A stretch of 64,000 nt of DNA, taken from the NCBI GenBank assembly GCA_038046805.1, contig JBBSVO010000006.1, positions 196,452 through 260,451 on the forward strand. The letters are read 5' to 3'. A program made the position numbers and the translations under genes. The stretch's first letter is position 1, and each line of letters opens with the position of its first letter. Below are positions 1 through 64,000 of the stretch, piece by piece. The notes beneath the pieces are model-generated. The model was not told where the DNA came from. It was given only the letters and a program-made list of their open reading frames with translations, and did not search any database. This stretch comes from Candidatus Micrarchaeota archaeon. Lineage in GTDB: Archaea > Micrarchaeota > Micrarchaeia > Anstonellales > Bilamarchaeaceae.

Positions 1-484
1 CTTTTAGAAGTGCAATATATTTTTTCAAATCCACCGGAGCGTAAATCAATAAAGTCAAAATATCTATGGAATCTTTTATTCCCTTTACTGAATTCCGCCT
101 TGCTATTTCCGCTCCTTGTTTGAGAATCAGCAGAGCCTCTGGCTTTATGGTTTTGATGTTCTGAACTTTGGTAGTATGGTCCTTCATTATATCGTTCACT
201 GGTAGTGTCAATTCAGAAAAGAACGGAACATATATGTCAATATCGAATTTTTCAAGCTTTATCTCGTATTTGTGGAGCCGTTCGTTCTTTTCCAGTCGGT
301 AGTTTTGCTGCAATTTCGCCAGAGTTTCATAATCAACAATAATGTCGATATCCTTTGACTTGTGTTTGCCAGTCCACAAATAAGCTGCCCATCCGCCAAT
401 AAGCACGAAATCAATCTCCTTTGACAGCTCCTGCAGCCTTTCCCAGCTCGCTTGCGTGACAAGTTCATTCCAAAATTCATTCAT
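1..484 (-). CDS. Nucleotidyltransferase, AbiEii/type IV toxin-like (runs off the window start)
   Basis: Not in the ORF track. Manual translation from ATG 484, which overlaps the TGA of the upstream gene: MNEFWNELVTQASWERLQELSKEIDFVLIGGWAAYLWTGKHKSKDIDIIVD...KGIKDSIDIL. Shows GG-x-A, S-x-D-I-D and KD-x-x-D motifs of Pol-beta/AbiEii nucleotidyltransferases. Confidence 0.7.
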   Translation of the reverse strand, partial: MNEFWNELVTQASWERLQELSKEIDFVLIGGWAAYLWTGKHKSKDIDIIVDYETLAKLQQNYRLEKNERLHKYEIKLEKFDIDIYVPFFSELTLPVNDIMKDHTTKVQNIKTIKPEALLILKQGAEIARRNSVKGIKDSIDILTLLIYAPVDLKKYIALLK

Positions 485-1083
485 GCCAAAACCCCATCAA
501 TTTTTTTCTCAAGCGCCTGCAAAAATTCCTTTGCGTACCAAGAGTTGATGTTCCATAAGTCAACGAACATATTCGCAATTGAGCAGATGCTTTTTTCCGT
601 AGTTTCATTCAGGTGCGAATCCACTTCGAGCATAATCAGATTTGGAGGGCCGTCCTTTTTCGGAAACTGTCTCTTGAATTCCTTTAGCACCTCATCATCC
701 GCGTAAACATAAATCTCGCTGTAGTCTGCTGGTACATCGTCGAATTTGAATTTATAGGCGCTGTACGCGGTGTAAACAACTCCTTGCGGCATGTTCTTTT
801 CTATTTCCTTTATCGTTGTATCCACTCGCGTTTGATAAATAATATTCTTTGATAAATTCCTTTTGCTTGCCCAGAACAAGAGCAGTTTTTTCGGGTCAAT
901 CAGCCTGAATCCCATAGGGGTTTTCCTTATTGCGCCCATTTCTTCAGTAGGCCTGAGCGCGTAATTCACAGTGCTTAGCGAAATTCCAAGCTTTTTGGCT
1001 ATCGCTAATTGCGTGAACTGAAATTGGCCTTTCTCAATGCGCTGGTAAAGCAGCTCTCGGTATATCCACTCGCTCCTCTGCAT
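481..1083 (-). CDS. Winged-helix transcriptional regulator / AbiEi-like antitoxin
   Basis: N-terminal HTH (TQLAIAKKLGISLSTVNYAL) and C-terminal TAYSA..YVY..FVDLW region. ATGA-coupled to the nucleotidyltransferase. Confidence 0.7.
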   Translation of the reverse strand: MQRSEWIYRELLYQRIEKGQFQFTQLAIAKKLGISLSTVNYALRPTEEMGAIRKTPMGFRLIDPKKLLLFWASKRNLSKNIIYQTRVDTTIKEIEKNMPQGVVYTAYSAYKFKFDDVPADYSEIYVYADDEVLKEFKRQFPKKDGPPNLIMLEVDSHLNETTEKSICSIANMFVDLWNINSWYAKEFLQALEKKIDGVLA

Positions 1084-1140
1084 GTTTCTATTTTTAACAT
1101 TTGTTCTTTATAAAGGTTTCGAAGATTATCGAAAACTACG

Positions 1141-1839
1141 TTATTCATTCAACGGCGGAACATATTTCCGTAATATGACTCTCTCACGTTCAACTCCAAG
1201 ACTTTCCGCAAATTCAATGTACTCTTCTGCTGTTCTTGTTTTCACTTCTCCATCATCAAATCCTATAACAAAACTTGCAAATGTGGCTATTCCACTTTTA
1301 ATACAATTCCGGACGAATTCAATCAATCTTCCGAACGCATCCTCGTCTTTCCATCTTGGTCTGGATATGGCCGCGTATTCATCGCGGTTTATCGCATTAA
1401 CCGAAATTCTTATTTCATCAAGTCCAGCTTCTCTTAATTCTTGTGCCGGATTTCCATCCCTCCAGCATTTTACTAATCCATTCGTGTCTATTCGCATTCT
1501 TCCTGTAAACCCACCCGATTTTGTTCCAGTTATTACTTTACATGCAAGCTCAAATTGCAAAAGCGGTTCTCCAAGTCCAACAAATGCAACCTCACTCGTG
1601 TCCGAGCCAATGTTTGCCCTCAGTTCACGCAATACCTCTTCTGTCAATGGTGCCTTTGCTAGCCACAACTTTGCGCCAGCCTTTTTCTCGTATATATTTG
1701 CTTTGCCTTCTATTGCTGCGCCTCTGCTGCAAAACCTGCATGAATTCGAACAAGAATAACTCGGCACTATATTCACATATAAAATATCCGCTTTTGGGTC
1801 ATACGGGGTTGCAAACTGGTATACTATCCTGTTCTTCAT
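1141..1839 (-). CDS. Radical SAM protein, resembling the TatD-associated radical SAM family
   Basis: CxxxCxxC (CSNSCRFC), GLGEPLL, IDTNG, ISVNA motifs. Confidence 0.85.
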   Translation of the reverse strand: MKNRIVYQFATPYDPKADILYVNIVPSYSCSNSCRFCSRGAAIEGKANIYEKKAGAKLWLAKAPLTEEVLRELRANIGSDTSEVAFVGLGEPLLQFELACKVITGTKSGGFTGRMRIDTNGLVKCWRDGNPAQELREAGLDEIRISVNAINRDEYAAISRPRWKDEDAFGRLIEFVRNCIKSGIATFASFVIGFDDGEVKTRTAEEYIEFAESLGVERERVILRKYVPPLNE

Positions 1840-2804
1840 TCCATCACCTCCCGTATTTTACCAGGAAATTTTTCAAAATCTGCCCCGTAGTTCGTAAGTA
1901 AGGCAAACATCATTCGTTCCAGCCCGATTCCAGTGCAACCACTCCACAATGCTGTGCAGTTCTGACCAGTAATACTAAATCTTGAAGTCAGGATGGTTGA
2001 GAGAACCGCGCTGCCAGCGACTTCCAAAAATGAGCTTCCGTTTCTGTATCCCGGGCAATATATTTCCAAGTCTTTAACCGGTATTTCATCTAATGTTTGC
2101 GGAGGCCCTAGCTCCCCGGGTTTTATCTCGTAGCATCCACTACCAACAACTATCCGGTATTCTAATCCTAAATCAACGCATAATCTTTCCAATCGGGCAA
2201 GGCATTCCTCTCTAATTTGTATGGTCTGAGCTTTAGTTCCCAAATATATAAATTCTGCCCTATGGAACTCCCTTTGTTTCACAAGAGGAACTATCTTATC
2301 AGAATCCTCGTTTCTATATGTTGGGCCAGAGCAATCAAACCATTTTACGGGCAGGGAACTTGGCTCTATCACGTTTCCTTCAAATATCTGATAAAATGTT
2401 GTACATTGCAAGGGATCCATAAGATATTCTTCCCTGACGCCTTTCGTACTTGAAAATGGTCTGACTACAATTAAATAGTCATCCCAATTACCGGTAATTC
2501 CTGCTTTTCTAAACGTTTTCACTGGGGCAATTTTTGGCAGGACTACTTCCTCAAAGACAAGCGGTTTTTGCATATCCTCCGTAAGCAACGTGCAAACCGC
2601 ATTCAGAAGTCTCGTTCCTTTTGGCAATAGCACATACTGCCCTGAGCCTCTTACGAATTCCTTACAGATATCATTTTCAGCGCGAGCATCAAAGCCCCCC
2701 GGGGTCCCTCTAAATCCTTTCTTCCCTCTTTTGATTAATGCGCCCTCGGTTGTCGGAATTTGTTTGGTTGCAGTTGTCAAAATTGGCATGATATGTTCGC
2801 TCAA
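1836..2804 (-). CDS. Methanogen-type (type 2) seryl-tRNA synthetase catalytic-domain paralog lacking the tRNA-binding domain
   Basis: Class II aaRS motif 2 (FDCSGPTYRNE...REFHRAE) and motif 3 (WSGCTGIGLER), with putative Zn ligands in QC, FHRAE and SGC. Only 322 aa. Confidence 0.8.
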   Translation of the reverse strand: MSEHIMPILTTATKQIPTTEGALIKRGKKGFRGTPGGFDARAENDICKEFVRGSGQYVLLPKGTRLLNAVCTLLTEDMQKPLVFEEVVLPKIAPVKTFRKAGITGNWDDYLIVVRPFSSTKGVREEYLMDPLQCTTFYQIFEGNVIEPSSLPVKWFDCSGPTYRNEDSDKIVPLVKQREFHRAEFIYLGTKAQTIQIREECLARLERLCVDLGLEYRIVVGSGCYEIKPGELGPPQTLDEIPVKDLEIYCPGYRNGSSFLEVAGSAVLSTILTSRFSITGQNCTALWSGCTGIGLERMMFALLTNYGADFEKFPGKIREVME

Positions 2805-2845
2805 ACCCCTTATTTATATATTTATCCTCCCAAAAGAGACTACAC

Positions 2846-3577
2846 ATGAAAGAAGACATTCTGGAGGATTTGGGGCTGTCAAAAGCCGAGATAAAAGTGT
2901 ATATTTCGCTTCTTGAACTGGGCAGCTCCAGCGCGGGCGCAATCCTTCAAAAATGCGGGCTTCAGAATTCCGTAACCCATCGTGCACTTAACAGTCTCAT
3001 AGAAAAAGGATTAATCAGTTACATCACTGAAGGAAAAAGGAAAACCTACCAGGCAACCAGCCCGGATTTCTTTTATGATTTTATCGAAGATAAGAAAACA
3101 AGGTTTGAGTTGCTGCTTCCGGAATTAAAGAAAAAACAGGAGGGGGCCGAGGCCAGGAGCGAGGCAATGGTTTACAAGGGCAAAAAAGGAATAAACGAAA
3201 TCTACAATCGCTTGTTGAATTCCGGAGAAAAGGAATACCTTACTTTTGGTGGCGGCAAGCGCGTCACTTACGAAGTTATGGGCGAAGACTGGTGGAAGCT
3301 TTTACATTCAAAGCGAATTGCAAGAGGGATTCGTGCAAGGCAGGTCTTTGACGAAACAATAAGAAAATTCGGAGATGAACTCAACAAACGTCCGTTGTCG
3401 CGCGTTCGTTTTCTTTCCCAGGAATTCGAACAATTGACTGAAACCGTAATCGTTGGCGAATGTGTGGCTATTGTTATGTTCACAGAAAATCCATACGGCA
3501 TCCTGATAAGAGACAAGTCTGTTGCCGACAGTTACAGGAAAAATTTTGAAATTCTATGGGAAAAGGCGAGGAAGTAG
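2846..3577 (+). CDS. TrmB-family transcriptional regulator
   Basis: LGLSKAEIKVYISLLELG...LIEKGLI wHTH plus C-terminal effector domain ending FEILWEKA. Divergent from the SerRS paralog. Confidence 0.85.
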   Translation: MKEDILEDLGLSKAEIKVYISLLELGSSSAGAILQKCGLQNSVTHRALNSLIEKGLISYITEGKRKTYQATSPDFFYDFIEDKKTRFELLLPELKKKQEGAEARSEAMVYKGKKGINEIYNRLLNSGEKEYLTFGGGKRVTYEVMGEDWWKLLHSKRIARGIRARQVFDETIRKFGDELNKRPLSRVRFLSQEFEQLTETVIVGECVAIVMFTENPYGILIRDKSVADSYRKNFEILWEKARK

Positions 3578-3586
3578 CCGCAAAAC

Positions 3587-5008
3587 TCAGTACCTGTCCA
3601 ATGCGCCATACTGAAATTTCGGGAAGTAAACGCTCCCACCTATAAATTCCCGCATTATTGAATCTGGAGGTATTTGTGCGATCTGCCCCGCTGTTGCAGT
3701 CTCCAATTTATCAAACAGTGCACATACTCTTTTCGCACGCAAAAGAGCATCTCCTAGTTGCTTATCAGATTGCCGTTCAAAAATTCCAAGGTACTTTCTG
3801 AAAAATCTTTCGGCATGCATCTTGAAAATAGGCAGTTCGTAAGCAAGCCCGCCGTTGATTCTAACATCTGCGGTATTGATCAACGGGAACATGGACCCCT
3901 CTCCTTTTCGTACAAGATACCAGTGCACCAACGTAAGCAGCGTATCCTGCCCTCTTGTGGCAACATCCCTGAGCATCCTTCTTATAAGGCGTACATCTGT
4001 CCATCTGGTATATCTCTCTCCGTCGTGTATTGTGTTCATTGCCTCTATATAGAGCTTGAATTTTTGTTCGTTCGGGACTGCCGAGGTCAGGTCTGGATAA
4101 AGTCCGTGCAGGCAGTCAAATACCAGCACTTCGTTTGGCCCGAGCGCTTGAAATTCCGTATGGTTCGGAATGATCTGCCCGGTTCCGAAATCATATTTCG
4201 GAATCCAAACAACTTCCCCGCGTATTATCCGTTCAAGCACTTCATTAAGTGCCTCAAGGCCGTATGCAAACGGTGTTTCATAATCCCAGTCGCTTACCTC
4301 TTTTCCATCAATTACATAAGCATGCCTCTGGTTTGAGGTTTTTGGCTGGAAGAACATATCCACCTCAAGAGGCCTGAAGGTTGTCTTGCCACGGGTAATA
4401 TCATTTATTGTCCCGCAAATCCTGTTCGCAGTAGTTGTTTTCCCAGAAGATGATGGCCCGCATACTATAAGCATGCGCAATCCTGTCCGCCCAAGGAATT
4501 CCTGTGCCGCATTTTCAAGCTCAACGTGTTTTTGCGCTTCTGCTGCACGGATAAGCTCGCGAGCATCTCTTTCCCTTCCACCGAACCAGGCATTTAATCC
4601 TTCAATGGTATGACAATCATGCTCTTCGTTCCATTTATATACTCTTGAAACTTCCGTGCGCGGAACTCCATCAACAGTAAATTGATCAGCACGGATCAGC
4701 CCCCTTTCCACAAGCTCGACTCCTGCGCCATAAAGCAAATATTCTTCTGCGAGTTCGTATGCACCAATGTTCCACATCGCCTGTTTTACCGCATTTTGGA
4801 CCTCGCCCCTAGTCGCGGTTTCCCTTTTTGTTCCGACAAGCGTCTCCACCGCCGAATCGGTTAAATCCCTTGCCCTTTTCATCGCTGGCCCAAAAGGACA
4901 ATGCTCGGTTCGCATTATCGCATCGGCTATTGCCTGTCTTATCGGAGCCCTGTTAAAATCAGTTTTTGCTCCTTTAATCGGCTGGAAATATTTTAGTGCT
5001 ACTGCCAT
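3587..5008 (-). CDS. ATP-cone + uridine kinase/phosphoribulokinase-family nucleoside kinase
   Basis: N-terminal ATP-cone-like segment (FNRAPIRQAI...EVQNAV...AEEYLLY), Walker A GPSSSGKTT, RRMLRD..TRG. Start moved to ATG 5008, which follows a TTTAAATA box. Confidence 0.75.
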   Translation of the reverse strand: MAVALKYFQPIKGAKTDFNRAPIRQAIADAIMRTEHCPFGPAMKRARDLTDSAVETLVGTKRETATRGEVQNAVKQAMWNIGAYELAEEYLLYGAGVELVERGLIRADQFTVDGVPRTEVSRVYKWNEEHDCHTIEGLNAWFGGRERDARELIRAAEAQKHVELENAAQEFLGRTGLRMLIVCGPSSSGKTTTANRICGTINDITRGKTTFRPLEVDMFFQPKTSNQRHAYVIDGKEVSDWDYETPFAYGLEALNEVLERIIRGEVVWIPKYDFGTGQIIPNHTEFQALGPNEVLVFDCLHGLYPDLTSAVPNEQKFKLYIEAMNTIHDGERYTRWTDVRLIRRMLRDVATRGQDTLLTLVHWYLVRKGEGSMFPLINTADVRINGGLAYELPIFKMHAERFFRKYLGIFERQSDKQLGDALLRAKRVCALFDKLETATAGQIAQIPPDSIMREFIGGSVYFPKFQYGALDRY

Positions 5009-5069
5009 AAAATTTATGTTGTGGAAACAATATTTAAACCTTGTTTTTACCACAAAATTTGCATCACAC

Positions 5070-5888
5070 TTACTGCAAAATCCGTTCTTCTTCTTTATAG
5101 TCGTGGTGATGAATCGGCCTTAGCCTGAGCATTGACGGGTCAATACCATATGTGGCTTCAATTCTATCCCTAATGTTTCTATCCACTCTCGCGAGCAGGA
5201 ATTGTCTTGCATTCTCGGGCCCGGAATGCCCGCATAGGCGCATTGCGTCGAAAAGCACCTGTTTTCCAGTTTCGGCTCCAAATTTGTCAAGCACTGCTAG
5301 GCATTCAAGATAAAGCATGAAATTTTCCACACAGCTGAAGGCAACTGCAGTGGCATCACCGATAATCATTCCTGCGGTTCTGTTCAAAACCCAGATTGCA
5401 TTGGCACGCATTTTATCCAGTCCTGAGTTATCCGTCCCGACCAGAAATCTTACAGAGTATTTTGCAAGAAGGGAATTTACTAATAATCTCTTTAGAATCT
5501 CTGTTTCATTGTATCTTCTGGATAGCACGTTATCTTCGTACGCATATGCTGCGGATTCTTCCAATGGGTTAGTCCATGCGCCAACAGATGGTATTTTCAA
5601 TCCTGCAACCATTGCATGAAATTCCTCATGAACCTTTGTTCCGAAATCACCAGAGCGCCGCACATCCGAATAAACGATTTTTCCATCATAATACACCCCA
5701 GCATTTTCGCGCAGGCATGCGAATCCGCCATTGCCATTACCCCTTGCCTTTTCCAATTCCCCGATTGCCGTTTTTTTGGCATCTAGTCTGGGCAACCCAT
5801 TTCCGAATACTGTAACTGAAGCAGTAATGACGTGCCTGTCGCATACCGTAATATCTGCCATGAACTGTCTTTTCTTTAAAGCGGGCAT
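5070..5888 (-). CDS. Hypothetical protein with HExxH zinc-metallopeptidase-like motif
   Basis: VHEEFHA...LEESAAY. Start moved to ATG 5888 (TTTATAA box about 25 nt upstream), which also avoids overlap with the small gene at 5996. Confidence 0.5.
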   Translation of the reverse strand: MPALKKRQFMADITVCDRHVITASVTVFGNGLPRLDAKKTAIGELEKARGNGNGGFACLRENAGVYYDGKIVYSDVRRSGDFGTKVHEEFHAMVAGLKIPSVGAWTNPLEESAAYAYEDNVLSRRYNETEILKRLLVNSLLAKYSVRFLVGTDNSGLDKMRANAIWVLNRTAGMIIGDATAVAFSCVENFMLYLECLAVLDKFGAETGKQVLFDAMRLCGHSGPENARQFLLARVDRNIRDRIEATYGIDPSMLRLRPIHHHDYKEEERILQ

Positions 5889-5995
5889 GCAGTTTATTGT
5901 CTGTAGTATGTTATAAAAAATAATCGTACGATGCTGTCGCAGATGTATCGGTATCCTTTTTATTATTTCTCTTTCAAACACCTTCAGGTGATAAT

Positions 5996-6139
5996 ATGCC
6001 AAGCTGTTTAAAATGTCAGGATTCGATGCCAGATACAATGTTTTTCCCGTGTTATCTTGAGCAACAAGGGGGAACCGTATATTATTGTTGGAACTGTTAT
6101 GGAACAATGCTCAGCACTCACAAGGCTTTGAAAAAGTGA
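5996..6139 (+). CDS. Small zinc-finger protein (47 aa)
   Basis: Not in the ORF track. AGGTGAT SD then MPSCLKCQDSMPDTMFFPCYLEQQGGTVYYCWNCYGTMLSTHKALKK, with two CxxC motifs. Confidence 0.65.
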   Translation: MPSCLKCQDSMPDTMFFPCYLEQQGGTVYYCWNCYGTMLSTHKALKK

Positions 6140-6149
6140 GTATCAGTAC

Positions 6150-6911
6150 TCATTCAAGCGCATTGTAACTATCCGTCTCAAACGTACAGTTCTTTTCGAG
6201 CGCGCCCGCGATTTCCCAGCAAATCTTTTCCTTTATCTTCATGTAGCTCTCGCGCCCGACCTCAACATTCCCGATTGCGTAATTCTTATTTTTCACATTA
6301 AAACAGAACATTGAATTATGCACATTCTCAACATTATGGCAGAACATTGAATTGGAACAATTCCGTGCTAAATCCATCTCCATGCATGCGGAAAGGTTTG
6401 AGGTATTGTAGCATTTCATGCAGAATTTTGAAGACGCTACACGATAGCAACCAAATAAGGATTCCGAATCTATTGTTGAGAATGAATATGCGGCATTCCT
6501 AGTTTTGAAAATGTCAAACGATTTGTACACGTTGATGCAGTCCAGGTACTCCGTAGTCTCGGATACGTTTATGTTCGTTCCTTCCACGAAATCCGGGACG
6601 AATAATGCGTTCTGTTTGAGTTTTTCCGTTATTGTCGAGAGCGTTTCGTTCGCTCCAATTTCAATTTTTTTGTTTTCCGCTTGCTGCAAATTGTTCCATG
6701 AAACCACTTTCCCGCGCGGGATTTTTCCAAAGAATGCGTAGTTTGGGAGGTATGTGCTTCCAGTCCCGATAACCGAGCGGATGGTTTCGCCATTCGAAAT
6801 CCGTGCGGAAAACCAATCCTCGAATTTGTCAAGTGGCGAGAGTGCGGTTCCGATTATTAATCTTGTAGTAGTTCCGAACGATTTTTCCAGTTCAGGATTT
6901 GTGTTTGCCAT
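6150..6911 (-). CDS. Hypothetical Cys-rich repeat (putative beta-helix) protein
   Basis: Repeated C-x-N/S-x-x-F-C pattern ending FCFNVKNKNYAIGN...ESY. Paralog of the neighbouring gene. Confidence 0.65.
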   Translation of the reverse strand: MANTNPELEKSFGTTTRLIIGTALSPLDKFEDWFSARISNGETIRSVIGTGSTYLPNYAFFGKIPRGKVVSWNNLQQAENKKIEIGANETLSTITEKLKQNALFVPDFVEGTNINVSETTEYLDCINVYKSFDIFKTRNAAYSFSTIDSESLFGCYRVASSKFCMKCYNTSNLSACMEMDLARNCSNSMFCHNVENVHNSMFCFNVKNKNYAIGNVEVGRESYMKIKEKICWEIAGALEKNCTFETDSYNALE

Positions 6912-6920
6912 GATAATGCC

Positions 6921-7664
6921 TCACGTATCCGGCCCAGCAATCTCGAACAAGGACGGAAATTTCTTATTCCGTGCGAGTTCATCCGCAATTTCCGCAATAA
7001 GTTTAGCTTTCAGTACAAGATACTTCTCTTTCGGCAATTCATTATTTCCGATTATGTTCCGCTTTGAAGTCTGATTAAATGAAAACAAAGCATCGTGACA
7101 GCTTCGGCAATTGAAAGAAAAGAAAAGGTCAGACGAATTTATGGAAAGATACGCTTCAAGGCATCGCACGGATTTGAATGTCACCTGCGTTCTTATTGCA
7201 AACCTTACTTCGCCAACAAGCATGCATCCATAAACGTTTTCGCATTCCCTTGCTCCGTAGGTATATGCGACGTTTTTCGAACGTATGACCTGGTGCGAAG
7301 CCAGTGTAAACGCAGCATCATTGCACGCATCGCTTTGCTCAACTTCAACACAATTGCCAATATTACTATTCCCGCAATAGTAAAGCCGCTCGCTTATAGC
7401 GGAACGGATTGAATCAATATCCTTTATGTCGTTCACATTGATGGCAGGAGTCGCCTGCTTATCAATCTCGTCAAGCGAGACAAATCCCGCCTCGCGCGAG
7501 TAATATTTTCGTGATAAATACACGTCCTTTCCCGATATCGCAGACCGCATCAGAAGCGGCTTCTCAACCATTTCTGAAAGATATTCTTGACATTCCGAAA
7601 GCTGTCCGATTTCCTTTCCGAGGAGGATTTTTGCGGTAGAAAAAAATTGCGAATCGAAATCCAT
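6921..7664 (-). CDS. Hypothetical Cys-rich repeat (putative beta-helix) protein, tandem paralog
   Basis: FSFNCRSCHDALFSFNQTSKRNIIGN...EKY. Start at MDFD after a GGGGG SD. Confidence 0.65.
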   Translation of the reverse strand: MDFDSQFFSTAKILLGKEIGQLSECQEYLSEMVEKPLLMRSAISGKDVYLSRKYYSREAGFVSLDEIDKQATPAINVNDIKDIDSIRSAISERLYYCGNSNIGNCVEVEQSDACNDAAFTLASHQVIRSKNVAYTYGARECENVYGCMLVGEVRFAIRTQVTFKSVRCLEAYLSINSSDLFFSFNCRSCHDALFSFNQTSKRNIIGNNELPKEKYLVLKAKLIAEIADELARNKKFPSLFEIAGPDT

Positions 7665-7690
7665 CTGGTGCCCCCAACAAACTACACTAC

Positions 7691-8035
7691 TCAAAATATT
7701 TTTGTTCCTACAACTGCTTCTTTTTCAGGCATCAGCAAGGCAGTTCCGTGTTTTTCAGTCCTGGCTCCTAAAACAAGCACTTCTGAAATTGCATTTGCGA
7801 TCTGTTTTGGAGGAAAATTAATAACACAGATAACCCGTCGTCCCATTAATTCCTCTTTTGAGTAATTCGTTGCCTGTGCACATGATTTTTTTATTCCAAT
7901 CTCAGATCCAAAATCTATCTTTAGTCTATAGCTTGGTTTTTTTGCTTCTTGAAAATCTTCTATTTCGATTATTTTTCCAACCCTGATTTCTACTTTTTCA
8001 AAATCGTTCCAGGTTATCTGTTCTATCTTTTCCAT
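7691..8035 (-). CDS. csaA: CsaA/Trbp111 OB-fold tRNA-binding protein
   Basis: DFEKVEIRVGKI...IDFG..G.KKS.AQ...NFPPKQIA...SEVLVLG. Confidence 0.85.
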   Translation of the reverse strand: MEKIEQITWNDFEKVEIRVGKIIEIEDFQEAKKPSYRLKIDFGSEIGIKKSCAQATNYSKEELMGRRVICVINFPPKQIANAISEVLVLGARTEKHGTALLMPEKEAVVGTKIF

Positions 8036-8130
8036 ACTCTATCACGTCCATTTTACTTATTTTAACTTTTCATAAAAAAAATCCTACAAAATTAGAAAGA
8101 TTTATATACTTTATAGTATTATGTTGAAAT

Positions 8131-8195
8131 GGAAAGGCAAGGAGCCGAGGTCCTCCCAAAGGAAATTCATCTCCCCCTCGGCGACCTTCCTCCCC
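8131..8195 (+). promoter_or_regulatory. Structured leader or small RNA downstream of the TATA box at 8101
   Basis: GCCGAGG/CCTCGGC stem with flanking complementarity (GGAAAGG/CCTTCC), beginning about 25-30 nt after TTTATATA. Confidence 0.35.
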
Positions 8196-8198
8196 AAG

Positions 8199-8290
8199 TT
8201 GCGTTTCCAGTTTTGAGTTTCGCGTCTCGCGTAACGATGCGGGATACAAAACGCTAAACGCAAGACCCAAGACGCTGGGTCCAAGACAAT
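8199..8290. repeat. Degenerate heptamer tandem repeats in inverted arrangement
   Basis: ttgcgtt tccagtt ttgagtt tcgcgtc ... aaaacgc taaacgc aagaccc aagacgc. Confidence 0.65.
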
Positions 8291-8295
8291 AGTGC

Positions 8296-9306
8296 GTGGC
8301 GACCAAGATGCAGAAAGAAGGCGAAGATGGACCAGTAAAGTTGGATAGGTTGGACTACCAAATCCTCTATGAGTTGGACTGCGACGGGTTCCAATCATTG
8401 TCAAAAATCGGAAAGAAGCTGCGCGCAGGCAGGGACGTGATGCATTACCGCGTAAAACGTCTTGAAGAACTCGGAATAATAAAAAAATACGTTCCGATTA
8501 TTGATTACGGAAAGATGGGTTACACAGCCGGTGCAGTGTATATCAAATTCCATCACGACACTCCCGAGCTTCGGGCGGAAATCATAGAATACTACAAAAA
8601 CAATAACGATGTCTGGTGGCTTTTCGACATGACGCCGAACTTTGATATTGCGTTCGGATGGTTTGGCAAGAGTCTCGCGGAACTCACCGACAAACGAATC
8701 GAGCTGCTCCGCAAATACAGAAAATATTTCCGGGAATTTAAATTCCGCATTTACAACTGCCATCATCATTTCAAAAGGGATTATCTGATGCAGCCGCAAG
8801 GCAGGCGGGACGCCCGCACTTTGCCATCGGTTGTCGTTTCCGCAGGAACCGAAAAAATCACGGACGAAACTGATGATAAAATCCTGAAAATCCTTTCCGA
8901 AAACGCGCGGCTCCCATACACGGAAATCGCAAATAAGCTAGAACTCTCCGCAGCACAAGTTCATTATCGCATCCAGAATCTAAAATCAAAAAAAATCCTG
9001 CTGGGTGCAAAACCAATGCTTGATTTGCAAAAACTGGGGCACGGGCTTTTCAAACTGGACATTTACCTGGATGATTATTCAATCTACGAAGACCTGAGAA
9101 AATTCGTTTTCTCGCTTCCAAATGCCGTCTATGCTTATGACGTAATAGGAGGCGCAGATATAGAGCTTGATTTTGAAGTCAAAAATTTCCCAGAACTTTC
9201 GCAGATTCAGGACATCATCAAATCAAAATTCGGAAAGTCAATCAGCCATATGGAATATTATCATTTCCCGAAAGAGTATAAGCTGGGCTATTTCCCGGGG
9301 ATATAA
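8296..9306 (+). CDS. Tandem (double-domain) Lrp/AsnC transcriptional regulator
   Basis: Two Lrp HTHs (LDRLDYQILYEL...; DETDDKILKILSENARLPYTEIANKL). Confidence 0.9.
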   Translation: MATKMQKEGEDGPVKLDRLDYQILYELDCDGFQSLSKIGKKLRAGRDVMHYRVKRLEELGIIKKYVPIIDYGKMGYTAGAVYIKFHHDTPELRAEIIEYYKNNNDVWWLFDMTPNFDIAFGWFGKSLAELTDKRIELLRKYRKYFREFKFRIYNCHHHFKRDYLMQPQGRRDARTLPSVVVSAGTEKITDETDDKILKILSENARLPYTEIANKLELSAAQVHYRIQNLKSKKILLGAKPMLDLQKLGHGLFKLDIYLDDYSIYEDLRKFVFSLPNAVYAYDVIGGADIELDFEVKNFPELSQIQDIIKSKFGKSISHMEYYHFPKEYKLGYFPGI

Positions 9307-9333
9307 CTAAATTTTATCCCTACAATCTGTGTA

Positions 9334-11100
9334 TCACGCCGGCATTCTCGCACCGTTTCTCCTATCTAGGCCAGAACCTCTTCCGGAATCCATATGTTTT
9401 CTTCCCATCGAAGCAGTTTTTGTATTACTAATATTGTGCACGATTGTTGCTATCCTTCGAATAGTTGCATTCTCACCGGAAATAAATCCACGCATTTTTT
9501 TCCTTACTTCTTCATCCCCGCGTGCCAACTTTATCATGTGTTCAGTAATAAGACCTTCCAATTCTGGTTTTGCCCCAACATATTCTGCAATCCCATCCAT
9601 CACATCTCTTTTGCACGGGCCGAGAAATCCGAATAGTTCCATTGCTATGGAGTGCATTGCCGTATCTGCAATGTTCCCGCCGCCTTCCAGCATCTTGTCA
9701 AACAGTTCGCGTACCCCCGGCCTTCTTTTGAACGAAATTGCGACTGCCATCCTCGTTATCACTAATTCTGCTGTTTTATTCGTAATTTGTTGATTCACAA
9801 ATTGTGGGTTTGAGACTGAGGCCTCACTGCTTGCTAGGCATGTTGTTTGGTTACGTTGTTCAAGTGTTCGTATCACTTTTTCGGCAAATGCAACAGCTCT
9901 CCATCTTTTTTCCGGGTCGTTTTTTCCAAGGCGGTATTCTATCCCAGATGTTGCTGCCCTCCAGTGCGGTCCTTCCAATACCTGTGCAGTAATACTGATT
10001 AGTGCATCATTAGCTGGCGTATCCTTGTCTGGTTCAAATCTCTTTGCACATTCCCTTGCTGCGTGAAAAGTTTCTCTAGACCCCATTGTAATCTCTTTTA
10101 TTGCGTCCTTACATCTCTGGTTATACCCTCTTTTCTGGGCAAGTTCCATTAGGTTGGCCAGGCATTCAACGCCGAAAGTGCTGTTGAATGTAATTTCTAT
10201 GTACATCTCCTGGCCACGTCGGGAAATACACTCATCAACAGCCCATATTAATTCGCCAATGTTTTCGGACGCCTTTTTCATGAATTCGGCATCTTCCTTT
10301 CTGTTCCTTCCTTTTACAATCCCTGCCAGAACCGTTTTGACGTGGGGATATGAACGGTCGTCTGCAATCGCATGCTTAATGAATTTCCATATGGGCCAGA
10401 ATTCCGGAATTCTGGTACCGAGCATAACAAGCAGTTCTGCACCGCGTTTCTGTTCCTCTCCATTGGCCAATGAGCGGACCAGAGATTTTATAAAAACAGC
10501 GCGCTCGTCAGGTGGAATAGAGCACACAATATTAATTGCGGTTTTTGTGAATTGTTCTGTGCATGTTGGTCTGAAAAGCACTGCATTCAGACTGCCACAG
10601 ATACCGATCGCCATTTTTTTATCTGCATTTGCAAGTGAAACAAGCGCCCTTTCTGCATCCAACAATGTTTTTCCTTCCACTCTTGCTGCAACCTCAACTG
10701 CGTTCACAGCAACTTTTTTAGGATAATCTCTAACAAGTCGCACAATGAAACTCTCGCAGAACAATCTTAGCCTGGTCCGTCCGGTTTCATTTGCTCCCCC
10801 CTCTTGTAAATGTTCAATGGATTTTTCAAATATCACTTCGGTCAATGTATCCGGGTCTAATACTCCACTCTTTCTTATCTGCTCTTCCAGTTCAATAAGC
10901 TCTCTGAGAAATCCGTCCAAACAGGTTGCAAATACTTCGGTTTTATCGACTTCAAAATAAACAGGTTTGAGCCATTCGGTCACAGTAGTCGTTATAAGTT
11001 TTTTTCCAGAACGTATTTCTGTGAATAATCTATATGTAAGTCCGTCAGTAAATATTCTCGCACATATGCGTGCCTGTTCCAGTTCTGCTTCGGTATACAT
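9334..11100 (-). CDS. Hypothetical helical protein (588 aa)
   Basis: Long ORF with a TATA box about 25 nt upstream. No recognisable motif. Confidence 0.6.
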   Translation of the reverse strand: MYTEAELEQARICARIFTDGLTYRLFTEIRSGKKLITTTVTEWLKPVYFEVDKTEVFATCLDGFLRELIELEEQIRKSGVLDPDTLTEVIFEKSIEHLQEGGANETGRTRLRLFCESFIVRLVRDYPKKVAVNAVEVAARVEGKTLLDAERALVSLANADKKMAIGICGSLNAVLFRPTCTEQFTKTAINIVCSIPPDERAVFIKSLVRSLANGEEQKRGAELLVMLGTRIPEFWPIWKFIKHAIADDRSYPHVKTVLAGIVKGRNRKEDAEFMKKASENIGELIWAVDECISRRGQEMYIEITFNSTFGVECLANLMELAQKRGYNQRCKDAIKEITMGSRETFHAARECAKRFEPDKDTPANDALISITAQVLEGPHWRAATSGIEYRLGKNDPEKRWRAVAFAEKVIRTLEQRNQTTCLASSEASVSNPQFVNQQITNKTAELVITRMAVAISFKRRPGVRELFDKMLEGGGNIADTAMHSIAMELFGFLGPCKRDVMDGIAEYVGAKPELEGLITEHMIKLARGDEEVRKKMRGFISGENATIRRIATIVHNISNTKTASMGRKHMDSGRGSGLDRRNGARMPA

Positions 11101-11362
11101 ACATCACATTATCTGGTCGGTTGTATTTTTATAAGTTTGGTGGGCCGTTTCTTTTGTCAATTTCCTCGTTTCGGAGGGTTTTTAAATTGTTTCTACGAAT
11201 GTATATTTGTGGCATCTATTATAGGATGAATTAGCAATATCCCGAGACAAGAATGTTTTCTCGTCTCGATCTATACTGAACCAACGATATAAAACCAAAA
11301 ATCGTAAATCGGAATTACATACTTGGTTCAGTATATAAGATGAATTAACAAGGTTGATACAC

Positions 11363-12163
11363 ATGACACTTCAGGCTGGATGTAATGTCCGTAAGTTAGA
11401 AGACTGCTCGGTGTTGATTACTATGGGCAATGTCCCTGGTGGTTCAGTGCTTGCCGTTACGCTTGAAAAACAGAATCTGAAAGCATTTCTGCATTTTGTT
11501 TCCTGCAAACAAATCCGTGCAGCTGCGAATCTTTTGGCTTCGGTGTATTCCATTTCACCTGGGAACTCTCTGGTTTTTGTAGATATATTTGTGAATTCTG
11601 CTGTTGGAAAACAAATGATTTCTGAATTTAATTCTTCAAGTGCCTTGCCTGCGTCTCAACAAATGCTCGAATCACCGCGCAAACCACATTTGCAATCAGT
11701 ATCCCTTACCCATGACGGCGGAATCCAAATAACTACAAAAAATGGCGGTTTGGATATGAAGCAGGATTTGTTGAATCGCATTTTATCTGCGTATGTACAT
11801 AACGGGGAGCAAGCTATGACAGATGAGCTTGTAAACGGGATGCGAGGGCTAAACAGGGATTTTGCAACAAAATGTGTTCGTGCGTTTCTTGAGTCTGAAG
11901 TTGGCAGGGGTCTGGTCCGCAATCACAATCCCAAGGACACGCAGACAGGTGGCCAGAAGCCCAGAACAGGAAGGCACTTGGACTTTACCACGTGGACCGT
12001 CATATTATTCGCAGCCGCATCTATGGGTGTAGGTTCACTAAGCCATTTATCCGAACGCGATGATCGGATTGTAAGAACAAGAGAAATGGTGGCAAGATTT
12101 TGCGGAAAAGCAGAACAAGGCGCAACTCGCCCGGCGGTCAACACCCGTCGGCTATTTTACTGA
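11363..12163 (+). CDS. Hypothetical protein with one C-terminal hydrophobic segment
   Basis: Long ORF. TM-like segment TWTVILFAAASMGVG. Confidence 0.55.
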   Translation: MTLQAGCNVRKLEDCSVLITMGNVPGGSVLAVTLEKQNLKAFLHFVSCKQIRAAANLLASVYSISPGNSLVFVDIFVNSAVGKQMISEFNSSSALPASQQMLESPRKPHLQSVSLTHDGGIQITTKNGGLDMKQDLLNRILSAYVHNGEQAMTDELVNGMRGLNRDFATKCVRAFLESEVGRGLVRNHNPKDTQTGGQKPRTGRHLDFTTWTVILFAAASMGVGSLSHLSERDDRIVRTREMVARFCGKAEQGATRPAVNTRRLFY

Positions 12164-12223
12164 TTTTTTTGGCAAATTCCTCGTTTCAGCAGGTTTTTAA
12201 ATTGTTGTGGTCAGTATATATAC

Positions 12224-12736
12224 ATGGCTTTTGTTCTTAGGGTCTTTGATAGGGGTCATTCTATTACAGTATTTACTAAAAGCCCAGATCTAAGTAGTTT
12301 TAAGGATTTGGATCCTTCAAAAAGAAAAATTTTGGAAGATCATACTTTAATGCATTTAAATAGGGATTATGAGATCCCACACAGCAACTTTTCTATTGGC
12401 AGGAGTAGTTACAGGCATTCATTGGGAAAAGGATGCATCCTGCCCAATATTGCACTTGATGATGATGCCGTATCTCGATGGCACGGAACTTTTCATATTA
12501 GAGACGGTTCTGTTTTCTACGAGGATCACAGCAGCAATGGTACTCTAGTCGATGGGAAGTGGATCGATCATCGCATTGCGCAACTCAAAGTTGGCGCAGT
12601 CCTAGAGTTGGGAAGTAGCCTTGGGAGTAATCCAAGATTTATGCTCATACTTCTCGAATTAAAGCAGGCCTCAGGTTATCTTGATCTTGGTCCGGTAGAT
12701 CCCCGCTTTATTACTAATCCCGGAATGACGGTATAA
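12224..12736 (+). CDS. FHA domain protein
   Basis: IGR...VSRWH...D.HSSNGT.VDG FHA signature residues. Confidence 0.85.
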   Translation: MAFVLRVFDRGHSITVFTKSPDLSSFKDLDPSKRKILEDHTLMHLNRDYEIPHSNFSIGRSSYRHSLGKGCILPNIALDDDAVSRWHGTFHIRDGSVFYEDHSSNGTLVDGKWIDHRIAQLKVGAVLELGSSLGSNPRFMLILLELKQASGYLDLGPVDPRFITNPGMTV

Positions 12737-12848
12737 TCTGGTTTAGTATATCCGCAATCCGAAACGCGGAACAACAAACGCAAAGTCCAAGCCCCTAGAC
12801 TCTAAATCCCTTTTAAATTCTACGTCTTCTAATTCATCACTGATATTT

Positions 12849-13772
12849 ATGATGCAAATAACCTTTATCGGAACAGGCGGTTCTGCTCCAACTCCATCAC
12901 GTGGTTTACCCGCAATAGCGATCCATGCAAAGGAACTCATGCTTTTTGACTGCGGCGAGGGAACCCAGCGTCAGATGATGCGATATAAAGTCGGCTATGG
13001 TTCAGTGCGTGCAATTTTCATCTCTCATATGCACCTTGACCATTATCTCGGAATTTTCGGGCTTCTTGAAACACTGAGAATGAATTCTCCCTCACCAAAG
13101 CCACTTCACATTTTCGCTCCAGCGGCATTCTATGAAAAATTTTTGGCAATCAGCGGTTACAAAGCGGCAAACTACAAATTTGTTGAAATACATTCAATTC
13201 GCGTCGACGGTTCGAATTCGGAAAGTAAAATTTACGAAAATGATGAATTCGAAGTCAGTGCGTTTCCGGTAGAGCACGGAATGCGGGATGCGTTTGGTTT
13301 CATAATAAAAGAAAAGGACAAGATAAAATTCCACGAAGAAAAAGCACACGGACTCGGATTAAAAGGAAAATTATTCCGCACGATTCAGGACAAGGGTGAG
13401 GTCACGGTTGGCGGAAAGAAAATCAGACTCAAGGAGGTTAGTTGGGTAAAAGAAGGCGCAAGGATAGTTTACACTGGAGACACAACCTCCTCAAAATCCG
13501 TAGCCTCTGCGGCAAAGGGAGCTGCCCTTCTTATCCACGACGCTACTTTTTCATCCGAATCCAATGCCTCCGAAACTGAAAAGCGGGAGCATTCCTCTGC
13601 AAAGGATGCTGCAGAAATCGCAAAAAAAGCTGGAGTAACTCAGCTTGTCCTCACGCATATAAGTGCGAGATATTCTGAAAAAGAAGACAAAACCAGGCTT
13701 TTGGAAGAAGCAAAAGCGGTTTTTTCATCAACAATCCTTGCGGAAGACGGTTTGGTAGTTGATGTAAAATAA
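12849..13772 (+). CDS. rnz: Ribonuclease Z
   Basis: GTGGSAPTPSR, DCGEGTQRQ, SHMHLDH, GDT, HDATF, HSS, THISARY. Confidence 0.95.
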   Translation: MMQITFIGTGGSAPTPSRGLPAIAIHAKELMLFDCGEGTQRQMMRYKVGYGSVRAIFISHMHLDHYLGIFGLLETLRMNSPSPKPLHIFAPAAFYEKFLAISGYKAANYKFVEIHSIRVDGSNSESKIYENDEFEVSAFPVEHGMRDAFGFIIKEKDKIKFHEEKAHGLGLKGKLFRTIQDKGEVTVGGKKIRLKEVSWVKEGARIVYTGDTTSSKSVASAAKGAALLIHDATFSSESNASETEKREHSSAKDAAEIAKKAGVTQLVLTHISARYSEKEDKTRLLEEAKAVFSSTILAEDGLVVDVK

Positions 13773-13911
13773 AGAGATTTTATGACGTTATCTTCGTCCA
13801 TTCACGAAGTCTATCTCCGTTTAGTGTCGAATCCCATTGGTCTTTTTATAAACCACTGTTTATAATACCACAGAACCTTTTTAAATGTTGTGTTGAACAC
13901 TCTCTCTAATC

Positions 13912-14056
13912 CCGTTAGAAGTTATTCTCTAGCGGAACCGAGAGGGATCTTTCCTTTCGGGTATGGGGCCTGTGGCGGGAAAAAACCTAGGATCCCGTCG
14001 CGAAAAACCGCCGTTAAAAATTTTAATTCGGCTCCACAAAGGCGGTTAAAAAATTG
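13912..14056 (+). promoter_or_regulatory. Long multi-hairpin 5' leader of the S-layer gene
   Basis: TTTTTAAA box at about 13880, four consecutive inverted repeats, then a GAGGTGA SD before ATG 14067. Confidence 0.5.
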
Positions 14057-14066
14057 AGGTGAAAGA

Positions 14067-16817
14067 ATGAAAGTGAACCTGAAGAAAATCGGGGCCATAG
14101 TCGCAGGCGCGACAATATTGGCCAGTTCCGTAGCCTTTGCAGGGCTATGGTTTGGAAACACCCAATTGGTAAACGATAACGGCGCACCAGCTGTTAAAGT
14201 TGTAGTGGGTGAAGGAGCGGCTGCCTCAGACGGTGTTGCTGCAGCAAACATTGCGGCAAAAATCGCGAGCTCGGCTTTCAAGAGCCAGGAGCTAAAGGCA
14301 GAGCTGAAGGGTGAGCCAACCTGTTCCGCAGGAAGCGGAGAGGGAAAGTGTGCTATTAGCAATGAAAAAGTAACTCTGGAAATTACAGTTCCGGGTACGA
14401 TTGCTGAAGGTACATATCAATTGCAGACCCTTATCGGCGACAACGTAGACAGACTGTTGGTTGACAGAGGTGCAAACAGCCTCAGTACCAGTGGTTATGC
14501 GTTTGGATCTGATGCAACGGACACATCAAACCCGTTCACAGACAGTTCGACTTATTTGTCTGGTGGTCCATCCGATACGTCAATCTTTAAGGTTGATGGT
14601 GGAATGTTCACACCGTTTGCAAAATACACTGTAGAGGACCCATATGCGGGAAAGACCTATACAGAAGAGCAGACAATGTGGGTTAAGGGTAAAACAAGAT
14701 ACTCTGAGTCAAAGGATGCAATCGTTGCAGATCTTGACACTCTTGCATATGTATTGAAATTCAAGGGTGCAACAGATGATCTGGGTATCCAGAAGTGTAC
14801 AACGCCAACAAATACGACATTGTACGCCTCATGTACCTCAACAAGCAACTCAGACTACCTGACAAGCACACACAAGACACAAGTTAGTTTCTTGGGTGAA
14901 CCATGGGTAATCAGCGAAATGGATCCGCCAACAACGGCCCTGACAACAGAAACAGGCCTTGTATCTGGTGGTTACGTTAAGCTGGCAAAGGAATCAGTAA
15001 CAGGCGTTCTTAACCAGGGAGATTCATTCGACTTGGGTGACGTGAAGATTGTACTGGATGACCTGGAAGCCCACGGTGAAACAGTCGCAGCTATAGTATC
15101 TATAGTTGACAAAGCCACTGAAAAAGTCTTGAAAAAAGACAAGGCATCAGTAGGAACAACAAAGGAGATAAGTGCAGGTGGAAAAATCTATAGAGTTCAC
15201 CTCTACAAAGTTGCTCCAGGTTATACCTACGGTGCAAAGTGGGCCGACATGGCAGTTTACTCGAAAGAGTTAAAACTCCAGAGCGGTTCCAGGCTTGACC
15301 CGGACTACGACAACAACAAAGAATGGAGAGTTGTCCTTGGTTGGAAAAACAAGGGTGGCGCATCAACAGACGATGATCCAGACTCATTGAGAATGGTAGG
15401 CGTTTGGACAAGCGATGCATACAACCTGATAAACAACAACCTCGTAAAAGGAGACTATGCTCCGTTGGTTCAGGACCCAGTCAAGTGGAAATTGAGCTTT
15501 GCCGGACTCACTACGGTTGAGTACGACTCACTCAAATTCACCATGACAAGGGACAGCGCAAAGAACAACATGCAGTACATTCGTGTAACTGGTACGGCTG
15601 ATGCACAGATCTGCAACTTATCTGCCCCGTATGTATATGTATCATCCTCTAAAGATGGTGCAGTATTTACGATTAGCGGTGCTGCAGGTGGATCAGGTTC
15701 TGGTGCGTCCAACAAGTTCTATGTAGCTGTTGGAGGAATTGACTGCAACACAACTGACACGGCAAACATGCCATCTGGTTCGGTTCTTATGCCTGAATCA
15801 TCCACAAGCGATGATTACTGGGTATTGAGAAACTACTCTGGTCCAACCGGTACGCTGAACGTCACTTACTCATTGGCTGGAGATTCCCAGACCTATGCGT
15901 CAGGTGGTGTGATTTCAGTCCAAAACTGGAGTGCTGCGAACACAACTGCAAACGGCTCGATGAGCGAGTTGAGGATGAACTTTTCCGGAAGCCAGTTAAC
16001 TAACTGGGTATTCGGTGTATCCGAAAAGGCGGGTACAGGGGAATCCTATACCTACTCAGACCACTTTATCTTTGGTCTTGATGTAGCGACCCAGGCATCT
16101 TCGTCAACATTTAATTATGACGAAACAACCTACCCGGTCGGCGACACATCTGGTACGGCGCAGTATTTGTTCAAGAAGGACTATGTAAGGTATGTCTTTG
16201 CTGGCCCAACTGATACGGGCAACACAACCAAAGAAGAGGGATTCATTTCAGAAAGAGGATCCCAATTCGTGGCTGTAGACGATGAGTCTGTGCAATTCAA
16301 GATTGCAAAAGACCTGGCATATGCCAAATTCGTCTTGGCTGCTGCAGAAGGTTCATCTAGCACCGAGGCAACCACAAAGATTCTTGGAGAGGGTGATGAG
16401 ACATCAGTTAGCGGTGTCAAAATAAAAGTAAAAGACATCAGCGAAACTGTTGGCGCATGCAGTGTTGGAACTGGTGCGGCTCCGGCATGCACGGTTGACA
16501 CAGCGGGTCAATCTGCAGTTATAATGCCTGAGGACAAAGCATCAGTGATGGCAGCATTGCCATACTCTGGCTCTCTCGCAGGATTGGTAGTTCTTGACAA
16601 GGATGCATCAGACACGGACGTACTCGTTACGGTCGGTGGTCCTGCAGTCAACACTGTCACTGCGGCTGCACTCGAAGGTTCTGCGGTTGACTTTACTGCA
16701 ACACCAGTTGTAGTAAAGGAAGTAGTTGCTGGCAAGAAGATTGTCGTAGCAGGTTTGACTGCTGATGACACACTTTCTGCTGCGGCTGACTTCGTATCCC
16801 AGCTTAAGAGCCAGTAA
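14067..16817 (+). CDS. S-layer protein (Methanococcales/Thermococcales-type N- and C-terminal domains)
   Basis: Signal peptide MKVNLKKIGAIVAGATILASSVAFA, VVVGEGAAASDGVAAANIAA, and C-terminal VGGPAVN...IVVAG. Confidence 0.85.
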   Translation: MKVNLKKIGAIVAGATILASSVAFAGLWFGNTQLVNDNGAPAVKVVVGEGAAASDGVAAANIAAKIASSAFKSQELKAELKGEPTCSAGSGEGKCAISNEKVTLEITVPGTIAEGTYQLQTLIGDNVDRLLVDRGANSLSTSGYAFGSDATDTSNPFTDSSTYLSGGPSDTSIFKVDGGMFTPFAKYTVEDPYAGKTYTEEQTMWVKGKTRYSESKDAIVADLDTLAYVLKFKGATDDLGIQKCTTPTNTTLYASCTSTSNSDYLTSTHKTQVSFLGEPWVISEMDPPTTALTTETGLVSGGYVKLAKESVTGVLNQGDSFDLGDVKIVLDDLEAHGETVAAIVSIVDKATEKVLKKDKASVGTTKEISAGGKIYRVHLYKVAPGYTYGAKWADMAVYSKELKLQSGSRLDPDYDNNKEWRVVLGWKNKGGASTDDDPDSLRMVGVWTSDAYNLINNNLVKGDYAPLVQDPVKWKLSFAGLTTVEYDSLKFTMTRDSAKNNMQYIRVTGTADAQICNLSAPYVYVSSSKDGAVFTISGAAGGSGSGASNKFYVAVGGIDCNTTDTANMPSGSVLMPESSTSDDYWVLRNYSGPTGTLNVTYSLAGDSQTYASGGVISVQNWSAANTTANGSMSELRMNFSGSQLTNWVFGVSEKAGTGESYTYSDHFIFGLDVATQASSSTFNYDETTYPVGDTSGTAQYLFKKDYVRYVFAGPTDTGNTTKEEGFISERGSQFVAVDDESVQFKIAKDLAYAKFVLAAAEGSSSTEATTKILGEGDETSVSGVKIKVKDISETVGACSVGTGAAPACTVDTAGQSAVIMPEDKASVMAALPYSGSLAGLVVLDKDASDTDVLVTVGGPAVNTVTAAALEGSAVDFTATPVVVKEVVAGKKIVVAGLTADDTLSAAADFVSQLKSQ

Positions 16818-16829
16818 AGTGCTGAACTA

Positions 16830-16905
16830 AGGAACGGATAAAACCGTTCCTCTTTCTTTCTTTTTCTATTTTTTATTTTTCTTTTCTAATTTTTATTTAA
16901 TTTTC
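16830..16905 (+). terminator. Hairpin plus long T-tract terminator
   Basis: AGGAACGG-ATAAAA-CCGTTCCT followed by poly-T/C. Confidence 0.7.
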
Positions 16906-17070
16906 AAGGGTGACGCGTAAGTAAGCCGGGGAATACAGAACCATCTAAGTGAGATATCGTTTTTGGATATCGAAACCAGAAACTGCGTTGAATCAAGGCT
17001 CATTGCCCACAGCTCAAGGCTCACGGCAATCCAACCACTTATATAAACCTCACGTGCCTAGTTCTTCCTT

Positions 17071-17862
17071 ATGTTGTGTTCCCGTTGTGGTCAGGAAGGA
17101 CATACGGAATATGGTCCTGATGGCCAGTCTTATTGCTCTTCATGCTCATTTTATGGGATGAACAAGCCTTGTTGGAAGTGTAGGATGTATCTTCCCAGTT
17201 CAGAGCTTCAACAGTGGAGGGGTCAGTGGACTTGTCCGTATTGTAGGATGGACCTACAGGATGAAGAGCAACGCATTGAAAAAAAACACGAGAGACACGA
17301 AACCCCAACGACTGTGCATGGGCATGAAGGTGGCGAATACGTTCCTGCAAAACCAATGGGATTTGGTACTGGTGGAATGGCCGAAGCGCATGCCGAGGGC
17401 GAACGTCGCCTTGATTTTGGTGCAGAACAGGAAACCTGCGACAGGTGCAGGCGAAAGCTTACTATGGTGTATATCATCAATGGAAAAAAGTTCTGCGAGG
17501 TCTGCATGGAAGCCGAGAAAAAAAATTGGGAAAGGGCGGATGCAAGGCCAATGATCGTTCGATTCAGAGCAAAAGGCAATGAAGGCCTGCTTGTAAGCCT
17601 TCTTCGCAAAATGGGCGTTGCCCTTGGGGATTACATAAGAAAAAAACGGGAAGAAAAGGTGGAAAAGGAAAAAACTCTGCTATGGAAAAAAGAACTTCAC
17701 GAGAACAAAGGGAAACTGGAAAAACCAACTGTGGAAAAACCGGAAAAACAAGGAGACCCTGAAATCTCCCCAACACAAAAGAAAAAGCACCCGAAGCCAG
17801 AGTTTGAAAAACATACGAATGACTCCGAGACGGAACTCGCGGAAAAAAAGAAAAAAGATTAA
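17071..17862 (+). CDS. Multi-zinc-finger protein
   Basis: Six CxxC motifs (CSRC, CSSC, CWKC, CPYC, CDRC, CEVC) and a charged tail. Confidence 0.7.
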   Translation: MLCSRCGQEGHTEYGPDGQSYCSSCSFYGMNKPCWKCRMYLPSSELQQWRGQWTCPYCRMDLQDEEQRIEKKHERHETPTTVHGHEGGEYVPAKPMGFGTGGMAEAHAEGERRLDFGAEQETCDRCRRKLTMVYIINGKKFCEVCMEAEKKNWERADARPMIVRFRAKGNEGLLVSLLRKMGVALGDYIRKKREEKVEKEKTLLWKKELHENKGKLEKPTVEKPEKQGDPEISPTQKKKHPKPEFEKHTNDSETELAEKKKKD

Positions 17863-17922
17863 ACGCTAGACGCAAGACTCAGGACTCAAGACCCAAGACT
17901 CCAGACACATACCCCGAGACCC
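17860..17922. repeat. Heptamer tandem repeat tract
   Basis: taaacgc tagacgc aagactc aggactc aagaccc aagactc cagacac atacccc gagaccc. Confidence 0.75.
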
Positions 17923-17982
17923 CCTCTATTTTTATTTTTTGCCGCATTTATCCCGCGTATGTGTGCCCGGTTTGTCCAGAAA

Positions 17983-19296
17983 ATGAGCTATAAGTACGAA
18001 TTTTCAGAGGGCGAACTGAAGCCACTTGTTGATATTCAGACAATGCTTGAGGATGACGATCCGTTGCAGCAGTTCTCTAAATTCATGGAAAAAGTAGAAC
18101 CGCCAGCCAAAGAAGCGAAGAAAGACATTTCGGTTGCTATCGCAGAAGTACAGGATGATGTTGCATCACACTCTGATTCGTCATTAACAAGCATGCAGGG
18201 AGCGACCGAAAGAGAGGACGTTCAATCCTCCCACTACGTCATCACGTTCTTCAATCCAGAAACAGGAAAGGCAGAGGTTCTCGGTGTTTCCTCGGAAATC
18301 CGGGTTAAGGATTATGCAAAGAAAGTGATAGAAGAATCTCTAGGCCAGCAATCAACATTGCCATTATATACGTTTATAGCAACTCCCATCATTCGCAAGG
18401 AAGTCAATCCATATCTTCTTGAAGACCTCATTAACAATATGGAATATGGTACCCCGCCCCCATTTGGCGGTTCGGTAAAAATTTCAACCGAAAAATCTGC
18501 CGCAATATTGCGTGAAAAAGCAGCTTCGGTAAAACAGAGCGAAATCGTGGCGGTATCCAGGCTGGAACAAAGACAAAAAAATAAACGCGCAGATGAAATT
18601 CAAGAGCCCGTCATTGTGGCGACATCCGAAGTCAAGAAAGAAAAACCCTCCAATTTGAGTGCGGAACACTATAACAAAGCGCTTCGCGCGGATCAACACG
18701 ACAAAGCGCTTCGCGCGAAACACAACGAACCAGAACAATTCGGGACAAAGCAGTTAATCGAACCTGTTCCGATAGATATCGAGCATGTTCCAATAAACGC
18801 AGGTCGTTCTATCAAATCATCTGCTCATAGTTCTGAAATAGTTTCAGCTACTCAAAATACAAAACTAGTCAAAGCATCCGAGCAATTACCGCATTCTGTT
18901 TCCGTTTCTCAGAAAAAGGAAAAAACATATGTGCCTGCCATTAAGTCCGAAGTCGTGCTTGAACCTTCTGTTAAACATGCAATAGAAGAAAGCATTGTCA
19001 GGAAAGAACGTGCAGAGACGGATATTGGTCAAGAAATTGTTTCAATCGAGCGGGTTGTGGTGTCAATTCGCGATAGGCATATCCCGCTGGAAAAGGCAAT
19101 CCTTGCCCTCCCCCCAATAACCAGGGCACGCTTCAGTGCAGTTGTAAAAAAGAAGCACCTTCCTGCATCAATGATTCTCTCTCTTTTGGAAAAGGACATC
19201 TCTTTCCTAAAATCAGTCAAAAAGAAGCTTGCAACGCTTTCGTTTGATGACCTGCTTTCCGTGGTTCGCGCAGTTAAATCTCTTTCTGCGAAATAG
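17983..19296 (+). CDS. Hypothetical protein with a low-complexity central region
   Basis: Long ORF with internal KALRA repeat. Start uncertain (17959 or 17983). Confidence 0.6.
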   Translation: MSYKYEFSEGELKPLVDIQTMLEDDDPLQQFSKFMEKVEPPAKEAKKDISVAIAEVQDDVASHSDSSLTSMQGATEREDVQSSHYVITFFNPETGKAEVLGVSSEIRVKDYAKKVIEESLGQQSTLPLYTFIATPIIRKEVNPYLLEDLINNMEYGTPPPFGGSVKISTEKSAAILREKAASVKQSEIVAVSRLEQRQKNKRADEIQEPVIVATSEVKKEKPSNLSAEHYNKALRADQHDKALRAKHNEPEQFGTKQLIEPVPIDIEHVPINAGRSIKSSAHSSEIVSATQNTKLVKASEQLPHSVSVSQKKEKTYVPAIKSEVVLEPSVKHAIEESIVRKERAETDIGQEIVSIERVVVSIRDRHIPLEKAILALPPITRARFSAVVKKKHLPASMILSLLEKDISFLKSVKKKLATLSFDDLLSVVRAVKSLSAK

Positions 19297-19349
19297 CCAT
19301 GAGCCTTGGGCCATGAGCCTCGGATGTATTTTGAATAAAAATAAAAAAA

Positions 19350-19580
19350 AGCCTCAAGAGAGATTTGAACTCCCGACCTCCTCCTTTCTACACCCAATCT
19401 CCCCGTAAGAGGGGGTTTGGGCGGCATGAAAGGCACTAAGGGGGACGCTTCCCCCTTTGGGCCTTCTACAAGAGAGGCGCTCTACATCCAGAAGTCTTGC
19501 GTTTCGTATTCCGTGTTTTGAGCCGGATAAGACTCAGGACAATAGGACAAAACCCAAAACTTTCACTGAGCTATTGAGGC
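19350..19580 (-). tRNA. tRNA-Thr(UGU) with two introns (D-loop 19486-19563; anticodon loop about 19386-19466)
   Basis: Exons join to GCCTCAATAGCTCAGTG|GTAGAGCGCCTCTCTTGTA|AGGAGGAGGTCGGGAGTTCAAATCTCTCTTGAGGCT, a full cloverleaf. BHB-like pairing at the D-loop junction. Confidence 0.9.
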
Positions 19581-19665
19581 TATGTATGATTTTTTGTGCC
19601 ACGTATGTATTTAAAGGATTTCCATATATAGTTTTTTCACTAACTTGTTGTTTAGGTGAATCTTT

Positions 19666-19818
19666 ATGGGTAAATTTCCAGAAGCTGATGCTGAAATATC
19701 AAAAATAATGATCTGTAGAAAATGTAAGTCAAGGAATCCAAAAGGGCTTAAAAAATGCAGAAAATGCGGCTCCCAATACCTTAGACCAAAGAAGAAGGAA
19801 ATAAGGGCAAAGAAGTAA
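19666..19818 (+). CDS. rpl40e: 50S ribosomal protein L40e
   Basis: Not in the ORF track. MGKFPEADAEISKIMICRKCKSRNPKGLKKCRKCGSQYLRPKKKEIRAKK, with an AGGTGA SD. Confidence 0.95.
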   Translation: MGKFPEADAEISKIMICRKCKSRNPKGLKKCRKCGSQYLRPKKKEIRAKK

Positions 19819-19847
19819 CGGTCATGTGCCGTTAATCTGGTGAAAAT

Positions 19848-20132
19848 ATGAACATTGGAGATCTTAAGGCAGGTTCAAAGGAAGTTTCGATAGACGCAGA
19901 AGTTGTTAGCATAGATTCTGTACGGGAAATCAACAAATACGGAAGAACCCTTCGTGTTGCGAATGCAAAAATCGAAGACAAGAGCGGTTCAATAACGTTG
20001 GTTTTGTGGAATGACGACATAGACAAGGTCAAGGAAGGTTCGAAGATAAAAATCGAAAATGGCTATGTTAACGAATGGCAGAACAACCTGCAGCTAACAA
20101 GGGGAAAATTCGGAACGCTTACTGTTTCATAA
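19848..20132 (+). CDS. ssb: Single OB-fold single-stranded DNA-binding protein
   Basis: MNIGDLK...VANAKIEDKSGSITLVLWND...ENGYVNEWQ..LQL..GKFG. Confidence 0.85.
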   Translation: MNIGDLKAGSKEVSIDAEVVSIDSVREINKYGRTLRVANAKIEDKSGSITLVLWNDDIDKVKEGSKIKIENGYVNEWQNNLQLTRGKFGTLTVS

Positions 20133-20145
20133 TCCCTCGAGTTCA

Positions 20146-20526
20146 TTAGCCTATCTTTATTTTTCCGCCATAGTTTTCTATTTTTATTTTTTTGTTTCCG
20201 CTTCCCTCAATCCTGCACGTAGTGTTTTTATGAATCGTTTTCGTTTCACTACCAGGATTAGAAACCATAAATCCGCTTTCGGTTCCGCTTACTGAATTTT
20301 CTCCGGAGATTTCAATTCCACGCGAGTTTCCACTCCCAAGTGCGCAAACCGCTTCTATTTCTATGAATAACTTTTCCGCGTTTGACTCCAGCTCTATCTG
20401 TTTTTTCTGTTCTTCCGCGTAATTCCTAATCCCGCTTAATGCAGCTATGGAAAAGGTTAGTGCTGCCAACATAATAAGCGCCAAAAATAGATACTCAATC
20501 GAAACTTGGCCACGGGACATAATCAT
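20146..20526 (-). CDS. Class III signal peptide (type IV pilin-like) protein
   Basis: RGQVSIEY followed by a hydrophobic helix. Confidence 0.8.
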   Translation of the reverse strand: MIMSRGQVSIEYLFLALIMLAALTFSIAALSGIRNYAEEQKKQIELESNAEKLFIEIEAVCALGSGNSRGIEISGENSVSGTESGFMVSNPGSETKTIHKNTTCRIEGSGNKKIKIENYGGKIKIG

Positions 20527-20585
20527 ACCTTGTCTCTAGCTTTTGGGTAGTGGCTAGGGGTTAGTACCTGAAAGCCAGTAGCCAA

Positions 20586-20849
20586 TCATGTGCATGATTT
20601 TTCCTGGGTATTGCAGTTATTGGACTGGCAATCTATGTCATCCACGCAAAAATCTCCACTTTTTCCTTTTACTGCCTGTTCTGTCTTTTCTAAAATAGAT
20701 GCACTCTGAACCCCTATTTTTTCGCTGGTTTTTTGCGCAGTGCCTATTAGCTGGGTTGCCACAATTGCTACTATTGCCAGTATGACTGCAATCAGAATCA
20801 GCATTTCTGCGGATAATTGCCCCTTTACAACATTTGTGGTGTTATCCAT
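20586..20849 (-). CDS. Small class III signal peptide pilin-like protein with Cys-rich tip
   Basis: KGQLSAEM plus hydrophobic helix. C-terminal CVDDIDCQSNNC...C. Confidence 0.8.
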   Translation of the reverse strand: MDNTTNVVKGQLSAEMLILIAVILAIVAIVATQLIGTAQKTSEKIGVQSASILEKTEQAVKGKSGDFCVDDIDCQSNNCNTQEKSCT

Positions 20850-21287
20850 CTACACAACCCTTAAGATTAGTCTTTTCTTCACGTAATTGAGTACCTTTTC
20901 GTAATTGATATAATGCGAATATGCGGTTAATTCCATAGGGTAATTCCCATCTCTTGTCTGGTTGCTTCCCCAGATAGGGATAACCAATTCTACGGAAACC
21001 CCTGCCTTTATTTCTCCAAGTCTTTTTTCCATATGCTTGTTTATGCAGGTTGGTTCAAATCCAATCATTTCCTTTTTTGGAAGTAGGATATCTACAGATA
21101 CCAGTTGCAGTTCATTCGTAGTATTCGTCAATTTGACGATCATCCTCACCATGTTATCCTTTCTTGCAGACAATCTTACTGGAACAAAAGAAGTAACTAC
21201 GTTGAATGGGGCATTGGATTGTTGTACCTCTGTCCGAACTTCTTTGCGTTCACTAGAACTTCCCATCAATGAATCTAAAAATCCCAT
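20850..21287 (-). CDS. Hypothetical beta-rich (Ig-like?) protein
   Basis: Start MGFLD after an AGGTGA SD. Abuts the pilin gene. Confidence 0.65.
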   Translation of the reverse strand: MGFLDSLMGSSSERKEVRTEVQQSNAPFNVVTSFVPVRLSARKDNMVRMIVKLTNTTNELQLVSVDILLPKKEMIGFEPTCINKHMEKRLGEIKAGVSVELVIPIWGSNQTRDGNYPMELTAYSHYINYEKVLNYVKKRLILRVV

Positions 21288-21478
21288 TTTGTCACCTTTT
21301 ACATCTATTATAATTCGTTGCCTTTTCTGACGTATATGCAAATGGACAGAAACCTTTAAATATAGTTAGTAATAAAGGAAATTTGCTAATAAGAAAGACA
21401 TTCATTTCACGCTCTTTCTTTGTATGGGAGGATAACTGGTCGCCTTGCCAGCGCATAATTGCGCTGGCCTCTTTCTAT

Positions 21479-21735
21479 TTGAAGCTTTTTGGATAAGGAG
21501 TTATAAGGGCAAAAACCTTCAGGAAAAACCATGGAGGTTTACGGAATCCTCCCATGCAGGGATTTTAAAAAACAATTGAGCCTTTTTGGCTTAGGGGTTA
21601 TCAGGGCAAAAACACGTCCGGTTGAACGGCGATCCGTTCAATGGACCATTGAAACCACCTTGTTTCAATAGGTCGCGAAAAACCATGGAGAAGCCAATAG
21701 TTTCGGCGCAATACTCCCATGCAAAGGATGTTAAA
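21479..21735. repeat. Two tandem diverged copies of a non-coding structured motif
   Basis: Shared blocks CTTTTTGG, GTTAT-(C)-AGGGCAAAAAC, GAAAAACCATGGAG and CTCCCATGCA, with variable inserts between them. Confidence 0.7.
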
Positions 21736-21787
21736 CTTCTTCTTGCAGTCCACATGTTTTTAACAATAGCGGAACAAATTTTCAATT

Positions 21788-22900
21788 ATGTCCGAAGCAC
21801 CATTAGTTGAAATAGACGCGTCAAAGGGAGAAGGCGGTTTGTTTGAACGACGAATCGTCCAAAGCCCGCCTTCCCAAAAAGGCAATTGCATGGTTGAAAT
21901 AGACGCGTCAAAGGGAGAAGGCGGCGGTCAGATTATCCGAACTGCCCTTTCACTCTCAGCAATTACCAAAATTCCGGTTCGTATTTTCAATATTCGTGCT
22001 AAAAGACCTAATCCTGGCCTTCAGGCACAGCATCTTATGGCTTGCAAATCCGTTCGCAATATTTGTCGCGGAACTCTTGAACATGCGGAATTAAATAGCA
22101 GCGAACTTGTTTTTCATCCAGGGGAAATCGTCGGGGGCAATTATGAATTTGATATAGGGACTGCGGGTTCTGTTGTTCTTGTTGCCCAGACTTTGATTCC
22201 TATTCTTCTATTTGCAAACAAGAAAAGCACCGTTCGGATAAAGGGCGGTACTCATGTCATGAAATCTCCAAGTTATGATTATTTCGCAGAGGTCTTTGTT
22301 CCTGCTCTTCGGAAATTTGGAATCGCTATTAAAACCCGTGTCTTGAAAATCGGTTTTTATCCTGTTGGCGGAGGAGAAATAGAATTTGAAATAGAACCGA
22401 ACCTTCCGCATGGTGTGGTGAATTGGGCAACTCCTGATAATTCTGAAGGAAAAAGAGTATTGATCCGCACTTCCTCGTCTTTGCCCGAACTCATCTCTAT
22501 TCGCGAAAAGAAAATTTTTGTCCAGAATAATCTCGAAAATGTGCGGGTATTCTCCGACCAAACTGCTTCACAAGGAAACGCCATCTTGTTCTGGGAAGGT
22601 TTCTGCGGAGCATATTCTCTTGGAGAAAGGGGAAAACGTGCAGAAGTGGTTGCTCAGGAAGCTCTTGATGAATTCAGAAAAGAAGAATCTGCGCAAGCCG
22701 ACGTAGATAAGCATCTTGCAGACCAGCTTCTTCTCTACGCGGCCCTTGCTGACGCTTCTGGCGAAAAGGCGGAGACGCGGTTCAAAACATCTGAAATAAC
22801 GGAACATCTGCGTACGAATGCAGAAATAATAAAAAAATTCAATAATAAAAAAATAGAAATAAATGAAGAGAAAAAAGAGGTTTTTGTTGGATCACTATAG
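21788..22900 (+). CDS. rtcA: RNA 3'-terminal phosphate cyclase
   Basis: IDASKGEGGGQIIRTALSLS, RPNPGLQAQH, GTAGS, GGTHV, VDKHLADQL, TEHLRTN. N-terminus duplicated; alternative start at 21890. Confidence 0.95.
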   Translation: MSEAPLVEIDASKGEGGLFERRIVQSPPSQKGNCMVEIDASKGEGGGQIIRTALSLSAITKIPVRIFNIRAKRPNPGLQAQHLMACKSVRNICRGTLEHAELNSSELVFHPGEIVGGNYEFDIGTAGSVVLVAQTLIPILLFANKKSTVRIKGGTHVMKSPSYDYFAEVFVPALRKFGIAIKTRVLKIGFYPVGGGEIEFEIEPNLPHGVVNWATPDNSEGKRVLIRTSSSLPELISIREKKIFVQNNLENVRVFSDQTASQGNAILFWEGFCGAYSLGERGKRAEVVAQEALDEFRKEESAQADVDKHLADQLLLYAALADASGEKAETRFKTSEITEHLRTNAEIIKKFNNKKIEINEEKKEVFVGSL

Positions 22901-24151
22901 TTATTTGGTCGTCTCTGCTTTATTTAGTATTTCCTCCATATTTTTCTTGTCATCCTCGCTTATGTTCTGCCCGGTGGTGTTCTCCTTTGTAGGATTTTCG
23001 AACGGTTCATCACTTTGTTTTATCGTAGTCTTGTTTGTGGTGGCAAACTCCTCGCACATCGCAACCTTGGTGGAGTTCATTATACTGCTGCATATACTGG
23101 CGTTTTTCATTGTTCCGCCAAGTTCAATGTAACAATCGTCTTTTATGCCAGATTCGGTTACGAGTTTGCATATTCCAGTGTCTTTAGCCATTATTGCTAA
23201 ATTGAGAATGCAGATATTCTTTCTTCCACCGGCAAATTCGCACAGTTCAAGGTTTTCTTTGTCCAATGCCATAGAATAAACGCATTTATCATGTTCTATT
23301 CCCTCTTTTTCAAGGCATGCTATAAACGCATTCTGGTCATCGCTTGCAGCCTGAAGCAGGGTGACGGCCTTTCCGGCAGTCAGGTTCTCCGGAACTATTA
23401 TCTCCTTATCATATTTCCAATCGGATGAAACAAGATTCCATTTACTCGTGCGATCCTTTCCAAGATAATTATATGCGAATTCCTTAGAGATAATTTCGTT
23501 CTTTTCTTCGTTATAACATAGTTTACTTTCGTATCTCTTTGGATCTCCCTGTCTTACATTAAGGCTCATCGCCTCGCTTAAAGTAAGGTTTGAATAGTCT
23601 ATAACAAAGTTTACTTCCGAGCATTTTTCTCCTTTTTCCGTGGTTTCAATAACCTCCTCAAACGTAATGGTGTTTTTTCCCTTCAGGAATTCAAATGTTT
23701 CCTTTGCAGAATCTATCTTTTCGTTGCTGAAAAATTGCCCTCCAATCACCTTTAAGTATTTCGAGAGGGCTGCACTGGTGTTTTTTACAGAACTGCAGGC
23801 ATATTCATCTTCATATTCTACACACATTACCGTGTCGTTTTCCGCAAAATAAATATTTCTTTCAGATATTGGAGTTTCTATAGTTACCTGGCGCACTGCT
23901 CCGTTCTTGCGAAGTGTTGTCCTCATGACATATTCATCAAGCGTTTCGTCATAGGCATATTCGTAATCTGTTGCGCCCTGGCCAACAAGAAGGCTTTTTT
24001 CATATATTTCAAGCGCATTGCCTGTGCTATCTTCTCCTTCACCACCGTGTTTTTGAAGGTTCGGAAGTGCATACATATAAACCGCATAACCTGCGGCAAG
24101 GAAAACGATAATCCCTAAAACCACCAGCAAAATATTTTTTACATCTGTCAT
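22901..24151 (-). CDS. Membrane-anchored extracellular protein with C-terminal Cys repeats
   Basis: N-terminal TM helix after MTDVKN, and repeated C-x(6-9)-C motifs (KDTGICKLV..KDDCY). Confidence 0.7.
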   Translation of the reverse strand: MTDVKNILLVVLGIIVFLAAGYAVYMYALPNLQKHGGEGEDSTGNALEIYEKSLLVGQGATDYEYAYDETLDEYVMRTTLRKNGAVRQVTIETPISERNIYFAENDTVMCVEYEDEYACSSVKNTSAALSKYLKVIGGQFFSNEKIDSAKETFEFLKGKNTITFEEVIETTEKGEKCSEVNFVIDYSNLTLSEAMSLNVRQGDPKRYESKLCYNEEKNEIISKEFAYNYLGKDRTSKWNLVSSDWKYDKEIIVPENLTAGKAVTLLQAASDDQNAFIACLEKEGIEHDKCVYSMALDKENLELCEFAGGRKNICILNLAIMAKDTGICKLVTESGIKDDCYIELGGTMKNASICSSIMNSTKVAMCEEFATTNKTTIKQSDEPFENPTKENTTGQNISEDDKKNMEEILNKAETTK

Positions 24152-24207
24152 AAGATAACCTCTGAACATTGGCTTTTTATATTTCTCATCTGTGCTTAAA
24201 AAGTTAT

Positions 24208-24609
24208 TGCAGGGGACAGGATTTTCAATTACCACGGGAGTATCACGCCTACGTTTTTCTTTTGGCGTGTCAGGAACGACCGACAAAACGACGCTTCGTT
24301 TTGTGGTCCATAAAACGTTACGACGTTTTATCGGACGCATCGTTCCTGAGCATGTTCAAGAACGAAATGTCGTTCTTGACATGAAACCCTCAGACCTTTT
24401 CTTTTTTAAAAGAAAAGGGGTATGGGTTTGAACCTGTGAAGACGCTAGGTCATCAGATTTCCTATCCCGCATTCGGGAAAAGAACAAACGAGATCTTGAG
24501 TCTGACGCGTTTGACCGTTGCGAAACCAGTTTCCAGTTGCCTGTTTCCAGTTCCCAAAACGCGAAACTGAAAACCCTAGACAGAAAACTGACTTCTCCGC
24601 CACCCCTGC
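24208..24609 (-). tRNA. tRNA-Leu(CAA) with three introns (24518-24594, 24459-24494, about 24222-24426)
   Basis: Four exons join to GCAGGGGTGGCGGAG|CGGTCAAACGCGTCAGACTCAAG|ATCTGATGACCTAGCGTCTTCACAGGTTCAAA|TCCTGTCCCCTGCA, an 84-nt cloverleaf with variable arm. Confidence 0.88.
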
Positions 24610-24669
24610 GCATTATATTTGCTTTTTGCCGCACCACATTTTAAAACCTTGTTAGTCTATCATCTACTC

Positions 24670-25863
24670 ATGGCAGAGCCACTATGGTTCATTGAATACC
24701 CAGTATCATTCATCTCAATTTTCGTAGCCGTATTTTTCACACTGATTTATCTGAAGAATTTCAATAGGATGGAACACAAGTCAAAGCAGGCGCATGGCTG
24801 GGAACCAAAAATAACAATTCTCATTCCTGCTTACAATGAGGAGAATTCTATAGCTGCATGTTTAGATTCAGTTCTGGCATCAGATTATCCTCGGGAAAAG
24901 ATGGAAATACTTGTTCTGGATGACGGTTCTACTGATAAGACTGCAGAGATTGCCAAGCGTTATTCAACACATGGGGTAATCGTCTGCTCAAAAGAAAACA
25001 CTGGAAAAGCAGACTCTCTTAATTTCGGAATAAAAAAATCAACAGGAGAAATAATTGCAACGCTTGATGCGGATTCGTTTATAAGTCCATATTCCATACG
25101 CAGAATGCTTCCATTGTTTGAAGATGAGACTGTTGGAGCGGTTGCTTCTGCAGTTAAAGTGAAAAAAGCAAAAAACCTATTGGAGGAGATCCAGCGCATA
25201 GAATATCTTTTTGCATTATTTTCCCGCAAGGTTGTCAGCTTTATCGAATCCGTGCAGGTAACCCCCGGACCGTTTTCCATGTTCCGCAGATGGATTTTTG
25301 ACAAGGTCGGCGATTTTGATACAAAGAGCCTTGTTGAAGATCAGGAAATAGCACTGAGAATCCAATCTCATCATTACAAAATACGCTGCTCTCTCGATGC
25401 CGACGTTTTCACCGAAATCCCACGCACGTTCCTTGACTTGATGAAACAGCGCACCAGATGGCAACGCGGAGGGTTCTGGAACTCATTAAAATATCTTAAA
25501 ATGATTAATCCAAAATACGGGGATCTGGGAATGATTATTCTTCCGTTCGGTGTGTTTGGATATCTGATGCTTGTCATCTTCCTTGTGCTTGCGGTGTACT
25601 ATATGTTTTATGGTTCTCCCTATCAGGAAGCGCTTAGCTATGATTCCTATCTGCTGGCATTCCGCGAGCTTCATGTTTTCGGAATTCTTATGATAGGCCT
25701 TGCGTTCCTGTGGCTGTTCTATGGGATGGGGAGGCTTTTCCGCGAGCAGGAGCTGCATCCAGTGTCAATCTTTTTATATATCATACTATATCCTATGTTG
25801 ATAACGTTATTTTGGTTCTCCGCAGCGTATAAAGAGCTGCGCGGAGAGGGTTTCTCGTGGTAG
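24670..25863 (+). CDS. GT2 processive glycosyltransferase (cellulose synthase/PgaC-like)
   Basis: IPAYNEE, DDGSTD, GKA, DAD, ED and QRTRW motifs, plus TM helices. Confidence 0.9.
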   Translation: MAEPLWFIEYPVSFISIFVAVFFTLIYLKNFNRMEHKSKQAHGWEPKITILIPAYNEENSIAACLDSVLASDYPREKMEILVLDDGSTDKTAEIAKRYSTHGVIVCSKENTGKADSLNFGIKKSTGEIIATLDADSFISPYSIRRMLPLFEDETVGAVASAVKVKKAKNLLEEIQRIEYLFALFSRKVVSFIESVQVTPGPFSMFRRWIFDKVGDFDTKSLVEDQEIALRIQSHHYKIRCSLDADVFTEIPRTFLDLMKQRTRWQRGGFWNSLKYLKMINPKYGDLGMIILPFGVFGYLMLVIFLVLAVYYMFYGSPYQEALSYDSYLLAFRELHVFGILMIGLAFLWLFYGMGRLFREQELHPVSIFLYIILYPMLITLFWFSAAYKELRGEGFSW

Positions 25864-25888
25864 GTGTTGAAGTCGTAAAGGTGAATCC

Positions 25889-26953
25889 ATGGAAGACGAT
25901 GCAAAACTGGAAAGAAAATCTCCGAATATTTCTCTCTATGTAATAGCGTTGGCTATTACGATCCTGATCTTCTTCACTGGAATCTATCTTGGTAGGGTTG
26001 TTGATAATTCGGTTCAACAGGGTATTGGCACCGATGTCGCATCACTTATTGAGCGAACAAATTCAATGGAGCTTTTGTTCCTTTTGGATAATTCTTCTGA
26101 TTTTTGCCCGGTATTCAAAGATGAATTATTGAAGATAGATTCGGATACAGAAAAACTCGGATACAAACTTGCGTATATCGAAGATATAAAAGGTGCTGGT
26201 GCGTCTGACCCAGACCTAAAGAAAAAATATTTCGTTCTTGAAACCGAGGCCTACCTTCTTTCCAAGAGAATCGCGGAAAGTTGCGGGTCGAGTTACGCTA
26301 ATTTCGACCTTGCGCTTTATTTCTATTCTAACAAAAAGGGCGCCTGTTTTGATTGTGATGCACAGGGAAAGGCCATTCTTGATGCGAAAAAAGAGCTTAA
26401 CCGACCATTTAAGGTTTATTCTTTTGACGGGGATCTCGGAAGCACGGTTGCGGATGCGCTGAAAACAAGACATGGTGTGACGGTCTATCCTTCACTTGTA
26501 GTCAACGGGGTTCTTTATGAGGGTTTTGTTTCAAAGGAGGAATTGCTCGGACTTCTTTCCAAAAATGCAAAAGGTGATGAAGAAATGAAACTTACAGGGG
26601 AAAAACTTTTTGCACCGTTTGGCGGGCAAACCTGCGTTTATTGGGAGAATTATGTCATAGAAGAAGGTCGCGTTTCTCAAAGTAAAAATCCATTCTATGC
26701 GGTAATTGACGGAAAGAAAATCGAGCTCGGTCTTCCACCCGCGCGCATTTTTATGAAACCGACATCTGAAAACGAAACTGTAAAAGAGTGGTGCCTCAGT
26801 CCGGATGCGGTTTATCTTGTGGAAAAGGTAACTGAAACTGCGTCTCTTCCGGATTGGGACGAAGAAAAGACTGCGTATTACATTTCTGACGCAAAATACT
26901 CTTCAGAAGAAAGGAAAAAATATTCGACGCCTGCGAGCAAATGGACATACTAA
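25889..26953 (+). CDS. Membrane-anchored thioredoxin-like protein with extra C-terminal domain
   Basis: N-terminal TM helix; YFYS...CFDC...YPSLVVNG thioredoxin-fold pattern. Confidence 0.6.
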   Translation: MEDDAKLERKSPNISLYVIALAITILIFFTGIYLGRVVDNSVQQGIGTDVASLIERTNSMELLFLLDNSSDFCPVFKDELLKIDSDTEKLGYKLAYIEDIKGAGASDPDLKKKYFVLETEAYLLSKRIAESCGSSYANFDLALYFYSNKKGACFDCDAQGKAILDAKKELNRPFKVYSFDGDLGSTVADALKTRHGVTVYPSLVVNGVLYEGFVSKEELLGLLSKNAKGDEEMKLTGEKLFAPFGGQTCVYWENYVIEEGRVSQSKNPFYAVIDGKKIELGLPPARIFMKPTSENETVKEWCLSPDAVYLVEKVTETASLPDWDEEKTAYYISDAKYSSEERKKYSTPASKWTY

Positions 26954-27028
26954 TATTTTGTCAGAATCGAAGCTTGTCAATGGAAATGTTTAAATATCCG
27001 CTATTCGTTATGTCCTTGGTGATATCGA

Positions 27029-27586
27029 ATGGTATTAGAGCTTGTCCTGATTGTGATCGTAGTCGTATTAGTCCTTATCTTATTGTGGGCAATGGGCACT
27101 TTCAATCGTTTCATCGTCCTGCGCAACAGAATTGACAATGCCTTTTCACAAATTGACGTTCAATTGAAGCGAAGATACGACCTTATTCCAAACCTTGTTG
27201 AGTGTGTTAAGGGTTATGCAAAACACGAGAAAGAGACGCTTAATGATGTTATCAAGGCCAGAAGCGGGCTTGTGCAGGGAACCCCTGATGAAAGAATTGC
27301 AGCCAACAACATGCTTACTGGGGCATTGGGAAGATTAATGGTTGTCATGGAACAATATCCCAAGCTTATGGCAAACGAGAATTTCCTGAAATTGCAGGAT
27401 GAGCTTGCCGGAACCGAGAACAAGATTGCATATGTGAGAACAGCTTATAACGACTCTGTGCTTGAGCTTAACAATGCGATTATGGTGTTTCCCGGAAGTG
27501 TAATTGCAGGAATGTTCGGATTTGTCCAAAAGGCATTCCTCGAAACTCCGGGAGAGCAGCGCGAGAACGTGAAAGTCAAGTTCTAG
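27029..27586 (+). CDS. lemA: LemA family protein
   Basis: IDVQLKRRYDLIPNLV..VKGYA.HE and YPKL.ANENF..LQ.EL..TEN.I. Confidence 0.95.
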   Translation: MVLELVLIVIVVVLVLILLWAMGTFNRFIVLRNRIDNAFSQIDVQLKRRYDLIPNLVECVKGYAKHEKETLNDVIKARSGLVQGTPDERIAANNMLTGALGRLMVVMEQYPKLMANENFLKLQDELAGTENKIAYVRTAYNDSVLELNNAIMVFPGSVIAGMFGFVQKAFLETPGEQRENVKVKF

Positions 27587-27672
27587 GCGCGCACTGGAGC
27601 CGTCCGGTTCCATTTCGTTATTTTTTCTCTTTTATTCTTATTCCGCTTTGTTTTTCGCACGGGGTTGCCATT

Positions 27673-28575
27673 ATGGAACAAAAAATCAGTTTCTTTGACG
27701 CGATTGAAACGAACAAGCGCAACTCCCTTATTCTTCTTGTGTTTTCATTTGCCCTGTTGATGGCTGTGGGATGGGCATTCTCAGAAATATTAGGCCTTGG
27801 CGGGCTGGGCTTTGTAATCTCGCTGGTTGCAGTGCTCATCTATATGGGAGTTGCCTATTTTCACGGAGCAAATTTCGTTTTGTCCATGAGTGGTGCAAGG
27901 CCACTTGAGCGCAACGAGTATCCTTTTGTTTATCATACTGTGGATGGACTTGCTGCTGCGGCAGGTATTCCTGCGCCGAAAGTTTATATCATCGATGATC
28001 AGGCAATGAATGCATTTGCAACCGGTAAAGACCCGAAAAATTCCTATGTCGTGGTTACAACAGGTCTTGTCAAGAACCTTAAACGGGAAGAGCTTGAAGG
28101 CGTAATCGCGCATGAAATCTCTCACATTGCAAACTATGACATCAGATTCATGCTGTATGCGGTTGTTATGGTCGGAGCAATTGCGCTTCTTTCCCAGGTA
28201 GCGAGCAGGGCGCTTTGGTTTGGGGGTGGGCGCGGCGGTTCTGGCAAGCGTGGCGGGGGAAATGCAGTAGGGTTAATCATTGCACTGGTTCTAATCATTC
28301 TCGCACCAATCTTCGCCGAGTTAATCCGATTTGCGATTTCAAGACAGCGGGAGCATCTTGCCGATGCCAATGCAGCAAAACTCACGCGTTATCCTGCAGG
28401 GCTGATAGGTGCTCTAAAAAGAATAAGCGGAACTCCTGAAGCTGCAAAGGTAGCGACTGCAAATGATGCAACTGCGCCTCTTTACATCGTTTCTCCGTTT
28501 TCTGGAAAAATAGGGCATTTATTCTCCACACATCCACCAGTTGAGGAAAGGATAAAACGACTTGCTGCAATGTAG
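27673..28575 (+). CDS. htpX: HtpX M48 zinc protease
   Basis: NAFATG, AHEISH, SRQRE..AD, STHPP..ERI. Confidence 0.95.
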   Translation: MEQKISFFDAIETNKRNSLILLVFSFALLMAVGWAFSEILGLGGLGFVISLVAVLIYMGVAYFHGANFVLSMSGARPLERNEYPFVYHTVDGLAAAAGIPAPKVYIIDDQAMNAFATGKDPKNSYVVVTTGLVKNLKREELEGVIAHEISHIANYDIRFMLYAVVMVGAIALLSQVASRALWFGGGRGGSGKRGGGNAVGLIIALVLIILAPIFAELIRFAISRQREHLADANAAKLTRYPAGLIGALKRISGTPEAAKVATANDATAPLYIVSPFSGKIGHLFSTHPPVEERIKRLAAM

Positions 28576-28679
28576 AACTGTCAAGGTTGGTTCTTTATCA
28601 ACGTCTAACTGCCAAATGCCAACCTTTAAATATGTGTTCTGCAAACATCTGTTTGTTTCTAATTTAGAGGTGAAACTAT

Positions 28680-29387
28680 ATGTACGGAGTATCCCCACAG
28701 GCTTATGATAGGGCAATTACTGTTTTCAGTCCAGATGGAAGGCTGTTTCAGGTTGAATATGCAAAAGAGGCAGTGAAACGCGGTGCAACTGCAATTGGCA
28801 TTGTTGCAAAGGACGGAGTTGTTCTTGTTGCGTATAAAGCAACTCACTCCAAACTCGCGCTTGCGGATTCCCTTCGCAAGGTGTTTGATATCGATTCTCA
28901 TATTTCAGTTACTGCAAGCGGACTTATTGCAGATGCAAGAAGGCTTGTTGATATGGCGCGCGTTGATGCGCAGAGGCACCGGATTACCTACAATGAACCT
29001 GCGAATGTAGAATCAATCTCCAAAAGCATCTGCGATCTTATGCAGGTTTATACCCAATATGGCGGTATCAGACCGTTTGGCGTTTCTCTTCTTATTGCCG
29101 GTGTTGATAGCAAACCGCGTCTTTTCGAGGCAGAGCCAAGTGGTGCAATGACTGGCTATCTTGCAGATTCCGTCGGAAGCGGAAAAAAAGAAGTTGACGA
29201 ATATCTGGAGAAAAACTACAAGGAAAGCATCACAGTTGAAGATGCAATCGAGTTGGGAATAAGCGCATTGAAGAAAGCAGTTGATGCGAAGCTATCACCG
29301 GAAAACGTGGATATTTCCTATATTGAAGTCAAGACAAAGAAATCCGTTGCTGTTTCGGACAAGGATGTGGCGAAGTATTTGAAATAG
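28680..29387 (+). CDS. psmA: Proteasome alpha subunit
   Basis: YDRAITVFSPDGRLFQVEYA, RPFGVSLL. Confidence 0.97.
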   Translation: MYGVSPQAYDRAITVFSPDGRLFQVEYAKEAVKRGATAIGIVAKDGVVLVAYKATHSKLALADSLRKVFDIDSHISVTASGLIADARRLVDMARVDAQRHRITYNEPANVESISKSICDLMQVYTQYGGIRPFGVSLLIAGVDSKPRLFEAEPSGAMTGYLADSVGSGKKEVDEYLEKNYKESITVEDAIELGISALKKAVDAKLSPENVDISYIEVKTKKSVAVSDKDVAKYLK

Positions 29388-29440
29388 ACTGGGTTATACT
29401 CCCTACCACTTTATAAATCCTTGCAAAGAAAATTCTATTT

Positions 29441-30313
29441 ATGAACTTGGCCAGTGCTTATGCTGTAAATAATCATCAGGACGCAGTTAGGTTTAGATCC
29501 AGCGTTCATTCTTACAATCCAAAGAGTCGAATGTCCAGGGAACTGCGAAGAGCATTGGGGTTCGAGTCATGCCATCATTTGCAGGAACCTTTACGTATTT
29601 TGGATGCAATGTGCGGCCCGGGTAAAGTCGGTCAGCTAATAACTTCGGAAGCGCTGCTTCATGAGGTCCCCACAAATCTCTTTTTCAATGATGCCAGAGC
29701 CGCTGCGCTTGAATTGGCCACCCCTGATTCGGAAAAAAGAATCCCTGGGAACGTGTGCTCGGTCAGAGATTTATATGCTGGTTTTTTTGATCTGTCGGTG
29801 GTTCGGTTCGGCCTTAAAGATATTCCAGACCTGGCCAAATTGCAGGCAGTGGAGTCATTGCATGCATCTTTGGTTCCGGGAGGGCGCCTGGTTGTTGCTG
29901 ATTTGTATGCCCCAGCTTCTATTCGATCTGATGTTAATACTATCCACAGAACCAAGCAGCGTTTTAGCGGGAGAAATGAGTCTATAGAAGGAGAATTATT
30001 TATACCGACCAGGGGGCAATGGACCCAATTGTTGTTGCGCGCAGGTTTTGCTCGGGTTTCAACAGAATATTTTGGCCGTACGGTGGTAAAAATCTCTGAT
30101 TGGATAGACCAATTCGGCACCGATCCGGTTGTGGCATTATCCAAAGTCCGGTTGATTGAGCAGATGATTATTGCTATGTCGGCATTAGACAAGAAATTCA
30201 ATTCAGTAATGCGGATAAAAACATCCGAACCACTCAATCCGGATGATGGAATATTGAGTTTTGAATCACCCATCGTAATTCTAGTGGCACACAAATCTCC
30301 AGGTGTCATTTAA
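29441..30313 (+). CDS. Class I SAM-dependent methyltransferase
   Basis: ILDAMCGPG, FDL, LVPGGRLVVAD motifs. Confidence 0.75.
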   Translation: MNLASAYAVNNHQDAVRFRSSVHSYNPKSRMSRELRRALGFESCHHLQEPLRILDAMCGPGKVGQLITSEALLHEVPTNLFFNDARAAALELATPDSEKRIPGNVCSVRDLYAGFFDLSVVRFGLKDIPDLAKLQAVESLHASLVPGGRLVVADLYAPASIRSDVNTIHRTKQRFSGRNESIEGELFIPTRGQWTQLLLRAGFARVSTEYFGRTVVKISDWIDQFGTDPVVALSKVRLIEQMIIAMSALDKKFNSVMRIKTSEPLNPDDGILSFESPIVILVAHKSPGVI

Positions 30314-31016
30314 CTATAGTCCCATTTATTCTTTTTCCTTCAATCGCATTTTTTATTTCTTTGAGACCTTCCGTTCCCTGCCCACCAACGAAAAACAGCT
30401 CTATTTTTGACCTTGCCGCAAGCTTGCATGCCAGCATGTCAAATACAAAATTCGTTCCGGCGGTTCTTTTATCCGAACTGTTTGCAAGCGCAATAAGCTC
30501 GTCGTACGTCATACCGTCAAACTTCATTGCATTTGGATTAGTTTTCGGATTTGAATCATAAATAGCATCCACGTTGCTTATGTTTACAAGTCGTTTTGCT
30601 CCGAGTTTTTCCGCAAGAAGAACGGAATCTGTATCTGTTGTTATTCCGGGAATCGTCCCGCCCATTACTACAACGGCATACTTCTGTGCAGCCTTTCCGG
30701 CTTCAGTAAAATCCTTCGCGACTTTCGGATAAACTTTAATTTTTTTTCGTTTTTCCGCGCGAAGCGCACCAACCAGTAGTTTTGCGTTCTTCCATGTTTC
30801 CTTTATCGCTTCCTCGTCTGCCTCAAACTCGCTTCCTCCGCGAGTGCGTACGGCATTTGCCTTCTGCCTTGCGGTCCACCCCCCACCAGTAACAATTCCA
30901 AACTTCCCGCCATTATCCCCAAGAATACTGGAAATTCTCTTCAAAAACCCATCATCAATTCCGTTTTCCTTATTTATGAGACTTCCGCCAACAGAAAGAA
31001 CTGTAATCACAACCAT
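30306..31016 (-). CDS. pyrH: Uridylate kinase
   Basis: VLSVGGS, VTGGG, MGGT.PG.TTD, NVDAIYDSNP. Confidence 0.93.
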   Translation of the reverse strand: MVVITVLSVGGSLINKENGIDDGFLKRISSILGDNGGKFGIVTGGGWTARQKANAVRTRGGSEFEADEEAIKETWKNAKLLVGALRAEKRKKIKVYPKVAKDFTEAGKAAQKYAVVVMGGTIPGITTDTDSVLLAEKLGAKRLVNISNVDAIYDSNPKTNPNAMKFDGMTYDELIALANSSDKRTAGTNFVFDMLACKLAARSKIELFFVGGQGTEGLKEIKNAIEGKRINGTIVK

Positions 31017-31068
31017 GCACCTCGTTCCGATACAATTAAAACCTCAAAACTTAAAAACTAAAGTATAG

Positions 31069-31629
31069 GTGATTTGTTTGAGTTTGGATTTGGGTATTTC
31101 GGAAATAGAATCCTCATTAATGAAAAAAGAGGAAAAACTGGATAAGGTCATGATTAAAAGCAGGGAAATAGTTCGGCTCTGTTCAAATGCAATCAAGGCA
31201 ATACATTCAAAGGAATTTGACGCGGCAAAAAAACTTCTAAAAGAAGCCGATTCCGAGGTTTCTGCAATAAAAAAATTCGAAGACGAGTTCCCTGGTCATG
31301 TTAATCATATAATGCAGGAATATGTCGAGGCAAGGATTGTATTTTCCGCAGTAGAAGATGGGAAAATCCCCTCATTCAAGGACCTTGATGCGCCAATGGA
31401 GGCATATCTCACCGGGCTTCTTGATGCAACCGGAGAACTAAAGCGCGAGATGTACGAATCACTAAGACGAAAGGACAGAAAAGGCGCGGAATCCTATTTT
31501 AAGATGATGGAGGACATTTACGACGCGCTTCTTCCACTCCGCTTCTCAAATGCGGTCCTGCCTGAATTCAGGAGAAAGCAGGATGTGGCGAGGATACAGT
31601 TGGAACAGGCTAGGGGAGAATTATTGTAG
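31069..31629 (+). CDS. Translin-family protein
   Basis: SREIVR, QEYVEA, YLTGLLDATGELKR, RRKQDVAR. Confidence 0.85.
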   Translation: MICLSLDLGISEIESSLMKKEEKLDKVMIKSREIVRLCSNAIKAIHSKEFDAAKKLLKEADSEVSAIKKFEDEFPGHVNHIMQEYVEARIVFSAVEDGKIPSFKDLDAPMEAYLTGLLDATGELKREMYESLRRKDRKGAESYFKMMEDIYDALLPLRFSNAVLPEFRRKQDVARIQLEQARGELL

Positions 31630-31650
31630 ATTAATCCAAGCCAAGAAGGG

Positions 31651-32097
31651 CTATTCGTTCCTCATTCCGCCACCGGTAGTTATTCGCGGCAGTTCCTTTT
31701 GTTTTGCCATCTGTTCTTCCTTATATTCTTTCATTTCCGCATGTGCGAGATTCTTTCCATGAGAAAGCGCAAGATTTGCGAAAATCTTTGCAGTAGAATC
31801 AGTGAACGTTTCCCGATGGAGTTTTGGAAGGTCAAGTTCGTCAAGTCCCTTTTTTATTTTTCCAGCTCCCAATCCAGTTATTTCCAGCCTATGTTCGTCT
31901 ATCATTTCTTTTACTCTTGCTATAAAATTCACTTTTGAGTCTGCGCTCATTCCCTCCCCCATGCGTTCGTTACGCAAGGCTTCTGATCCAAATGTCTTAA
32001 GCATCTCTCTTTCGTCATTATGAAGATTAGCACTGAGTGCATCCCAAAGCTTTTTTGCCTGCTCAAAATTTTCATTCCCCATTTTCTCACCACTCAT
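31651..32097 (-). CDS. Hypothetical protein
   Basis: ORF fills the gap between convergent and divergent neighbours. No motif. Confidence 0.55.
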   Translation of the reverse strand: MSGEKMGNENFEQAKKLWDALSANLHNDEREMLKTFGSEALRNERMGEGMSADSKVNFIARVKEMIDEHRLEITGLGAGKIKKGLDELDLPKLHRETFTDSTAKIFANLALSHGKNLAHAEMKEYKEEQMAKQKELPRITTGGGMRNE

Positions 32098-32147
32098 TCT
32101 TTACCAGAACCAATTTTAATCCTATCCCCGAAATGACAGATGATACT

Positions 32148-33959
32148 ATGCTCCTTTTTTCAGATGTTGCTAAAGTTTTCTCGGAAATCGAATCCCGCTC
32201 GGGAAGACTGGAAATGACGGATATTCTCGCGGAATTGTTCAAGCGTGCGGACAAGTCCGAAGTTGGCCGTCTTGTTTATTTAATCCAGGGAATTCTCGCA
32301 CCACCATATGAAGGAATAGATCTTGGGCTCGGTGAACAGTTTGCGATAAGGGCAATTGCCGCCTCAGCGGGCTATTCCCGCGAACAGGTTGAAGCCAACT
32401 ACAAAAAATCCGGGGATCTGGGTCTAACTGCCGAAGAACTTCTAAAAAAGAAAAGACAACAGGCACTTTCATCAACCGAGATGGATGTCGTATACGTTCA
32501 TACGGCATTCGTGAAAATGGCAAAAACCGGAGGAACCGGTTCACAGGAATTAAAGATAAAATATCTTACTGAACTTTTGAATAATTCAGAACCGCTCGGC
32601 GGGCGGTTTATTGTTAGATTTGTAATCGGGCAGCTAAGGTTGGGCGTAGGGGATCCAACAATCCTGGACTCGCTTTCTGTTTCTCGCACTGGGGATAAAT
32701 CTCTTCGCGAGGAATTGGAGCGTGCTTATGGTGTTTGCGCTGACATGGGTTATGTTGCAACCGTTTTCTTTGAAAATCCAGATAAAATAAGAAAATTCTC
32801 TGTTCAGCCTTTCAAGCCGTTGATGCCTGCGCTTGCTGAGCGTCTTTCCACTCCTGAAGAAATCATTGAAAAAATTCCAATTTGTTCGGTTGAGATGAAA
32901 TTTGATGGGTTCAGACTTCAGGTGCACAAAAAAGGCAGTGGTGTGGAGTTCTACTCCAGAAAATTGGAAAAAATGACCCCCATGTTTCCGGAACTGGTTT
33001 CCGCGGTGCAATCCCTAAAATGTGATTCAATAATATTTGAAGGGGAGGCGTTGGCATATGAGGAGACCGGAACTGGAAAATCATTAAAAAAGAACTATCT
33101 TTCTTTTCAGGAAACGATCCAGCGAAAGCGAAAGCACGGTATTTCAGATGCAGCAAAAGCATTCCCGCTTAATTTGTTTTCTTTTGACATACTTTATCTT
33201 GACGGAAAGGACCTTACAACAGAACCATATGAAAAACGCAGGAAAATTCTTGAAAAAATATTTCCGAGCGGAAAAAATTTGAAACTAAGCGAAAGAAAAA
33301 TCATCAAATCAACAAGCGCATTGGAAAAATTATTCCGTGAATCGATGGATTCCGGGCTTGAAGGAATAATGGCAAAGGATCCAAATGCCCAATACGCCGC
33401 CGGAAAGCGCAAATTCGCCTGGATAAAGCTGAAAAAATCCTATGGTAAGGCTGTGGATACAATTGACGTGGTTATTGTTGGTTACTATCTTGGAAAAGGT
33501 GCTCGTGTGGAGTTTGAATTCGGCGGTCTTCTCGCAGCCGTGCAGAATACCGAAAGCGGAAAGCTCGAAACCGTGGCTAAAATAGGAGGTGGTTTCTCAG
33601 AAGACGAACTGCGCCAGTTTAAGGAAATGCTTGAAAAAATCCAGACAAAATCCCCACCAAAAGATTTGGAATTCAACGATGCACAGAAGCCGGATTACTG
33701 GGTTGTTCCAAAGCATGTGGCCGAAGTTGCGTTTGATGAAATTACGCAATCGCCTACGCATACGTGCGGAATGAAAACTAGTAAAGAAGGGGGTGCAAAA
33801 GGACCTTCAACTTCGCAGAAGTTGGAGGGGCAGAGAACGAAGTTCTCTGGATATGCACTGAGATTCCCGCGTCTGCTCGTTCTCAGAGAGGATAAAAGCG
33901 TGAAGGAAATAACCACGAGCGAAGAAGTTGAGTCGCTTTATTACAAGCAGAGAAAATGA
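32148..33959 (+). CDS. lig: ATP-dependent DNA ligase
   Basis: Motif I EMKFDG, EGE, FDIL, EGIMAK, WIKLK, LRFPR. Start at 32133 or 32148. Confidence 0.96.
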   Translation: MLLFSDVAKVFSEIESRSGRLEMTDILAELFKRADKSEVGRLVYLIQGILAPPYEGIDLGLGEQFAIRAIAASAGYSREQVEANYKKSGDLGLTAEELLKKKRQQALSSTEMDVVYVHTAFVKMAKTGGTGSQELKIKYLTELLNNSEPLGGRFIVRFVIGQLRLGVGDPTILDSLSVSRTGDKSLREELERAYGVCADMGYVATVFFENPDKIRKFSVQPFKPLMPALAERLSTPEEIIEKIPICSVEMKFDGFRLQVHKKGSGVEFYSRKLEKMTPMFPELVSAVQSLKCDSIIFEGEALAYEETGTGKSLKKNYLSFQETIQRKRKHGISDAAKAFPLNLFSFDILYLDGKDLTTEPYEKRRKILEKIFPSGKNLKLSERKIIKSTSALEKLFRESMDSGLEGIMAKDPNAQYAAGKRKFAWIKLKKSYGKAVDTIDVVIVGYYLGKGARVEFEFGGLLAAVQNTESGKLETVAKIGGGFSEDELRQFKEMLEKIQTKSPPKDLEFNDAQKPDYWVVPKHVAEVAFDEITQSPTHTCGMKTSKEGGAKGPSTSQKLEGQRTKFSGYALRFPRLLVLREDKSVKEITTSEEVESLYYKQRK

Positions 33960-34098
33960 GAAATACGGATATTCAATCAGTTTTCTTCAGGGCTTTCGTG
34001 CGGCTCTCCAAATATAAAGAAATCACATTAACCATAATCAATGCAATTGAAATCGCCGTAACCCCGTTCATACGAAAAACTTCGTTGGTTTGATATAT

Positions 34099-34470
34099 TT
34101 ACACTAATTTCAACCCTTTCACAAACTCAAAATCCTTTCTATTTTTTGTGAAAAGGAATGCGTTGTTTTCAATACACGTTGCCGCAGTAATGACATTATC
34201 CACTGAAAATTCCTTCCCTCGGTCTCTTGCCTCGTCTATTATTCTCGCAGCAGTCTCTGCGGTTTTTCTTCCAAAATCAAGAATGCTTATGTTATTTATG
34301 AAAGCAGAAAGAGCCTCCCCGTTTTTTACTCCAACCATAATCTGAAAAAGCGAATTTGAGGTCATACATATCTCTTCCCTGTCTGCGTAATACTGTATTT
34401 TTTTAACGATTGTTTTGTCCCCGCGCAGGAAATCAACAATAACGTCCGTATCAAGGCAGATTTTTTCCAT
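34099..34470 (-). CDS. vapC: VapC PIN-domain toxin
   Basis: LDTDVIVD, DNVITAAT, TKNRKDF. Confidence 0.88.
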   Translation of the reverse strand: MEKICLDTDVIVDFLRGDKTIVKKIQYYADREEICMTSNSLFQIMVGVKNGEALSAFINNISILDFGRKTAETAARIIDEARDRGKEFSVDNVITAATCIENNAFLFTKNRKDFEFVKGLKLV

Positions 34471-34512
34471 ATGCTCAACTATTTCCTTTAGATTTTATTT
34501 CCTTTAGATTTG

Positions 34513-34716
34513 CTATTTGTTCCTCTTCATCCTTTCAATTACGCGCGTATCAATATCCAATTCGCTTATGCTGCCTGCAAATACCAATATGTTCCGTTTT
34601 TCTTCTCTTTCTTTAACCAGATATCTAAGCACTTCGCTAAAGCTCATTCCCTTTGCTCGTTTGATTCGGTATAATTCCGCGTACACATCGTCCATTATCG
34701 TGATAACTCTGACCAT
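34513..34716 (-). CDS. vapB: VapB-type antitoxin
   Basis: VITIMDDVYAEL...K..GMSFSEV pattern, directly upstream of the PIN gene. Confidence 0.8.
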   Translation of the reverse strand: MVRVITIMDDVYAELYRIKRAKGMSFSEVLRYLVKEREEKRNILVFAGSISELDIDTRVIERMKRNK

Positions 34717-34723
34717 ATTTCTC

Positions 34724-34750
34724 AGTAAATGTATTTACTAAATGTATTTA
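34724..34750. promoter_or_regulatory. Putative vapBC autoregulatory operator
   Basis: Palindrome AGTAAAT-GT-ATTTACT and tandem TAAATGTATTTA overlapping the TATA region. Confidence 0.55.
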
Positions 34751-34939
34751 AAAGTTTACCTCTTAGACCTTGTTTCTGTGAAGTATGCTTAACAAGCATG
34801 GTTTAACTTCATCGTCGTAAAGATGCATGTTTTTAAATAACTCTTTTTACGAGATAGATACCAGACTTTCACTCCCGTAAGGCGCACATGTGTCTACAGG
34901 AGGTAAAAATGCTGGCGACCAGAAAAAAGGTGTATAACT

Positions 34940-36010
34940 ATGGAAGACTTGGTAAAATCCGTTATGGGCGAAACTGTAGCTCCCTCTACGAGCGATGATG
35001 GAAGCTCCGAAACAATTAGAATTGTTACAATCGGAGTTGGTGGTGCTGGAAACAATACTGTAAACAGACTCATAAAATCAGGAGTAAAAGGTACAGAGCT
35101 TGTTGCAGTAAACACAGACAAGCAGCACTTGAATATTGTCCATGAAAGGGCAAGAAAGGTTTTGATCGGCCGATCAGTTACAAAAGGACTTGGTGCAGGT
35201 GGTTATCCGGAAGTCGGTGAAAAATCTGCAGAAGTTGACAGGCCATTGCTTGAAAAAGAGCTTGAAGGTGCTCACCTTGCATTTGTTTGCGCAGGTATGG
35301 GTGGTGGTACTGGTGGTGGTGCTGCCCCAGTTGTTGCACAGGTTGCAAAAGAGCAAGGCGCAATTGTAGTTGCTATGGTTACCTACCCATTTGCTCTCGA
35401 AAGAGCAAGAAAAAAGAAAGCAGAAGAGGGTATCCAGAAATTGAAGAAATTCTGCGACTCGGTAATTATTCTCGACAACAACAGATTGGTTCAGATGTTC
35501 CCGAACCTGCCAATGACAGAAGCATTTGCAGTTGCAGATGAAATCCTTGCAAGGGCAATCAGCGGTCTTGTATGGACGATTACCCAACCATCTTTGATTA
35601 ACATTGACTTTGCAGATGTTCGCTCAATTATGCAGGGCGGCGGAGTCGGATTTATTGCAGTTGGCGAAGGAAAAGGCACAGACAAGGTTCGCTCAGCATC
35701 CGAAGGTGTCATAAAGAACAGGTTGCTTGACGTTGACTTTGAAGGTGCAAAAGGTGCATTAATCCACATCTCTGGCGGTGCAGATCTTACACTTGGTGAC
35801 GCAATAAAAGCCGGTGAAATGATCACAGAGAAAATGGATGCAGAGGCTAACGTAAAATGGGGCGCAAGAATAATGCAGAATTACGACGGTAAATTGGAAA
35901 TTGTCGCAATAGTTACCGGAGTAAAAGGAGCGAGCATTGTCGGCGGCTCAACTGACGAAGAGCCAGCATCTATGGGTGCATTCAGCTCTGACCTGGAAAT
36001 TCTCGGATAA
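34940..36010 (+). CDS. ftsZ: Cell division protein FtsZ
   Basis: GVGGAGNN, NTDKQHL, GLGAGG.P, GMGGGTGGG, LINIDFAD. Confidence 0.96.
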   Translation: MEDLVKSVMGETVAPSTSDDGSSETIRIVTIGVGGAGNNTVNRLIKSGVKGTELVAVNTDKQHLNIVHERARKVLIGRSVTKGLGAGGYPEVGEKSAEVDRPLLEKELEGAHLAFVCAGMGGGTGGGAAPVVAQVAKEQGAIVVAMVTYPFALERARKKKAEEGIQKLKKFCDSVIILDNNRLVQMFPNLPMTEAFAVADEILARAISGLVWTITQPSLINIDFADVRSIMQGGGVGFIAVGEGKGTDKVRSASEGVIKNRLLDVDFEGAKGALIHISGGADLTLGDAIKAGEMITEKMDAEANVKWGARIMQNYDGKLEIVAIVTGVKGASIVGGSTDEEPASMGAFSSDLEILG

Positions 36011-36148
36011 ATTTTTATCCGGAATTTCTTTCTTCTTTTTTCTTATTATTTTCTCTCCTTTTCTTCGTTTTTATTCCGCTTTTTTATGATGTTGTTTTTC
36101 CGCTTTGTTTAATCTCTTTAAAAATTCTTTTGCGCACATATTCTTGTT

Positions 36149-36520
36149 ATGAGCAGAGTTACGGTACCTCCATTTACCAAGGTAAGCCGGACTGGCAGTA
36201 AACAGACTCCCGATGTTACGTCCGACCAGTCCGGAACCAAACCTCATTCATGTTGGGCAAAATTCTGGGGACTTTTTAATCGGGAGTTGTCGCAGTCCAA
36301 TATCCGTTCATTGGTTTTGAGCGGAGACGCTGATGGTTTGGAAAGACTGATTGAAAAATATAGATGTGATTCCGGAGAGCTTGATACGATAAATACTACT
36401 TTATGGAATTTATTGAATCTAAAAGGTCGTATTCCTTCCCAGAATGAAAGAGCTATCATAAACAGGGCCAGAGATGTCATACGAAAAATTCAGGAACTGG
36501 GAACATATTCGAGCGGTTAA
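36149..36520 (+). CDS. Hypothetical protein
   Basis: ORF with a TTTAAAAA box about 25 nt upstream. Confidence 0.5.
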   Translation: MSRVTVPPFTKVSRTGSKQTPDVTSDQSGTKPHSCWAKFWGLFNRELSQSNIRSLVLSGDADGLERLIEKYRCDSGELDTINTTLWNLLNLKGRIPSQNERAIINRARDVIRKIQELGTYSSG

Positions 36521-36558
36521 AATTTCAAATTACAAAACTGGGAACAAAGAAGATAAAT

Positions 36559-36736
36559 TGGGCCCGTTGTGATTTGAACACAAGACCTTTCGATTTCTAT
36601 TGCATTTGTGCGATATCAGTCGAACGCTCCAACCGGATTGCTCGTCCCTTCGGACTTTTTCTGCCTCAGGACTTTTCCGCTGGAGCGCTTTTGTCCTTTG
36701 GCTTCTGAAGTCAAAAGGGCCCTGAGCTACGGGCCC
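36559..36736 (-). tRNA. tRNA-Ile(GAU) with two introns (D-loop 36638-36721; canonical 36595-36613)
   Basis: Exons join to GGGCCCGTAGCTCAG|TCCGGTTGGAGCGTTCGACTGATA|ATCGAAAGGTCTTGTGTTCAAATCACAACGGGCCCA. BHB-like GCTC/GAGC helix at the D-loop junction. Confidence 0.9.
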
Positions 36737-36760
36737 GCCAATACTAACTGTTTAATTGCA

Positions 36761-36844
36761 TTACTTATTCTGCCTTGTAACAAAGTAAGTCGCAAGGAGC
36801 ACGATTCCCACCATCGAAAGGGAGAAAACTACTTCTTCTATCAT
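36761..36844 (-). CDS. Putative small single-TM protein (27 aa)
   Basis: MIEEVVFSLSMVGIVLLATYFVTRQNK, with a TATA-like box about 25 nt upstream. Confidence 0.35.
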   Translation of the reverse strand: MIEEVVFSLSMVGIVLLATYFVTRQNK

Positions 36845-36958
36845 GTGAATATTTGTATCCATTCCCTTTTTTAAAGTGTGTCCCGACACTTTCCACAATT
36901 TGCGAATAAACAATAACTATATAAACTTATATACTATATAAATACATAGGTGATACGA

Positions 36959-37234
36959 ATGCAAAAATCAATTCAAGAAATAATACATTATCCAAGGCTT
37001 GATACGGTTATAATGGTAGAAGAAGCTATCAAAAAAGCAAGGGAATACCCGACAAAAGCGGCGCTTCTAAGAAGTCTTAAGAAGAAAGTAATGTATCAAA
37101 CTTTTCTTGTCATACTGGGTTATTTGGAAGAATCAAATAAAATACATGTAGATAAACGGGATGGTCGGGTCGTGTGGATATGGAATCCCAAGGGCGTGGA
37201 TGATATTCTCTCTTGCAATCTGGTGGCAAGATGA
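36959..37234 (+). CDS. Putative antitoxin / small wHTH protein
   Basis: AGGTGAT SD. ATGA-coupled to a RelE-like gene. Confidence 0.65.
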   Translation: MQKSIQEIIHYPRLDTVIMVEEAIKKAREYPTKAALLRSLKKKVMYQTFLVILGYLEESNKIHVDKRDGRVVWIWNPKGVDDILSCNLVAR

Positions 37235-37566
37235 TAAAAGAAAACATGGTCGGATTTGCAGACGAGAAAATAAAACGGGCATTTCTTGATCTTAATCAGG
37301 GAAAAGGTGCAGAGCAGCAATTATGCGAGTTTCTGAATCGCGCATTTGATGACCTTAAATTTAATCCGTTCTGCGGAATAAAAATCCCAAAAACGCTCTG
37401 GCCAAAGGAGTATGTTCGAAAATATTCAATTGATAATCTTTGGAAGTACGATCTTCCTGATGGCTGGAGATTGGTTTATACAATACGTGCCAATCAGGTA
37501 ACTATTCTTACGGTGGTCCTAGAATGGTTTGATCATAAAGAGTACGAACGGAGATTCAACTACTAG
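37231..37566 (+). CDS. RelE/ParE-superfamily toxin
   Basis: L..NPF.G...NLWKYDLPDGWRLVYTI...EWFDHKEYERRF. Confidence 0.75.
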   Translation: MIKENMVGFADEKIKRAFLDLNQGKGAEQQLCEFLNRAFDDLKFNPFCGIKIPKTLWPKEYVRKYSIDNLWKYDLPDGWRLVYTIRANQVTILTVVLEWFDHKEYERRFNY

Positions 37567-37614
37567 AACCGCGTGAGCAAATGATTTTAATCGGTTGCCT
37601 ACCAATTCTTTATC

Positions 37615-38739
37615 GTGAAAATCGCTATTATTTCTGATACTCATTTGGGTTATGCCCGTTTTGAGGATGATGCAGCCGAGCAGGCAGAATCAGCATTTCT
37701 TGATGCAGCAAAAAAAGCAGATCTTATTCTTTACGCCGGAGATGTTTTTGACGTGAAAGTCCCGCGTTTGGAAACAATGAGGCACGCGGTTGACATGCTC
37801 AGGAAAGCAGGCGCGTCCAGAGTTCCAATCTACGCAATCCACGGAAACCACGAAAGAAGAAGCAAGGACATGGTTAATCCTGTTCAGCTCTTGGCGACTG
37901 TTGGGGTTCTCAATTACCTGCACGCAAGCGGAACAATTTTTGAAAAAAATAATGAAAGGATTTTCATTTTCGGGATGGGGAGCGTGCCAGAGGATTTAGC
38001 CGCAACTGCATTGAAGACCGCGGTAGGGCGGGTTGAAGTGCCGAGTGGAATGCTTAGAATTCTTATGCTTCACCAGACTATAAAGGATTTTTCGCTTGGG
38101 GGAGAGGACGATCTCACGATGGATGAAATTTCAGGCCTACCTTTTGACTTAATTGTGAACGGACACATCCACAAGACGATAATTAATAACGAAGAAAATA
38201 TGTTAATCCCGGGAAGTACTGTCATCACCCAGCTTAAGGAGGATGAAACTGCCCCGCGCGGGTACATACTTTATGATACCTCTTCCAAAAAACCAGAATT
38301 TGTTGAAATCCCGCACCGAAAGTTTCTTTACGCGGAATTGAAATTCTCTTCTGCGAGTATGGTTGAAGTGCGAAATGTAGTAATTGAGAAGCTTGCGGAA
38401 CTGAAAAAATTGGCAGATGGGGCGAAAAAACAACCAATAATTCGCATAAAACTTTCTGGAACTCTTAAGGAAGGAATCCGTCCATCAGATTTATTCATCT
38501 CAGCAGATGGGGCATTTATAGATAATCAGTTGAACCGTAACGATGCGGGGATGAAACTTTCTCTTCCTTCCACTCCATCCGGAAGAACCGGAACAGTAAC
38601 TGAAATAGCAATTTCTCTTCTGCGGAATAAAATCGGGGACAAAATGAAGCTGCTGGATCCAGCAATACTTTTTGATAAAGTTTCTGGCGATGTTGAATCT
38701 GCAGCGGAATATGTAAACTCAGCCGGTAATTCTCAATAA
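37615..38739 (+). CDS. mre11: Mre11/SbcD DNA repair nuclease
   Basis: ISDTHLG, AGDVFD, IHGNHE, LHQ, NGHIH, PGS. Confidence 0.88.
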   Translation: MKIAIISDTHLGYARFEDDAAEQAESAFLDAAKKADLILYAGDVFDVKVPRLETMRHAVDMLRKAGASRVPIYAIHGNHERRSKDMVNPVQLLATVGVLNYLHASGTIFEKNNERIFIFGMGSVPEDLAATALKTAVGRVEVPSGMLRILMLHQTIKDFSLGGEDDLTMDEISGLPFDLIVNGHIHKTIINNEENMLIPGSTVITQLKEDETAPRGYILYDTSSKKPEFVEIPHRKFLYAELKFSSASMVEVRNVVIEKLAELKKLADGAKKQPIIRIKLSGTLKEGIRPSDLFISADGAFIDNQLNRNDAGMKLSLPSTPSGRTGTVTEIAISLLRNKIGDKMKLLDPAILFDKVSGDVESAAEYVNSAGNSQ

Positions 38740-39831
38740 TGCATCTGCAAACTCCTTTGCATTTGCAGCGCTTTTCAAAGAAACATCCGAGAAATGGGTT
38801 CTCATGGTTTTGAATCCAAGTGAATTCAATTCTTCAATTATCTTGCTCATTTTCGGAACGCTCTTCATGGAAATTCTTCTGCACATCCTGTGAACATTGT
38901 AATATCCAGGTGGCATTTCAATTTCTCCTTCAATCAGTGCCAGAATTTTTTCTATCTCTTCAATATCCTCATAATCTTTTTTTCCGTTGAGTTTTCGCAT
39001 TTTTGAGAGTGTTTCTCCGTCGTTTAGCCTCCCAATCCACAGTGGTCCACCCCATCTGGTTTCATTTCCGCAGTTTCCGCATTTTTCAATTATTTTTCCC
39101 CAACTTTCTCTCCACCCACATTTTTCGCAATAAGAAATATAACCAAAGTTCCTTATGTTTTCGTCACTTTTTGCCGCACTACTTTCGCACTTTACAATGA
39201 CCTTGAGATAATGCCTGTCGGAAAGAGAAACGAGCGGACTTATTCCAAAATTAAATTCCGAGGCTGCCTCGGCAATTCTCCTAATCAGAATCCGCAATCC
39301 GTTTTCGTGCGTAAACTCATTATTCAGGCTTTTTGCATGATAGTTCTTTAGACAAGCGGTCTTCTCATGGCCGCACAGGACGGCAGTATCTGTTGCAGTA
39401 GCGGATAGATAAAATGTTTTCGTTCCGCTCTGGTTCATGCGGAAGAATACCGCGAATAAATAGGGGGCAGGTGTTCCAAAAGGATCAAGTTCTATGAAGT
39501 TAAATTCAAAGTCTGTTGCATCAGCCACGAGAAATTTTACTATATCATCATTCACAATTTTTGCCTTTCTTGCCGATATTTTGTTTTTTGCCGCATTCTT
39601 TTTTGCAAGTGCAATTGCATTTTTGCTCCAGTCAAGGAAAGTAACAGAACTTACGTTCTTGTTTTCTTTCGCATATCGTATTCCGCGTATTCCGCTTGCG
39701 CAGAATCCATCCAGCACATTAAGTTTTTCTCCAATTGCACCAACTGCAAGGGAGCTGAAGCTGCGGCAGAATCGCATCTCTGGATTGTAGAATATTTTAT
39801 CTGCTGAGAATATTTTGCTTTCTTCTTCCAT
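38719..39831 (-). CDS. trm1: tRNA (guanine-26-N2)-dimethyltransferase
   Basis: FYNPEM..CR, ASGIRGIRY, LDPFGTP, TATD.A.LCG, GPLW.G. Confidence 0.93.
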   Translation of the reverse strand: MEEESKIFSADKIFYNPEMRFCRSFSSLAVGAIGEKLNVLDGFCASGIRGIRYAKENKNVSSVTFLDWSKNAIALAKKNAAKNKISARKAKIVNDDIVKFLVADATDFEFNFIELDPFGTPAPYLFAVFFRMNQSGTKTFYLSATATDTAVLCGHEKTACLKNYHAKSLNNEFTHENGLRILIRRIAEAASEFNFGISPLVSLSDRHYLKVIVKCESSAAKSDENIRNFGYISYCEKCGWRESWGKIIEKCGNCGNETRWGGPLWIGRLNDGETLSKMRKLNGKKDYEDIEEIEKILALIEGEIEMPPGYYNVHRMCRRISMKSVPKMSKIIEELNSLGFKTMRTHFSDVSLKSAANAKEFADALLRITG

Positions 39832-39843
39832 ATTTCTCACGTT

Positions 39844-41091
39844 TTATTTTTCTTCATCAATAAATTCTCTCATTGCAACCGTTGCATAGCTTCCTGCCTG
39901 TAGTGAGAACGTAAATATGCCAGCAATATTATCTTCTTCATCGGTCTTCATATCAAATTCGAAATCCTTTAACGGTGCAAGAAGCGTTCTCAAACTTCCG
40001 TTAGAGCTTATTTCCGGGATTTTCTTCACACGAAAATCGCTTCTTCTGATTCCAAGTTCCTGCAATACTCTTTCCTCGCGTTCGTTTGTTTCTGTTTCAT
40101 AACCGATTAGTTTGCCGACAATATATCTGCCTTCGTCAGTATCTTTTTTATTTATATCCGGAAATCCGAATTCGTTTTCTCCGCAAAAATATTCCCCCTC
40201 TTCGCAGGATATTTCTCCATTCTTTATCCGTTCTGAAATGCAAATGTTAAATATATAGCTTTGTAACGCATGAACAAACATCAAAAGGATATTACGCGGC
40301 AATCTTCTAAGTGCTCCGATATAATCTTCCGGAGTTTCTGCCAAATGTGCAAGCATTGAGCGTTCAAGACGGAGGTGTTTTGGAAAGTTTTTCAGCGCAG
40401 CGGCGTAATCTTCTGTCTCAAGCAATTGTTTTCTTGCCGTGCTTGCAGAATCATTTTTCTCTCCATCCGAGTTTGTCAGGTATTCGGTTACTGCCCCCTC
40501 AAAATCTCCTTTTACAATCCGTTCGCCAATCCTGTGCGTATTCTTTCGCGTGCTTCCGAATCTCTGCTCGCCAAAGTAATTCGGAAATTTTCCATTCAAC
40601 TCGGAGTAGATATCCTTTACGGTTTCTTCAGCGTCTTTCTTATTTTCGCCTTCTTTTTTTATTCCGCTCACGCGAATCCTGAATCTGTTACCAAGAAGAG
40701 CGCCAAGATTTACCTTCTCGCTTGCAGACCACGCGCCATTTATGGAAATATCCTTTATCCTAAGTTCGCGCACCTTTTCGGGCGGAATTCCAAAAACAGA
40801 AACAAGCTGAGTAGTAATCGCGTTCTTGTCCTTTGTTCCTGCGAAATTGAAACGAGTTTGGCTAACGTGCAGCCTACTCGCAATTTCCTTTATTGCATCT
40901 GCCGTGCTCCAATTTGTTTTTTGAAGAACGAATTGCGTAAATTTTCCATTAGTTTCACTGGTTCGCTCAACAATCCGGTCCAATTCCAATATTGTTTCGT
41001 CCTCGCATATCTCCTCGACAACGAAGTCTTCAGGAGTACTCTTTAGTTGTCCTCCCAAACCACTAATTTTTGATCTATAACTGAGATTCAT
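39844..41091 (-). CDS. truD: tRNA pseudouridine(13) synthase
   Basis: PEDFVVEE, AGTKDKNAITTQ, GNRF, PNYFGEQRFG, GSYATV. Confidence 0.95.
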   Translation of the reverse strand: MNLSYRSKISGLGGQLKSTPEDFVVEEICEDETILELDRIVERTSETNGKFTQFVLQKTNWSTADAIKEIASRLHVSQTRFNFAGTKDKNAITTQLVSVFGIPPEKVRELRIKDISINGAWSASEKVNLGALLGNRFRIRVSGIKKEGENKKDAEETVKDIYSELNGKFPNYFGEQRFGSTRKNTHRIGERIVKGDFEGAVTEYLTNSDGEKNDSASTARKQLLETEDYAAALKNFPKHLRLERSMLAHLAETPEDYIGALRRLPRNILLMFVHALQSYIFNICISERIKNGEISCEEGEYFCGENEFGFPDINKKDTDEGRYIVGKLIGYETETNEREERVLQELGIRRSDFRVKKIPEISSNGSLRTLLAPLKDFEFDMKTDEEDNIAGIFTFSLQAGSYATVAMREFIDEEK

Positions 41092-41197
41092 ATCAATACC
41101 TATCCTGTTTTTTCGAACAAACTGTTTATTTGCTCTTGTTTCCCCAGAACTTTCATTTGTAAACATTTAAAAACACCATTCCCCCATTAATATTTGC

Positions 41198-42325
41198 ATG
41201 GCTCATGTTCGTGCACCAGTTCAGGTTGCAGCTATGCAACTAGCATCTAGTCGAGGGGTTGGCAGTACTTTGGGTGGCCGTACTTTAAGGGATTATATTT
41301 CTGCCCCACCAGTCAATGGCAATTTCGCAGAATTATTCCGTCTTTTTGTTATTGCAGCCGCTCATGAGGTTAATAATTCCGTGTGTTCATTCACTTATTC
41401 AGAATCTGATCCTCCAGATATTCGGGAAAAAGCATTTCGCCTCATTAATTCACTCAAGCGTCTTGAAACGCTTTCTACTATCGCACAAGGTAAGGCGGGT
41501 CTTTTTGCCGGACCATGCCTTTCTGATGCCGAGTGGCTTCGTCTACATCCTTCTATTACGCTTGCACAATTGGGTTCTGATCGAAGATATATCGTTGATC
41601 CACAGGCAGTGAGACAATTTGGTTTGGAGGAAGTTCGCTCATTCCGAACAGCATTATTTGATTTTGCCTCTTCGGTAGAAGAGAAAATGGACTCTATCCG
41701 GGATGTCTTAAAGCCAAATTTTGAACGTGCAGTTCGCTTTGGCAAGCTGCTTTCAAATACTCTGGAAAAGCTAATGCAAGGAAATCTTGATCTAGATTGT
41801 GAGCTTGAAACAAAGCCAGTTTGTAATGCGTATACTCTTTGCACTGCTATGGTAAGAGATTGTGGTTTAAACGTTCAAGATTCAGTTCAGTTATCTCCAG
41901 AATCCTCAGCCAGATTGGTCTCCCTCAATCCCATGTTTCTTGCGCTTATTGTTTCCAATATTACTTCCAATGCAAAGCGTGCTATGGAACCTGCAGGAAC
42001 TGAAGGAGTCCTTCAATTAACCACTACTGTTTGCGATTCAGTTGTTCGTTTTGAGTTTGCTGACAATGGTTGTGGGATGTCTGAAGAAGTTCTTGCCAAA
42101 ATCAATTCCGGTATTCCGGTTTCTACAAAAGCAACTCCTACTACCTCAGATTCGGAGCAACACGGAGTCGGAATTGCTTATTGCAGGGTCTTGGCAGAAA
42201 AAATGGGCGGAAGACTTTATGTAAGTGAGAGTTATACCGACGGTCCACAACGAGGTTCTAAAATAGTGCTTGAGCTCCCTCTTTCTAGTGCTTCGTTTAC
42301 TCAGTCTCCCATCCGTGCTTGTTAA
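41198..42325 (+). CDS. Orphan cytoplasmic histidine kinase-like protein (HATPase_c)
   Basis: H-box AHEVNN, N-box NITSNA, G1 DNGCGM, G2 GVGIA. Confidence 0.75.
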   Translation: MAHVRAPVQVAAMQLASSRGVGSTLGGRTLRDYISAPPVNGNFAELFRLFVIAAAHEVNNSVCSFTYSESDPPDIREKAFRLINSLKRLETLSTIAQGKAGLFAGPCLSDAEWLRLHPSITLAQLGSDRRYIVDPQAVRQFGLEEVRSFRTALFDFASSVEEKMDSIRDVLKPNFERAVRFGKLLSNTLEKLMQGNLDLDCELETKPVCNAYTLCTAMVRDCGLNVQDSVQLSPESSARLVSLNPMFLALIVSNITSNAKRAMEPAGTEGVLQLTTTVCDSVVRFEFADNGCGMSEEVLAKINSGIPVSTKATPTTSDSEQHGVGIAYCRVLAEKMGGRLYVSESYTDGPQRGSKIVLELPLSSASFTQSPIRAC

Positions 42326-44121
42326 ATCCCAATTAAATTCAGCACCCTGAACACCAATCCGCCAAGCAGGATTGCAAACACAAGTTCAAATGCAGTAATT
42401 CCAAGTGCCTTTCCAAGTCCAAATTCCCTTCTAAGTGCTTCTATGGTTGCAAGGCATGGGACGTAAAACAGTGTGACTACAGTTAGAACGACCATCTGCA
42501 CCGGAGTCATTATCGCAGACAGGTCTGTAGTTGCGTATAACACAGCTGGCAACACTACAATAAGCTCTTTCCTAACTATTCCGAACAGCAGAAGCGTTGC
42601 CGCATACGCAGGAAGTCCTAGCCAGCCTTCTGTTATTGGTGCAAAAGCGCTGTTTAGCATGTCAAATGTCCCCGCAAGATACGCGGCTGCAAAGACCAAT
42701 CCACCAATCATATAATACGGGAATACAACTACGAGTATTGATTTTATTTTCCACCAGGTGTGCTTCAGGACCGCGCTCGGGGACGGGACCCTGTATGGTG
42801 GCATCTCCATTATCAATCCCATCGGCTCGCCTGGTAATGCCTTGAAAGCAATCTTTGCCAGAATCGCGATAACTACAAGATTGAATATGTATATTCCAAT
42901 AGCCCATTCGGCACCAAGATATGCCCCTACAAGTGCAAGGATTACGACTGTTCTTGCAGTGCATGGGATAAGGGTTATTGCAAATGCAGTTACTAGTCTG
43001 TCTCGATCATATTCCATTATCCTGCAGCCAAAGCACGCGGGAACGTTGCATCCATACCCAAGAATTATTGGGATTATCGCCTTTCCATGGAATCCGATCT
43101 TGTGGGCAATCCCATCGAGCAGATATGCGATTCTTGTTATGTATCCGGTGTCTTCAAGTATAGAAAGCAGAAGATAAAACGGAATTGCGTATGGAATGAC
43201 AAGTGTAATTCCCGCAACAAGTCCGCCGAACAATCCCTCCCATAATAGTTTTGTAGTTAAATCAGTAGCCTGCGGCTTAAATGTGTTGAAAAATTCCGAG
43301 ATTGCCGTAGAGACCGTGCCGCCAAATGCGAATATCGAGTAAAATACTACCCCCATCACTGCAAGCATTATTATATATCCTAAGAATCTGTGCGTAGTAA
43401 GTTCGTCCAGTTTATCTACGAGCAGTTCCTTTGGTTCGGTTATTTTCATCACTTTTCTTGCGATTCTACCCGCGGCGAGGTATCTTTCATCGGTGTTCGT
43501 CTTTTTCTTTTTAGTTCTGATTTTGGATATTTTTTTCCTTTTTAGGCCGGACGTAATTGTGCATAATGTAAGCAGTTTACTTACTCCTACCCCTGTTGTA
43601 GCAATCGTTTTCACAATTGGAATTCCGAGTGTTTTCGAGAGCTTTCTTTCATCTATGAAAATCCCCCGCTTCTTTGCACCATCACTTTGGTTGAGCGCTA
43701 CAACGACGGGTGCACCAAGTTCAAGAAGCTGGAGAGTAAAAAATAAGTTCCTTTCAAGGGCACAGCTATCCACCACATTGATAACTATGTCTGGTTTAGT
43801 TTCTTCTATGTATTCTCTGGTTATCTTTTCCTCGGTTGAGAACGTTGAAAGGGAATATATCCCGGGCAAATCTACGATATCTATTTCATAATCCTTGTAG
43901 CACAGGCTTCCTTCTGCCATTTCCACTGTTTTTCCAGGCCAGTTTGCAACATGTTGGTGTAGTCCTGTCAAGTAGTTGAACAGCGCGCTTTTACCCACGT
44001 TCGCGTTTCCGGCAAGTGCAATCCGAATTTTTTTCGTGCTGCACACCGCCTCGGTTTTTGGAGTTTTTCCTGTCTGGCCGTATCCGCAGCATGATTCACC
44101 AAATCTGTTCAAGAGCACCAT
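42322..44121 (-). CDS. feoB: Ferrous iron transporter FeoB
   Basis: GNANVGKS, NWPGKTVE, DLPGIYSL, LEDTGY..R, GYGCNVP, YVPC.AT. Confidence 0.95.
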   Translation of the reverse strand: MVLLNRFGESCCGYGQTGKTPKTEAVCSTKKIRIALAGNANVGKSALFNYLTGLHQHVANWPGKTVEMAEGSLCYKDYEIDIVDLPGIYSLSTFSTEEKITREYIEETKPDIVINVVDSCALERNLFFTLQLLELGAPVVVALNQSDGAKKRGIFIDERKLSKTLGIPIVKTIATTGVGVSKLLTLCTITSGLKRKKISKIRTKKKKTNTDERYLAAGRIARKVMKITEPKELLVDKLDELTTHRFLGYIIMLAVMGVVFYSIFAFGGTVSTAISEFFNTFKPQATDLTTKLLWEGLFGGLVAGITLVIPYAIPFYLLLSILEDTGYITRIAYLLDGIAHKIGFHGKAIIPIILGYGCNVPACFGCRIMEYDRDRLVTAFAITLIPCTARTVVILALVGAYLGAEWAIGIYIFNLVVIAILAKIAFKALPGEPMGLIMEMPPYRVPSPSAVLKHTWWKIKSILVVVFPYYMIGGLVFAAAYLAGTFDMLNSAFAPITEGWLGLPAYAATLLLFGIVRKELIVVLPAVLYATTDLSAIMTPVQMVVLTVVTLFYVPCLATIEALRREFGLGKALGITAFELVFAILLGGLVFRVLNLIGI

Positions 44122-44130
44122 TTTTTCATC

Positions 44131-44724
44131 TCACTTTACGAAGATTCTCGCAGCGAGTTTTCTGCCTATTGCAAGGTGCGTTCCACGCACTGAGATTTCT
44201 ACCGGTCCTTTGAACGGCGCTGCCTTTGTGATCGTGACCTGTGTGCCAGTTGTTAATCCCATATCTCTAAGTCTCTGTGCGGATTTTTTATCAGTCATTA
44301 TCCCTAATATCTTCGTCTTTGCGCCAACATGCAAATTTGCCAGAGGGACTCCATTTTGCGCCAGAAGTTTTTTTATTCCTTTTTCTACGTCGTCTGGAAT
44401 TGCATGTTCAAGAACGCATGCCTTTTCATGAACTCTTCGTTTTATTCCGATTAATCCAAGAAATCGTTCCATTAACCGGTGTTTTCGGGTTACCTTCTCC
44501 CCGATTTTTCCCCCTTTTTTCGTAAGCTTTGCACCGTAATATGGTTTGTATATTAGTAGTCCTCGTTTTTCAAGTTTTTTCAACATCTCGCTTACGCTGG
44601 CAGGCTTTACATTTAATTCTCTGGCAATAGCGATTGCCTTTGCGCTTTCCTTCTTTTCCTTTTTCCGGTAAATCGCCTCAAGGTATTCTTCCATCTCCTC
44701 GCTCAGAAATTCCTGTTCAACCAT
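44131..44724 (-). CDS. DtxR/MntR-family metal-dependent repressor with FeoA domain
   Basis: EEYLEAIY, V.PASVSEM, RKHRL.E.FL, ACVLEH. C-terminal RLRDMGL..G...APFKGP FeoA. Confidence 0.92.
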   Translation of the reverse strand: MVEQEFLSEEMEEYLEAIYRKKEKKESAKAIAIARELNVKPASVSEMLKKLEKRGLLIYKPYYGAKLTKKGGKIGEKVTRKHRLMERFLGLIGIKRRVHEKACVLEHAIPDDVEKGIKKLLAQNGVPLANLHVGAKTKILGIMTDKKSAQRLRDMGLTTGTQVTITKAAPFKGPVEISVRGTHLAIGRKLAARIFVK

Positions 44725-44784
44725 AAAAATTTCACCATAAATTTTTATATTTGAAATTTTCTCTTAAAAATTTCAATCCATAAA

Positions 44785-44804
44785 TGTTTAGGTGTGCCTA
44801 AACA
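44785..44804. promoter_or_regulatory. DtxR-type operator
   Basis: Palindrome TGTTTAGG-TGTG-CCTAAACA fits the TTAGG-N4-CCTAA consensus and lies immediately downstream of the minus-strand TATA box. Confidence 0.8.
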
Positions 44805-44856
44805 AATTTAAAGCTACTGGATTCGGGCTACTAGTTACTGGCAAACCATTCGATCG

Positions 44857-45426
44857 CTATTTCATCGCCTTTATCAGGTCTGCCCTTGTGATTATTCCAC
44901 TTACCTTGCTCCCGTTTTTTACCAAAACTGCCTTGTAGAATTTGAGCATACTGGTTACCAGTTCCATTTCTGCGTTTTCTGGGACTGACGGAAATCCGCT
45001 TTCCATTACTTCCGTTACTGCGACCTTTCCCGCCTTTTCCCTATATTTTTCTATCCATCCTGCGAACATACTGTCAGATATGCTTCCAACTGGTATCCCC
45101 TGTTCGATCACCGGAAGCTGAGAGATGTCCTTACTTCTCATTATTTTCATTGCCTTTTCCAGCGTGTCTGTTGGTGCGACTCCTATAATTCCATGTGTCA
45201 TGATCTCCTTTGCTTTTCTTCCTTCGCGGTGCTGTTTTTTTCTGTTTTCCAATGCCTCAAATATCGCAATTACCTTGGAATATGCCGGATCAATCTTTCC
45301 GCTTTCTATTTTTGCAATAAGAGACTGGCTAACTCCGGATAATTTCGCGAGTTCGCTTTGCGTAAGCCCAAGTACTCTTCTTATTTCCCCTATCTTTTCT
45401 ATTCTCAAGTCGTGCACTATATTCAC
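44857..45426 (-). CDS. XRE-HTH + CBS domain transcriptional regulator
   Basis: GLTQSELAKLSGVSQSLIAKIESGKIDP plus tandem CBS (ISQLPV; GIITRADL). Confidence 0.92.
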   Translation of the reverse strand: MNIVHDLRIEKIGEIRRVLGLTQSELAKLSGVSQSLIAKIESGKIDPAYSKVIAIFEALENRKKQHREGRKAKEIMTHGIIGVAPTDTLEKAMKIMRSKDISQLPVIEQGIPVGSISDSMFAGWIEKYREKAGKVAVTEVMESGFPSVPENAEMELVTSMLKFYKAVLVKNGSKVSGIITRADLIKAMK

Positions 45427-45519
45427 CTCGTTTTCACTGTTTTTCTTTATTCCCTAAGGAATATTTATATCAGGAATATATAAATATCGGAATAATTTAA
45501 AAGGATTCTGGTGATAAAG

Positions 45520-46557
45520 ATGACCGTTTCAAAAACAAAAACTGATGGAAGTTGTGGAAGGAGTGCAGAATTTGCGGCAAGACGGGCGAGCGACTTTGAG
45601 AAAAGAAATCCGCTCATCTGCCTGGTTACGGATTATGGAAGGGACGAAGCACCCCATCTGGTAAGGTCTGCCATCCGTGCGATAAGGCCGGATGCGCGTA
45701 TAGAAGATGTAACGCATGAAATTCCCGCATTCAATATCCTAATCGGGGCATGGAGGCTTTCGCGGGTTGTGGGCACTCCGACTGAAGCAGAGGGTACTAT
45801 TTATGTTGCAGTAGTTGATCCAGGAGTTGGCGGGAATAGAAAAAGCCTGATAGTGCGGACAAACAACGGACAGTATCTGGTAGGACCGGATAACGGCCTG
45901 CTCTCGCTTGCATTTCAGGACAGCGGAATTGATTGCGCGGTTTCAATAGATAATCAGGAGCTGACTCTTCTGCGTTTTGCGAAATCCAGCACATTTGAAG
46001 GAAAGGACACGTTCGGTCCGGTTGCGGCTCATCTGGCAAATGGAGTCGGAATCTCGGAATTCGGAGAGCCGGTTGATCCGGCAGTGTTGAGGAGAATCTC
46101 GCTTGCTCCCCCGGGAACGGAGTCTGTGGATTCTCATTCAGGTTATCTTGTTGACATAGATAGCTTTGGAAATCTTAGAACGACTATCGGAAATGGCGCA
46201 ATAAATGGAGCCGATGGCGCGCGGGTAATTGTTTCCTGCAGGGGTTTCAAGAAGCTGGATGGGGTGTTCCGTCGCACGGGAGTCTGCAATTTTGAATCAG
46301 GCAAAGACGGGGATTTCCTGCTGGTGCACTCATCCACGGGGTTCCTTGATATTGCGCTAAACCAGGCGGATGCGAGCAAGAGATTAAGGATTGATTCGAA
46401 TGATATCAGTCTTCTCACTCGGAACGATGGGTTGCGGCCTTCTGCGGATATTCTTATTAGCACTGCGGCAAGAGATCTGAGGCCAGTTGACGATTCCAAA
46501 CCAGTCAGACCATCTCGAAGTGAAAGCCGTTGCACTGGCATTTCGGGTCTTGGATAG
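45520..46557 (+). CDS. SAM hydrolase/halogenase (DUF62) family protein
   Basis: TDYG, DVTHEI, VVDPGVG..R, GPDNGLL, STFEGKD.F, IDSFGN. Confidence 0.85.
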   Translation: MTVSKTKTDGSCGRSAEFAARRASDFEKRNPLICLVTDYGRDEAPHLVRSAIRAIRPDARIEDVTHEIPAFNILIGAWRLSRVVGTPTEAEGTIYVAVVDPGVGGNRKSLIVRTNNGQYLVGPDNGLLSLAFQDSGIDCAVSIDNQELTLLRFAKSSTFEGKDTFGPVAAHLANGVGISEFGEPVDPAVLRRISLAPPGTESVDSHSGYLVDIDSFGNLRTTIGNGAINGADGARVIVSCRGFKKLDGVFRRTGVCNFESGKDGDFLLVHSSTGFLDIALNQADASKRLRIDSNDISLLTRNDGLRPSADILISTAARDLRPVDDSKPVRPSRSESRCTGISGLG

Positions 46558-46626
46558 CCGGCGTATCCATTTAATAAATCTCAGGGGTAATAATGTGTTT
46601 ATATCATGCGTTTTTGAGGTGATCCC

Positions 46627-47097
46627 ATAACAACGTATCTTCAACCGACAAGAGCTAGCATAAGACTGCTTCCTACTGGCGAAAGGATAGACAAACCACT
46701 TAACCGCGTTCCGGTGGAAGTTGAGGTTTTTGCAAGGCGCGGACCAGATGGATTAACTCGTTCAATCCTTCGTGCACATGGTCGTGTTACAGGAGTCACT
46801 GAATTCGGAGACGTTCAGACAGATGTTCCGCACGATCCTCTGGATCGGATTTTGGGTGCGGATAAAGTGCGAATCAAATTGTATCCAGATTCCGGAACCG
46901 AACGAGTTTTCTGGGTTGAGCCGCACGATTCCAAACGAACGCCGCTTTGGCCGTTGGGGATTCCGGTCTGTCATAATGATAGAGGGTTGGTTACTTTGGG
47001 AACGCGAAATGGTTTCGCAGTCGAGGCACTTGGGTTACGGGCCCTGTTTTCGAATCCAGTTAATGTCACTCGCCCGCAATTGCCTCCATTAATGTGA
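46627..47097 (+). CDS. Hypothetical protein (possible ATA start or pseudogene)
   Basis: Frame is open back to a GAGGTGAT SD followed by ATA. Confidence 0.35.
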   Translation: MTTYLQPTRASIRLLPTGERIDKPLNRVPVEVEVFARRGPDGLTRSILRAHGRVTGVTEFGDVQTDVPHDPLDRILGADKVRIKLYPDSGTERVFWVEPHDSKRTPLWPLGIPVCHNDRGLVTLGTRNGFAVEALGLRALFSNPVNVTRPQLPPLM

Positions 47098-47177
47098 GGT
47101 CATCGGTCTCACACCATTCAATCCACTTATTTTTTATTTTCTTCCCAAATCTAAGTAATATGTCATTTGTCTAGAAG

Positions 47178-49424
47178 GTGATTCAAATAACCAAGAAACA
47201 AACGAAACAAAACCCATCAAAGGCAGAAAATAAAAAAATTCTCATAACATCTGCTCTTCCTTATGTAAATAATGTCCCACATCTGGGCAACATCATAGGC
47301 TGCGTGCTGTCTGCGGATGTTTTCGCGCGGTATTGCCGCTCAAGTGGAAAAGAAACACTCTACATTTGCGGAACTGATGAATATGGAACTGCAACAGAAA
47401 TAAAAGCGCTCGAAGAAGGCGTTACCCCATTGGAAATCTGCGACAAATACCATAAAATCCACAAGGAGATTTACGAATGGTTCGGAATTGCGTTTGATTA
47501 TTTTGGGCGAACCTCCCGTCCGGTTCATACAAAAATAACCCAGGACATTTTCCTAAAGTTACATGGAAACGGACATGTTGTTGAAGAAGAGGTTGAGCAA
47601 CCATATGACGAAAAAGCAAAACTCTTTCTCGCTGACCGATATATAGAAGGCACGTGCCCGTTTTGCAAATCTGAACAGGCAAGGGCAGACCAATGCGATA
47701 AATGCGGAAAACTACTTACGTTCGCGGAATTAATAAATCCGATAAGCCGTGTATCAAAGACCAAGCCATTGCTTCGCAAGACAAAACACCTGTTCATCGA
47801 CCTTCCGGGAATAGAGGAAAAGCTGTCAGTGTGGATCGAAAAGAGTGCAAAAGAAGGAAAATGGTCAAGTAATACGTACAACATTGCAAAAGCCTGGTTA
47901 AAGGAAGGGTTGAAAAAACGTGCAATAACCCGCGATCTCAAATGGGGGATTCCCGTTCCATTGGCTGGCTGGGAAGGCAAGGTGCTCTACGTTTGGTTTG
48001 ATGCGCCCATAGGCTATATTTCTATCACAGCGGATTATTTCAAAGAAGACGAAGTAAAATGGAAAGACCAGTGGCAGAATCCCGAGAACACGCTGCTCTA
48101 TCAGTTTATGGGGAAGGATAATGTGCCGTTCCATACAGTAATCTTCCCATCCACGCTTATTGGCACAAAAGAGCATTGGACGCTTGTTCATCATCTGAGT
48201 ACTACTGAATTCCTCAATTACGAAGGCGGAAAATTCTCAAAATCCCGCGGGATAGGGGTTTTTGGAAACGATGCTATTGAAAGCGGAGTTCCGGCGGATG
48301 TTTGGAGGTATTATTTGTTGGTGAACCGGCCGGAAGCCGCGGATACCAATTTCACATGGAAGGATTTTGGCGAGAAATTAAACAACGAGTTGGTTGCGAA
48401 TATCGGAAATTTAGTGAACCGCACGCTGGTTTTTGCGCAGAATAATTTCGATTCGGTTATTCCTGAATCCAAGGCAACTGACCTGGCCGATGCCGACACT
48501 GTATTTATTGCGGAACAAAAACAAAAAATTTCCATGATAACCGAATTACTTGAGAACGTGAAGCTAAAGGACGCACTCCATCACACTCTTGCTCTCTCCT
48601 CCTCGGCAAACAAATATTTTCAGGACAACGCGCCTTGGAAGCTGGTGAAAGAAGGCGACGATAGCAAGAAACGCTGCGGAACCGTCATCAGCGTTCTTTT
48701 GCATCAGGTGAAGGACCTTGCAATACTTCTGGAACCATATCTTCCGCAGACGAGTGCGGCAATGTTCCAACAACTAGGGTCTTCACCAAGAAAATGGGAT
48801 GACCTGGGAAAACTCTCGCTGGCGGGCGGAACAAAACTCGGAATTCCTGCAATTCTTTTCAAGAAAATTGAGCAGAAGGAGGTTGAGGCGCTCCAGCAAA
48901 AATATGCAGGAAAGCAAGGTGAGGCTAAACTGCCTGATATCACCTTCTCGGATTTTGACATCGAAGTCGGCGAGATAACCGATGTGCAAAAGCATCCGAA
49001 TGCGGAAAAACTTTATATTGAAAAAGTGCAGCTCGCTGATGGCGTGCGGCAATTGGTTTCAGGATTGGCAAAATACTATCTACCCGAACAACTGCTTCAC
49101 AAACGCGTTCTTGTAGTCCGAAACCTAAAGCCAGCAGTTCTTCGCGGAGTGAAATCCGAAGGAATGCTTCTTGCGGCTGAAAATAAGGAAGGATTGGTTG
49201 AAGTGGTCTCTCCAAAGAAAAGCAAGGTTGGGGAAAAGGTTTTACTTGTCGGTGGCGCGGTTCAAAAACCGAAATCCGAGATTGATATTGACGATTTCTT
49301 TAAGGTTAAAATAATTGTTGAAAATCAGAAGGTCGTGGTTGCGGAAGGAAAGGAAAACAAGCAGCTTGCGACAAAATCAGAACCTATCCATACTGAGAAT
49401 GTGATTGAGGGAAAGGTAAGCTGA
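47178..49424 (+). CDS. metG: Methionyl-tRNA synthetase with C-terminal tRNA-binding domain
   Basis: TSALPYVNNVPHLGN, zinc knuckle, YVWFDA, GKDN..FH, KFSKS. Confidence 0.97.
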   Translation: MIQITKKQTKQNPSKAENKKILITSALPYVNNVPHLGNIIGCVLSADVFARYCRSSGKETLYICGTDEYGTATEIKALEEGVTPLEICDKYHKIHKEIYEWFGIAFDYFGRTSRPVHTKITQDIFLKLHGNGHVVEEEVEQPYDEKAKLFLADRYIEGTCPFCKSEQARADQCDKCGKLLTFAELINPISRVSKTKPLLRKTKHLFIDLPGIEEKLSVWIEKSAKEGKWSSNTYNIAKAWLKEGLKKRAITRDLKWGIPVPLAGWEGKVLYVWFDAPIGYISITADYFKEDEVKWKDQWQNPENTLLYQFMGKDNVPFHTVIFPSTLIGTKEHWTLVHHLSTTEFLNYEGGKFSKSRGIGVFGNDAIESGVPADVWRYYLLVNRPEAADTNFTWKDFGEKLNNELVANIGNLVNRTLVFAQNNFDSVIPESKATDLADADTVFIAEQKQKISMITELLENVKLKDALHHTLALSSSANKYFQDNAPWKLVKEGDDSKKRCGTVISVLLHQVKDLAILLEPYLPQTSAAMFQQLGSSPRKWDDLGKLSLAGGTKLGIPAILFKKIEQKEVEALQQKYAGKQGEAKLPDITFSDFDIEVGEITDVQKHPNAEKLYIEKVQLADGVRQLVSGLAKYYLPEQLLHKRVLVVRNLKPAVLRGVKSEGMLLAAENKEGLVEVVSPKKSKVGEKVLLVGGAVQKPKSEIDIDDFFKVKIIVENQKVVVAEGKENKQLATKSEPIHTENVIEGKVS

Positions 49425-49502
49425 GCCAGTCCTACAATCATATATCTTTTTATACCTATTCCCACATTATATCTATGTTACCTGATGGTGAAGTTGATTT
49501 TT

Positions 49503-50471
49503 ATGGTGTTTCGTCTTGAAAGCAAAACTGTCGTAAGGAATACTGATTATTTCAGAGCTGTTGAAAGTGACCTCCGAACTGCAATGAAAAGATTTGAGAC
49601 GATGTTGCTTCCTATAGCAGAGCAGGCGGCAAGGGATGCCTGTGTTAAAGTTAAAGAGCATCCGAAAGAGGGTTATTACACCGAAACCACCAGTCTTAGC
49701 CGCTATTTTGACATTCTAAGATCATTGCAGGAAAATTTTTCCCCTATCATAACGGATTCTATCCGTCTTCTTCATGAAATATATTCCCACCGTGTTTTTG
49801 GGCTTGGAAAGGCTGTGCGAACTGCAATAAGCGATGAAGCATTGTTCCCAGCAGAATCTCCAGCAATAATTTCCCCAGTGGCTGACCCGGTGTCCATGGC
49901 AAGCGCAAAGGTTCAGCCAAATTGGACAATTGATGGGATAATGGATGCGCTGGTTGGAATTAAATTAGGGACTTGTTTGGTTGGTTTAGCAATTTTGGTG
50001 GATTCAAAGGAAAACATTCAGGTGTCCGAACAAAGAAGGTATAATCCACTGGCTACCTGCATGGCTTGCGAAACGACCGTTCTTTCCAGGCATAAAAGTA
50101 CTTGGAGAGGTGGGGGATCATCTAAATCGCAGGTTGACTGGCAGGTTGATAGAGCGGTTGAAGAATATGGAAACGCACTCATCGCAGCATATAATGACTT
50201 ATTCACGAAAGGGGGGGAGTCATTTTCTATTGGCATTGGAAATGTCACCCCGGATAATATTCTTTCTGAGCTAGGAATCGCACCTGCGATGGAAAGATGC
50301 GTTAATCTAAACATATATGCGATAAAAAGGTTGTATTATCATTGGGCAATAGAAAAAAATCCAGAATCTGGGTTATACATTGTCAGGGATTTCAATGCTG
50401 GACGAATAATCACAACTCAGGAATATCACGATAATCCAGATATTAAATTGGGGTTATCCTTCTTAAGATAA
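49503..50471 (+). CDS. Hypothetical protein
   Basis: Long ORF, start uncertain, no recognised motif. Confidence 0.55.
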   Translation: MVFRLESKTVVRNTDYFRAVESDLRTAMKRFETMLLPIAEQAARDACVKVKEHPKEGYYTETTSLSRYFDILRSLQENFSPIITDSIRLLHEIYSHRVFGLGKAVRTAISDEALFPAESPAIISPVADPVSMASAKVQPNWTIDGIMDALVGIKLGTCLVGLAILVDSKENIQVSEQRRYNPLATCMACETTVLSRHKSTWRGGGSSKSQVDWQVDRAVEEYGNALIAAYNDLFTKGGESFSIGIGNVTPDNILSELGIAPAMERCVNLNIYAIKRLYYHWAIEKNPESGLYIVRDFNAGRIITTQEYHDNPDIKLGLSFLR

Positions 50472-50578
50472 AAACTATTGCAGACTACTTCTTCCGAACT
50501 ATTCAGTGAATTTTGCATCTTGAGTCCAAACAGTGAAACTCAAAACTCAGAACGCGAAACCCTAAACGCGGGACAATC

Positions 50579-51634
50579 CTAAAACCAGTCCCCTAATTTC
50601 TTCTGCCCGCCCTTTTCTTTCTGGATTCTTTCTACCTCATTGATTACTCTTTGCACGCGTTCCTCTGAAAAATCATGCCCTGAGCAGAGCATTTTCATCA
50701 ATCCTTCTCCATCCATCTTATTGAATTTCAGTTCTGGAACATCTGCGGTGTTTGGTTTCATGAACACATCGAATATCTCCTCGGTTTCTCCTTCACCTTC
50801 GTCCCCAAGCCCGATTATGTTCCCATATTTCGCATGCACGAATTTCTTCAAATCCTCAAGTGTTTTTATCCCGCTCACAATTTTGAGCGCGGTTTTCGGC
50901 CCGACTCCTTTAACTCCTTCATTAAAATCTGTTCCAACGAGTAGTCCGAGCATCACAAGCTGTTCCCGGGTCAGATTAAGCGATCGCAGGGTTTCATCAA
51001 GCCGTATTTCTTCGGGTTCCACGAGCACGTATCTATCCTGTCTCGGAACCTTTCTTCTTCCTGTTATAGATAAGTTCCGTACAAGTATCGGAGAACCGAA
51101 CAAAAGCGAATCATAATCCTGTGAAGCAGATGCATATGCTGCCCCGCATCGGACCATTTCGGCTGCCTGTGCCTCCCCTTCCCCCGGAGCCTGAACGTGC
51201 GGCAATCCCATCAATTCCAGAAGCACCTTGCTTTCCTCAACCATTTCTGGTGTCAGTCGCGAGGTTGCCTGCGCATATTTCTTCGCATCTTCAGTTCTTC
51301 CTTCCTCAAGTGCAGTCTTCCATTTTTCTTCTGCGGTTTTTTTGATTTCCGCACGCGCGATTTGCGTTTTCTTTTTGAACCGAGGCGGTTTCCCGTCAAA
51401 AACATAAACGGGCAGAATCCCGTTTTCCATAAGCCTTGCGGTTCTGTAAAATAATCCCGAAAGATGCGCGGTTACATGTCCGTGTGAGTCCATCAGCGGG
51501 GTTCCATCCTCCTGCCTGATAGACGCAAGAAACTGGTAAAGAGTATTGAATGCGTCTATTGCAACTATCCGTCCGGAAAGGCTGTCCACGGTAATAGTAT
51601 GCTTGACTGCAAGATCGCCTAATTGGACTCCCAC
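50579..51634 (-). CDS. fen: Flap endonuclease 1
   Basis: GVQ, AIDAFNTLYQFL, EGEAQAA, SQDYD, GTDFN, C-terminal PIP box QKKLGDWF. Confidence 0.97.
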   Translation of the reverse strand: MGVQLGDLAVKHTITVDSLSGRIVAIDAFNTLYQFLASIRQEDGTPLMDSHGHVTAHLSGLFYRTARLMENGILPVYVFDGKPPRFKKKTQIARAEIKKTAEEKWKTALEEGRTEDAKKYAQATSRLTPEMVEESKVLLELMGLPHVQAPGEGEAQAAEMVRCGAAYASASQDYDSLLFGSPILVRNLSITGRRKVPRQDRYVLVEPEEIRLDETLRSLNLTREQLVMLGLLVGTDFNEGVKGVGPKTALKIVSGIKTLEDLKKFVHAKYGNIIGLGDEGEGETEEIFDVFMKPNTADVPELKFNKMDGEGLMKMLCSGHDFSEERVQRVINEVERIQKEKGGQKKLGDWF

Positions 51635-51719
51635 ATATTTCACCGGTTTCAAATATTTCGTTTAGTGTTTCGAAGTTCAATTCGTCTGGTTATATGTTTT
51701 GTTTCGAATTCCTGCAATG

Positions 51720-52250
51720 TTATTTCTTTTTCTTGTTTGAATCTGCCTTTGCCATTTCAAACGCATCTGCAAGAGTAGGCTCTCTGAATTGAGCGCTTCC
51801 TTTTCCCTGAAGGCTTGGCGCTACTTCCTCTTTAACCTGTTCAACTAGTTTTATTCCAAGTTCCTTTCCTATTTTCTTTGCAACATCAAGGGTTGGGTGT
51901 ACCTTTCCCTTTTCAATATGGTCAATGAAGCTTTCCTTTTCGCTTATCCGTTCCGCGAGAACTGCAACCGGAAGCCCGATTTTTTCCCTTTTCTGCCTGA
52001 TGAGCTGGGAATATCCATCCACAAGGTCCTCGCGTTCCATGATATTTGGCCTGGTTGTCGAGGCGAATCTCATCCCGCCGGCATTTCCTTTATCTCCTTC
52101 TCCTGCTTCTTCAAATTCCAGAATATGAATGACTTTTCCATGGCCTTTACAATTTCTGCATGCTGACATTCTTGCGCCCTCAACAGAAATTATCGCCATT
52201 GCAGTGTGTTTTCCGCAGATGTCACATTGAGGTCCTGATACAGATACCAT
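51720..52250 (-). CDS. mbf1: Archaeal multiprotein bridging factor 1 (Zn ribbon + HTH)
   Basis: CDICG...VEGA...C..C, IRQKRE, LAERISEKES, PTLAD. Confidence 0.85.
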   Translation of the reverse strand: MVSVSGPQCDICGKHTAMAIISVEGARMSACRNCKGHGKVIHILEFEEAGEGDKGNAGGMRFASTTRPNIMEREDLVDGYSQLIRQKREKIGLPVAVLAERISEKESFIDHIEKGKVHPTLDVAKKIGKELGIKLVEQVKEEVAPSLQGKGSAQFREPTLADAFEMAKADSNKKKK

Positions 52251-52302
52251 GATTCTGATTTGCATCCATAAATTTTTATTCTCATATGGGGAAATCATTG
52301 CT

Positions 52303-53691
52303 ATGATTTTCGCATTTGTAGTGGTTTTGATAGCCTTTGCACTATTTCTCTACGTGCTTGGGCTGGATATCCCGGGAACATGGAAATTCGCAGTTTCAGT
52401 TGCAGAAATGATTGTCGTGGGGCAGGTTCTCAGCATGAAATATAATCTTGGCGCAAGCTGGGGGCTAATATTATTCAGGACGAAAAAAGGACTGGACATT
52501 ATCGCGTCACTGGCAAAACATGAAAAATTCTGGAGTTTTTTCGCAGAAGTTGGAACCCTAATGTCTTACGGGGCACTTTCATTCATTTTCATGCGAAAAT
52601 CTGTTTCAAGAAACAGTGCAATTGTAGGATTTATTCTTCTTTTGTTCCTTGCTTTGTTTGTCTCCGCGCCGGTTCTTGGATTCCTTGCAGTGAATGTGAA
52701 GGGGGCACTGCCCAATCAAGATGCATTAAGTAGTGGAGCAACCGAGAGCGCAACGCGCAGCATAGACGGCTTTCTCCTCTTATGGTTTGCTTTACTTTTG
52801 GGCGGAGGAATGTTTTTTGTGCTTCTTGCCAGTATTCTAATGTACGGGGTCGTAGTGCTTAGTGCGCTTTCATCAACCGTATTCTCTGGAACAACTGCAA
52901 TACAGGATACGAATCCAGGTGCGACGTTTCTTCTTCCAGGGATAAATATTCCTTTTATTGAGGGCATAATCGCGCTTTTGGTCATTCTTGTAGTTCATGA
53001 GGGTGCGCATGCGGTTCTTGGAAAAATGGCACGCGTTCCGATTCTTTCTTCCGGAGTTGTATTGTTTGGGGTAATCCCTGTCGGGGCTTTTGTTGAACCA
53101 GACGAGGATTATCTGAAACGGATTGAGAAAACCAAGCAGACGCGGGTGCTGGTTGCAGGCTCAACTGCCAATCTTATTACCTCTGTAATTACATTCATAA
53201 TTTTTGTAGGTTTCATGCTTTCCGCATTTGCACTGAATCTGAATGAACGCGGACTTCTTGTTGCAACTGGAGACGCATCCGGCACGCTTCAGAAAGGTGA
53301 CATGATTTACAAACTCAACGGAGAGGACGCGCTCGGTTACAAAAATATTTCAATTCCTAAAAATTCGTCGGTCTCCTTACTCACCAATCACGGGGACATT
53401 TCACTCAAAACCAATATAGATGGAAAAATGGGAATAACCTTTTATCCGCTATCGGGCGGTTCACTTATCTTCGCAAAATTCAAATATGGGTTTTTGGATT
53501 TCATCTACCTGACACTAGGCCTGATTTTCGCCCTGAATTTCGTTGTAGGGACAATAAACCTTCTCCCGCTTCCGTTCTTTGACGGTTACAGGATTCTGGA
53601 ATTGAACGCGCCGCATCCGATAGTGGCAAAGGCGCTTATGGTAATTACGCTAATCGCCTTCCTAATGAACTTCGTGCCGTGGCTGTTCTGA
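52303..53691 (+). CDS. Site-2 protease (M50)
   Basis: HEGAH, GAFVEPD, NLLPLPFFDG, multiple TM helices. Confidence 0.9.
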   Translation: MIFAFVVVLIAFALFLYVLGLDIPGTWKFAVSVAEMIVVGQVLSMKYNLGASWGLILFRTKKGLDIIASLAKHEKFWSFFAEVGTLMSYGALSFIFMRKSVSRNSAIVGFILLLFLALFVSAPVLGFLAVNVKGALPNQDALSSGATESATRSIDGFLLLWFALLLGGGMFFVLLASILMYGVVVLSALSSTVFSGTTAIQDTNPGATFLLPGINIPFIEGIIALLVILVVHEGAHAVLGKMARVPILSSGVVLFGVIPVGAFVEPDEDYLKRIEKTKQTRVLVAGSTANLITSVITFIIFVGFMLSAFALNLNERGLLVATGDASGTLQKGDMIYKLNGEDALGYKNISIPKNSSVSLLTNHGDISLKTNIDGKMGITFYPLSGGSLIFAKFKYGFLDFIYLTLGLIFALNFVVGTINLLPLPFFDGYRILELNAPHPIVAKALMVITLIAFLMNFVPWLF

Positions 53692-53711
53692 CCTAAGGGT
53701 TTTCCGCAGAT

Positions 53712-53785
53712 TTGAACGACCAATCGAAACGACAGTTTCAATGGTCCATGGAACGTTGCGACGTTCTATCGGACGATTCGTTCAA
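53712..53785. repeat. Dispersed double-hairpin element (other copies at 21615-21675, 24270-24349, 63970-64000)
   Basis: GAACGACC-hairpin-GGTCCA-hairpin-CGGACG..CGTTC. Confidence 0.8.
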
Positions 53786-53832
53786 TTGGGCTAAAAACAA
53801 GAAAATAAGATTGCGTGTGCAAGAGTTAATAC

Positions 53833-54213
53833 TTATATCTGAACCCCGTTCACAACCCCATCCTGCCCAACGCGGTTTGTGACTTTTACCTTTCCAACTT
53901 CGGTATTAAGCACAGCGCCTTTGGTTATGATATTCTGTCTTACATATTCTGGATTGTGGCTTTCAACAACGCCGAGTATTTTCGCCTTTTTCATCCCATT
54001 CTTTGTTACTACATTTACAAAAGCAGCCTTTTTGATGCGAATCCGCCTGTTTCCTCCTCTTACTCGTTTGATGCTTCGCACGTCCTTGTCAGAAACCTTT
54101 GTTGCAGTGAATGCACTGCCTATTTGTGAAAGCCTTTTGTTCTGTGACGGAATTCTCTTTCCGCCGGTTCCTGCTGAAACTTTTTTTATCCTCGGTCTGT
54201 GATATTGTTGCAT
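53833..54213 (-). CDS. rps8e: 30S ribosomal protein S8e
   Basis: TGGK, RVRGGN, YVRQNIITKGAV..T..G..KVTNRVGQDG. Confidence 0.96.
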   Translation of the reverse strand: MQQYHRPRIKKVSAGTGGKRIPSQNKRLSQIGSAFTATKVSDKDVRSIKRVRGGNRRIRIKKAAFVNVVTKNGMKKAKILGVVESHNPEYVRQNIITKGAVLNTEVGKVKVTNRVGQDGVVNGVQI

Positions 54214-54289
54214 GAATACACCTCAAGCCAAAATTGGTAACGTTTTAATATTGGCACAGCTTTAAAATCCTTATCCTGACGGTATTTCT

Positions 54290-54697
54290 ATGATCTTCAC
54301 CCGTGTTTCATCTTCTCTTGGAAAAAATGCGCTTCTGGACATTGCGGCCGAGCTAAGTATCCTGCTTCTGCGTCCTTCTGCAATCTCCTCAAAAAAACAG
54401 CTTGAACTGGCGTTTTATCTGGCGAATAAGTCGTTCGGAACCGGGCATTCCATTGCAAAAAAATTCCATCTTGAATTTCTCTTGTGGCTTGCTGGCTGCA
54501 AGGATATCCGAAAGGCTTTTGCGGAAACAACATTCACGGATGCGAAGGACATCCTAGTAATTTCGTTCGCACGCGGAACAAAAAAACAAGTAATTGGGCA
54601 AATCCTCGATTCGCTTTCATCTAACGAAAAGAAGTTCTCGCTTTCTGATGAAGTTGAGCCGCTCGTTTTGGAAAAAATCTCCCTCTCAAGGGTTTAA
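54290..54697 (+). CDS. cgi121: KEOPS complex subunit Cgi121-like
   Basis: LELAFYLA.KSF....IAK...LEFLLWLAG.KDI.KA, ending LEKISL. Confidence 0.75.
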   Translation: MIFTRVSSSLGKNALLDIAAELSILLLRPSAISSKKQLELAFYLANKSFGTGHSIAKKFHLEFLLWLAGCKDIRKAFAETTFTDAKDILVISFARGTKKQVIGQILDSLSSNEKKFSLSDEVEPLVLEKISLSRV

Positions 54698-56241
54698 CCT
54701 TTCTCCAATTCTCTCAAAAGCAGTTCCTTATCTATCGGCAAATCAATTCTCAGAGTCTTGTGAATAAAGTCGAACATTTCCACGAATTTTGCCTTATTCA
54801 CAACAGTGTCTGCGTAAATCCTTTTTGCCATATCCTTTAGTTTAATATCTTTACCTACCAGTTCGTAAAGCATTACGCCCTCTTTCCCATATTTTTTATA
54901 TATTGCATATCCTTCATCGCCGTATTTCTTGCGCACGTCTGTGCGTGGCATGGCTTTGAGCATGACAAGGCGTTTTTCAAGAAGAAACGCAAGCACTGTT
55001 TCCACTTCATAAAGCGGTATGGCGTTCTTAATTGCAAAATCAATAATGTCGTTCTTCCCGTTTACGTTTTCGAGTATCTTTCCGCCCCGGTCACCGAATT
55101 TTAGCAGAACATTGCTTTTTGCATAAAGCGCCTGCACCATATCCACTGGCGCCTTTATCGGAACATTTATCGGTCCAACTTCTTTTTTTGCACCACTATT
55201 CTCTATTGCTTCGTCTTCTTCTTCAGCAAGTGGTTTGAATCCGCTTTCTGCAACCGTTGGCGCAGGTTCTTCCTTCTTTTTCTCTCCACCCGGATATTCT
55301 AGTTTGATTATTCCCTCTTCATCCATGAAGTCGAGCATCTCAACCAGTTTTGATTCGCTTACTCCGGTTTCCTTTATTATTTCTTCAGCCGTTCTTTGGC
55401 CGTCAATGAGCTTGTATACTTTTATGCCTGTTTCGCCATATTTATCTTTGATAATTCTTTCAACAGGGCTTAGTTCCTCCTCTTCCGTGCCATGATGGGA
55501 AACGGGTTCTATATCCTCTTTCATTTCCAATTGAGTCGTTTCCAATTCTTCCTCGTGCGATTTTTCCAGTTCATTCTCTTCTTTTGAGTCTGGTTCCTCT
55601 TCTTTTGGCTCAGTTTTCTCCGCTTCAAATTCCATCCAGCTTTTCGGTTCCTCTTTCTCTTCTTCTGCTTCTATTGGTTCGAACTCCTCTTTTTTCTCTT
55701 GAATCGGTTCTTCATCTTTAGAAGTATCTTCCACAGGCCCCTCTTTCTCTTTTTTCTCAGGCTTTTCTTCTTCTAATCCTATTGGTTCTATATCTATTGG
55801 TTTAATTTCGTCAAGTGTTTCAGAAGGTTCAGGCTCTTCTTTTGGTTTTAACAAATCTTTTTTCACCCACGGAGGCGCAGGCTCTCCAGTTTCCTGTTCC
55901 GCGTTTCGTGTTTTTGGTTCCGGTTCTTCGGTTCCAAGTTCCGCCTCTTCTGCCGGTTTCTTTCTTCGGGCTTCCGTGCCTCCTGATTCTACTGCTGAAA
56001 GCTCTACCATCCCCGCCTCTTCCATATAACTAAGCATTTCTGCGAATATGTCCGGTTCTATTTCCAAATCTTTTCTAAGTTCTTCGGCGGTTCTTTTTCC
56101 AGTAATTGCCTTGTAGATATGGAGTCCAAGTTCTCCGAATTTTTTTAGAAGAAGATTCTGGTTCTTAAATCGATTAAGCGGACCCTTTTCGATTTTTGTT
56201 ATCTTGTAATCTATTCCAGGTTCCATTGTCATCAGGATCAC
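54694..56241 (-). CDS. Hypothetical protein with repeated winged-helix-like modules and acidic linker
   Basis: Repeated K[FY]G.xG..xY..I.G.RT.EE motif and an E/K/P-rich linker. Confidence 0.65.
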   Translation of the reverse strand: MILMTMEPGIDYKITKIEKGPLNRFKNQNLLLKKFGELGLHIYKAITGKRTAEELRKDLEIEPDIFAEMLSYMEEAGMVELSAVESGGTEARRKKPAEEAELGTEEPEPKTRNAEQETGEPAPPWVKKDLLKPKEEPEPSETLDEIKPIDIEPIGLEEEKPEKKEKEGPVEDTSKDEEPIQEKKEEFEPIEAEEEKEEPKSWMEFEAEKTEPKEEEPDSKEENELEKSHEEELETTQLEMKEDIEPVSHHGTEEEELSPVERIIKDKYGETGIKVYKLIDGQRTAEEIIKETGVSESKLVEMLDFMDEEGIIKLEYPGGEKKKEEPAPTVAESGFKPLAEEEDEAIENSGAKKEVGPINVPIKAPVDMVQALYAKSNVLLKFGDRGGKILENVNGKNDIIDFAIKNAIPLYEVETVLAFLLEKRLVMLKAMPRTDVRKKYGDEGYAIYKKYGKEGVMLYELVGKDIKLKDMAKRIYADTVVNKAKFVEMFDFIHKTLRIDLPIDKELLLRELEKG

Positions 56242-56355
56242 TTACCATTTTCGGGTTATAAAATATATGACTTATAGATTAATCTCGCGTATTGCTTTCG
56301 CAATTCTTTTTTGGATCACTATAATACATAAGTGTGGATTAAAAATATTGATGAT

Positions 56356-56447
56356 TGGCTTTTAGCATTAGTTTATAGTAAGTGGCTAACTGCTAATCGC
56401 TAACCACTAACTGCAAACTGCTAATCGCTAACCACTAACTGCTAACC
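56356..56447. repeat. Heptamer tandem repeat tract
   Basis: ctaactg ctaatcg ctaacca ctaactg caaactg ctaatcg ctaacca ctaactg, preceded by a degenerate inverted arm. Confidence 0.8.
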
Positions 56448-56487
56448 CACCTTCATCTTTTTAAACCATACATTCGTGTATACTGGT

Positions 56488-58215
56488 ATGGGCCTTGACG
56501 AGCTTCTCATTACAACCGGAGTTGACGCGCTAGTTCGTCTTATTAAGGAAAAAGGTATGATTGAACTTTCTTTAGCTGCGCAGCTTTTGAATATTGATGC
56601 CGTTACTATTGAGGACTGGGCACACACACTCGAGGAAGAAGGAATAATAAAAATAGAATATCATCTCACAAAGGTCTATTTAGCATGGGTTCAGCCTTCT
56701 GCAGAGGAAATTGAAAAGGAAAAAATCTCTATCACAAAAGGAAAGCAGGAAGTGATGCAGGAGATCGCAATTCTCAGAGAAAAGATTGCCCCCCAGGGAA
56801 AGGAACTCCGGGATCTGAAGACCGAGTTTTCTGAAGTTTATAAAAAATTAAAGCCTGAAATGGAACGGCTTGGTAAATCCTTCAAGGACATCTCAGCCAC
56901 ACGGGAAAAAGGAGGAGAAAAGCTGATCAAACATCTTGAAAATCTTGACAATCTGCGTGCAGAGACAAATGGCCTTCAATCTGGCATAAATGATTTAAAA
57001 AAACAGATTTCTGAACTTTCCGAGCAATTTAAGGAGAAGTCCTCTGCAGAACCACGGATCGTTTCAATAAAAAAGATGCAAGCGTCTTTCGAAGAACTAG
57101 GTACTGATCTCGCAAGCGTTCGCAAGACTGTTACCTCTCTTGCAAAGACAAGTCAAAAACCGCCAGTGCAACATGATGAAATGAAGAAACTAGCTGCTTC
57201 AATCAATGAACAATTGGCTGCTTTGAAGAAGTCCATCGCAGAAACCCGGGGGTATGCAACAACAATAAAGGATGGCGTCGAACTTGTTGCTTTGACTGAT
57301 CAAGCTTTCAAAGAACGTTCTGATCGCATTTTACAGGCAAAAAAGGATGCCGAATCATTGCTAACTACGTTTGAAGAGTTGAAAGTGCGCAGTACTCTGC
57401 TTTCTGAGAAAATGCATGAAGATGCCGAGGCTCTGTCCCAATTATCCGAATCTGTTTCATTTGCCCATGGTAAGGGAGCTGGAAAGCAAATTTCACCGAG
57501 TGATCTCGACAAGAAACTTGTTGCTATGGAGGAAACAGAAGCAAAACTTGCTGCAAAGCTGGCTGCACTTGAGCAGGCCATGTCTTATGTTCCGAAAGAA
57601 GGGGGCGTTTCAAAAGAAGAAGTGGAAGAACTCCTGAAGACACTTGATGAAAAGAAGAAAATCCTTTCAGGTGAGATCGCGGAATTATTCAGTGCAGTAG
57701 AAGAGGAAAGCGGCACATATACGACATTCCAGAAGATAAAGGAACGCGCGCTTTCATCTCTGGAAGAATATTCCACCAAACTTGAAAAACTGAGTACCTC
57801 TATAAAATCCATTTCAGAAGAAACAGGTAAAATCGAAAAAGAAGCGGAATCCAGTTTTGAAAAATTAAAAGGAACTGTCGGTGTCAAGGACGTAGAAGGC
57901 ATTCTTTCTTCAGGAGAAAAACTAGTGGAAAAACAACATTTACTCGATGATATGGCAGAATCTATAGACGCACTTATTACAGAAGCGGATAATGTCTCCA
58001 AACATCTTAGCCTTCTTGCCAAGGAAGCGGAGTTAGTTTCTTTACGTGAGAGTGGAGTAGCTCCACCCTCTTCGCTTTCCTCAACCGGAGGAAAAGTACC
58101 GACCCAGGATGAACTTGTAACTAATCTTTCGCTTACAAATAATGAACAAAAAGACTTTGAAAAGAAAAGAGAGGAGCTAAGGAATCTCATTAAAAAGTTG
58201 TGGGAAGAAGGTTAA
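56488..58215 (+). CDS. Long coiled-coil protein with N-terminal wHTH
   Basis: ITTGVD.LV.LI...AAQLL...IEDWAHTLEEEGII, then about 480 aa of heptad-like pattern. Confidence 0.7.
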   Translation: MGLDELLITTGVDALVRLIKEKGMIELSLAAQLLNIDAVTIEDWAHTLEEEGIIKIEYHLTKVYLAWVQPSAEEIEKEKISITKGKQEVMQEIAILREKIAPQGKELRDLKTEFSEVYKKLKPEMERLGKSFKDISATREKGGEKLIKHLENLDNLRAETNGLQSGINDLKKQISELSEQFKEKSSAEPRIVSIKKMQASFEELGTDLASVRKTVTSLAKTSQKPPVQHDEMKKLAASINEQLAALKKSIAETRGYATTIKDGVELVALTDQAFKERSDRILQAKKDAESLLTTFEELKVRSTLLSEKMHEDAEALSQLSESVSFAHGKGAGKQISPSDLDKKLVAMEETEAKLAAKLAALEQAMSYVPKEGGVSKEEVEELLKTLDEKKKILSGEIAELFSAVEEESGTYTTFQKIKERALSSLEEYSTKLEKLSTSIKSISEETGKIEKEAESSFEKLKGTVGVKDVEGILSSGEKLVEKQHLLDDMAESIDALITEADNVSKHLSLLAKEAELVSLRESGVAPPSSLSSTGGKVPTQDELVTNLSLTNNEQKDFEKKREELRNLIKKLWEEG

Positions 58216-58252
58216 TCTGACATACGATTATTTATTACATAAGGTGATCCTG

Positions 58253-59854
58253 ATGGCAAAAGGCGATGAAAAAGAAAATAAACTTGTGGAATCAATAAAA
58301 GAGGGTATTGAAGAAGGCGAAGAAAGCGAAGGCTCAAAAAAGCCAGATTACCAAACGCGGGAATCTGTCAGAAAAACTTCTGCTTTATTGACTTATTATT
58401 CATTTTCCAGCGAAGGCATTCCGGTTGATGTCCGCATCACAAAAAAGGCGGATTTTGTTCCTATTTATGAGGTTACAATTCAGGGAATTGCCGAAGGTAC
58501 GAAGCTTATACTGGAAACAAAACTTCGCGCAGAACTTATTTCCGAAGTCAAACTCGATATAAGTGAAATACTTGATCCTAAACGGTTTGCAGATGTAAAG
58601 AAAAAATTCCTCGATGCCGCCGTGCGCATTCTTCAGAGAAATTTCCCAAGTCTTCCTGCAGATAAGATGAATTCACTGGCAGTATATCTTCTCCAAAACA
58701 CGCTTGGTCTCGGCGAACTTGAAATTCTTTTGTCAGATGAATTGCTTGAAGAAATTGCAATAAACAATTCCCGTGATCCAATCTGGATTTATCACAAAAA
58801 ATTCGGTTGGTGCAAGACAAATCTTCGCGTAAAAAATGAGGAAATGATTTACGATTACGCGTCTATGATCGCACGAAAGGTTGGAAGGCAGATAAACGTT
58901 CTCAACCCAATGCTTGATGCGCATCTTCCGACCGGAGACCGTGTGAACTCAACAGTGTTCCCCATCTCCCAGTTCGGAAATACACTCACGATACGAAAGT
59001 TTTCGAAAAATCCATGGACAATAACGAACCTCATCCGTTCCAAAACCGTTTCTCCCGAGGTTGCAGCGCTTATCTGGATATGTATCCAGAATGAACTTTC
59101 ACTTATTGTTTCGGGCGGAACCGGTAGCGGTAAAACCTCATTTTTGAATGCAATGGCAGGGCTTATTCCCGCGAATCAGCGTATAATCAGCATAGAAGAT
59201 ACGCGCGAGCTTACGCTCCCATCTTTCCTTCATTGGATTCCGATGAACACAAGAGAAGCGAATCCAGAGGGGAAAGGAGAAGTTACAATGCTTGATTTGA
59301 TGGTTAATGCACTAAGGCAAAGACCCGATAGAATCCTAGTCGGAGAAATCCGCAGACAGCGCGAAGCTGAGATTCTATTCGAGGCAATGCACACGGGCCA
59401 TAGTGTTTATGCAACACTTCATGCAGATAATTCCGAGCAGACGATCTCTAGATTGCTCAATCCTCCGATAAACATTCCAAAAGAAATGCTTGACGCGCTT
59501 GCCGGGATTGTTGTTCAATTCCGCCACAGGAGATTTAACATAAGGCGCACGATTGAATTTTCAGAAATGCTCAAAAACGGGAACCTCAATACAATGCACC
59601 GATGGGATGTAAAAACAGATAAAGTGAAAAACATTGCGAAATCCGAGAGGATAAATGAACTTCTTTCGCTTTACTCTGGAATGGACGATGCAGAAATAGA
59701 TGCTGACCTTGCAGAAAAAACAGACATACTGAACTGGATGGTCAAAAACGGTTATGAGGGCGTAGATGAAGTAGGGGCAATAGTTTCGCAATATTATCTT
59801 GACCCTGATTTGGTTGTTGATGCGTGCAAGAAGGGCGCAAAGTGGCAGTTTTAA
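58253..59854 (+). CDS. Type IV pilus / type II secretion ATPase (CpaF/TadA/FlaI family)
   Basis: TIRKF, Walker A GGTGSGKT, SIEDTREL, LRQRPDRILVGEIR, AMHTGH...TLHA. Confidence 0.95.
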   Translation: MAKGDEKENKLVESIKEGIEEGEESEGSKKPDYQTRESVRKTSALLTYYSFSSEGIPVDVRITKKADFVPIYEVTIQGIAEGTKLILETKLRAELISEVKLDISEILDPKRFADVKKKFLDAAVRILQRNFPSLPADKMNSLAVYLLQNTLGLGELEILLSDELLEEIAINNSRDPIWIYHKKFGWCKTNLRVKNEEMIYDYASMIARKVGRQINVLNPMLDAHLPTGDRVNSTVFPISQFGNTLTIRKFSKNPWTITNLIRSKTVSPEVAALIWICIQNELSLIVSGGTGSGKTSFLNAMAGLIPANQRIISIEDTRELTLPSFLHWIPMNTREANPEGKGEVTMLDLMVNALRQRPDRILVGEIRRQREAEILFEAMHTGHSVYATLHADNSEQTISRLLNPPINIPKEMLDALAGIVVQFRHRRFNIRRTIEFSEMLKNGNLNTMHRWDVKTDKVKNIAKSERINELLSLYSGMDDAEIDADLAEKTDILNWMVKNGYEGVDEVGAIVSQYYLDPDLVVDACKKGAKWQF

Positions 59855-59855
59855 T

Positions 59856-59935
59856 TGGCATTGAGCCTTGGGAGTGAGCTTTGAGCCATTGGCCCACGGC
59901 CCATCGCCCACTGCTCACAGCTAAATGGTGGCTAA
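59856..59935. repeat. Inverted heptamer repeat tract
   Basis: tgagcct tgggagt gagcttt gagccat / tggccca cggccca tcgccca ctgctca cagctaa. Confidence 0.7.
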
Positions 59936-59938
59936 AAA

Positions 59939-61927
59939 ATGGCTGAAACAGCGTCGTTTGATGATTTGGTAGTTTCCGTGCGCAGAATAGAGTCTACTGC
60001 ACTTCCAAAATCTGACTTTCCTGAAAAAATAGATGCACGGAGAGTACTCGAATTTTCCCCAACGAAATTTTTAGACCAGGGATATCATGAAATTTTGAAT
60101 GACTATTCTGTAATTCAGAAGATTATCTCTACGTCAAAGCTTGATATTTTTACTTCTGGGGCAGGAGGAGAAAGAAAAGTCCCGCAGATGCAAACAATGG
60201 AAATAGAGTCAAAAGTAAAAGAAATAACTTCTGCGGCACTTGAAAGCAGGATGAAACTCGAGGAAGTCACTGTACCACCCCCAATAGAAGAATTTGAGGC
60301 TGAAAAAGGAGCAGAAAAAGTATCCTTAGAAAAACCCCAACCCACGAAGCCCTCTAAATCTCCGTCGGCTATGTTGTTCGAATCGGATTTTGACAAGGAA
60401 TTGGAATCTGAATTTAAGCTTGAAGTTGAAAAAGAAAAAACCATCTCATTTGAAGAAAAACCCGTAGAAGCGTTGGGTAAGGAAGCGAAAAAGTCCGGGA
60501 AACCGGAATTTGAAGGTTTTGGGAGTGAAAAAGAGGAAGTTGTTGCCCCGCAATTTGAAGTTGAAACCGAAACAAAGGACGAAGCGCAAAAGAAAACTGA
60601 AAAAGAATTGAAGCCAACCAAGCTCACATTGCCCGTTCCAGAAGAAAAGGAGATTGAAAAACCATCAGAAGAATCTTTGCCTGAAAAACAGCTAGTTGAG
60701 GAAGTTCATCCAGAACTAAAGCATGCGGAACCAAAGGTACCTCCGCTTTTGTTGCAACGTTCTGAGCAAGCCGGAGCCCAGCATTTTGAAAAAATGGAAG
60801 AGCACTTCAAATCAGAGTGGGGCGCGGGAATGAGCGAATCAGATATTCGAAAAAAGATGGTAGAACTTACGCGAGAGCTTTTCAAGGAAAAATCAACTGT
60901 TCGTAAAGAGGAGCTGAAAGCGCAGATTGTGATGTTAAAAGGTATGCTTGGAAAAGGAGAAGGGGCCGTCGTGGCACCAGCGTCTGTCGCTGTCTTAAAA
61001 TCGGAAAAAGAAGAAAAAGAAACTGAAAAGCAGGATAAAAAGGCAAGGGCATTGGCTGCCCTGCGAGCCTTAAAAGAAAGGCGCAAGGGCGGTGCTGGAA
61101 AAGAAATTCCAATGGCTCCAGAATCTGCGGCAGTGGCAAAGCCAAGCTATTCCACAGGATTGCTGGAAACTGTTTCAAACACCCAGCGCGTAGAACTAAC
61201 CTCTGCCAAAGAGAATGTTCTTTCATCATTTTCATCGAAAATCCAGGAATTTAAGGATCAATTTAATTCTTCAGTTGCTGCATTGGAGGAAGATGAACGT
61301 GAAGAAGGCAAAAAGAAGGCCTATGATAAATTCATCTTCAGTCTCACCGCTTTGAAGAATCAGCTCCCGGCATTTTCAGCAAAATTTGAGTCATTTGTTG
61401 CCAAAAAACATTCTTCCGAGCTCGGGAAACTTAAGGAATCTGTTGAAAAAGAAGATCCAAAGGGCGCGACGGCCGTTTCCGAAAAAATATCCACACTTCA
61501 AAAAATATATGCAGACGAATTTGAAAATGTCCGCGATATCATCTCGCGAAATATAGATTCGGTTATAGATTCAATGGGTCCATTCGTATTTGCTGCAAAA
61601 GAAGAAGTAAAGGAAAAAGAAGAGCCTGCGCAAAAAGAGGAAATTTCGGGAAAGAGTGAAACCAAACCCAAAGAAAAGAAACCCGAAAAATCGGAAAAAC
61701 AAGAAAAACAGGAAAAGTTTGAATCGGAAGACGTCCTTCGTGAGATCGAGGGTATGGATGACGGCAGTTTGCTATACTATCTCCATTCCACTGATAAAGA
61801 AACCTATCGTCAATACGAGCGCAAGCATATATCCAAACACGAGGCGGTTTTCAAGGCAAAGAGATTGATTGCCAAGGAACGTGGCATGAGTGCGGTTCAA
61901 CTCGCAAAATATTTCGGAAAAGGTTAG
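59939..61927 (+). CDS. Hypothetical highly charged helical protein within the pilus locus
   Basis: 662-aa E/K-rich ORF between the ATPase and TadC genes. Confidence 0.7.
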   Translation: MAETASFDDLVVSVRRIESTALPKSDFPEKIDARRVLEFSPTKFLDQGYHEILNDYSVIQKIISTSKLDIFTSGAGGERKVPQMQTMEIESKVKEITSAALESRMKLEEVTVPPPIEEFEAEKGAEKVSLEKPQPTKPSKSPSAMLFESDFDKELESEFKLEVEKEKTISFEEKPVEALGKEAKKSGKPEFEGFGSEKEEVVAPQFEVETETKDEAQKKTEKELKPTKLTLPVPEEKEIEKPSEESLPEKQLVEEVHPELKHAEPKVPPLLLQRSEQAGAQHFEKMEEHFKSEWGAGMSESDIRKKMVELTRELFKEKSTVRKEELKAQIVMLKGMLGKGEGAVVAPASVAVLKSEKEEKETEKQDKKARALAALRALKERRKGGAGKEIPMAPESAAVAKPSYSTGLLETVSNTQRVELTSAKENVLSSFSSKIQEFKDQFNSSVAALEEDEREEGKKKAYDKFIFSLTALKNQLPAFSAKFESFVAKKHSSELGKLKESVEKEDPKGATAVSEKISTLQKIYADEFENVRDIISRNIDSVIDSMGPFVFAAKEEVKEKEEPAQKEEISGKSETKPKEKKPEKSEKQEKQEKFESEDVLREIEGMDDGSLLYYLHSTDKETYRQYERKHISKHEAVFKAKRLIAKERGMSAVQLAKYFGKG

Positions 61928-61958
61928 TTTTATAAAACTCCAATACAAAGGTGTTTCA

Positions 61959-62834
61959 ATGGTTGCTAGAAAATTCATTCCTGCCCAGGAACGGCAAAGA
62001 AAATATAATCCGTTTACTCCTATTGCAGAGCTTTTGCTTCCATATTTTCCGGATTTGAAAAAGAAATTGATCGGAGGACAGATCCAGCAGTCACCTATCG
62101 AATTTCTCGAAAGAGCGGCAATGTCTACGAGTTTTCTCTCAATAGCGCTTATCATTCTCACTGTTATGTTTTTTGTGCGAACAAATACATCTCTATTTTT
62201 CATTATTCCTTTTTTAGTCGTATATCCGTTTCTCACATTCAATTTTATGATGCTTTATCCTGATGCTTATCTAAAGAAAAGGCAAAGGGAACTAGATCGG
62301 GACATAGTATTTGCAGGAAGACACCTGGTAATTGCTCTCCGCTCCGGAATGCCGCTTTTTGATTCAATTGTCGGTGTGTCCTCTGGCCATGGAGAAGTTA
62401 GCAAGGAATTCAATTCTATTGTTGAAAGGGTTACGATCGGTACTCCTCTCTCACAGGCAATCCGCGAGGTTGCTCAGAACAACCCCTCAAAGTCTTTTGT
62501 TCGCCTTACAATGCAGATAAACAATGCCCTTTCTTCTGGTGCTGATGTTGCAAGTTCCATGGATGCAGTGCTTGATCAAATTTCAAAGGAGCAGATGATC
62601 GATCTAAAAGAATATGGGCAAAAACTTACCCCGATGGTAATGTTCTTTATGATATTCGGGATTATCATGCCATCGCTTGGCGTTGCATTTGCGATAATCC
62701 TGTTCTCGTTGATAAGTGGTGGGAAAGTTGGAATAACTTCTTCGGTTCTAGTGCTTGTGTTTGCGCTTATAGCCGTAGTTCAGTTCTTGTTCCTGGCAAT
62801 GGTGGAGAATTCAAGACCCAATTATGTAGTTTAG
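61959..62834 (+). CDS. Type II secretion system F (TadB/TadC) membrane protein
   Basis: LRSGMPL, GEVSKEF, NPSK.F, SGADVA, KEYG.KL, plus TM helices. Confidence 0.9.
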   Translation: MVARKFIPAQERQRKYNPFTPIAELLLPYFPDLKKKLIGGQIQQSPIEFLERAAMSTSFLSIALIILTVMFFVRTNTSLFFIIPFLVVYPFLTFNFMMLYPDAYLKKRQRELDRDIVFAGRHLVIALRSGMPLFDSIVGVSSGHGEVSKEFNSIVERVTIGTPLSQAIREVAQNNPSKSFVRLTMQINNALSSGADVASSMDAVLDQISKEQMIDLKEYGQKLTPMVMFFMIFGIIMPSLGVAFAIILFSLISGGKVGITSSVLVLVFALIAVVQFLFLAMVENSRPNYVV

Positions 62835-62839
62835 GTGAA

Positions 62840-63901
62840 ATGACTATGGCCGTACGCTCATCTTTCTTTGAAATCTTCGGAAGGCTCTTATCCAGAGAGC
62901 AGATACGCGGCATAAGCAAGCACCTTTCAGCAGCAGGCATAGAATACTCGGCAGAGGCATTTGCAGGATACTTTGTCCTTAACGTGGTTATTCTCACTCT
63001 TTTACTTGCATTTTCCATTTGGTATGTTCCTTCTCTCAATAAACTGGTGTTCGGCCTTGTTCTTGTCGTACTGCCAACTGCATATGCAGAAGTTGTTGCA
63101 ATAATGTCTGTGATGCTCGCAGTGTTCGTAGTATTTTTTGTTCTATTCTTCGTTCTGTCCTCTGTTCTTATAGTTATGACCGAAGCGCGCAGAAAGGCAC
63201 TCGAAGCAGCACTTCCAGACTTTCTCATGCTTGTTGCAGCGAACATCCGCGCAGGAATGCCGCTTGATCAGGCGATGTGGTATTCTGCAAAACCGGATTT
63301 TGGTTTAATCTCAACAGAAATAAAAAGTATAATCAAAAAATCATTCAGCGGAAGTTCTCTTTCATCAGTGCTTGACGAGCTTTCTGAAAGATTTGATTCA
63401 AAGGTTTTTGCAAGAACTGTCTCATTGATAAAACAAGCATCTAATACTGGTGGAGAGCTTTCAGAAATACTTGAACGCACTTCTCAGGATGCGCGCAATG
63501 CGCTTTTAATGAAAAAGGAAATCTCCGCCTCTCTAGTGCTATACGAAATTTTTGTATTCTTTTCCGCTGCGATAGGAACTCCATTCCTGTTTTCAGTTTC
63601 ATCAAAACTTATCGGAGTTCTTGAAAAGGCATTTACCTATCTCCCAGCCACAAAAACATCTGTACAGCAATTTTCATTCTTCAAGCCAGTTGCCCCACTG
63701 GTTACTTCAACGGAATTTTATTATTTCACCTTGGCAGCCCTGCTTGTAACAGCAATCTTCTCATCATTCATCATAGGTGTGATTCGCACAGGTTCAAAGA
63801 ACGAGGGAATCAAATTCCTTCCGTTTGTTGCGGTGAGCGCGTTTATAGTTTATTTCATTGTGTCCACGCTTTTGGACACGTTCTTTTCAAGTATTTCTTG
63901 A
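62840..63901 (+). CDS. Type II secretion system F (TadC) membrane protein
   Basis: LPDFL...AANIRAGM...A......FG...E, TGG.L..IL, plus TM helices. Confidence 0.9.
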   Translation: MTMAVRSSFFEIFGRLLSREQIRGISKHLSAAGIEYSAEAFAGYFVLNVVILTLLLAFSIWYVPSLNKLVFGLVLVVLPTAYAEVVAIMSVMLAVFVVFFVLFFVLSSVLIVMTEARRKALEAALPDFLMLVAANIRAGMPLDQAMWYSAKPDFGLISTEIKSIIKKSFSGSSLSSVLDELSERFDSKVFARTVSLIKQASNTGGELSEILERTSQDARNALLMKKEISASLVLYEIFVFFSAAIGTPFLFSVSSKLIGVLEKAFTYLPATKTSVQQFSFFKPVAPLVTSTEFYYFTLAALLVTAIFSSFIIGVIRTGSKNEGIKFLPFVAVSAFIVYFIVSTLLDTFFSSIS

Positions 63902-64000
63902 ATATACAAAACCAACCAAGTAATTCCGAGTGTTGACTTTGGAATTTCAGAGAGGGTTTTGTATAGATTGACCGACAAATCGGCGCACCGATTTGTGGTC

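Follow-up and report, generated by a model that had tools for sequence, protein, structure and literature searches.

The question raised by this locus is what the four similar double hairpins found in the window (the whole 64,000-nucleotide stretch analysed) are, and how they came to lie there. They are copies of a mobile DNA element of about 56 bases carried by ultrasmall Micrarchaeota. The type present here, designated A, consists of CC...GG plus one A and forms a two-hairpin dumbbell with the feet ACC/GGTCC/GGA. The genome under study is referred to as G000 and its same-genus relative as G001. The features concerned are as follows.

24280..24335, plus strand: A-type copy 1 (CC...GG plus one A), inserted where stem meets loop in a B-type hairpin
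24268..24381, unstranded: B-type double hairpin hosting copy 1 (TGTC...GACA, linker CATG with inner bulges; 58 nt when empty; boundaries from empty sites)
53720..53773, plus strand: A-type copy 2, flanked by the convergent genes of an M50 peptidase and ribosomal protein S8e, within a host hairpin at 53712-53785
21617..21672, minus strand: A-type copy 3, upstream of an RNA 3'-phosphate cyclase gene; occupies unit two of a 97-nt tandem duplication
63972..64000, plus strand: A-type copy 4, between co-directional genes, cut by the window end

All four copies of the original prediction were recovered with the letters and positions given there, and copy 4 is complete in the genome at C6:260423-260477. 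A pattern for the first hairpin picked out exactly these four copies in the window, where 100 shuffles predict 0.01 matches by chance. A structure-aware detector run on the whole genome found 17 copies, and none of 8 Markov-3 controls contained any. Because the searches used patterns and an nhmmer profile, not a covariance model, diverged copies are undercounted. The outer GAACG...CGTTC arms assigned to two copies (24274, 53714) do exist, but they belong to a separate host hairpin outside the element. The C of the supposed foot CGGAC is a variable bulge base (C, T or A). Rfam 15 gave 0 matches at gathering score in the window and 5 weak ones (E<=5) in 21300-24700, none over an A-type copy, and no described RNA family was matched over or near the element.

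The predicted covariation of the stems was borne out: 99.1% of 1067 cells were paired, 13 of 21 pairs had two-sided changes, and the covariation score was 0.50, compared with 0.145 after shuffling and no more than 0.12 after sliding. Counting pairs with two-sided changes alone gave no excess over shuffles (115/500). The stems of copy 2 contain a single mismatch and a single G-T pair. Over all copies, 2012 of 2030 stem pairs were Watson-Crick, a fraction inflated by the detector's demand for 6/7 pairs, and 4 G-T were counted versus 9 A-C. Stems that are about 99% Watson-Crick with almost no G-U point to DNA rather than RNA. Orientation relative to flanking frames was unbiased (21/20/17/11), which speaks against a terminator role and, together with the pair counts, disfavours the structured-RNA module that had been proposed as an alternative. 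If selection maintained the element as a functional structured RNA or cis-element of the host (a terminator, or a site for processing or protein binding), the covarying stems and the placement in non-coding DNA and tRNA introns would be explained. Against this stand the missing orientation bias, the lack of an Rfam match, the interruption of insertion sequence (IS) ends and of other copies by the element, and its absence, for all four window copies, from the orthologous place in the same-genus genome. This reading is very improbable and is largely refuted by the empty sites described below.

That the sequences are mobile palindromes of the REP/MITE-like kind, as had been suggested, was upheld by empty sites, nested insertions and lineage-restricted spread. 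Empty and filled versions of orthologous or paralogous sites were found; the element is multi-copy and present or absent at homologous sites. G001 has no copy at the gene junction corresponding to copy 2, neither copy 3 nor its 97-nt duplication unit, and other elements in the spacer of copy 4. The net A-type insert was CC...GG plus one A at 5/6 informative sites in the boundary test, the five sites being distinct and represented by 6 comparisons. At the exception (L306), 0 extra bases fitted best and the left flank has a 1-base indel; a further comparison (L254) landed at a non-orthologous place. Two sister subfamilies, B and C, added no extra base at 5/6 and 3/3 sites, respectively. Two bulged hairpins, their feet stacked end to end, make up exactly the net insert, from which it follows that one strand folds as a nicked dumbbell, and the inserts of all three subfamilies fold as fully closed dumbbells once circularised. 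The joined A-type ends, GGACC, complement the internal linker GGTCC, and this complementarity of junction and linker held in 134/135 GGTCC, 7/7 GCGCCC and 2/3 ATGCCC elements, with one junction mismatch in five variant-linker elements. The shuffle control for this count was set aside, having counted elements repeatedly.

An A was found on both flanks in 24/24 copies of G000 and G001, although flanks were not forced in detection. With the A-type taken by itself, duplication of 1 bp (A) is indistinguishable from an element end resembling its target; insertion 3' of a short target (only A or GA) without duplication fits the B- and C-types, and the A-type if the extra A is its own. A classical MITE, with short terminal inverted repeats (TIRs; CC-N-AYW), a 1-bp A duplication and a DDE transposase, would account for the inverted ends (CCDAYW...WRTHGG), the repeated A and the weak complementarity of the two bulge bases (46/84 versus 36.3, p=0.014). 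It is improbable, as no covariation links the two ends outside the bulge (p=0.26), the B- and C-types add 0 bases so that duplication length is not fixed (0 or 1), and no IS with matching ends was found among the neighbours of copies. The two hairpins also vary independently (15/84 alike versus 12.7 shuffled), and the ends are therefore not a paired TIR. Other hairpin inserts in the same genomes have duplications of 4-32 nt, which indicates that more than one mechanism operates. Contigs of four population runs, which drop rare forms, contained no circle junction and no empty allele, a result that does not speak for the absence of such forms.

The insert of all three subfamilies is a closed dumbbell placed 3' of A, often at hairpin tips. 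A-type copies nest in other copies, in IS200 ends, in DGR cassettes (including their leaders) and in tRNA introns; C-type copies occur in a DGR target hairpin, and sister subfamilies sometimes lie in frame within genes. B-type elements insert at GG^TCC in A-type linkers, which on the other strand is GGA^CC, the A-type junction bond. When empty sites were rebuilt, 26/90 lay within perfect hairpins, compared with 152/3636 intergenic GA sites. The hairpin-tip bias, the shuffling of arms between subfamilies and the lack of a linked transposase could be explained with no dedicated enzyme at all, if host repair or replication (template switching, palindrome gene conversion) cleaved and mended hairpins extruded at forks or cruciforms, thereby copying dumbbells into hairpin tips and keeping stems perfect; bacterial CGTC repeats are also described, in the available part of PMC3733652, without a dedicated transposase. 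Such an origin is quite unlikely, however, given that the boundaries are base-exact and always beside A, that 64/90 empty sites lay outside perfect hairpins, and that patchy occurrence in one family is more like that of a parasite needing a variable factor.

One copy was predicted to lie inside a tRNA intron, and this was found to be correct for copy 1. The gene, tRNA-Leu(CAA), was missed by ARAGORN and Rfam on the raw window; the minus strand yields a clean tRNA-Leu(CAA) once three introns are removed in silico.

24208..24609, minus strand: tRNA-Leu(CAA) gene with three introns (ARAGORN on the form spliced in silico; orthologues)
24609-24595, 24517-24495, 24458-24427, 24221-24208, minus strand: tRNA-Leu(CAA) exons
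24594-24518, minus strand: D-loop intron
24494-24459, minus strand: anticodon-loop intron
24222..24426, minus strand: T-loop intron at position 59/60, 205 nt of stacked hairpin modules, containing copy 1

The 205-nt intron is missing in the same-genus orthologue and has shorter forms in two other relatives. Read from the sequence, its central helix is TTCA/TGAA and is accompanied by two 3-nt bulges. One RNA-run contig spans 24222-24417 plus 5 unmatched letters beyond the intron 3' end, at a depth of 3; as other RNA contigs are scattered over the region, this is at most a weak hint of excised intron. A count of tRNA-hosted copies made with a lowered ARAGORN threshold (14 versus 7 by strand) included many doubtful calls and is unreliable.

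An alternative is an RNA route, in which the archaeal splicing endonuclease and RtcB would excise the element or carry it as a small circular RNA; insertion would follow its reverse transcription, e.g. by the DGR reverse transcriptase, and the family would have descended from mobile bulge-helix-bulge introns. Between G000 and G001, tRNA T-loop and D-loop positions and 16S rRNA have gained introns that consist entirely of a related double hairpin (45-48 nt), in one case with an identical arm sequence; a DGR reverse transcriptase is encoded in G000, G001 and a third genome (G039); DGR leaders and a target hairpin hold A- and C-type copies, respectively; and the micrarchaeal endonuclease cuts relaxed motifs at 59/60, according to the available part of PMC3239211. 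On the other hand, A-type ends and flanks, as read from sequence, form no bulge-helix-bulge, G-T pairs are enriched on neither strand, and copies occur in both orientations in tRNA genes (by eye) as well as relative to flanking frames. Reverse transcriptase co-occurrence was not significant (13/35 genomes with the element versus 15/64, p=0.17), and 2/5 element-rich genomes, 74% and 81% complete, gave no match to it. The RNA route is accordingly regarded as unlikely.

The family is nearly confined to Micrarchaeota; it was present, patchily, in 35/99 genomes of one family, with 4-17 A-type copies per genome, and had 0 matches in viral contigs. A linked HUH/Y1 transposase, proposed as a check, did not track the element: Y1 proteins occurred in 11/35 genomes with it and 14/64 others (p=0.34; Y1 and reverse transcriptase presence was tallied by hand). 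Nor was a RAYT link obtained, as 0/5 element-rich genomes (74-90% complete) had a protein over the 80-bit cut-off of NF047646, the best match, at 22 bits, being an IS200 TnpA. A RAYT reading prompted by hairpins beside the single Y1 gene of G000 was dropped, the protein being an IS200 TnpA (103 bits, NF033573) with its own ends. A second copy of the IS200 right end lies at another contig end. Among the listed Y1 loci of the family, IS200 end hairpins were unlike the element arms, and the element is a passenger in these ends at variable places. IS110 (in 1/5 element-rich genomes, not G000) and serine resolvases (0/5) were rejected as movers; tyrosine recombinases were found in 3/5. Among 591 frames neighbouring 151 copies, no gene adjoined most copies, the largest clusters being DGR target proteins and Fic proteins (9 each), with 4 frames for the DGR reverse transcriptase and 3 for Y1. 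No HUH candidate other than the resident IS200 TnpA of G000 (C3:134402-134875) emerged; from the insertion signature, HUH-like chemistry is a fair guess.

A non-autonomous, non-coding mobile DNA element that passes through a single-stranded nicked-dumbbell form and depends on an enzyme acting in trans is given about an even chance of being correct. On leaving single-stranded DNA, through an exchange of strands at two neighbouring phosphodiesters, the element would take the form of a nicked or closed dumbbell. Like IS200/IS605 circles, it would then join single-stranded DNA elsewhere, 3' of an A and often at the tip of a hairpin, and the target would not be truly duplicated. The enzyme would recognise shape plus a short foot, and copies would last where they are harmless and hence accumulate into tRNA introns. 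According to the available part of PMC6006769, IS200/IS605 elements form single-stranded circles, recognise hairpins and use guide sequences that base-pair. A bolder version, tentative and somewhat doubtful, is that Micrarchaeota host minimal DNA parasites of a new class, closed single-stranded dumbbells that open in the middle of the central helix and are moved by a strand-transfer enzyme, perhaps a housekeeping one, and that the same hairpin family gives rise to new tRNA and rRNA introns.

The element is not a REP/RAYT system. It shares with REP/BIME/REPIN-RAYT systems short bulged hairpins with a fixed foot, inverted doublets and mosaics (available parts of PMC3116915 and PMC6006769), as well as extragenic, lineage-restricted, multi-copy occurrence with the doublet as the mobile unit; it differs in having no GTAG (GT[AG]G) foot, no RAYT gene over the cut-off in the 5 element-rich genomes, an archaeal host, 4-17 A-type copies per genome rather than hundreds, and hairpins that share one 5-6 nt linker and give a dumbbell rather than one long hairpin. 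The portion of PMC6006769 available reports only the IS200-type subclass 1.1, and no RAYT subclasses, from Archaea. The putative single-stranded circular intermediate of the element, and its putative insertion 3' of a short target resembling the element end, would be shared with IS200/IS605 ends and their MITEs (PMC6006769, in part), whereas the element has no distinct left and right ends bearing tetranucleotide cleavage sites, and its arms differ from the resident IS200 ends that carry it. CGTC-tagged repeats and Rickettsia palindromic elements are likewise palindromic, often dimeric, without a dedicated transposase and sometimes in frame in genes, as the sister subfamilies are here (PMC3733652, in part); they are bacterial and of another architecture, and the element has no CGTC tag. 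Transposed tRNA introns were reportedly described in Thermoproteales by Fujishima et al. in 2010. They are similar in having related sequences in introns of different tRNAs and in recent gain at 59/60, but the A-type is a module inside introns, mostly outside tRNA genes, and not itself a spliced unit. The double-hairpin or repetitive hairpin-forming elements of Allomyces and sponge mitochondria are not known to be related to it in sequence. These also have two adjacent hairpins, move between close relatives, and have no flanking duplication and no known enzyme; they are organellar, and the dumbbell closure rule is not described in the available part of PMC2800124.

Literature searches found no description of the family, nor of REP-like mobile palindromes with a defined mobile unit in DPANN, although supplements may list archaeal repeats. 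In practical terms, the inserts hide tRNA genes from ARAGORN and Rfam. The boundary rule of the dumbbell provides a concrete substrate and a predicted scissile bond for a biochemical enzyme hunt. The route by which Asgard tRNA introns arrived is still open, according to the available part of a 2026 preprint (10.64898/2026.10.13.758758). Here, the family makes visible the assembly and gain of tRNA introns between two congeneric species and, if true, a hairpin family supplying new tRNA and rRNA introns would be a testable route of archaeal intron gain.

All four copies of the A-type element, a mobile double hairpin of about 56 nt, were recovered in the window where the original prediction had placed them and with the structure it had described, compared with 0.01 matches to the pattern expected by chance:

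24280 (+), A-type copy in the third intron of tRNA-Leu(CAA)
53720 (+), A-type copy
21617 (-), A-type copy
63972 (+), A-type copy, cut by the window end

The 1.2-Mb genome held 17 copies, versus none in 8 Markov controls, and, judged by flanks and flanking ORFs, they occupied spacers, tRNA introns or repeated non-coding elements. The consensus was A CC D AYWRA..loop..TYWRT GG T CC AYDRW..loop..WYHRT H GG A, in which each half is a ~9-bp hairpin with one outer bulge and a CC/GG foot, and the central T is able to pair with the A of either flank. The predicted covariation of the stems held (99.1% of cells paired, score 0.50 versus 0.145 for shuffled alignments, in 51 aligned copies of uncontrolled relatedness), and the two halves varied in sequence independently of each other. 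In a set of 145 distinct cores, Watson-Crick pairs made up 2012 of the 2030 pairs of the outer stems (4 G-T, 9 A-C, 5 other), as counted with a detector that itself demanded 6 of 7 pairs. The element looks like a DNA hairpin readable on either strand rather than an RNA helix, and its being a functional RNA is very improbable.

A strict pattern run against 185,579 species genomes matched at 51 loci, of which 47 were titled Micrarchaeota or Bilamarchaeaceae, two came from other archaea, one from 'ainarchaeum' and one from Chloroflexota, the last being a short contig with the same sequence as a Micrarchaeota copy. From this distribution, together with its archaeal genes, the window is taken as micrarchaeal. 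The element was present in 35/99 genomes of the family and matched in 34/401 genomes class-wide (4 of these being non-hairpin chance matches) and in 95 metagenome stretches; the viral contigs searched gave 0 matches. At two loci (L318, L345) element and flanks were identical in genomes from two different orders (G298, G188), by recent transfer or misbinning.

The copy predicted to lie inside a tRNA intron does so: both ARAGORN and Rfam missed tRNA-Leu(CAA) until its three introns were taken out. The intron is layered, with the A-type copy inside a B-type copy (a sister subfamily) inside the T-loop intron. The orthologue in G001, a genome of the same genus, is present and has no T-loop intron, and two further relatives carry a shorter intron at that position with some modules in common. 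One RNA-run contig (24222-24417) ends at the intron 3' end with 5 unmatched letters beyond, which hints weakly that the intron is excised. The D-loop intron (24518-24594) and several spacers (8249-8287, 17861-17913, 56385-56440) are filled with degenerate tandem repeats of 7 nt.

Empty sites were sought by comparison with other genomes, for G001 over ~1.19 Mb at ~81% identity in long alignments. Filled and empty pairs were found, as expected of the mobile palindrome first proposed, and the double-hairpin family is real and mobile. Gapped alignments flanking hairpins yielded 46 inserts of <=80 nt, not all clean, of which 39 measured 43-59 nt. The net A-type insert was exactly CC...GG plus one A at five different sites: the hairpin of an IS200 left end, a leader of a diversity-generating retroelement (DGR), the D-loop intron of a tRNA, and two repeated elements. 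One more pair fitted best with zero extra bases, but its flank has an indel, and another comparison missed the orthologous place. An A stood on both flanks in 24/24 copies detected without forcing the flanks, and a G preceded the left-flank A in 136/145, partly forced by the search patterns. Insertion was biased towards hairpin tips: 26 of 90 rebuilt empty sites lay in perfect hairpins, versus 4.2% of intergenic GA sites, and 16 of the 26 were exactly at the stem-loop junction. Part of this bias may be a plain preference for CGAC, which is frequent in the family's own loops. A DDE MITE is an improbable source of these inserts.

Arms are common to the A-type and its sister subfamilies and feet differ: the B-type has TGTC...GACA ends, a CATG linker and inner bulges, and the C-type has CGC...GGG ends and a GCGCCC linker. 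Insertion added zero extra bases at 5/6 B-type and 3/3 C-type sites. In all three the net insert corresponds to a circle whose joined ends would complement the linker, and it folds as a fully closed dumbbell (both hairpins with feet stacked end to end); under this rule the A-type gains an extra A and the C-type none because their linkers are 5 and 6 nt long. Every one of these insertions can be placed directly 3' of an A if read on the appropriate strand. B-type flanks, weak taken alone, had A and T on both sides in 14/23 cases, on one side in 9 and on neither in 0, and B-type insertions in the A-type linker fell at the bond matching the A-type junction. A further subfamily with an AT linker and an adjoining hairpin lies at 44723-44804 (similar copies at C4:57947 and C4:64118 of the same genome), and a 57-nt double-hairpin unit in a head-to-tail tandem array breaks the assembly at the C7 end and C8 start (L268, L269).

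Other hairpin inserts were noted in the window. The RNA 3'-phosphate cyclase gene start (21806-21924) carries an 87-nt in-frame insert absent from G001, with a perfect 32-nt coding-sequence duplication enclosing a hairpin that has the arm of the family; this insert is a long-duplication relative of the element. Upstream, in a 97-nt tandem duplication (21479-21700), unit 2, with the 21617 copy, is missing from G001; unit 1 is conserved. A 48-nt in-frame hairpin insert (33805-33852; C6:230256), late in a 640-aa ORF (32037-33959), is also missing from G001.

By analogy with IS200/IS605 transposition, as outlined in passages of PMC6006769, the element would leave single-stranded DNA in the form of a dumbbell, either nicked or closed, and be joined in one strand-transfer step to the 3' side of an A, with the enzyme supplied in trans; we give this route about an even chance. 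An RNA circle followed by reverse transcription is unlikely, and is favoured by related double hairpins that form whole new introns in tRNA T-loops and D-loops and near the 16S rRNA 3' end:

Whole-intron double hairpins of 45-48 nt, each present in only one of the window's genome and G001
C3:197264 of the window's genome
L184:164
L189:13108
L170:3930

Population contigs, which are insensitive to rare forms, showed no circle and no empty allele. The suggested RAYT link was not sustained, as the window's genome has no RAYT; IS110 and serine resolvase were also looked for there and not found. Its single Y1 HUH gene, whose left end carries B- and C-type copies, was rejected as a RAYT-like mover, the protein being an IS200 TnpA. 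Hand tallies of incomplete, related genomes gave Y1 in 11/35 bearing and 14/64 other family genomes (p=0.34) and reverse transcriptase in 13/35 and 15/64 (p=0.17). Host repair with no dedicated enzyme is slightly less likely still than the RNA circle.

The element works similarly to REP doublets, but lacks the RAYT and GTAG that define them; it also resembles CGTC repeats/RPEs and mitochondrial double-hairpin elements in its working, and the A-type has no ends in common with IS200. Literature on Micrarchaeota tRNA introns and palindromes and on DPANN REPs, searched in openly accessible main texts, gave analogues but no description of the element among the papers listed, and 'hairpin' and 'palindrom' are absent from the main text of a 2026 archaeal IS survey (PMC13343696).

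Among the matches listed, related IS200 ends were mostly empty of elements. A ~150-nt IS200/IS605-like non-coding repeat, multi-copy in G039, has been entered by A-type or B-type elements at sites close to one another (L251-L255, L082, L046). The reverse transcriptase is a DGR enzyme, by template repeat and target gene, and element copies recur next to DGR cassettes. In L396 and L306 the DGR leader carries A-type copies, both at the same site, and C-type copies lie in frame in the hairpin directly after the variable repeat (L396, L073, L232), where, according to PMC3240598, a hairpin or cruciform in the DNA is required by the DGRs of Bordetella. The window's genome has such a cassette (L274, C11:460-2581) with target gene, template repeat and a reverse transcriptase that has a frameshift at a long run of G and is split in G001 and G039 too. 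The element may travel between lineages on IS200 ends, on IS-like repeats and on DGR cassettes.

Follow-up and report, generated by a model that had tools for sequence, protein, structure and literature searches.

Can 84 nt of tRNA sequence spread over 402 nt of genomic DNA still be a working gene, and where did the sequences that interrupt it come from? The question is raised by positions 24609–24208 (minus strand) of the window, the whole 64,000-nt stretch of DNA analysed here. A sequence-only reading had proposed that this locus is a tRNA-Leu(CAA) gene divided into four exons by three introns, and had given positions for each of them. The locus is confirmed as a real tRNA-Leu(CAA) gene with three introns, of 77, 36 and 205 nt, at tRNA positions 15/16, 37/38 and 59/60 (Table 1). 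When the exons are joined in silico, ARAGORN calls tRNA-Leu(CAA) with a full cloverleaf, in which the acceptor, T and anticodon stems (7, 5 and 5 bp) are all complete. The layout was also recovered blindly: a spliced aligner, run over the non-coding half of the genome with the 45 tRNAs of the relative G031 as templates, returned the gene with these three introns at a score of 55 bits. With the sequence reversed, the Leu(CAA) template scored 6.9 bits, and none of the 45 exceeded 20.4 bits. The four-exon proposal is borne out by both approaches, as is the expectation that standard finders would miss the gene, since ARAGORN reported 0 tRNA genes in the window and Rfam (RF00005) no tRNA match. Three matches from a relaxed Rfam search of the window lay below threshold and were rejected as chance.

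Table 1. Features of the tRNA-Leu(CAA) locus in the order of transcription, in window positions
Feature	Positions	Strand	Basis or remark
TATA-like box, putative promoter	24639–24646	−	about 30 nt upstream of the tRNA; function putative, from sequence
Exon 1, tRNA positions 1–15	24595–24609	−	spliced alignment and ARAGORN
Intron 1, 77 nt, 15/16, HBh′ type	24518–24594	−	hairpin of degenerate heptamers (family D)
Exon 2, D-arm to position 37	24495–24517	−	anticodon CAA at 24498–24496
Intron 2, 36 nt, canonical 37/38	24459–24494	−	probably the old intron of tRNA-Leu(CAA)
Exon 3, positions 38–59 with variable arm	24427–24458	−	5′ strand of the intron 3 central helix at 24432–24429
Intron 3, 205 nt, 59/60, hBH type	24222–24426	−	longest of the 68 reliable introns of this genome
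Family A element, 5′ part, U-rich/A-rich hairpin	24382–24426	−	copy of the Cys intron
Repeat B1, 58-nt hairpin doublet with ends TGTC...GACA, 5′ part	24336–24381	−	profile search of the genome
Repeat B2, 56-nt hairpin doublet	24280–24335	−	sits in the loop of B1's second hairpin
Repeat B1, 3′ part	24268–24279	−	sequence comparison
Family A element, 3′ part	24252–24267	−	comparison with the Cys intron
Gene-specific tail of intron 3	24222–24251	−	3′ strand of the central helix at 24227–24224
Exon 4, positions 60–73	24208–24221	−	CCA not encoded

The TATA-like box recurs in the congener G001 as an identical motif in identical placement; a scan for sigma-70 promoters and terminators, whose model is unsuited to archaea, gave 0 sites. 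A listed 479-aa ORF (22901–24340, minus strand) that runs through intron 3 was rejected as a chance extension, since the gene of the congener begins at the codon that corresponds to 24151. The likely gene from 24151 (minus strand) encodes 416 aa and has no NCBIfam match. An intact tRNA-Leu(CAA) elsewhere would have weakened the case for this one; none was found among the 41 tRNA loci rebuilt from the assembly, which is 86% complete, so that a second Leu-CAA gene could be unassembled. UUG accounts for 3133 of the 227046 codons in long ORFs.

The rarity that had been implied for such a gene was overstated. Of the 41 tRNA loci in this genome, 40 are interrupted (Ser-GCU alone is uninterrupted) and six carry three introns; in a relative, a T-loop intron reaches 229 nt. 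Rfam tRNAs above the cut-off number 4 in this genome, 5 in G001 and 45 in G031. The spliced aligner recovered 40 loci here; the forty-first, the three-intron Pro-CGG, was spotted by eye through a repeat match. Asn-GUU, His-GUG, Arg-CCG, Glu-CUC and Ser-GGA were not found in the non-coding half of the genome, whether whole, split or permuted; the best score in the search for these five was 18 bits, under the null maximum. The reliable introns, a set that excludes Val-GAC (two inserts whose junctions cannot be fixed), Pro-CGG and two false Ala-GGC calls, number 68 and have a median length of 59 nt. Ten of them reach 100 nt and five exceed 129 nt, the upper end of the archaeal range of 11–129 nt reviewed in PMC4090602 (section 4). 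A single similarity cluster holds 30 of the 68 (78 links, vs 0–1 with shuffled queries).

Per genome, Rfam detects between 1 and 44 tRNAs across 36 members of the family, with 12 or fewer in 15 genomes and at least 30 in 11. A heavy load of tRNA introns seems to be patchily distributed inside this one family, and with 12 or fewer Rfam tRNAs in 15 of the 36 genomes, tRNA sets are probably badly under-annotated. Such under-annotation bears on the scoring of genome quality and on reports that tRNAs have been lost. A correlation over the 36 genomes between fewer Rfam tRNAs and more locus matches (rho −0.52) was given no weight, because kin are non-independent and matches favour close kin.

The genome encodes proteins suited to splicing of a known archaeal kind. 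It has one splicing endonuclease gene, whose 393-aa product aligns over its full length to PDB 4fz2 (E 1e-137). The equivalents of K161 (the specificity-loop Lys) and of the triad Y236, H251 and K282 are identical (residue numbering as in the accessible text of PMC3488258). The full-length match and these residues together indicate the epsilon2 type, a three-unit chain of about 390 aa, which answers the question, left by the sequence-only reading, of which EndA type the genome carries. Cleavage of relaxed motifs by an epsilon2 endonuclease in vitro is described only for ARMAN-2 (PMC3488258). The enzyme type also suggests an archaeon of the Micrarchaeota kind. An RtcB ligase is also encoded (E 7e-166).

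The junctions carry the corresponding motifs. Intron 1 has a GCGG/TCGC central helix with 4/4 pairs, an intron stem of at least 10 bp and an outer helix h′; the BHB-like junction with a long intron stem that had been claimed for it is present. Intron 3 has a TTCA/TGAA central helix (4/4 pairs) and an outer helix h, and intron 2 pairs at 3/4 in the central helix and has both outer helices, h and h′. For intron 3, three sequence-equivalent junction registers exist, among which helix geometry selects 24426–24222, at position 59/60. Genome-wide, the central helix pairs at 4/4 in 16 of the 21 introns in D-loops, 10 of the 25 at anticodon sites and 9 of the 16 in T-loops; when intron ends were swapped between tRNAs, the respective means were 3.2, 2.5 and 2.9 (0/5000 permutations each), an excess that is somewhat inflated because registers were optimised for best pairing only in the real pairs. 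Introns at other positions show no central-helix excess (1/6, p 0.7). That related introns bear tails matched to their respective host exons is a sign of selection for splicing.

Equilibrium folding speaks against these motifs. In the model, none of the three central helices is predicted to form in the full precursor (probability about 0), and forcing all three costs 19 kcal/mol. In the same model the central helix of intron 2 stays near 0 in every splicing intermediate, and the 5′ bulge of intron 3 is predicted to be paired into the family A hairpin. The predicted probability of the intron 1 helix is 0.63 without intron 3, and that of the intron 3 helix is 0.37 after intron 1 is removed. These modelled probabilities of the intermediates suggest co-transcriptional, ordered splicing. 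Intron 3 itself has a much more stable fold than shuffled versions of it (z = −7.5, 0/200).

As far as sequence comparison can tell, intron 3 corresponds to a copied tRNA-Cys T-loop intron that carries a 114-nt, two-level repeat insert. Without the 114 nt (24381–24268), its first 61 nt agree with the Cys intron at 60 positions. The insert consists of repeat B1 with repeat B2 nested inside it (B1[B2]), which supports the earlier suggestion that the introns are long because they absorbed genomic repeats. The 3′ tail of intron 3 is not alignable to that of the Cys intron and pairs 4/4 with exon 3. The parts of the intron recur in the genome. Family A has four tRNA copies, all in T-loops and all in sense orientation, and five clear intergenic copies. 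B1 occurs at 13 loci (2 in tRNA introns, 11 intergenic) and B2 at 21 (3 in tRNA introns, 16 intergenic, 2 in ORFs). Another element, family C (about 80 nt), is found 17 times in tRNAs, always in sense orientation and in D-loop, anticodon or T-loop positions, and twice in intergenic DNA. The repeat-family profiles gave 0 matches on the reversed genome. The heptamers of intron 1 (family D) have weak matches elsewhere (E 0.005–0.02).

The empty B1 hairpin is present, letter for letter, in G001. A B1[B2] composite identical in make-up is also present in an intergenic stretch of contig C3; the cassette may thus have been inserted as a finished unit. B1 has the short terminal inverted repeats of a MITE (TGTC...GACA), and two empty sites show either no target duplication or an unassignable 2-nt overlap. 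No direct repeats flank intron 3.

Copies outside tRNA genes have further features of their own. Intergenic A and C copies with exact direct-repeat flanks of 17–64 nt are found at C2 38826, C3 36603–36784, C7 19677 and C3 78010, and several of these flanks are AT-rich and promoter-like. A family A copy lies directly 3′ of two tRNA-Val genes (C6 88248 and C2 about 39067). Two related intergenic elements (C2 about 63200–63560 and C4 about 105200–105560) have a long bounding inverted repeat with B hairpins inside.

Comparison with relatives suggests an order for the introns. The Leu-CAA exons of G001 are 99% identical to those of this genome, and the introns differ. G001 has no intron 3 in Leu-CAA and does have an A intron in tRNA-Cys, which makes Cys the likely donor; with two genomes compared, loss of intron 3 in G001 is a possible alternative to gain. 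Its 15/16 intron is 48 nt long and 51% identical to intron 1. The 13 orthologous pairs contained in 17 G001 loci were compared (a Phe row, at 84% exon identity, was dropped). Their exons are 93–100% identical. Of 28 intron sites, 9 are occupied in just one of the two genomes; among the 19 shared sites, 7 show no more than 55% identity. A wider orthologue survey covered 30 loci, 20 of them with the Leu-CAA gene. The 37/38 intron is present in every one of the 20, and in several genera its 3′ half is related. A T-loop intron of 24–205 nt is present in 13 (one read by eye) and absent in 7, and only two of the others resemble family A. The 15/16 intron is present in 3 of the 20.

The tRNA-Ala(UGC) gene of two relatives has T-loop introns of about 177 nt (G002, L118) and about 229 nt (G035, L117 1523–1751). 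Each begins with family A, and a hairpin insert of 48 nt accounts for most of the difference between them; on comparison of the two, the same growth pattern appears to have arisen independently. The idea that 205 nt is a length record was rejected on account of the G035 insert of about 229 nt.

One RNA run (a metatranscriptome) is among the 20 sequencing runs listed, and it yields two contigs on 23700–25100. An RNA contig of 201 nt (depth 3.1) lies on 24417–24222 with its last 5 letters unaligned; DNA contigs of three runs, one of them from the RNA run's study, cross 24222 unchanged. This single contig, leaving the genome at the 3′ end of intron 3, hints at an excised 205-nt circle; circularisation of excised archaeal tRNA introns is described in PMC3326292. 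Exon–exon joints were not found in the contigs of four runs including the RNA run, and contigs cannot show absence. Half or more of the sequence words of the locus are contained in 13 runs, and DNA contigs match it without substitutions over 23700–24416 and 24405–25100 (X4), 23727–24387 (X8) and 24122–24365 (X10).

The locus is very probably a functional, protein-spliced tRNA-Leu(CAA) gene with a history of intron copying and insertion. A precursor of about 410 nt would be cut by the homodimeric epsilon2 endonuclease at relaxed bulge–helix–bulge motifs, probably stepwise and with intron 1 first. RtcB would join the exons, and the introns would leave as circles, as in known archaeal splicing. 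Intron 2 would be old and intron 3 young. To form the latter, a family A intron would have been copied from the tRNA-Cys T-loop into that of Leu(CAA), the copy would have acquired a tail pairing with the local exon, and a ready-made B1[B2] cassette, common between genes, would then have inserted into it. The cell may tolerate such an insert since it folds on itself and the endonuclease recognises nothing but the junctions. For the spread of B, our bet is DNA-level insertion, because B sits both in and outside tRNAs and shows no clear target duplication. For A, we would bet on gene conversion from tRNA to tRNA or on an RNA route; gene conversion between tRNA loops is the plainest account of the Cys-to-Leu copy.

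Were the gene instead a pseudogene inactivated by its insertions, UUG would be read by tRNA-Leu(UAA) or by an unassembled gene. The folding model, which disfavours the splice motifs, would fit this, as would the spliced junction not being seen in the contigs of the RNA run, the presence of Leu-UAA and the 14% of the genome still missing. Yet the exons are intact and 99% conserved, the promoter-like box is conserved, the junction helices co-vary with host exons genome-wide, and with 40 of 41 loci likewise interrupted the cell must splice them; inactivation is very improbable. Scarcely credible is an assembly artefact in which repeats were collapsed into the tRNA gene: the Cys copy does cause contigs to break within the A hairpin, but contigs from other studies match unsubstituted over the boundary of intron 3 and exon 4, over the B1/B2 joints and from exon 3 into A.

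Other alternatives concern how the repeats moved. Families A and C could be RNA-level mobile elements, whose excised circles re-enter pre-tRNAs or insert via reverse transcription, sometimes outside tRNAs. The sense orientation of their tRNA copies (17/17 for C, 4/4 for A) is consistent with this, as are the exact direct repeats of 17–64 nt around five of the seven intergenic copies (a count that includes two neighbouring ones; the background maximum was 11 nt in 300 places), the RNA contig resembling excised intron 3 and an encoded reverse transcriptase. The only reverse transcriptase found, however, belongs to a diversity-generating retroelement and is frameshifted in a poly-G run; enzymes of this class copy their own template repeat. 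The sense bias could, moreover, stem from gene conversion or selection, and intron 3 itself has no flanking direct repeat. An RNA-level origin is held to be unlikely. An outside chance is given to the broader idea that A and C are non-coding mobile elements living under the cover of tRNA splicing, with sense insertion in tRNA loops, stable circles and spread via RNA. If true, A and C would be safe landing pads for smaller hairpin elements and a live archaeal route of tRNA intron gain, able to exceed the published three-intron limit. For the B repeats, a REPIN-like mode in which they are moved by the genome's single Y1 (HUH) transposase is decidedly doubtful. The genome has one PF01797 gene, and copies of both B1 and B2 lie no more than 250 nt from its start. 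HUH chemistry inserts without target duplication, and insertion of B without a clear duplication is compatible with it. But the enzyme scores as IS200/IS605 TnpA (103 bits, cut-off 55), its identity as a RAYT being rejected (22.7 bits, cut-off 80), and the transposon's own end hairpins differ from B. Y1 was found in only 11 of 36 family genomes and was not found in the B-matching genomes G026, G035 and G016, which are incomplete, and close homologues (L084, L085) have the same end without a B-type insert. Read by eye, the Y1 neighbourhood has B copies in this genome and B-type hairpins in L097 and L087.

The diversity-generating retroelement (L105, C11 460–2581) adjoins tRNA-Gly(CCC); a frameshift within a long run of G divides its reverse transcriptase, and a template repeat near 1600–1690 and a variable repeat in a 235-aa gene were read by eye. 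The IS200-type element (L075 1381–2170, on C3) contains tnpA only, has hairpin ends and carries B1 and B2 as passengers in its leader; a second copy of its end lies at C11 1–55.

Read as a protein-spliced gene with a copied and enlarged intron, the locus shows splicing of a known kind; the make-up and turnover of its introns are new. The following comparisons go by the accessible text of the cited articles. ARMAN-2 (Ca. Micrarchaeum acidiphilum) likewise has multi-intron tRNAs, relaxed hBH introns at 59/60 (PMC3239211) and an epsilon2 enzyme with the Lys and the triad. In contrast to ARMAN-2 as described (PMC3239211, PMC3488258), nearly all tRNAs are interrupted here, introns reach 205 nt and repeats are shared with intergenic DNA. 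In Thermoproteales, similar introns occur in unrelated tRNA genes at several positions, with up to three per gene (PMC4033280, PMC4090602), and the closely similar introns of different tRNA genes here (60/61 nt between Leu and Cys) resemble these. The present lineage and enzyme type are, however, independent; donor and recipient can be ordered with the help of the congener, intron copies also lie outside tRNAs, and the introns nest further elements. The mechanism of archaeal tRNA intron gain and transposition is stated to be unknown in PMC4090602. Intron numbers are about 73 at 41 loci here vs 71 at 46 in Pyrobaculum calidifontis (PMC8450103). In the Asgard Atabeyarchaeia and Freyarchaeia, 92–95% of tRNA genes are interrupted, more than half with multiple introns that are often non-canonical (PMC11291895); this near-total interruption, with many multi-intron genes and non-canonical positions, is shared with the present genome, and introns as long as 205 nt or four introns in one gene may occur in these Asgard lineages as well.

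The inserted repeats also have counterparts. B1 and B2 resemble REP, BIME, REPIN and MITE elements in being short, multi-copy, mostly intergenic and mutually nesting hairpin doublets; unlike in REPIN systems, a RAYT-class transposase was not found in the genome, and there is no clear target duplication. In the accessible text of one survey, the IS200 subclass is the only one of the Y1 enzymes reported from archaea (bioRxiv 10.1101/279083). Intron 3 is long and structured like the tRNA-Trp intron that nests a box C/D guide RNA (PMC4090602, PMC3326292), from which circle persistence is also known. A box C/D guide-RNA intron was nevertheless rejected for intron 3, which differs in having neither a C box nor an Rfam match; its absence from the congener makes a conserved guide role unlikely. 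A literature search that covered few subscription journals returned no report of Micrarchaeota tRNA introns built from dispersed repeats. Here a single gene supplies the donor, the recipient, an empty congener site and two nested later insertions. Intron gain thereby becomes testable with strain genomes and groundwater RNA, and the gene shows how tRNA introns can spread and enlarge.

Several tRNA genes of this genome and its relatives have unusual architectures. Published accounts give archaeal tRNA genes up to three introns (PMC8450103, PMC4033280, in their accessible text). The Leu-CAA orthologue of G004 (L030, 1445–1679, minus strand) has four, of 48, 14, 30 and 59 nt; their removal leaves an 84-nt Leu-CAA, with helices checked by eye. 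Short repeats of neighbouring exon sequence are present inside the 37/38 intron of tRNA-Met in G001 (L129) and inside the D-arm intron of Leu-CAA in G028 (L013), as insertion with target duplication would leave them. The tRNA-Ala(GGC) gene of this genome is permuted (C4 76300–76042, minus strand; L107, L110): positions 60–73 lie 16 nt upstream of positions 1–59. The break is at 59/60 with a 4/4 central helix, introns are present at 15/16 (83 nt) and 37/38 (88 nt), and ARAGORN calls the joined form Ala-GGC. The permuted layout is common to G001 (L111) and G021 (L112), and the gene is not permuted in G024. Permuted archaeal tRNAs with a break at the same position are described in Thermofilum pendens (PMC3218864).
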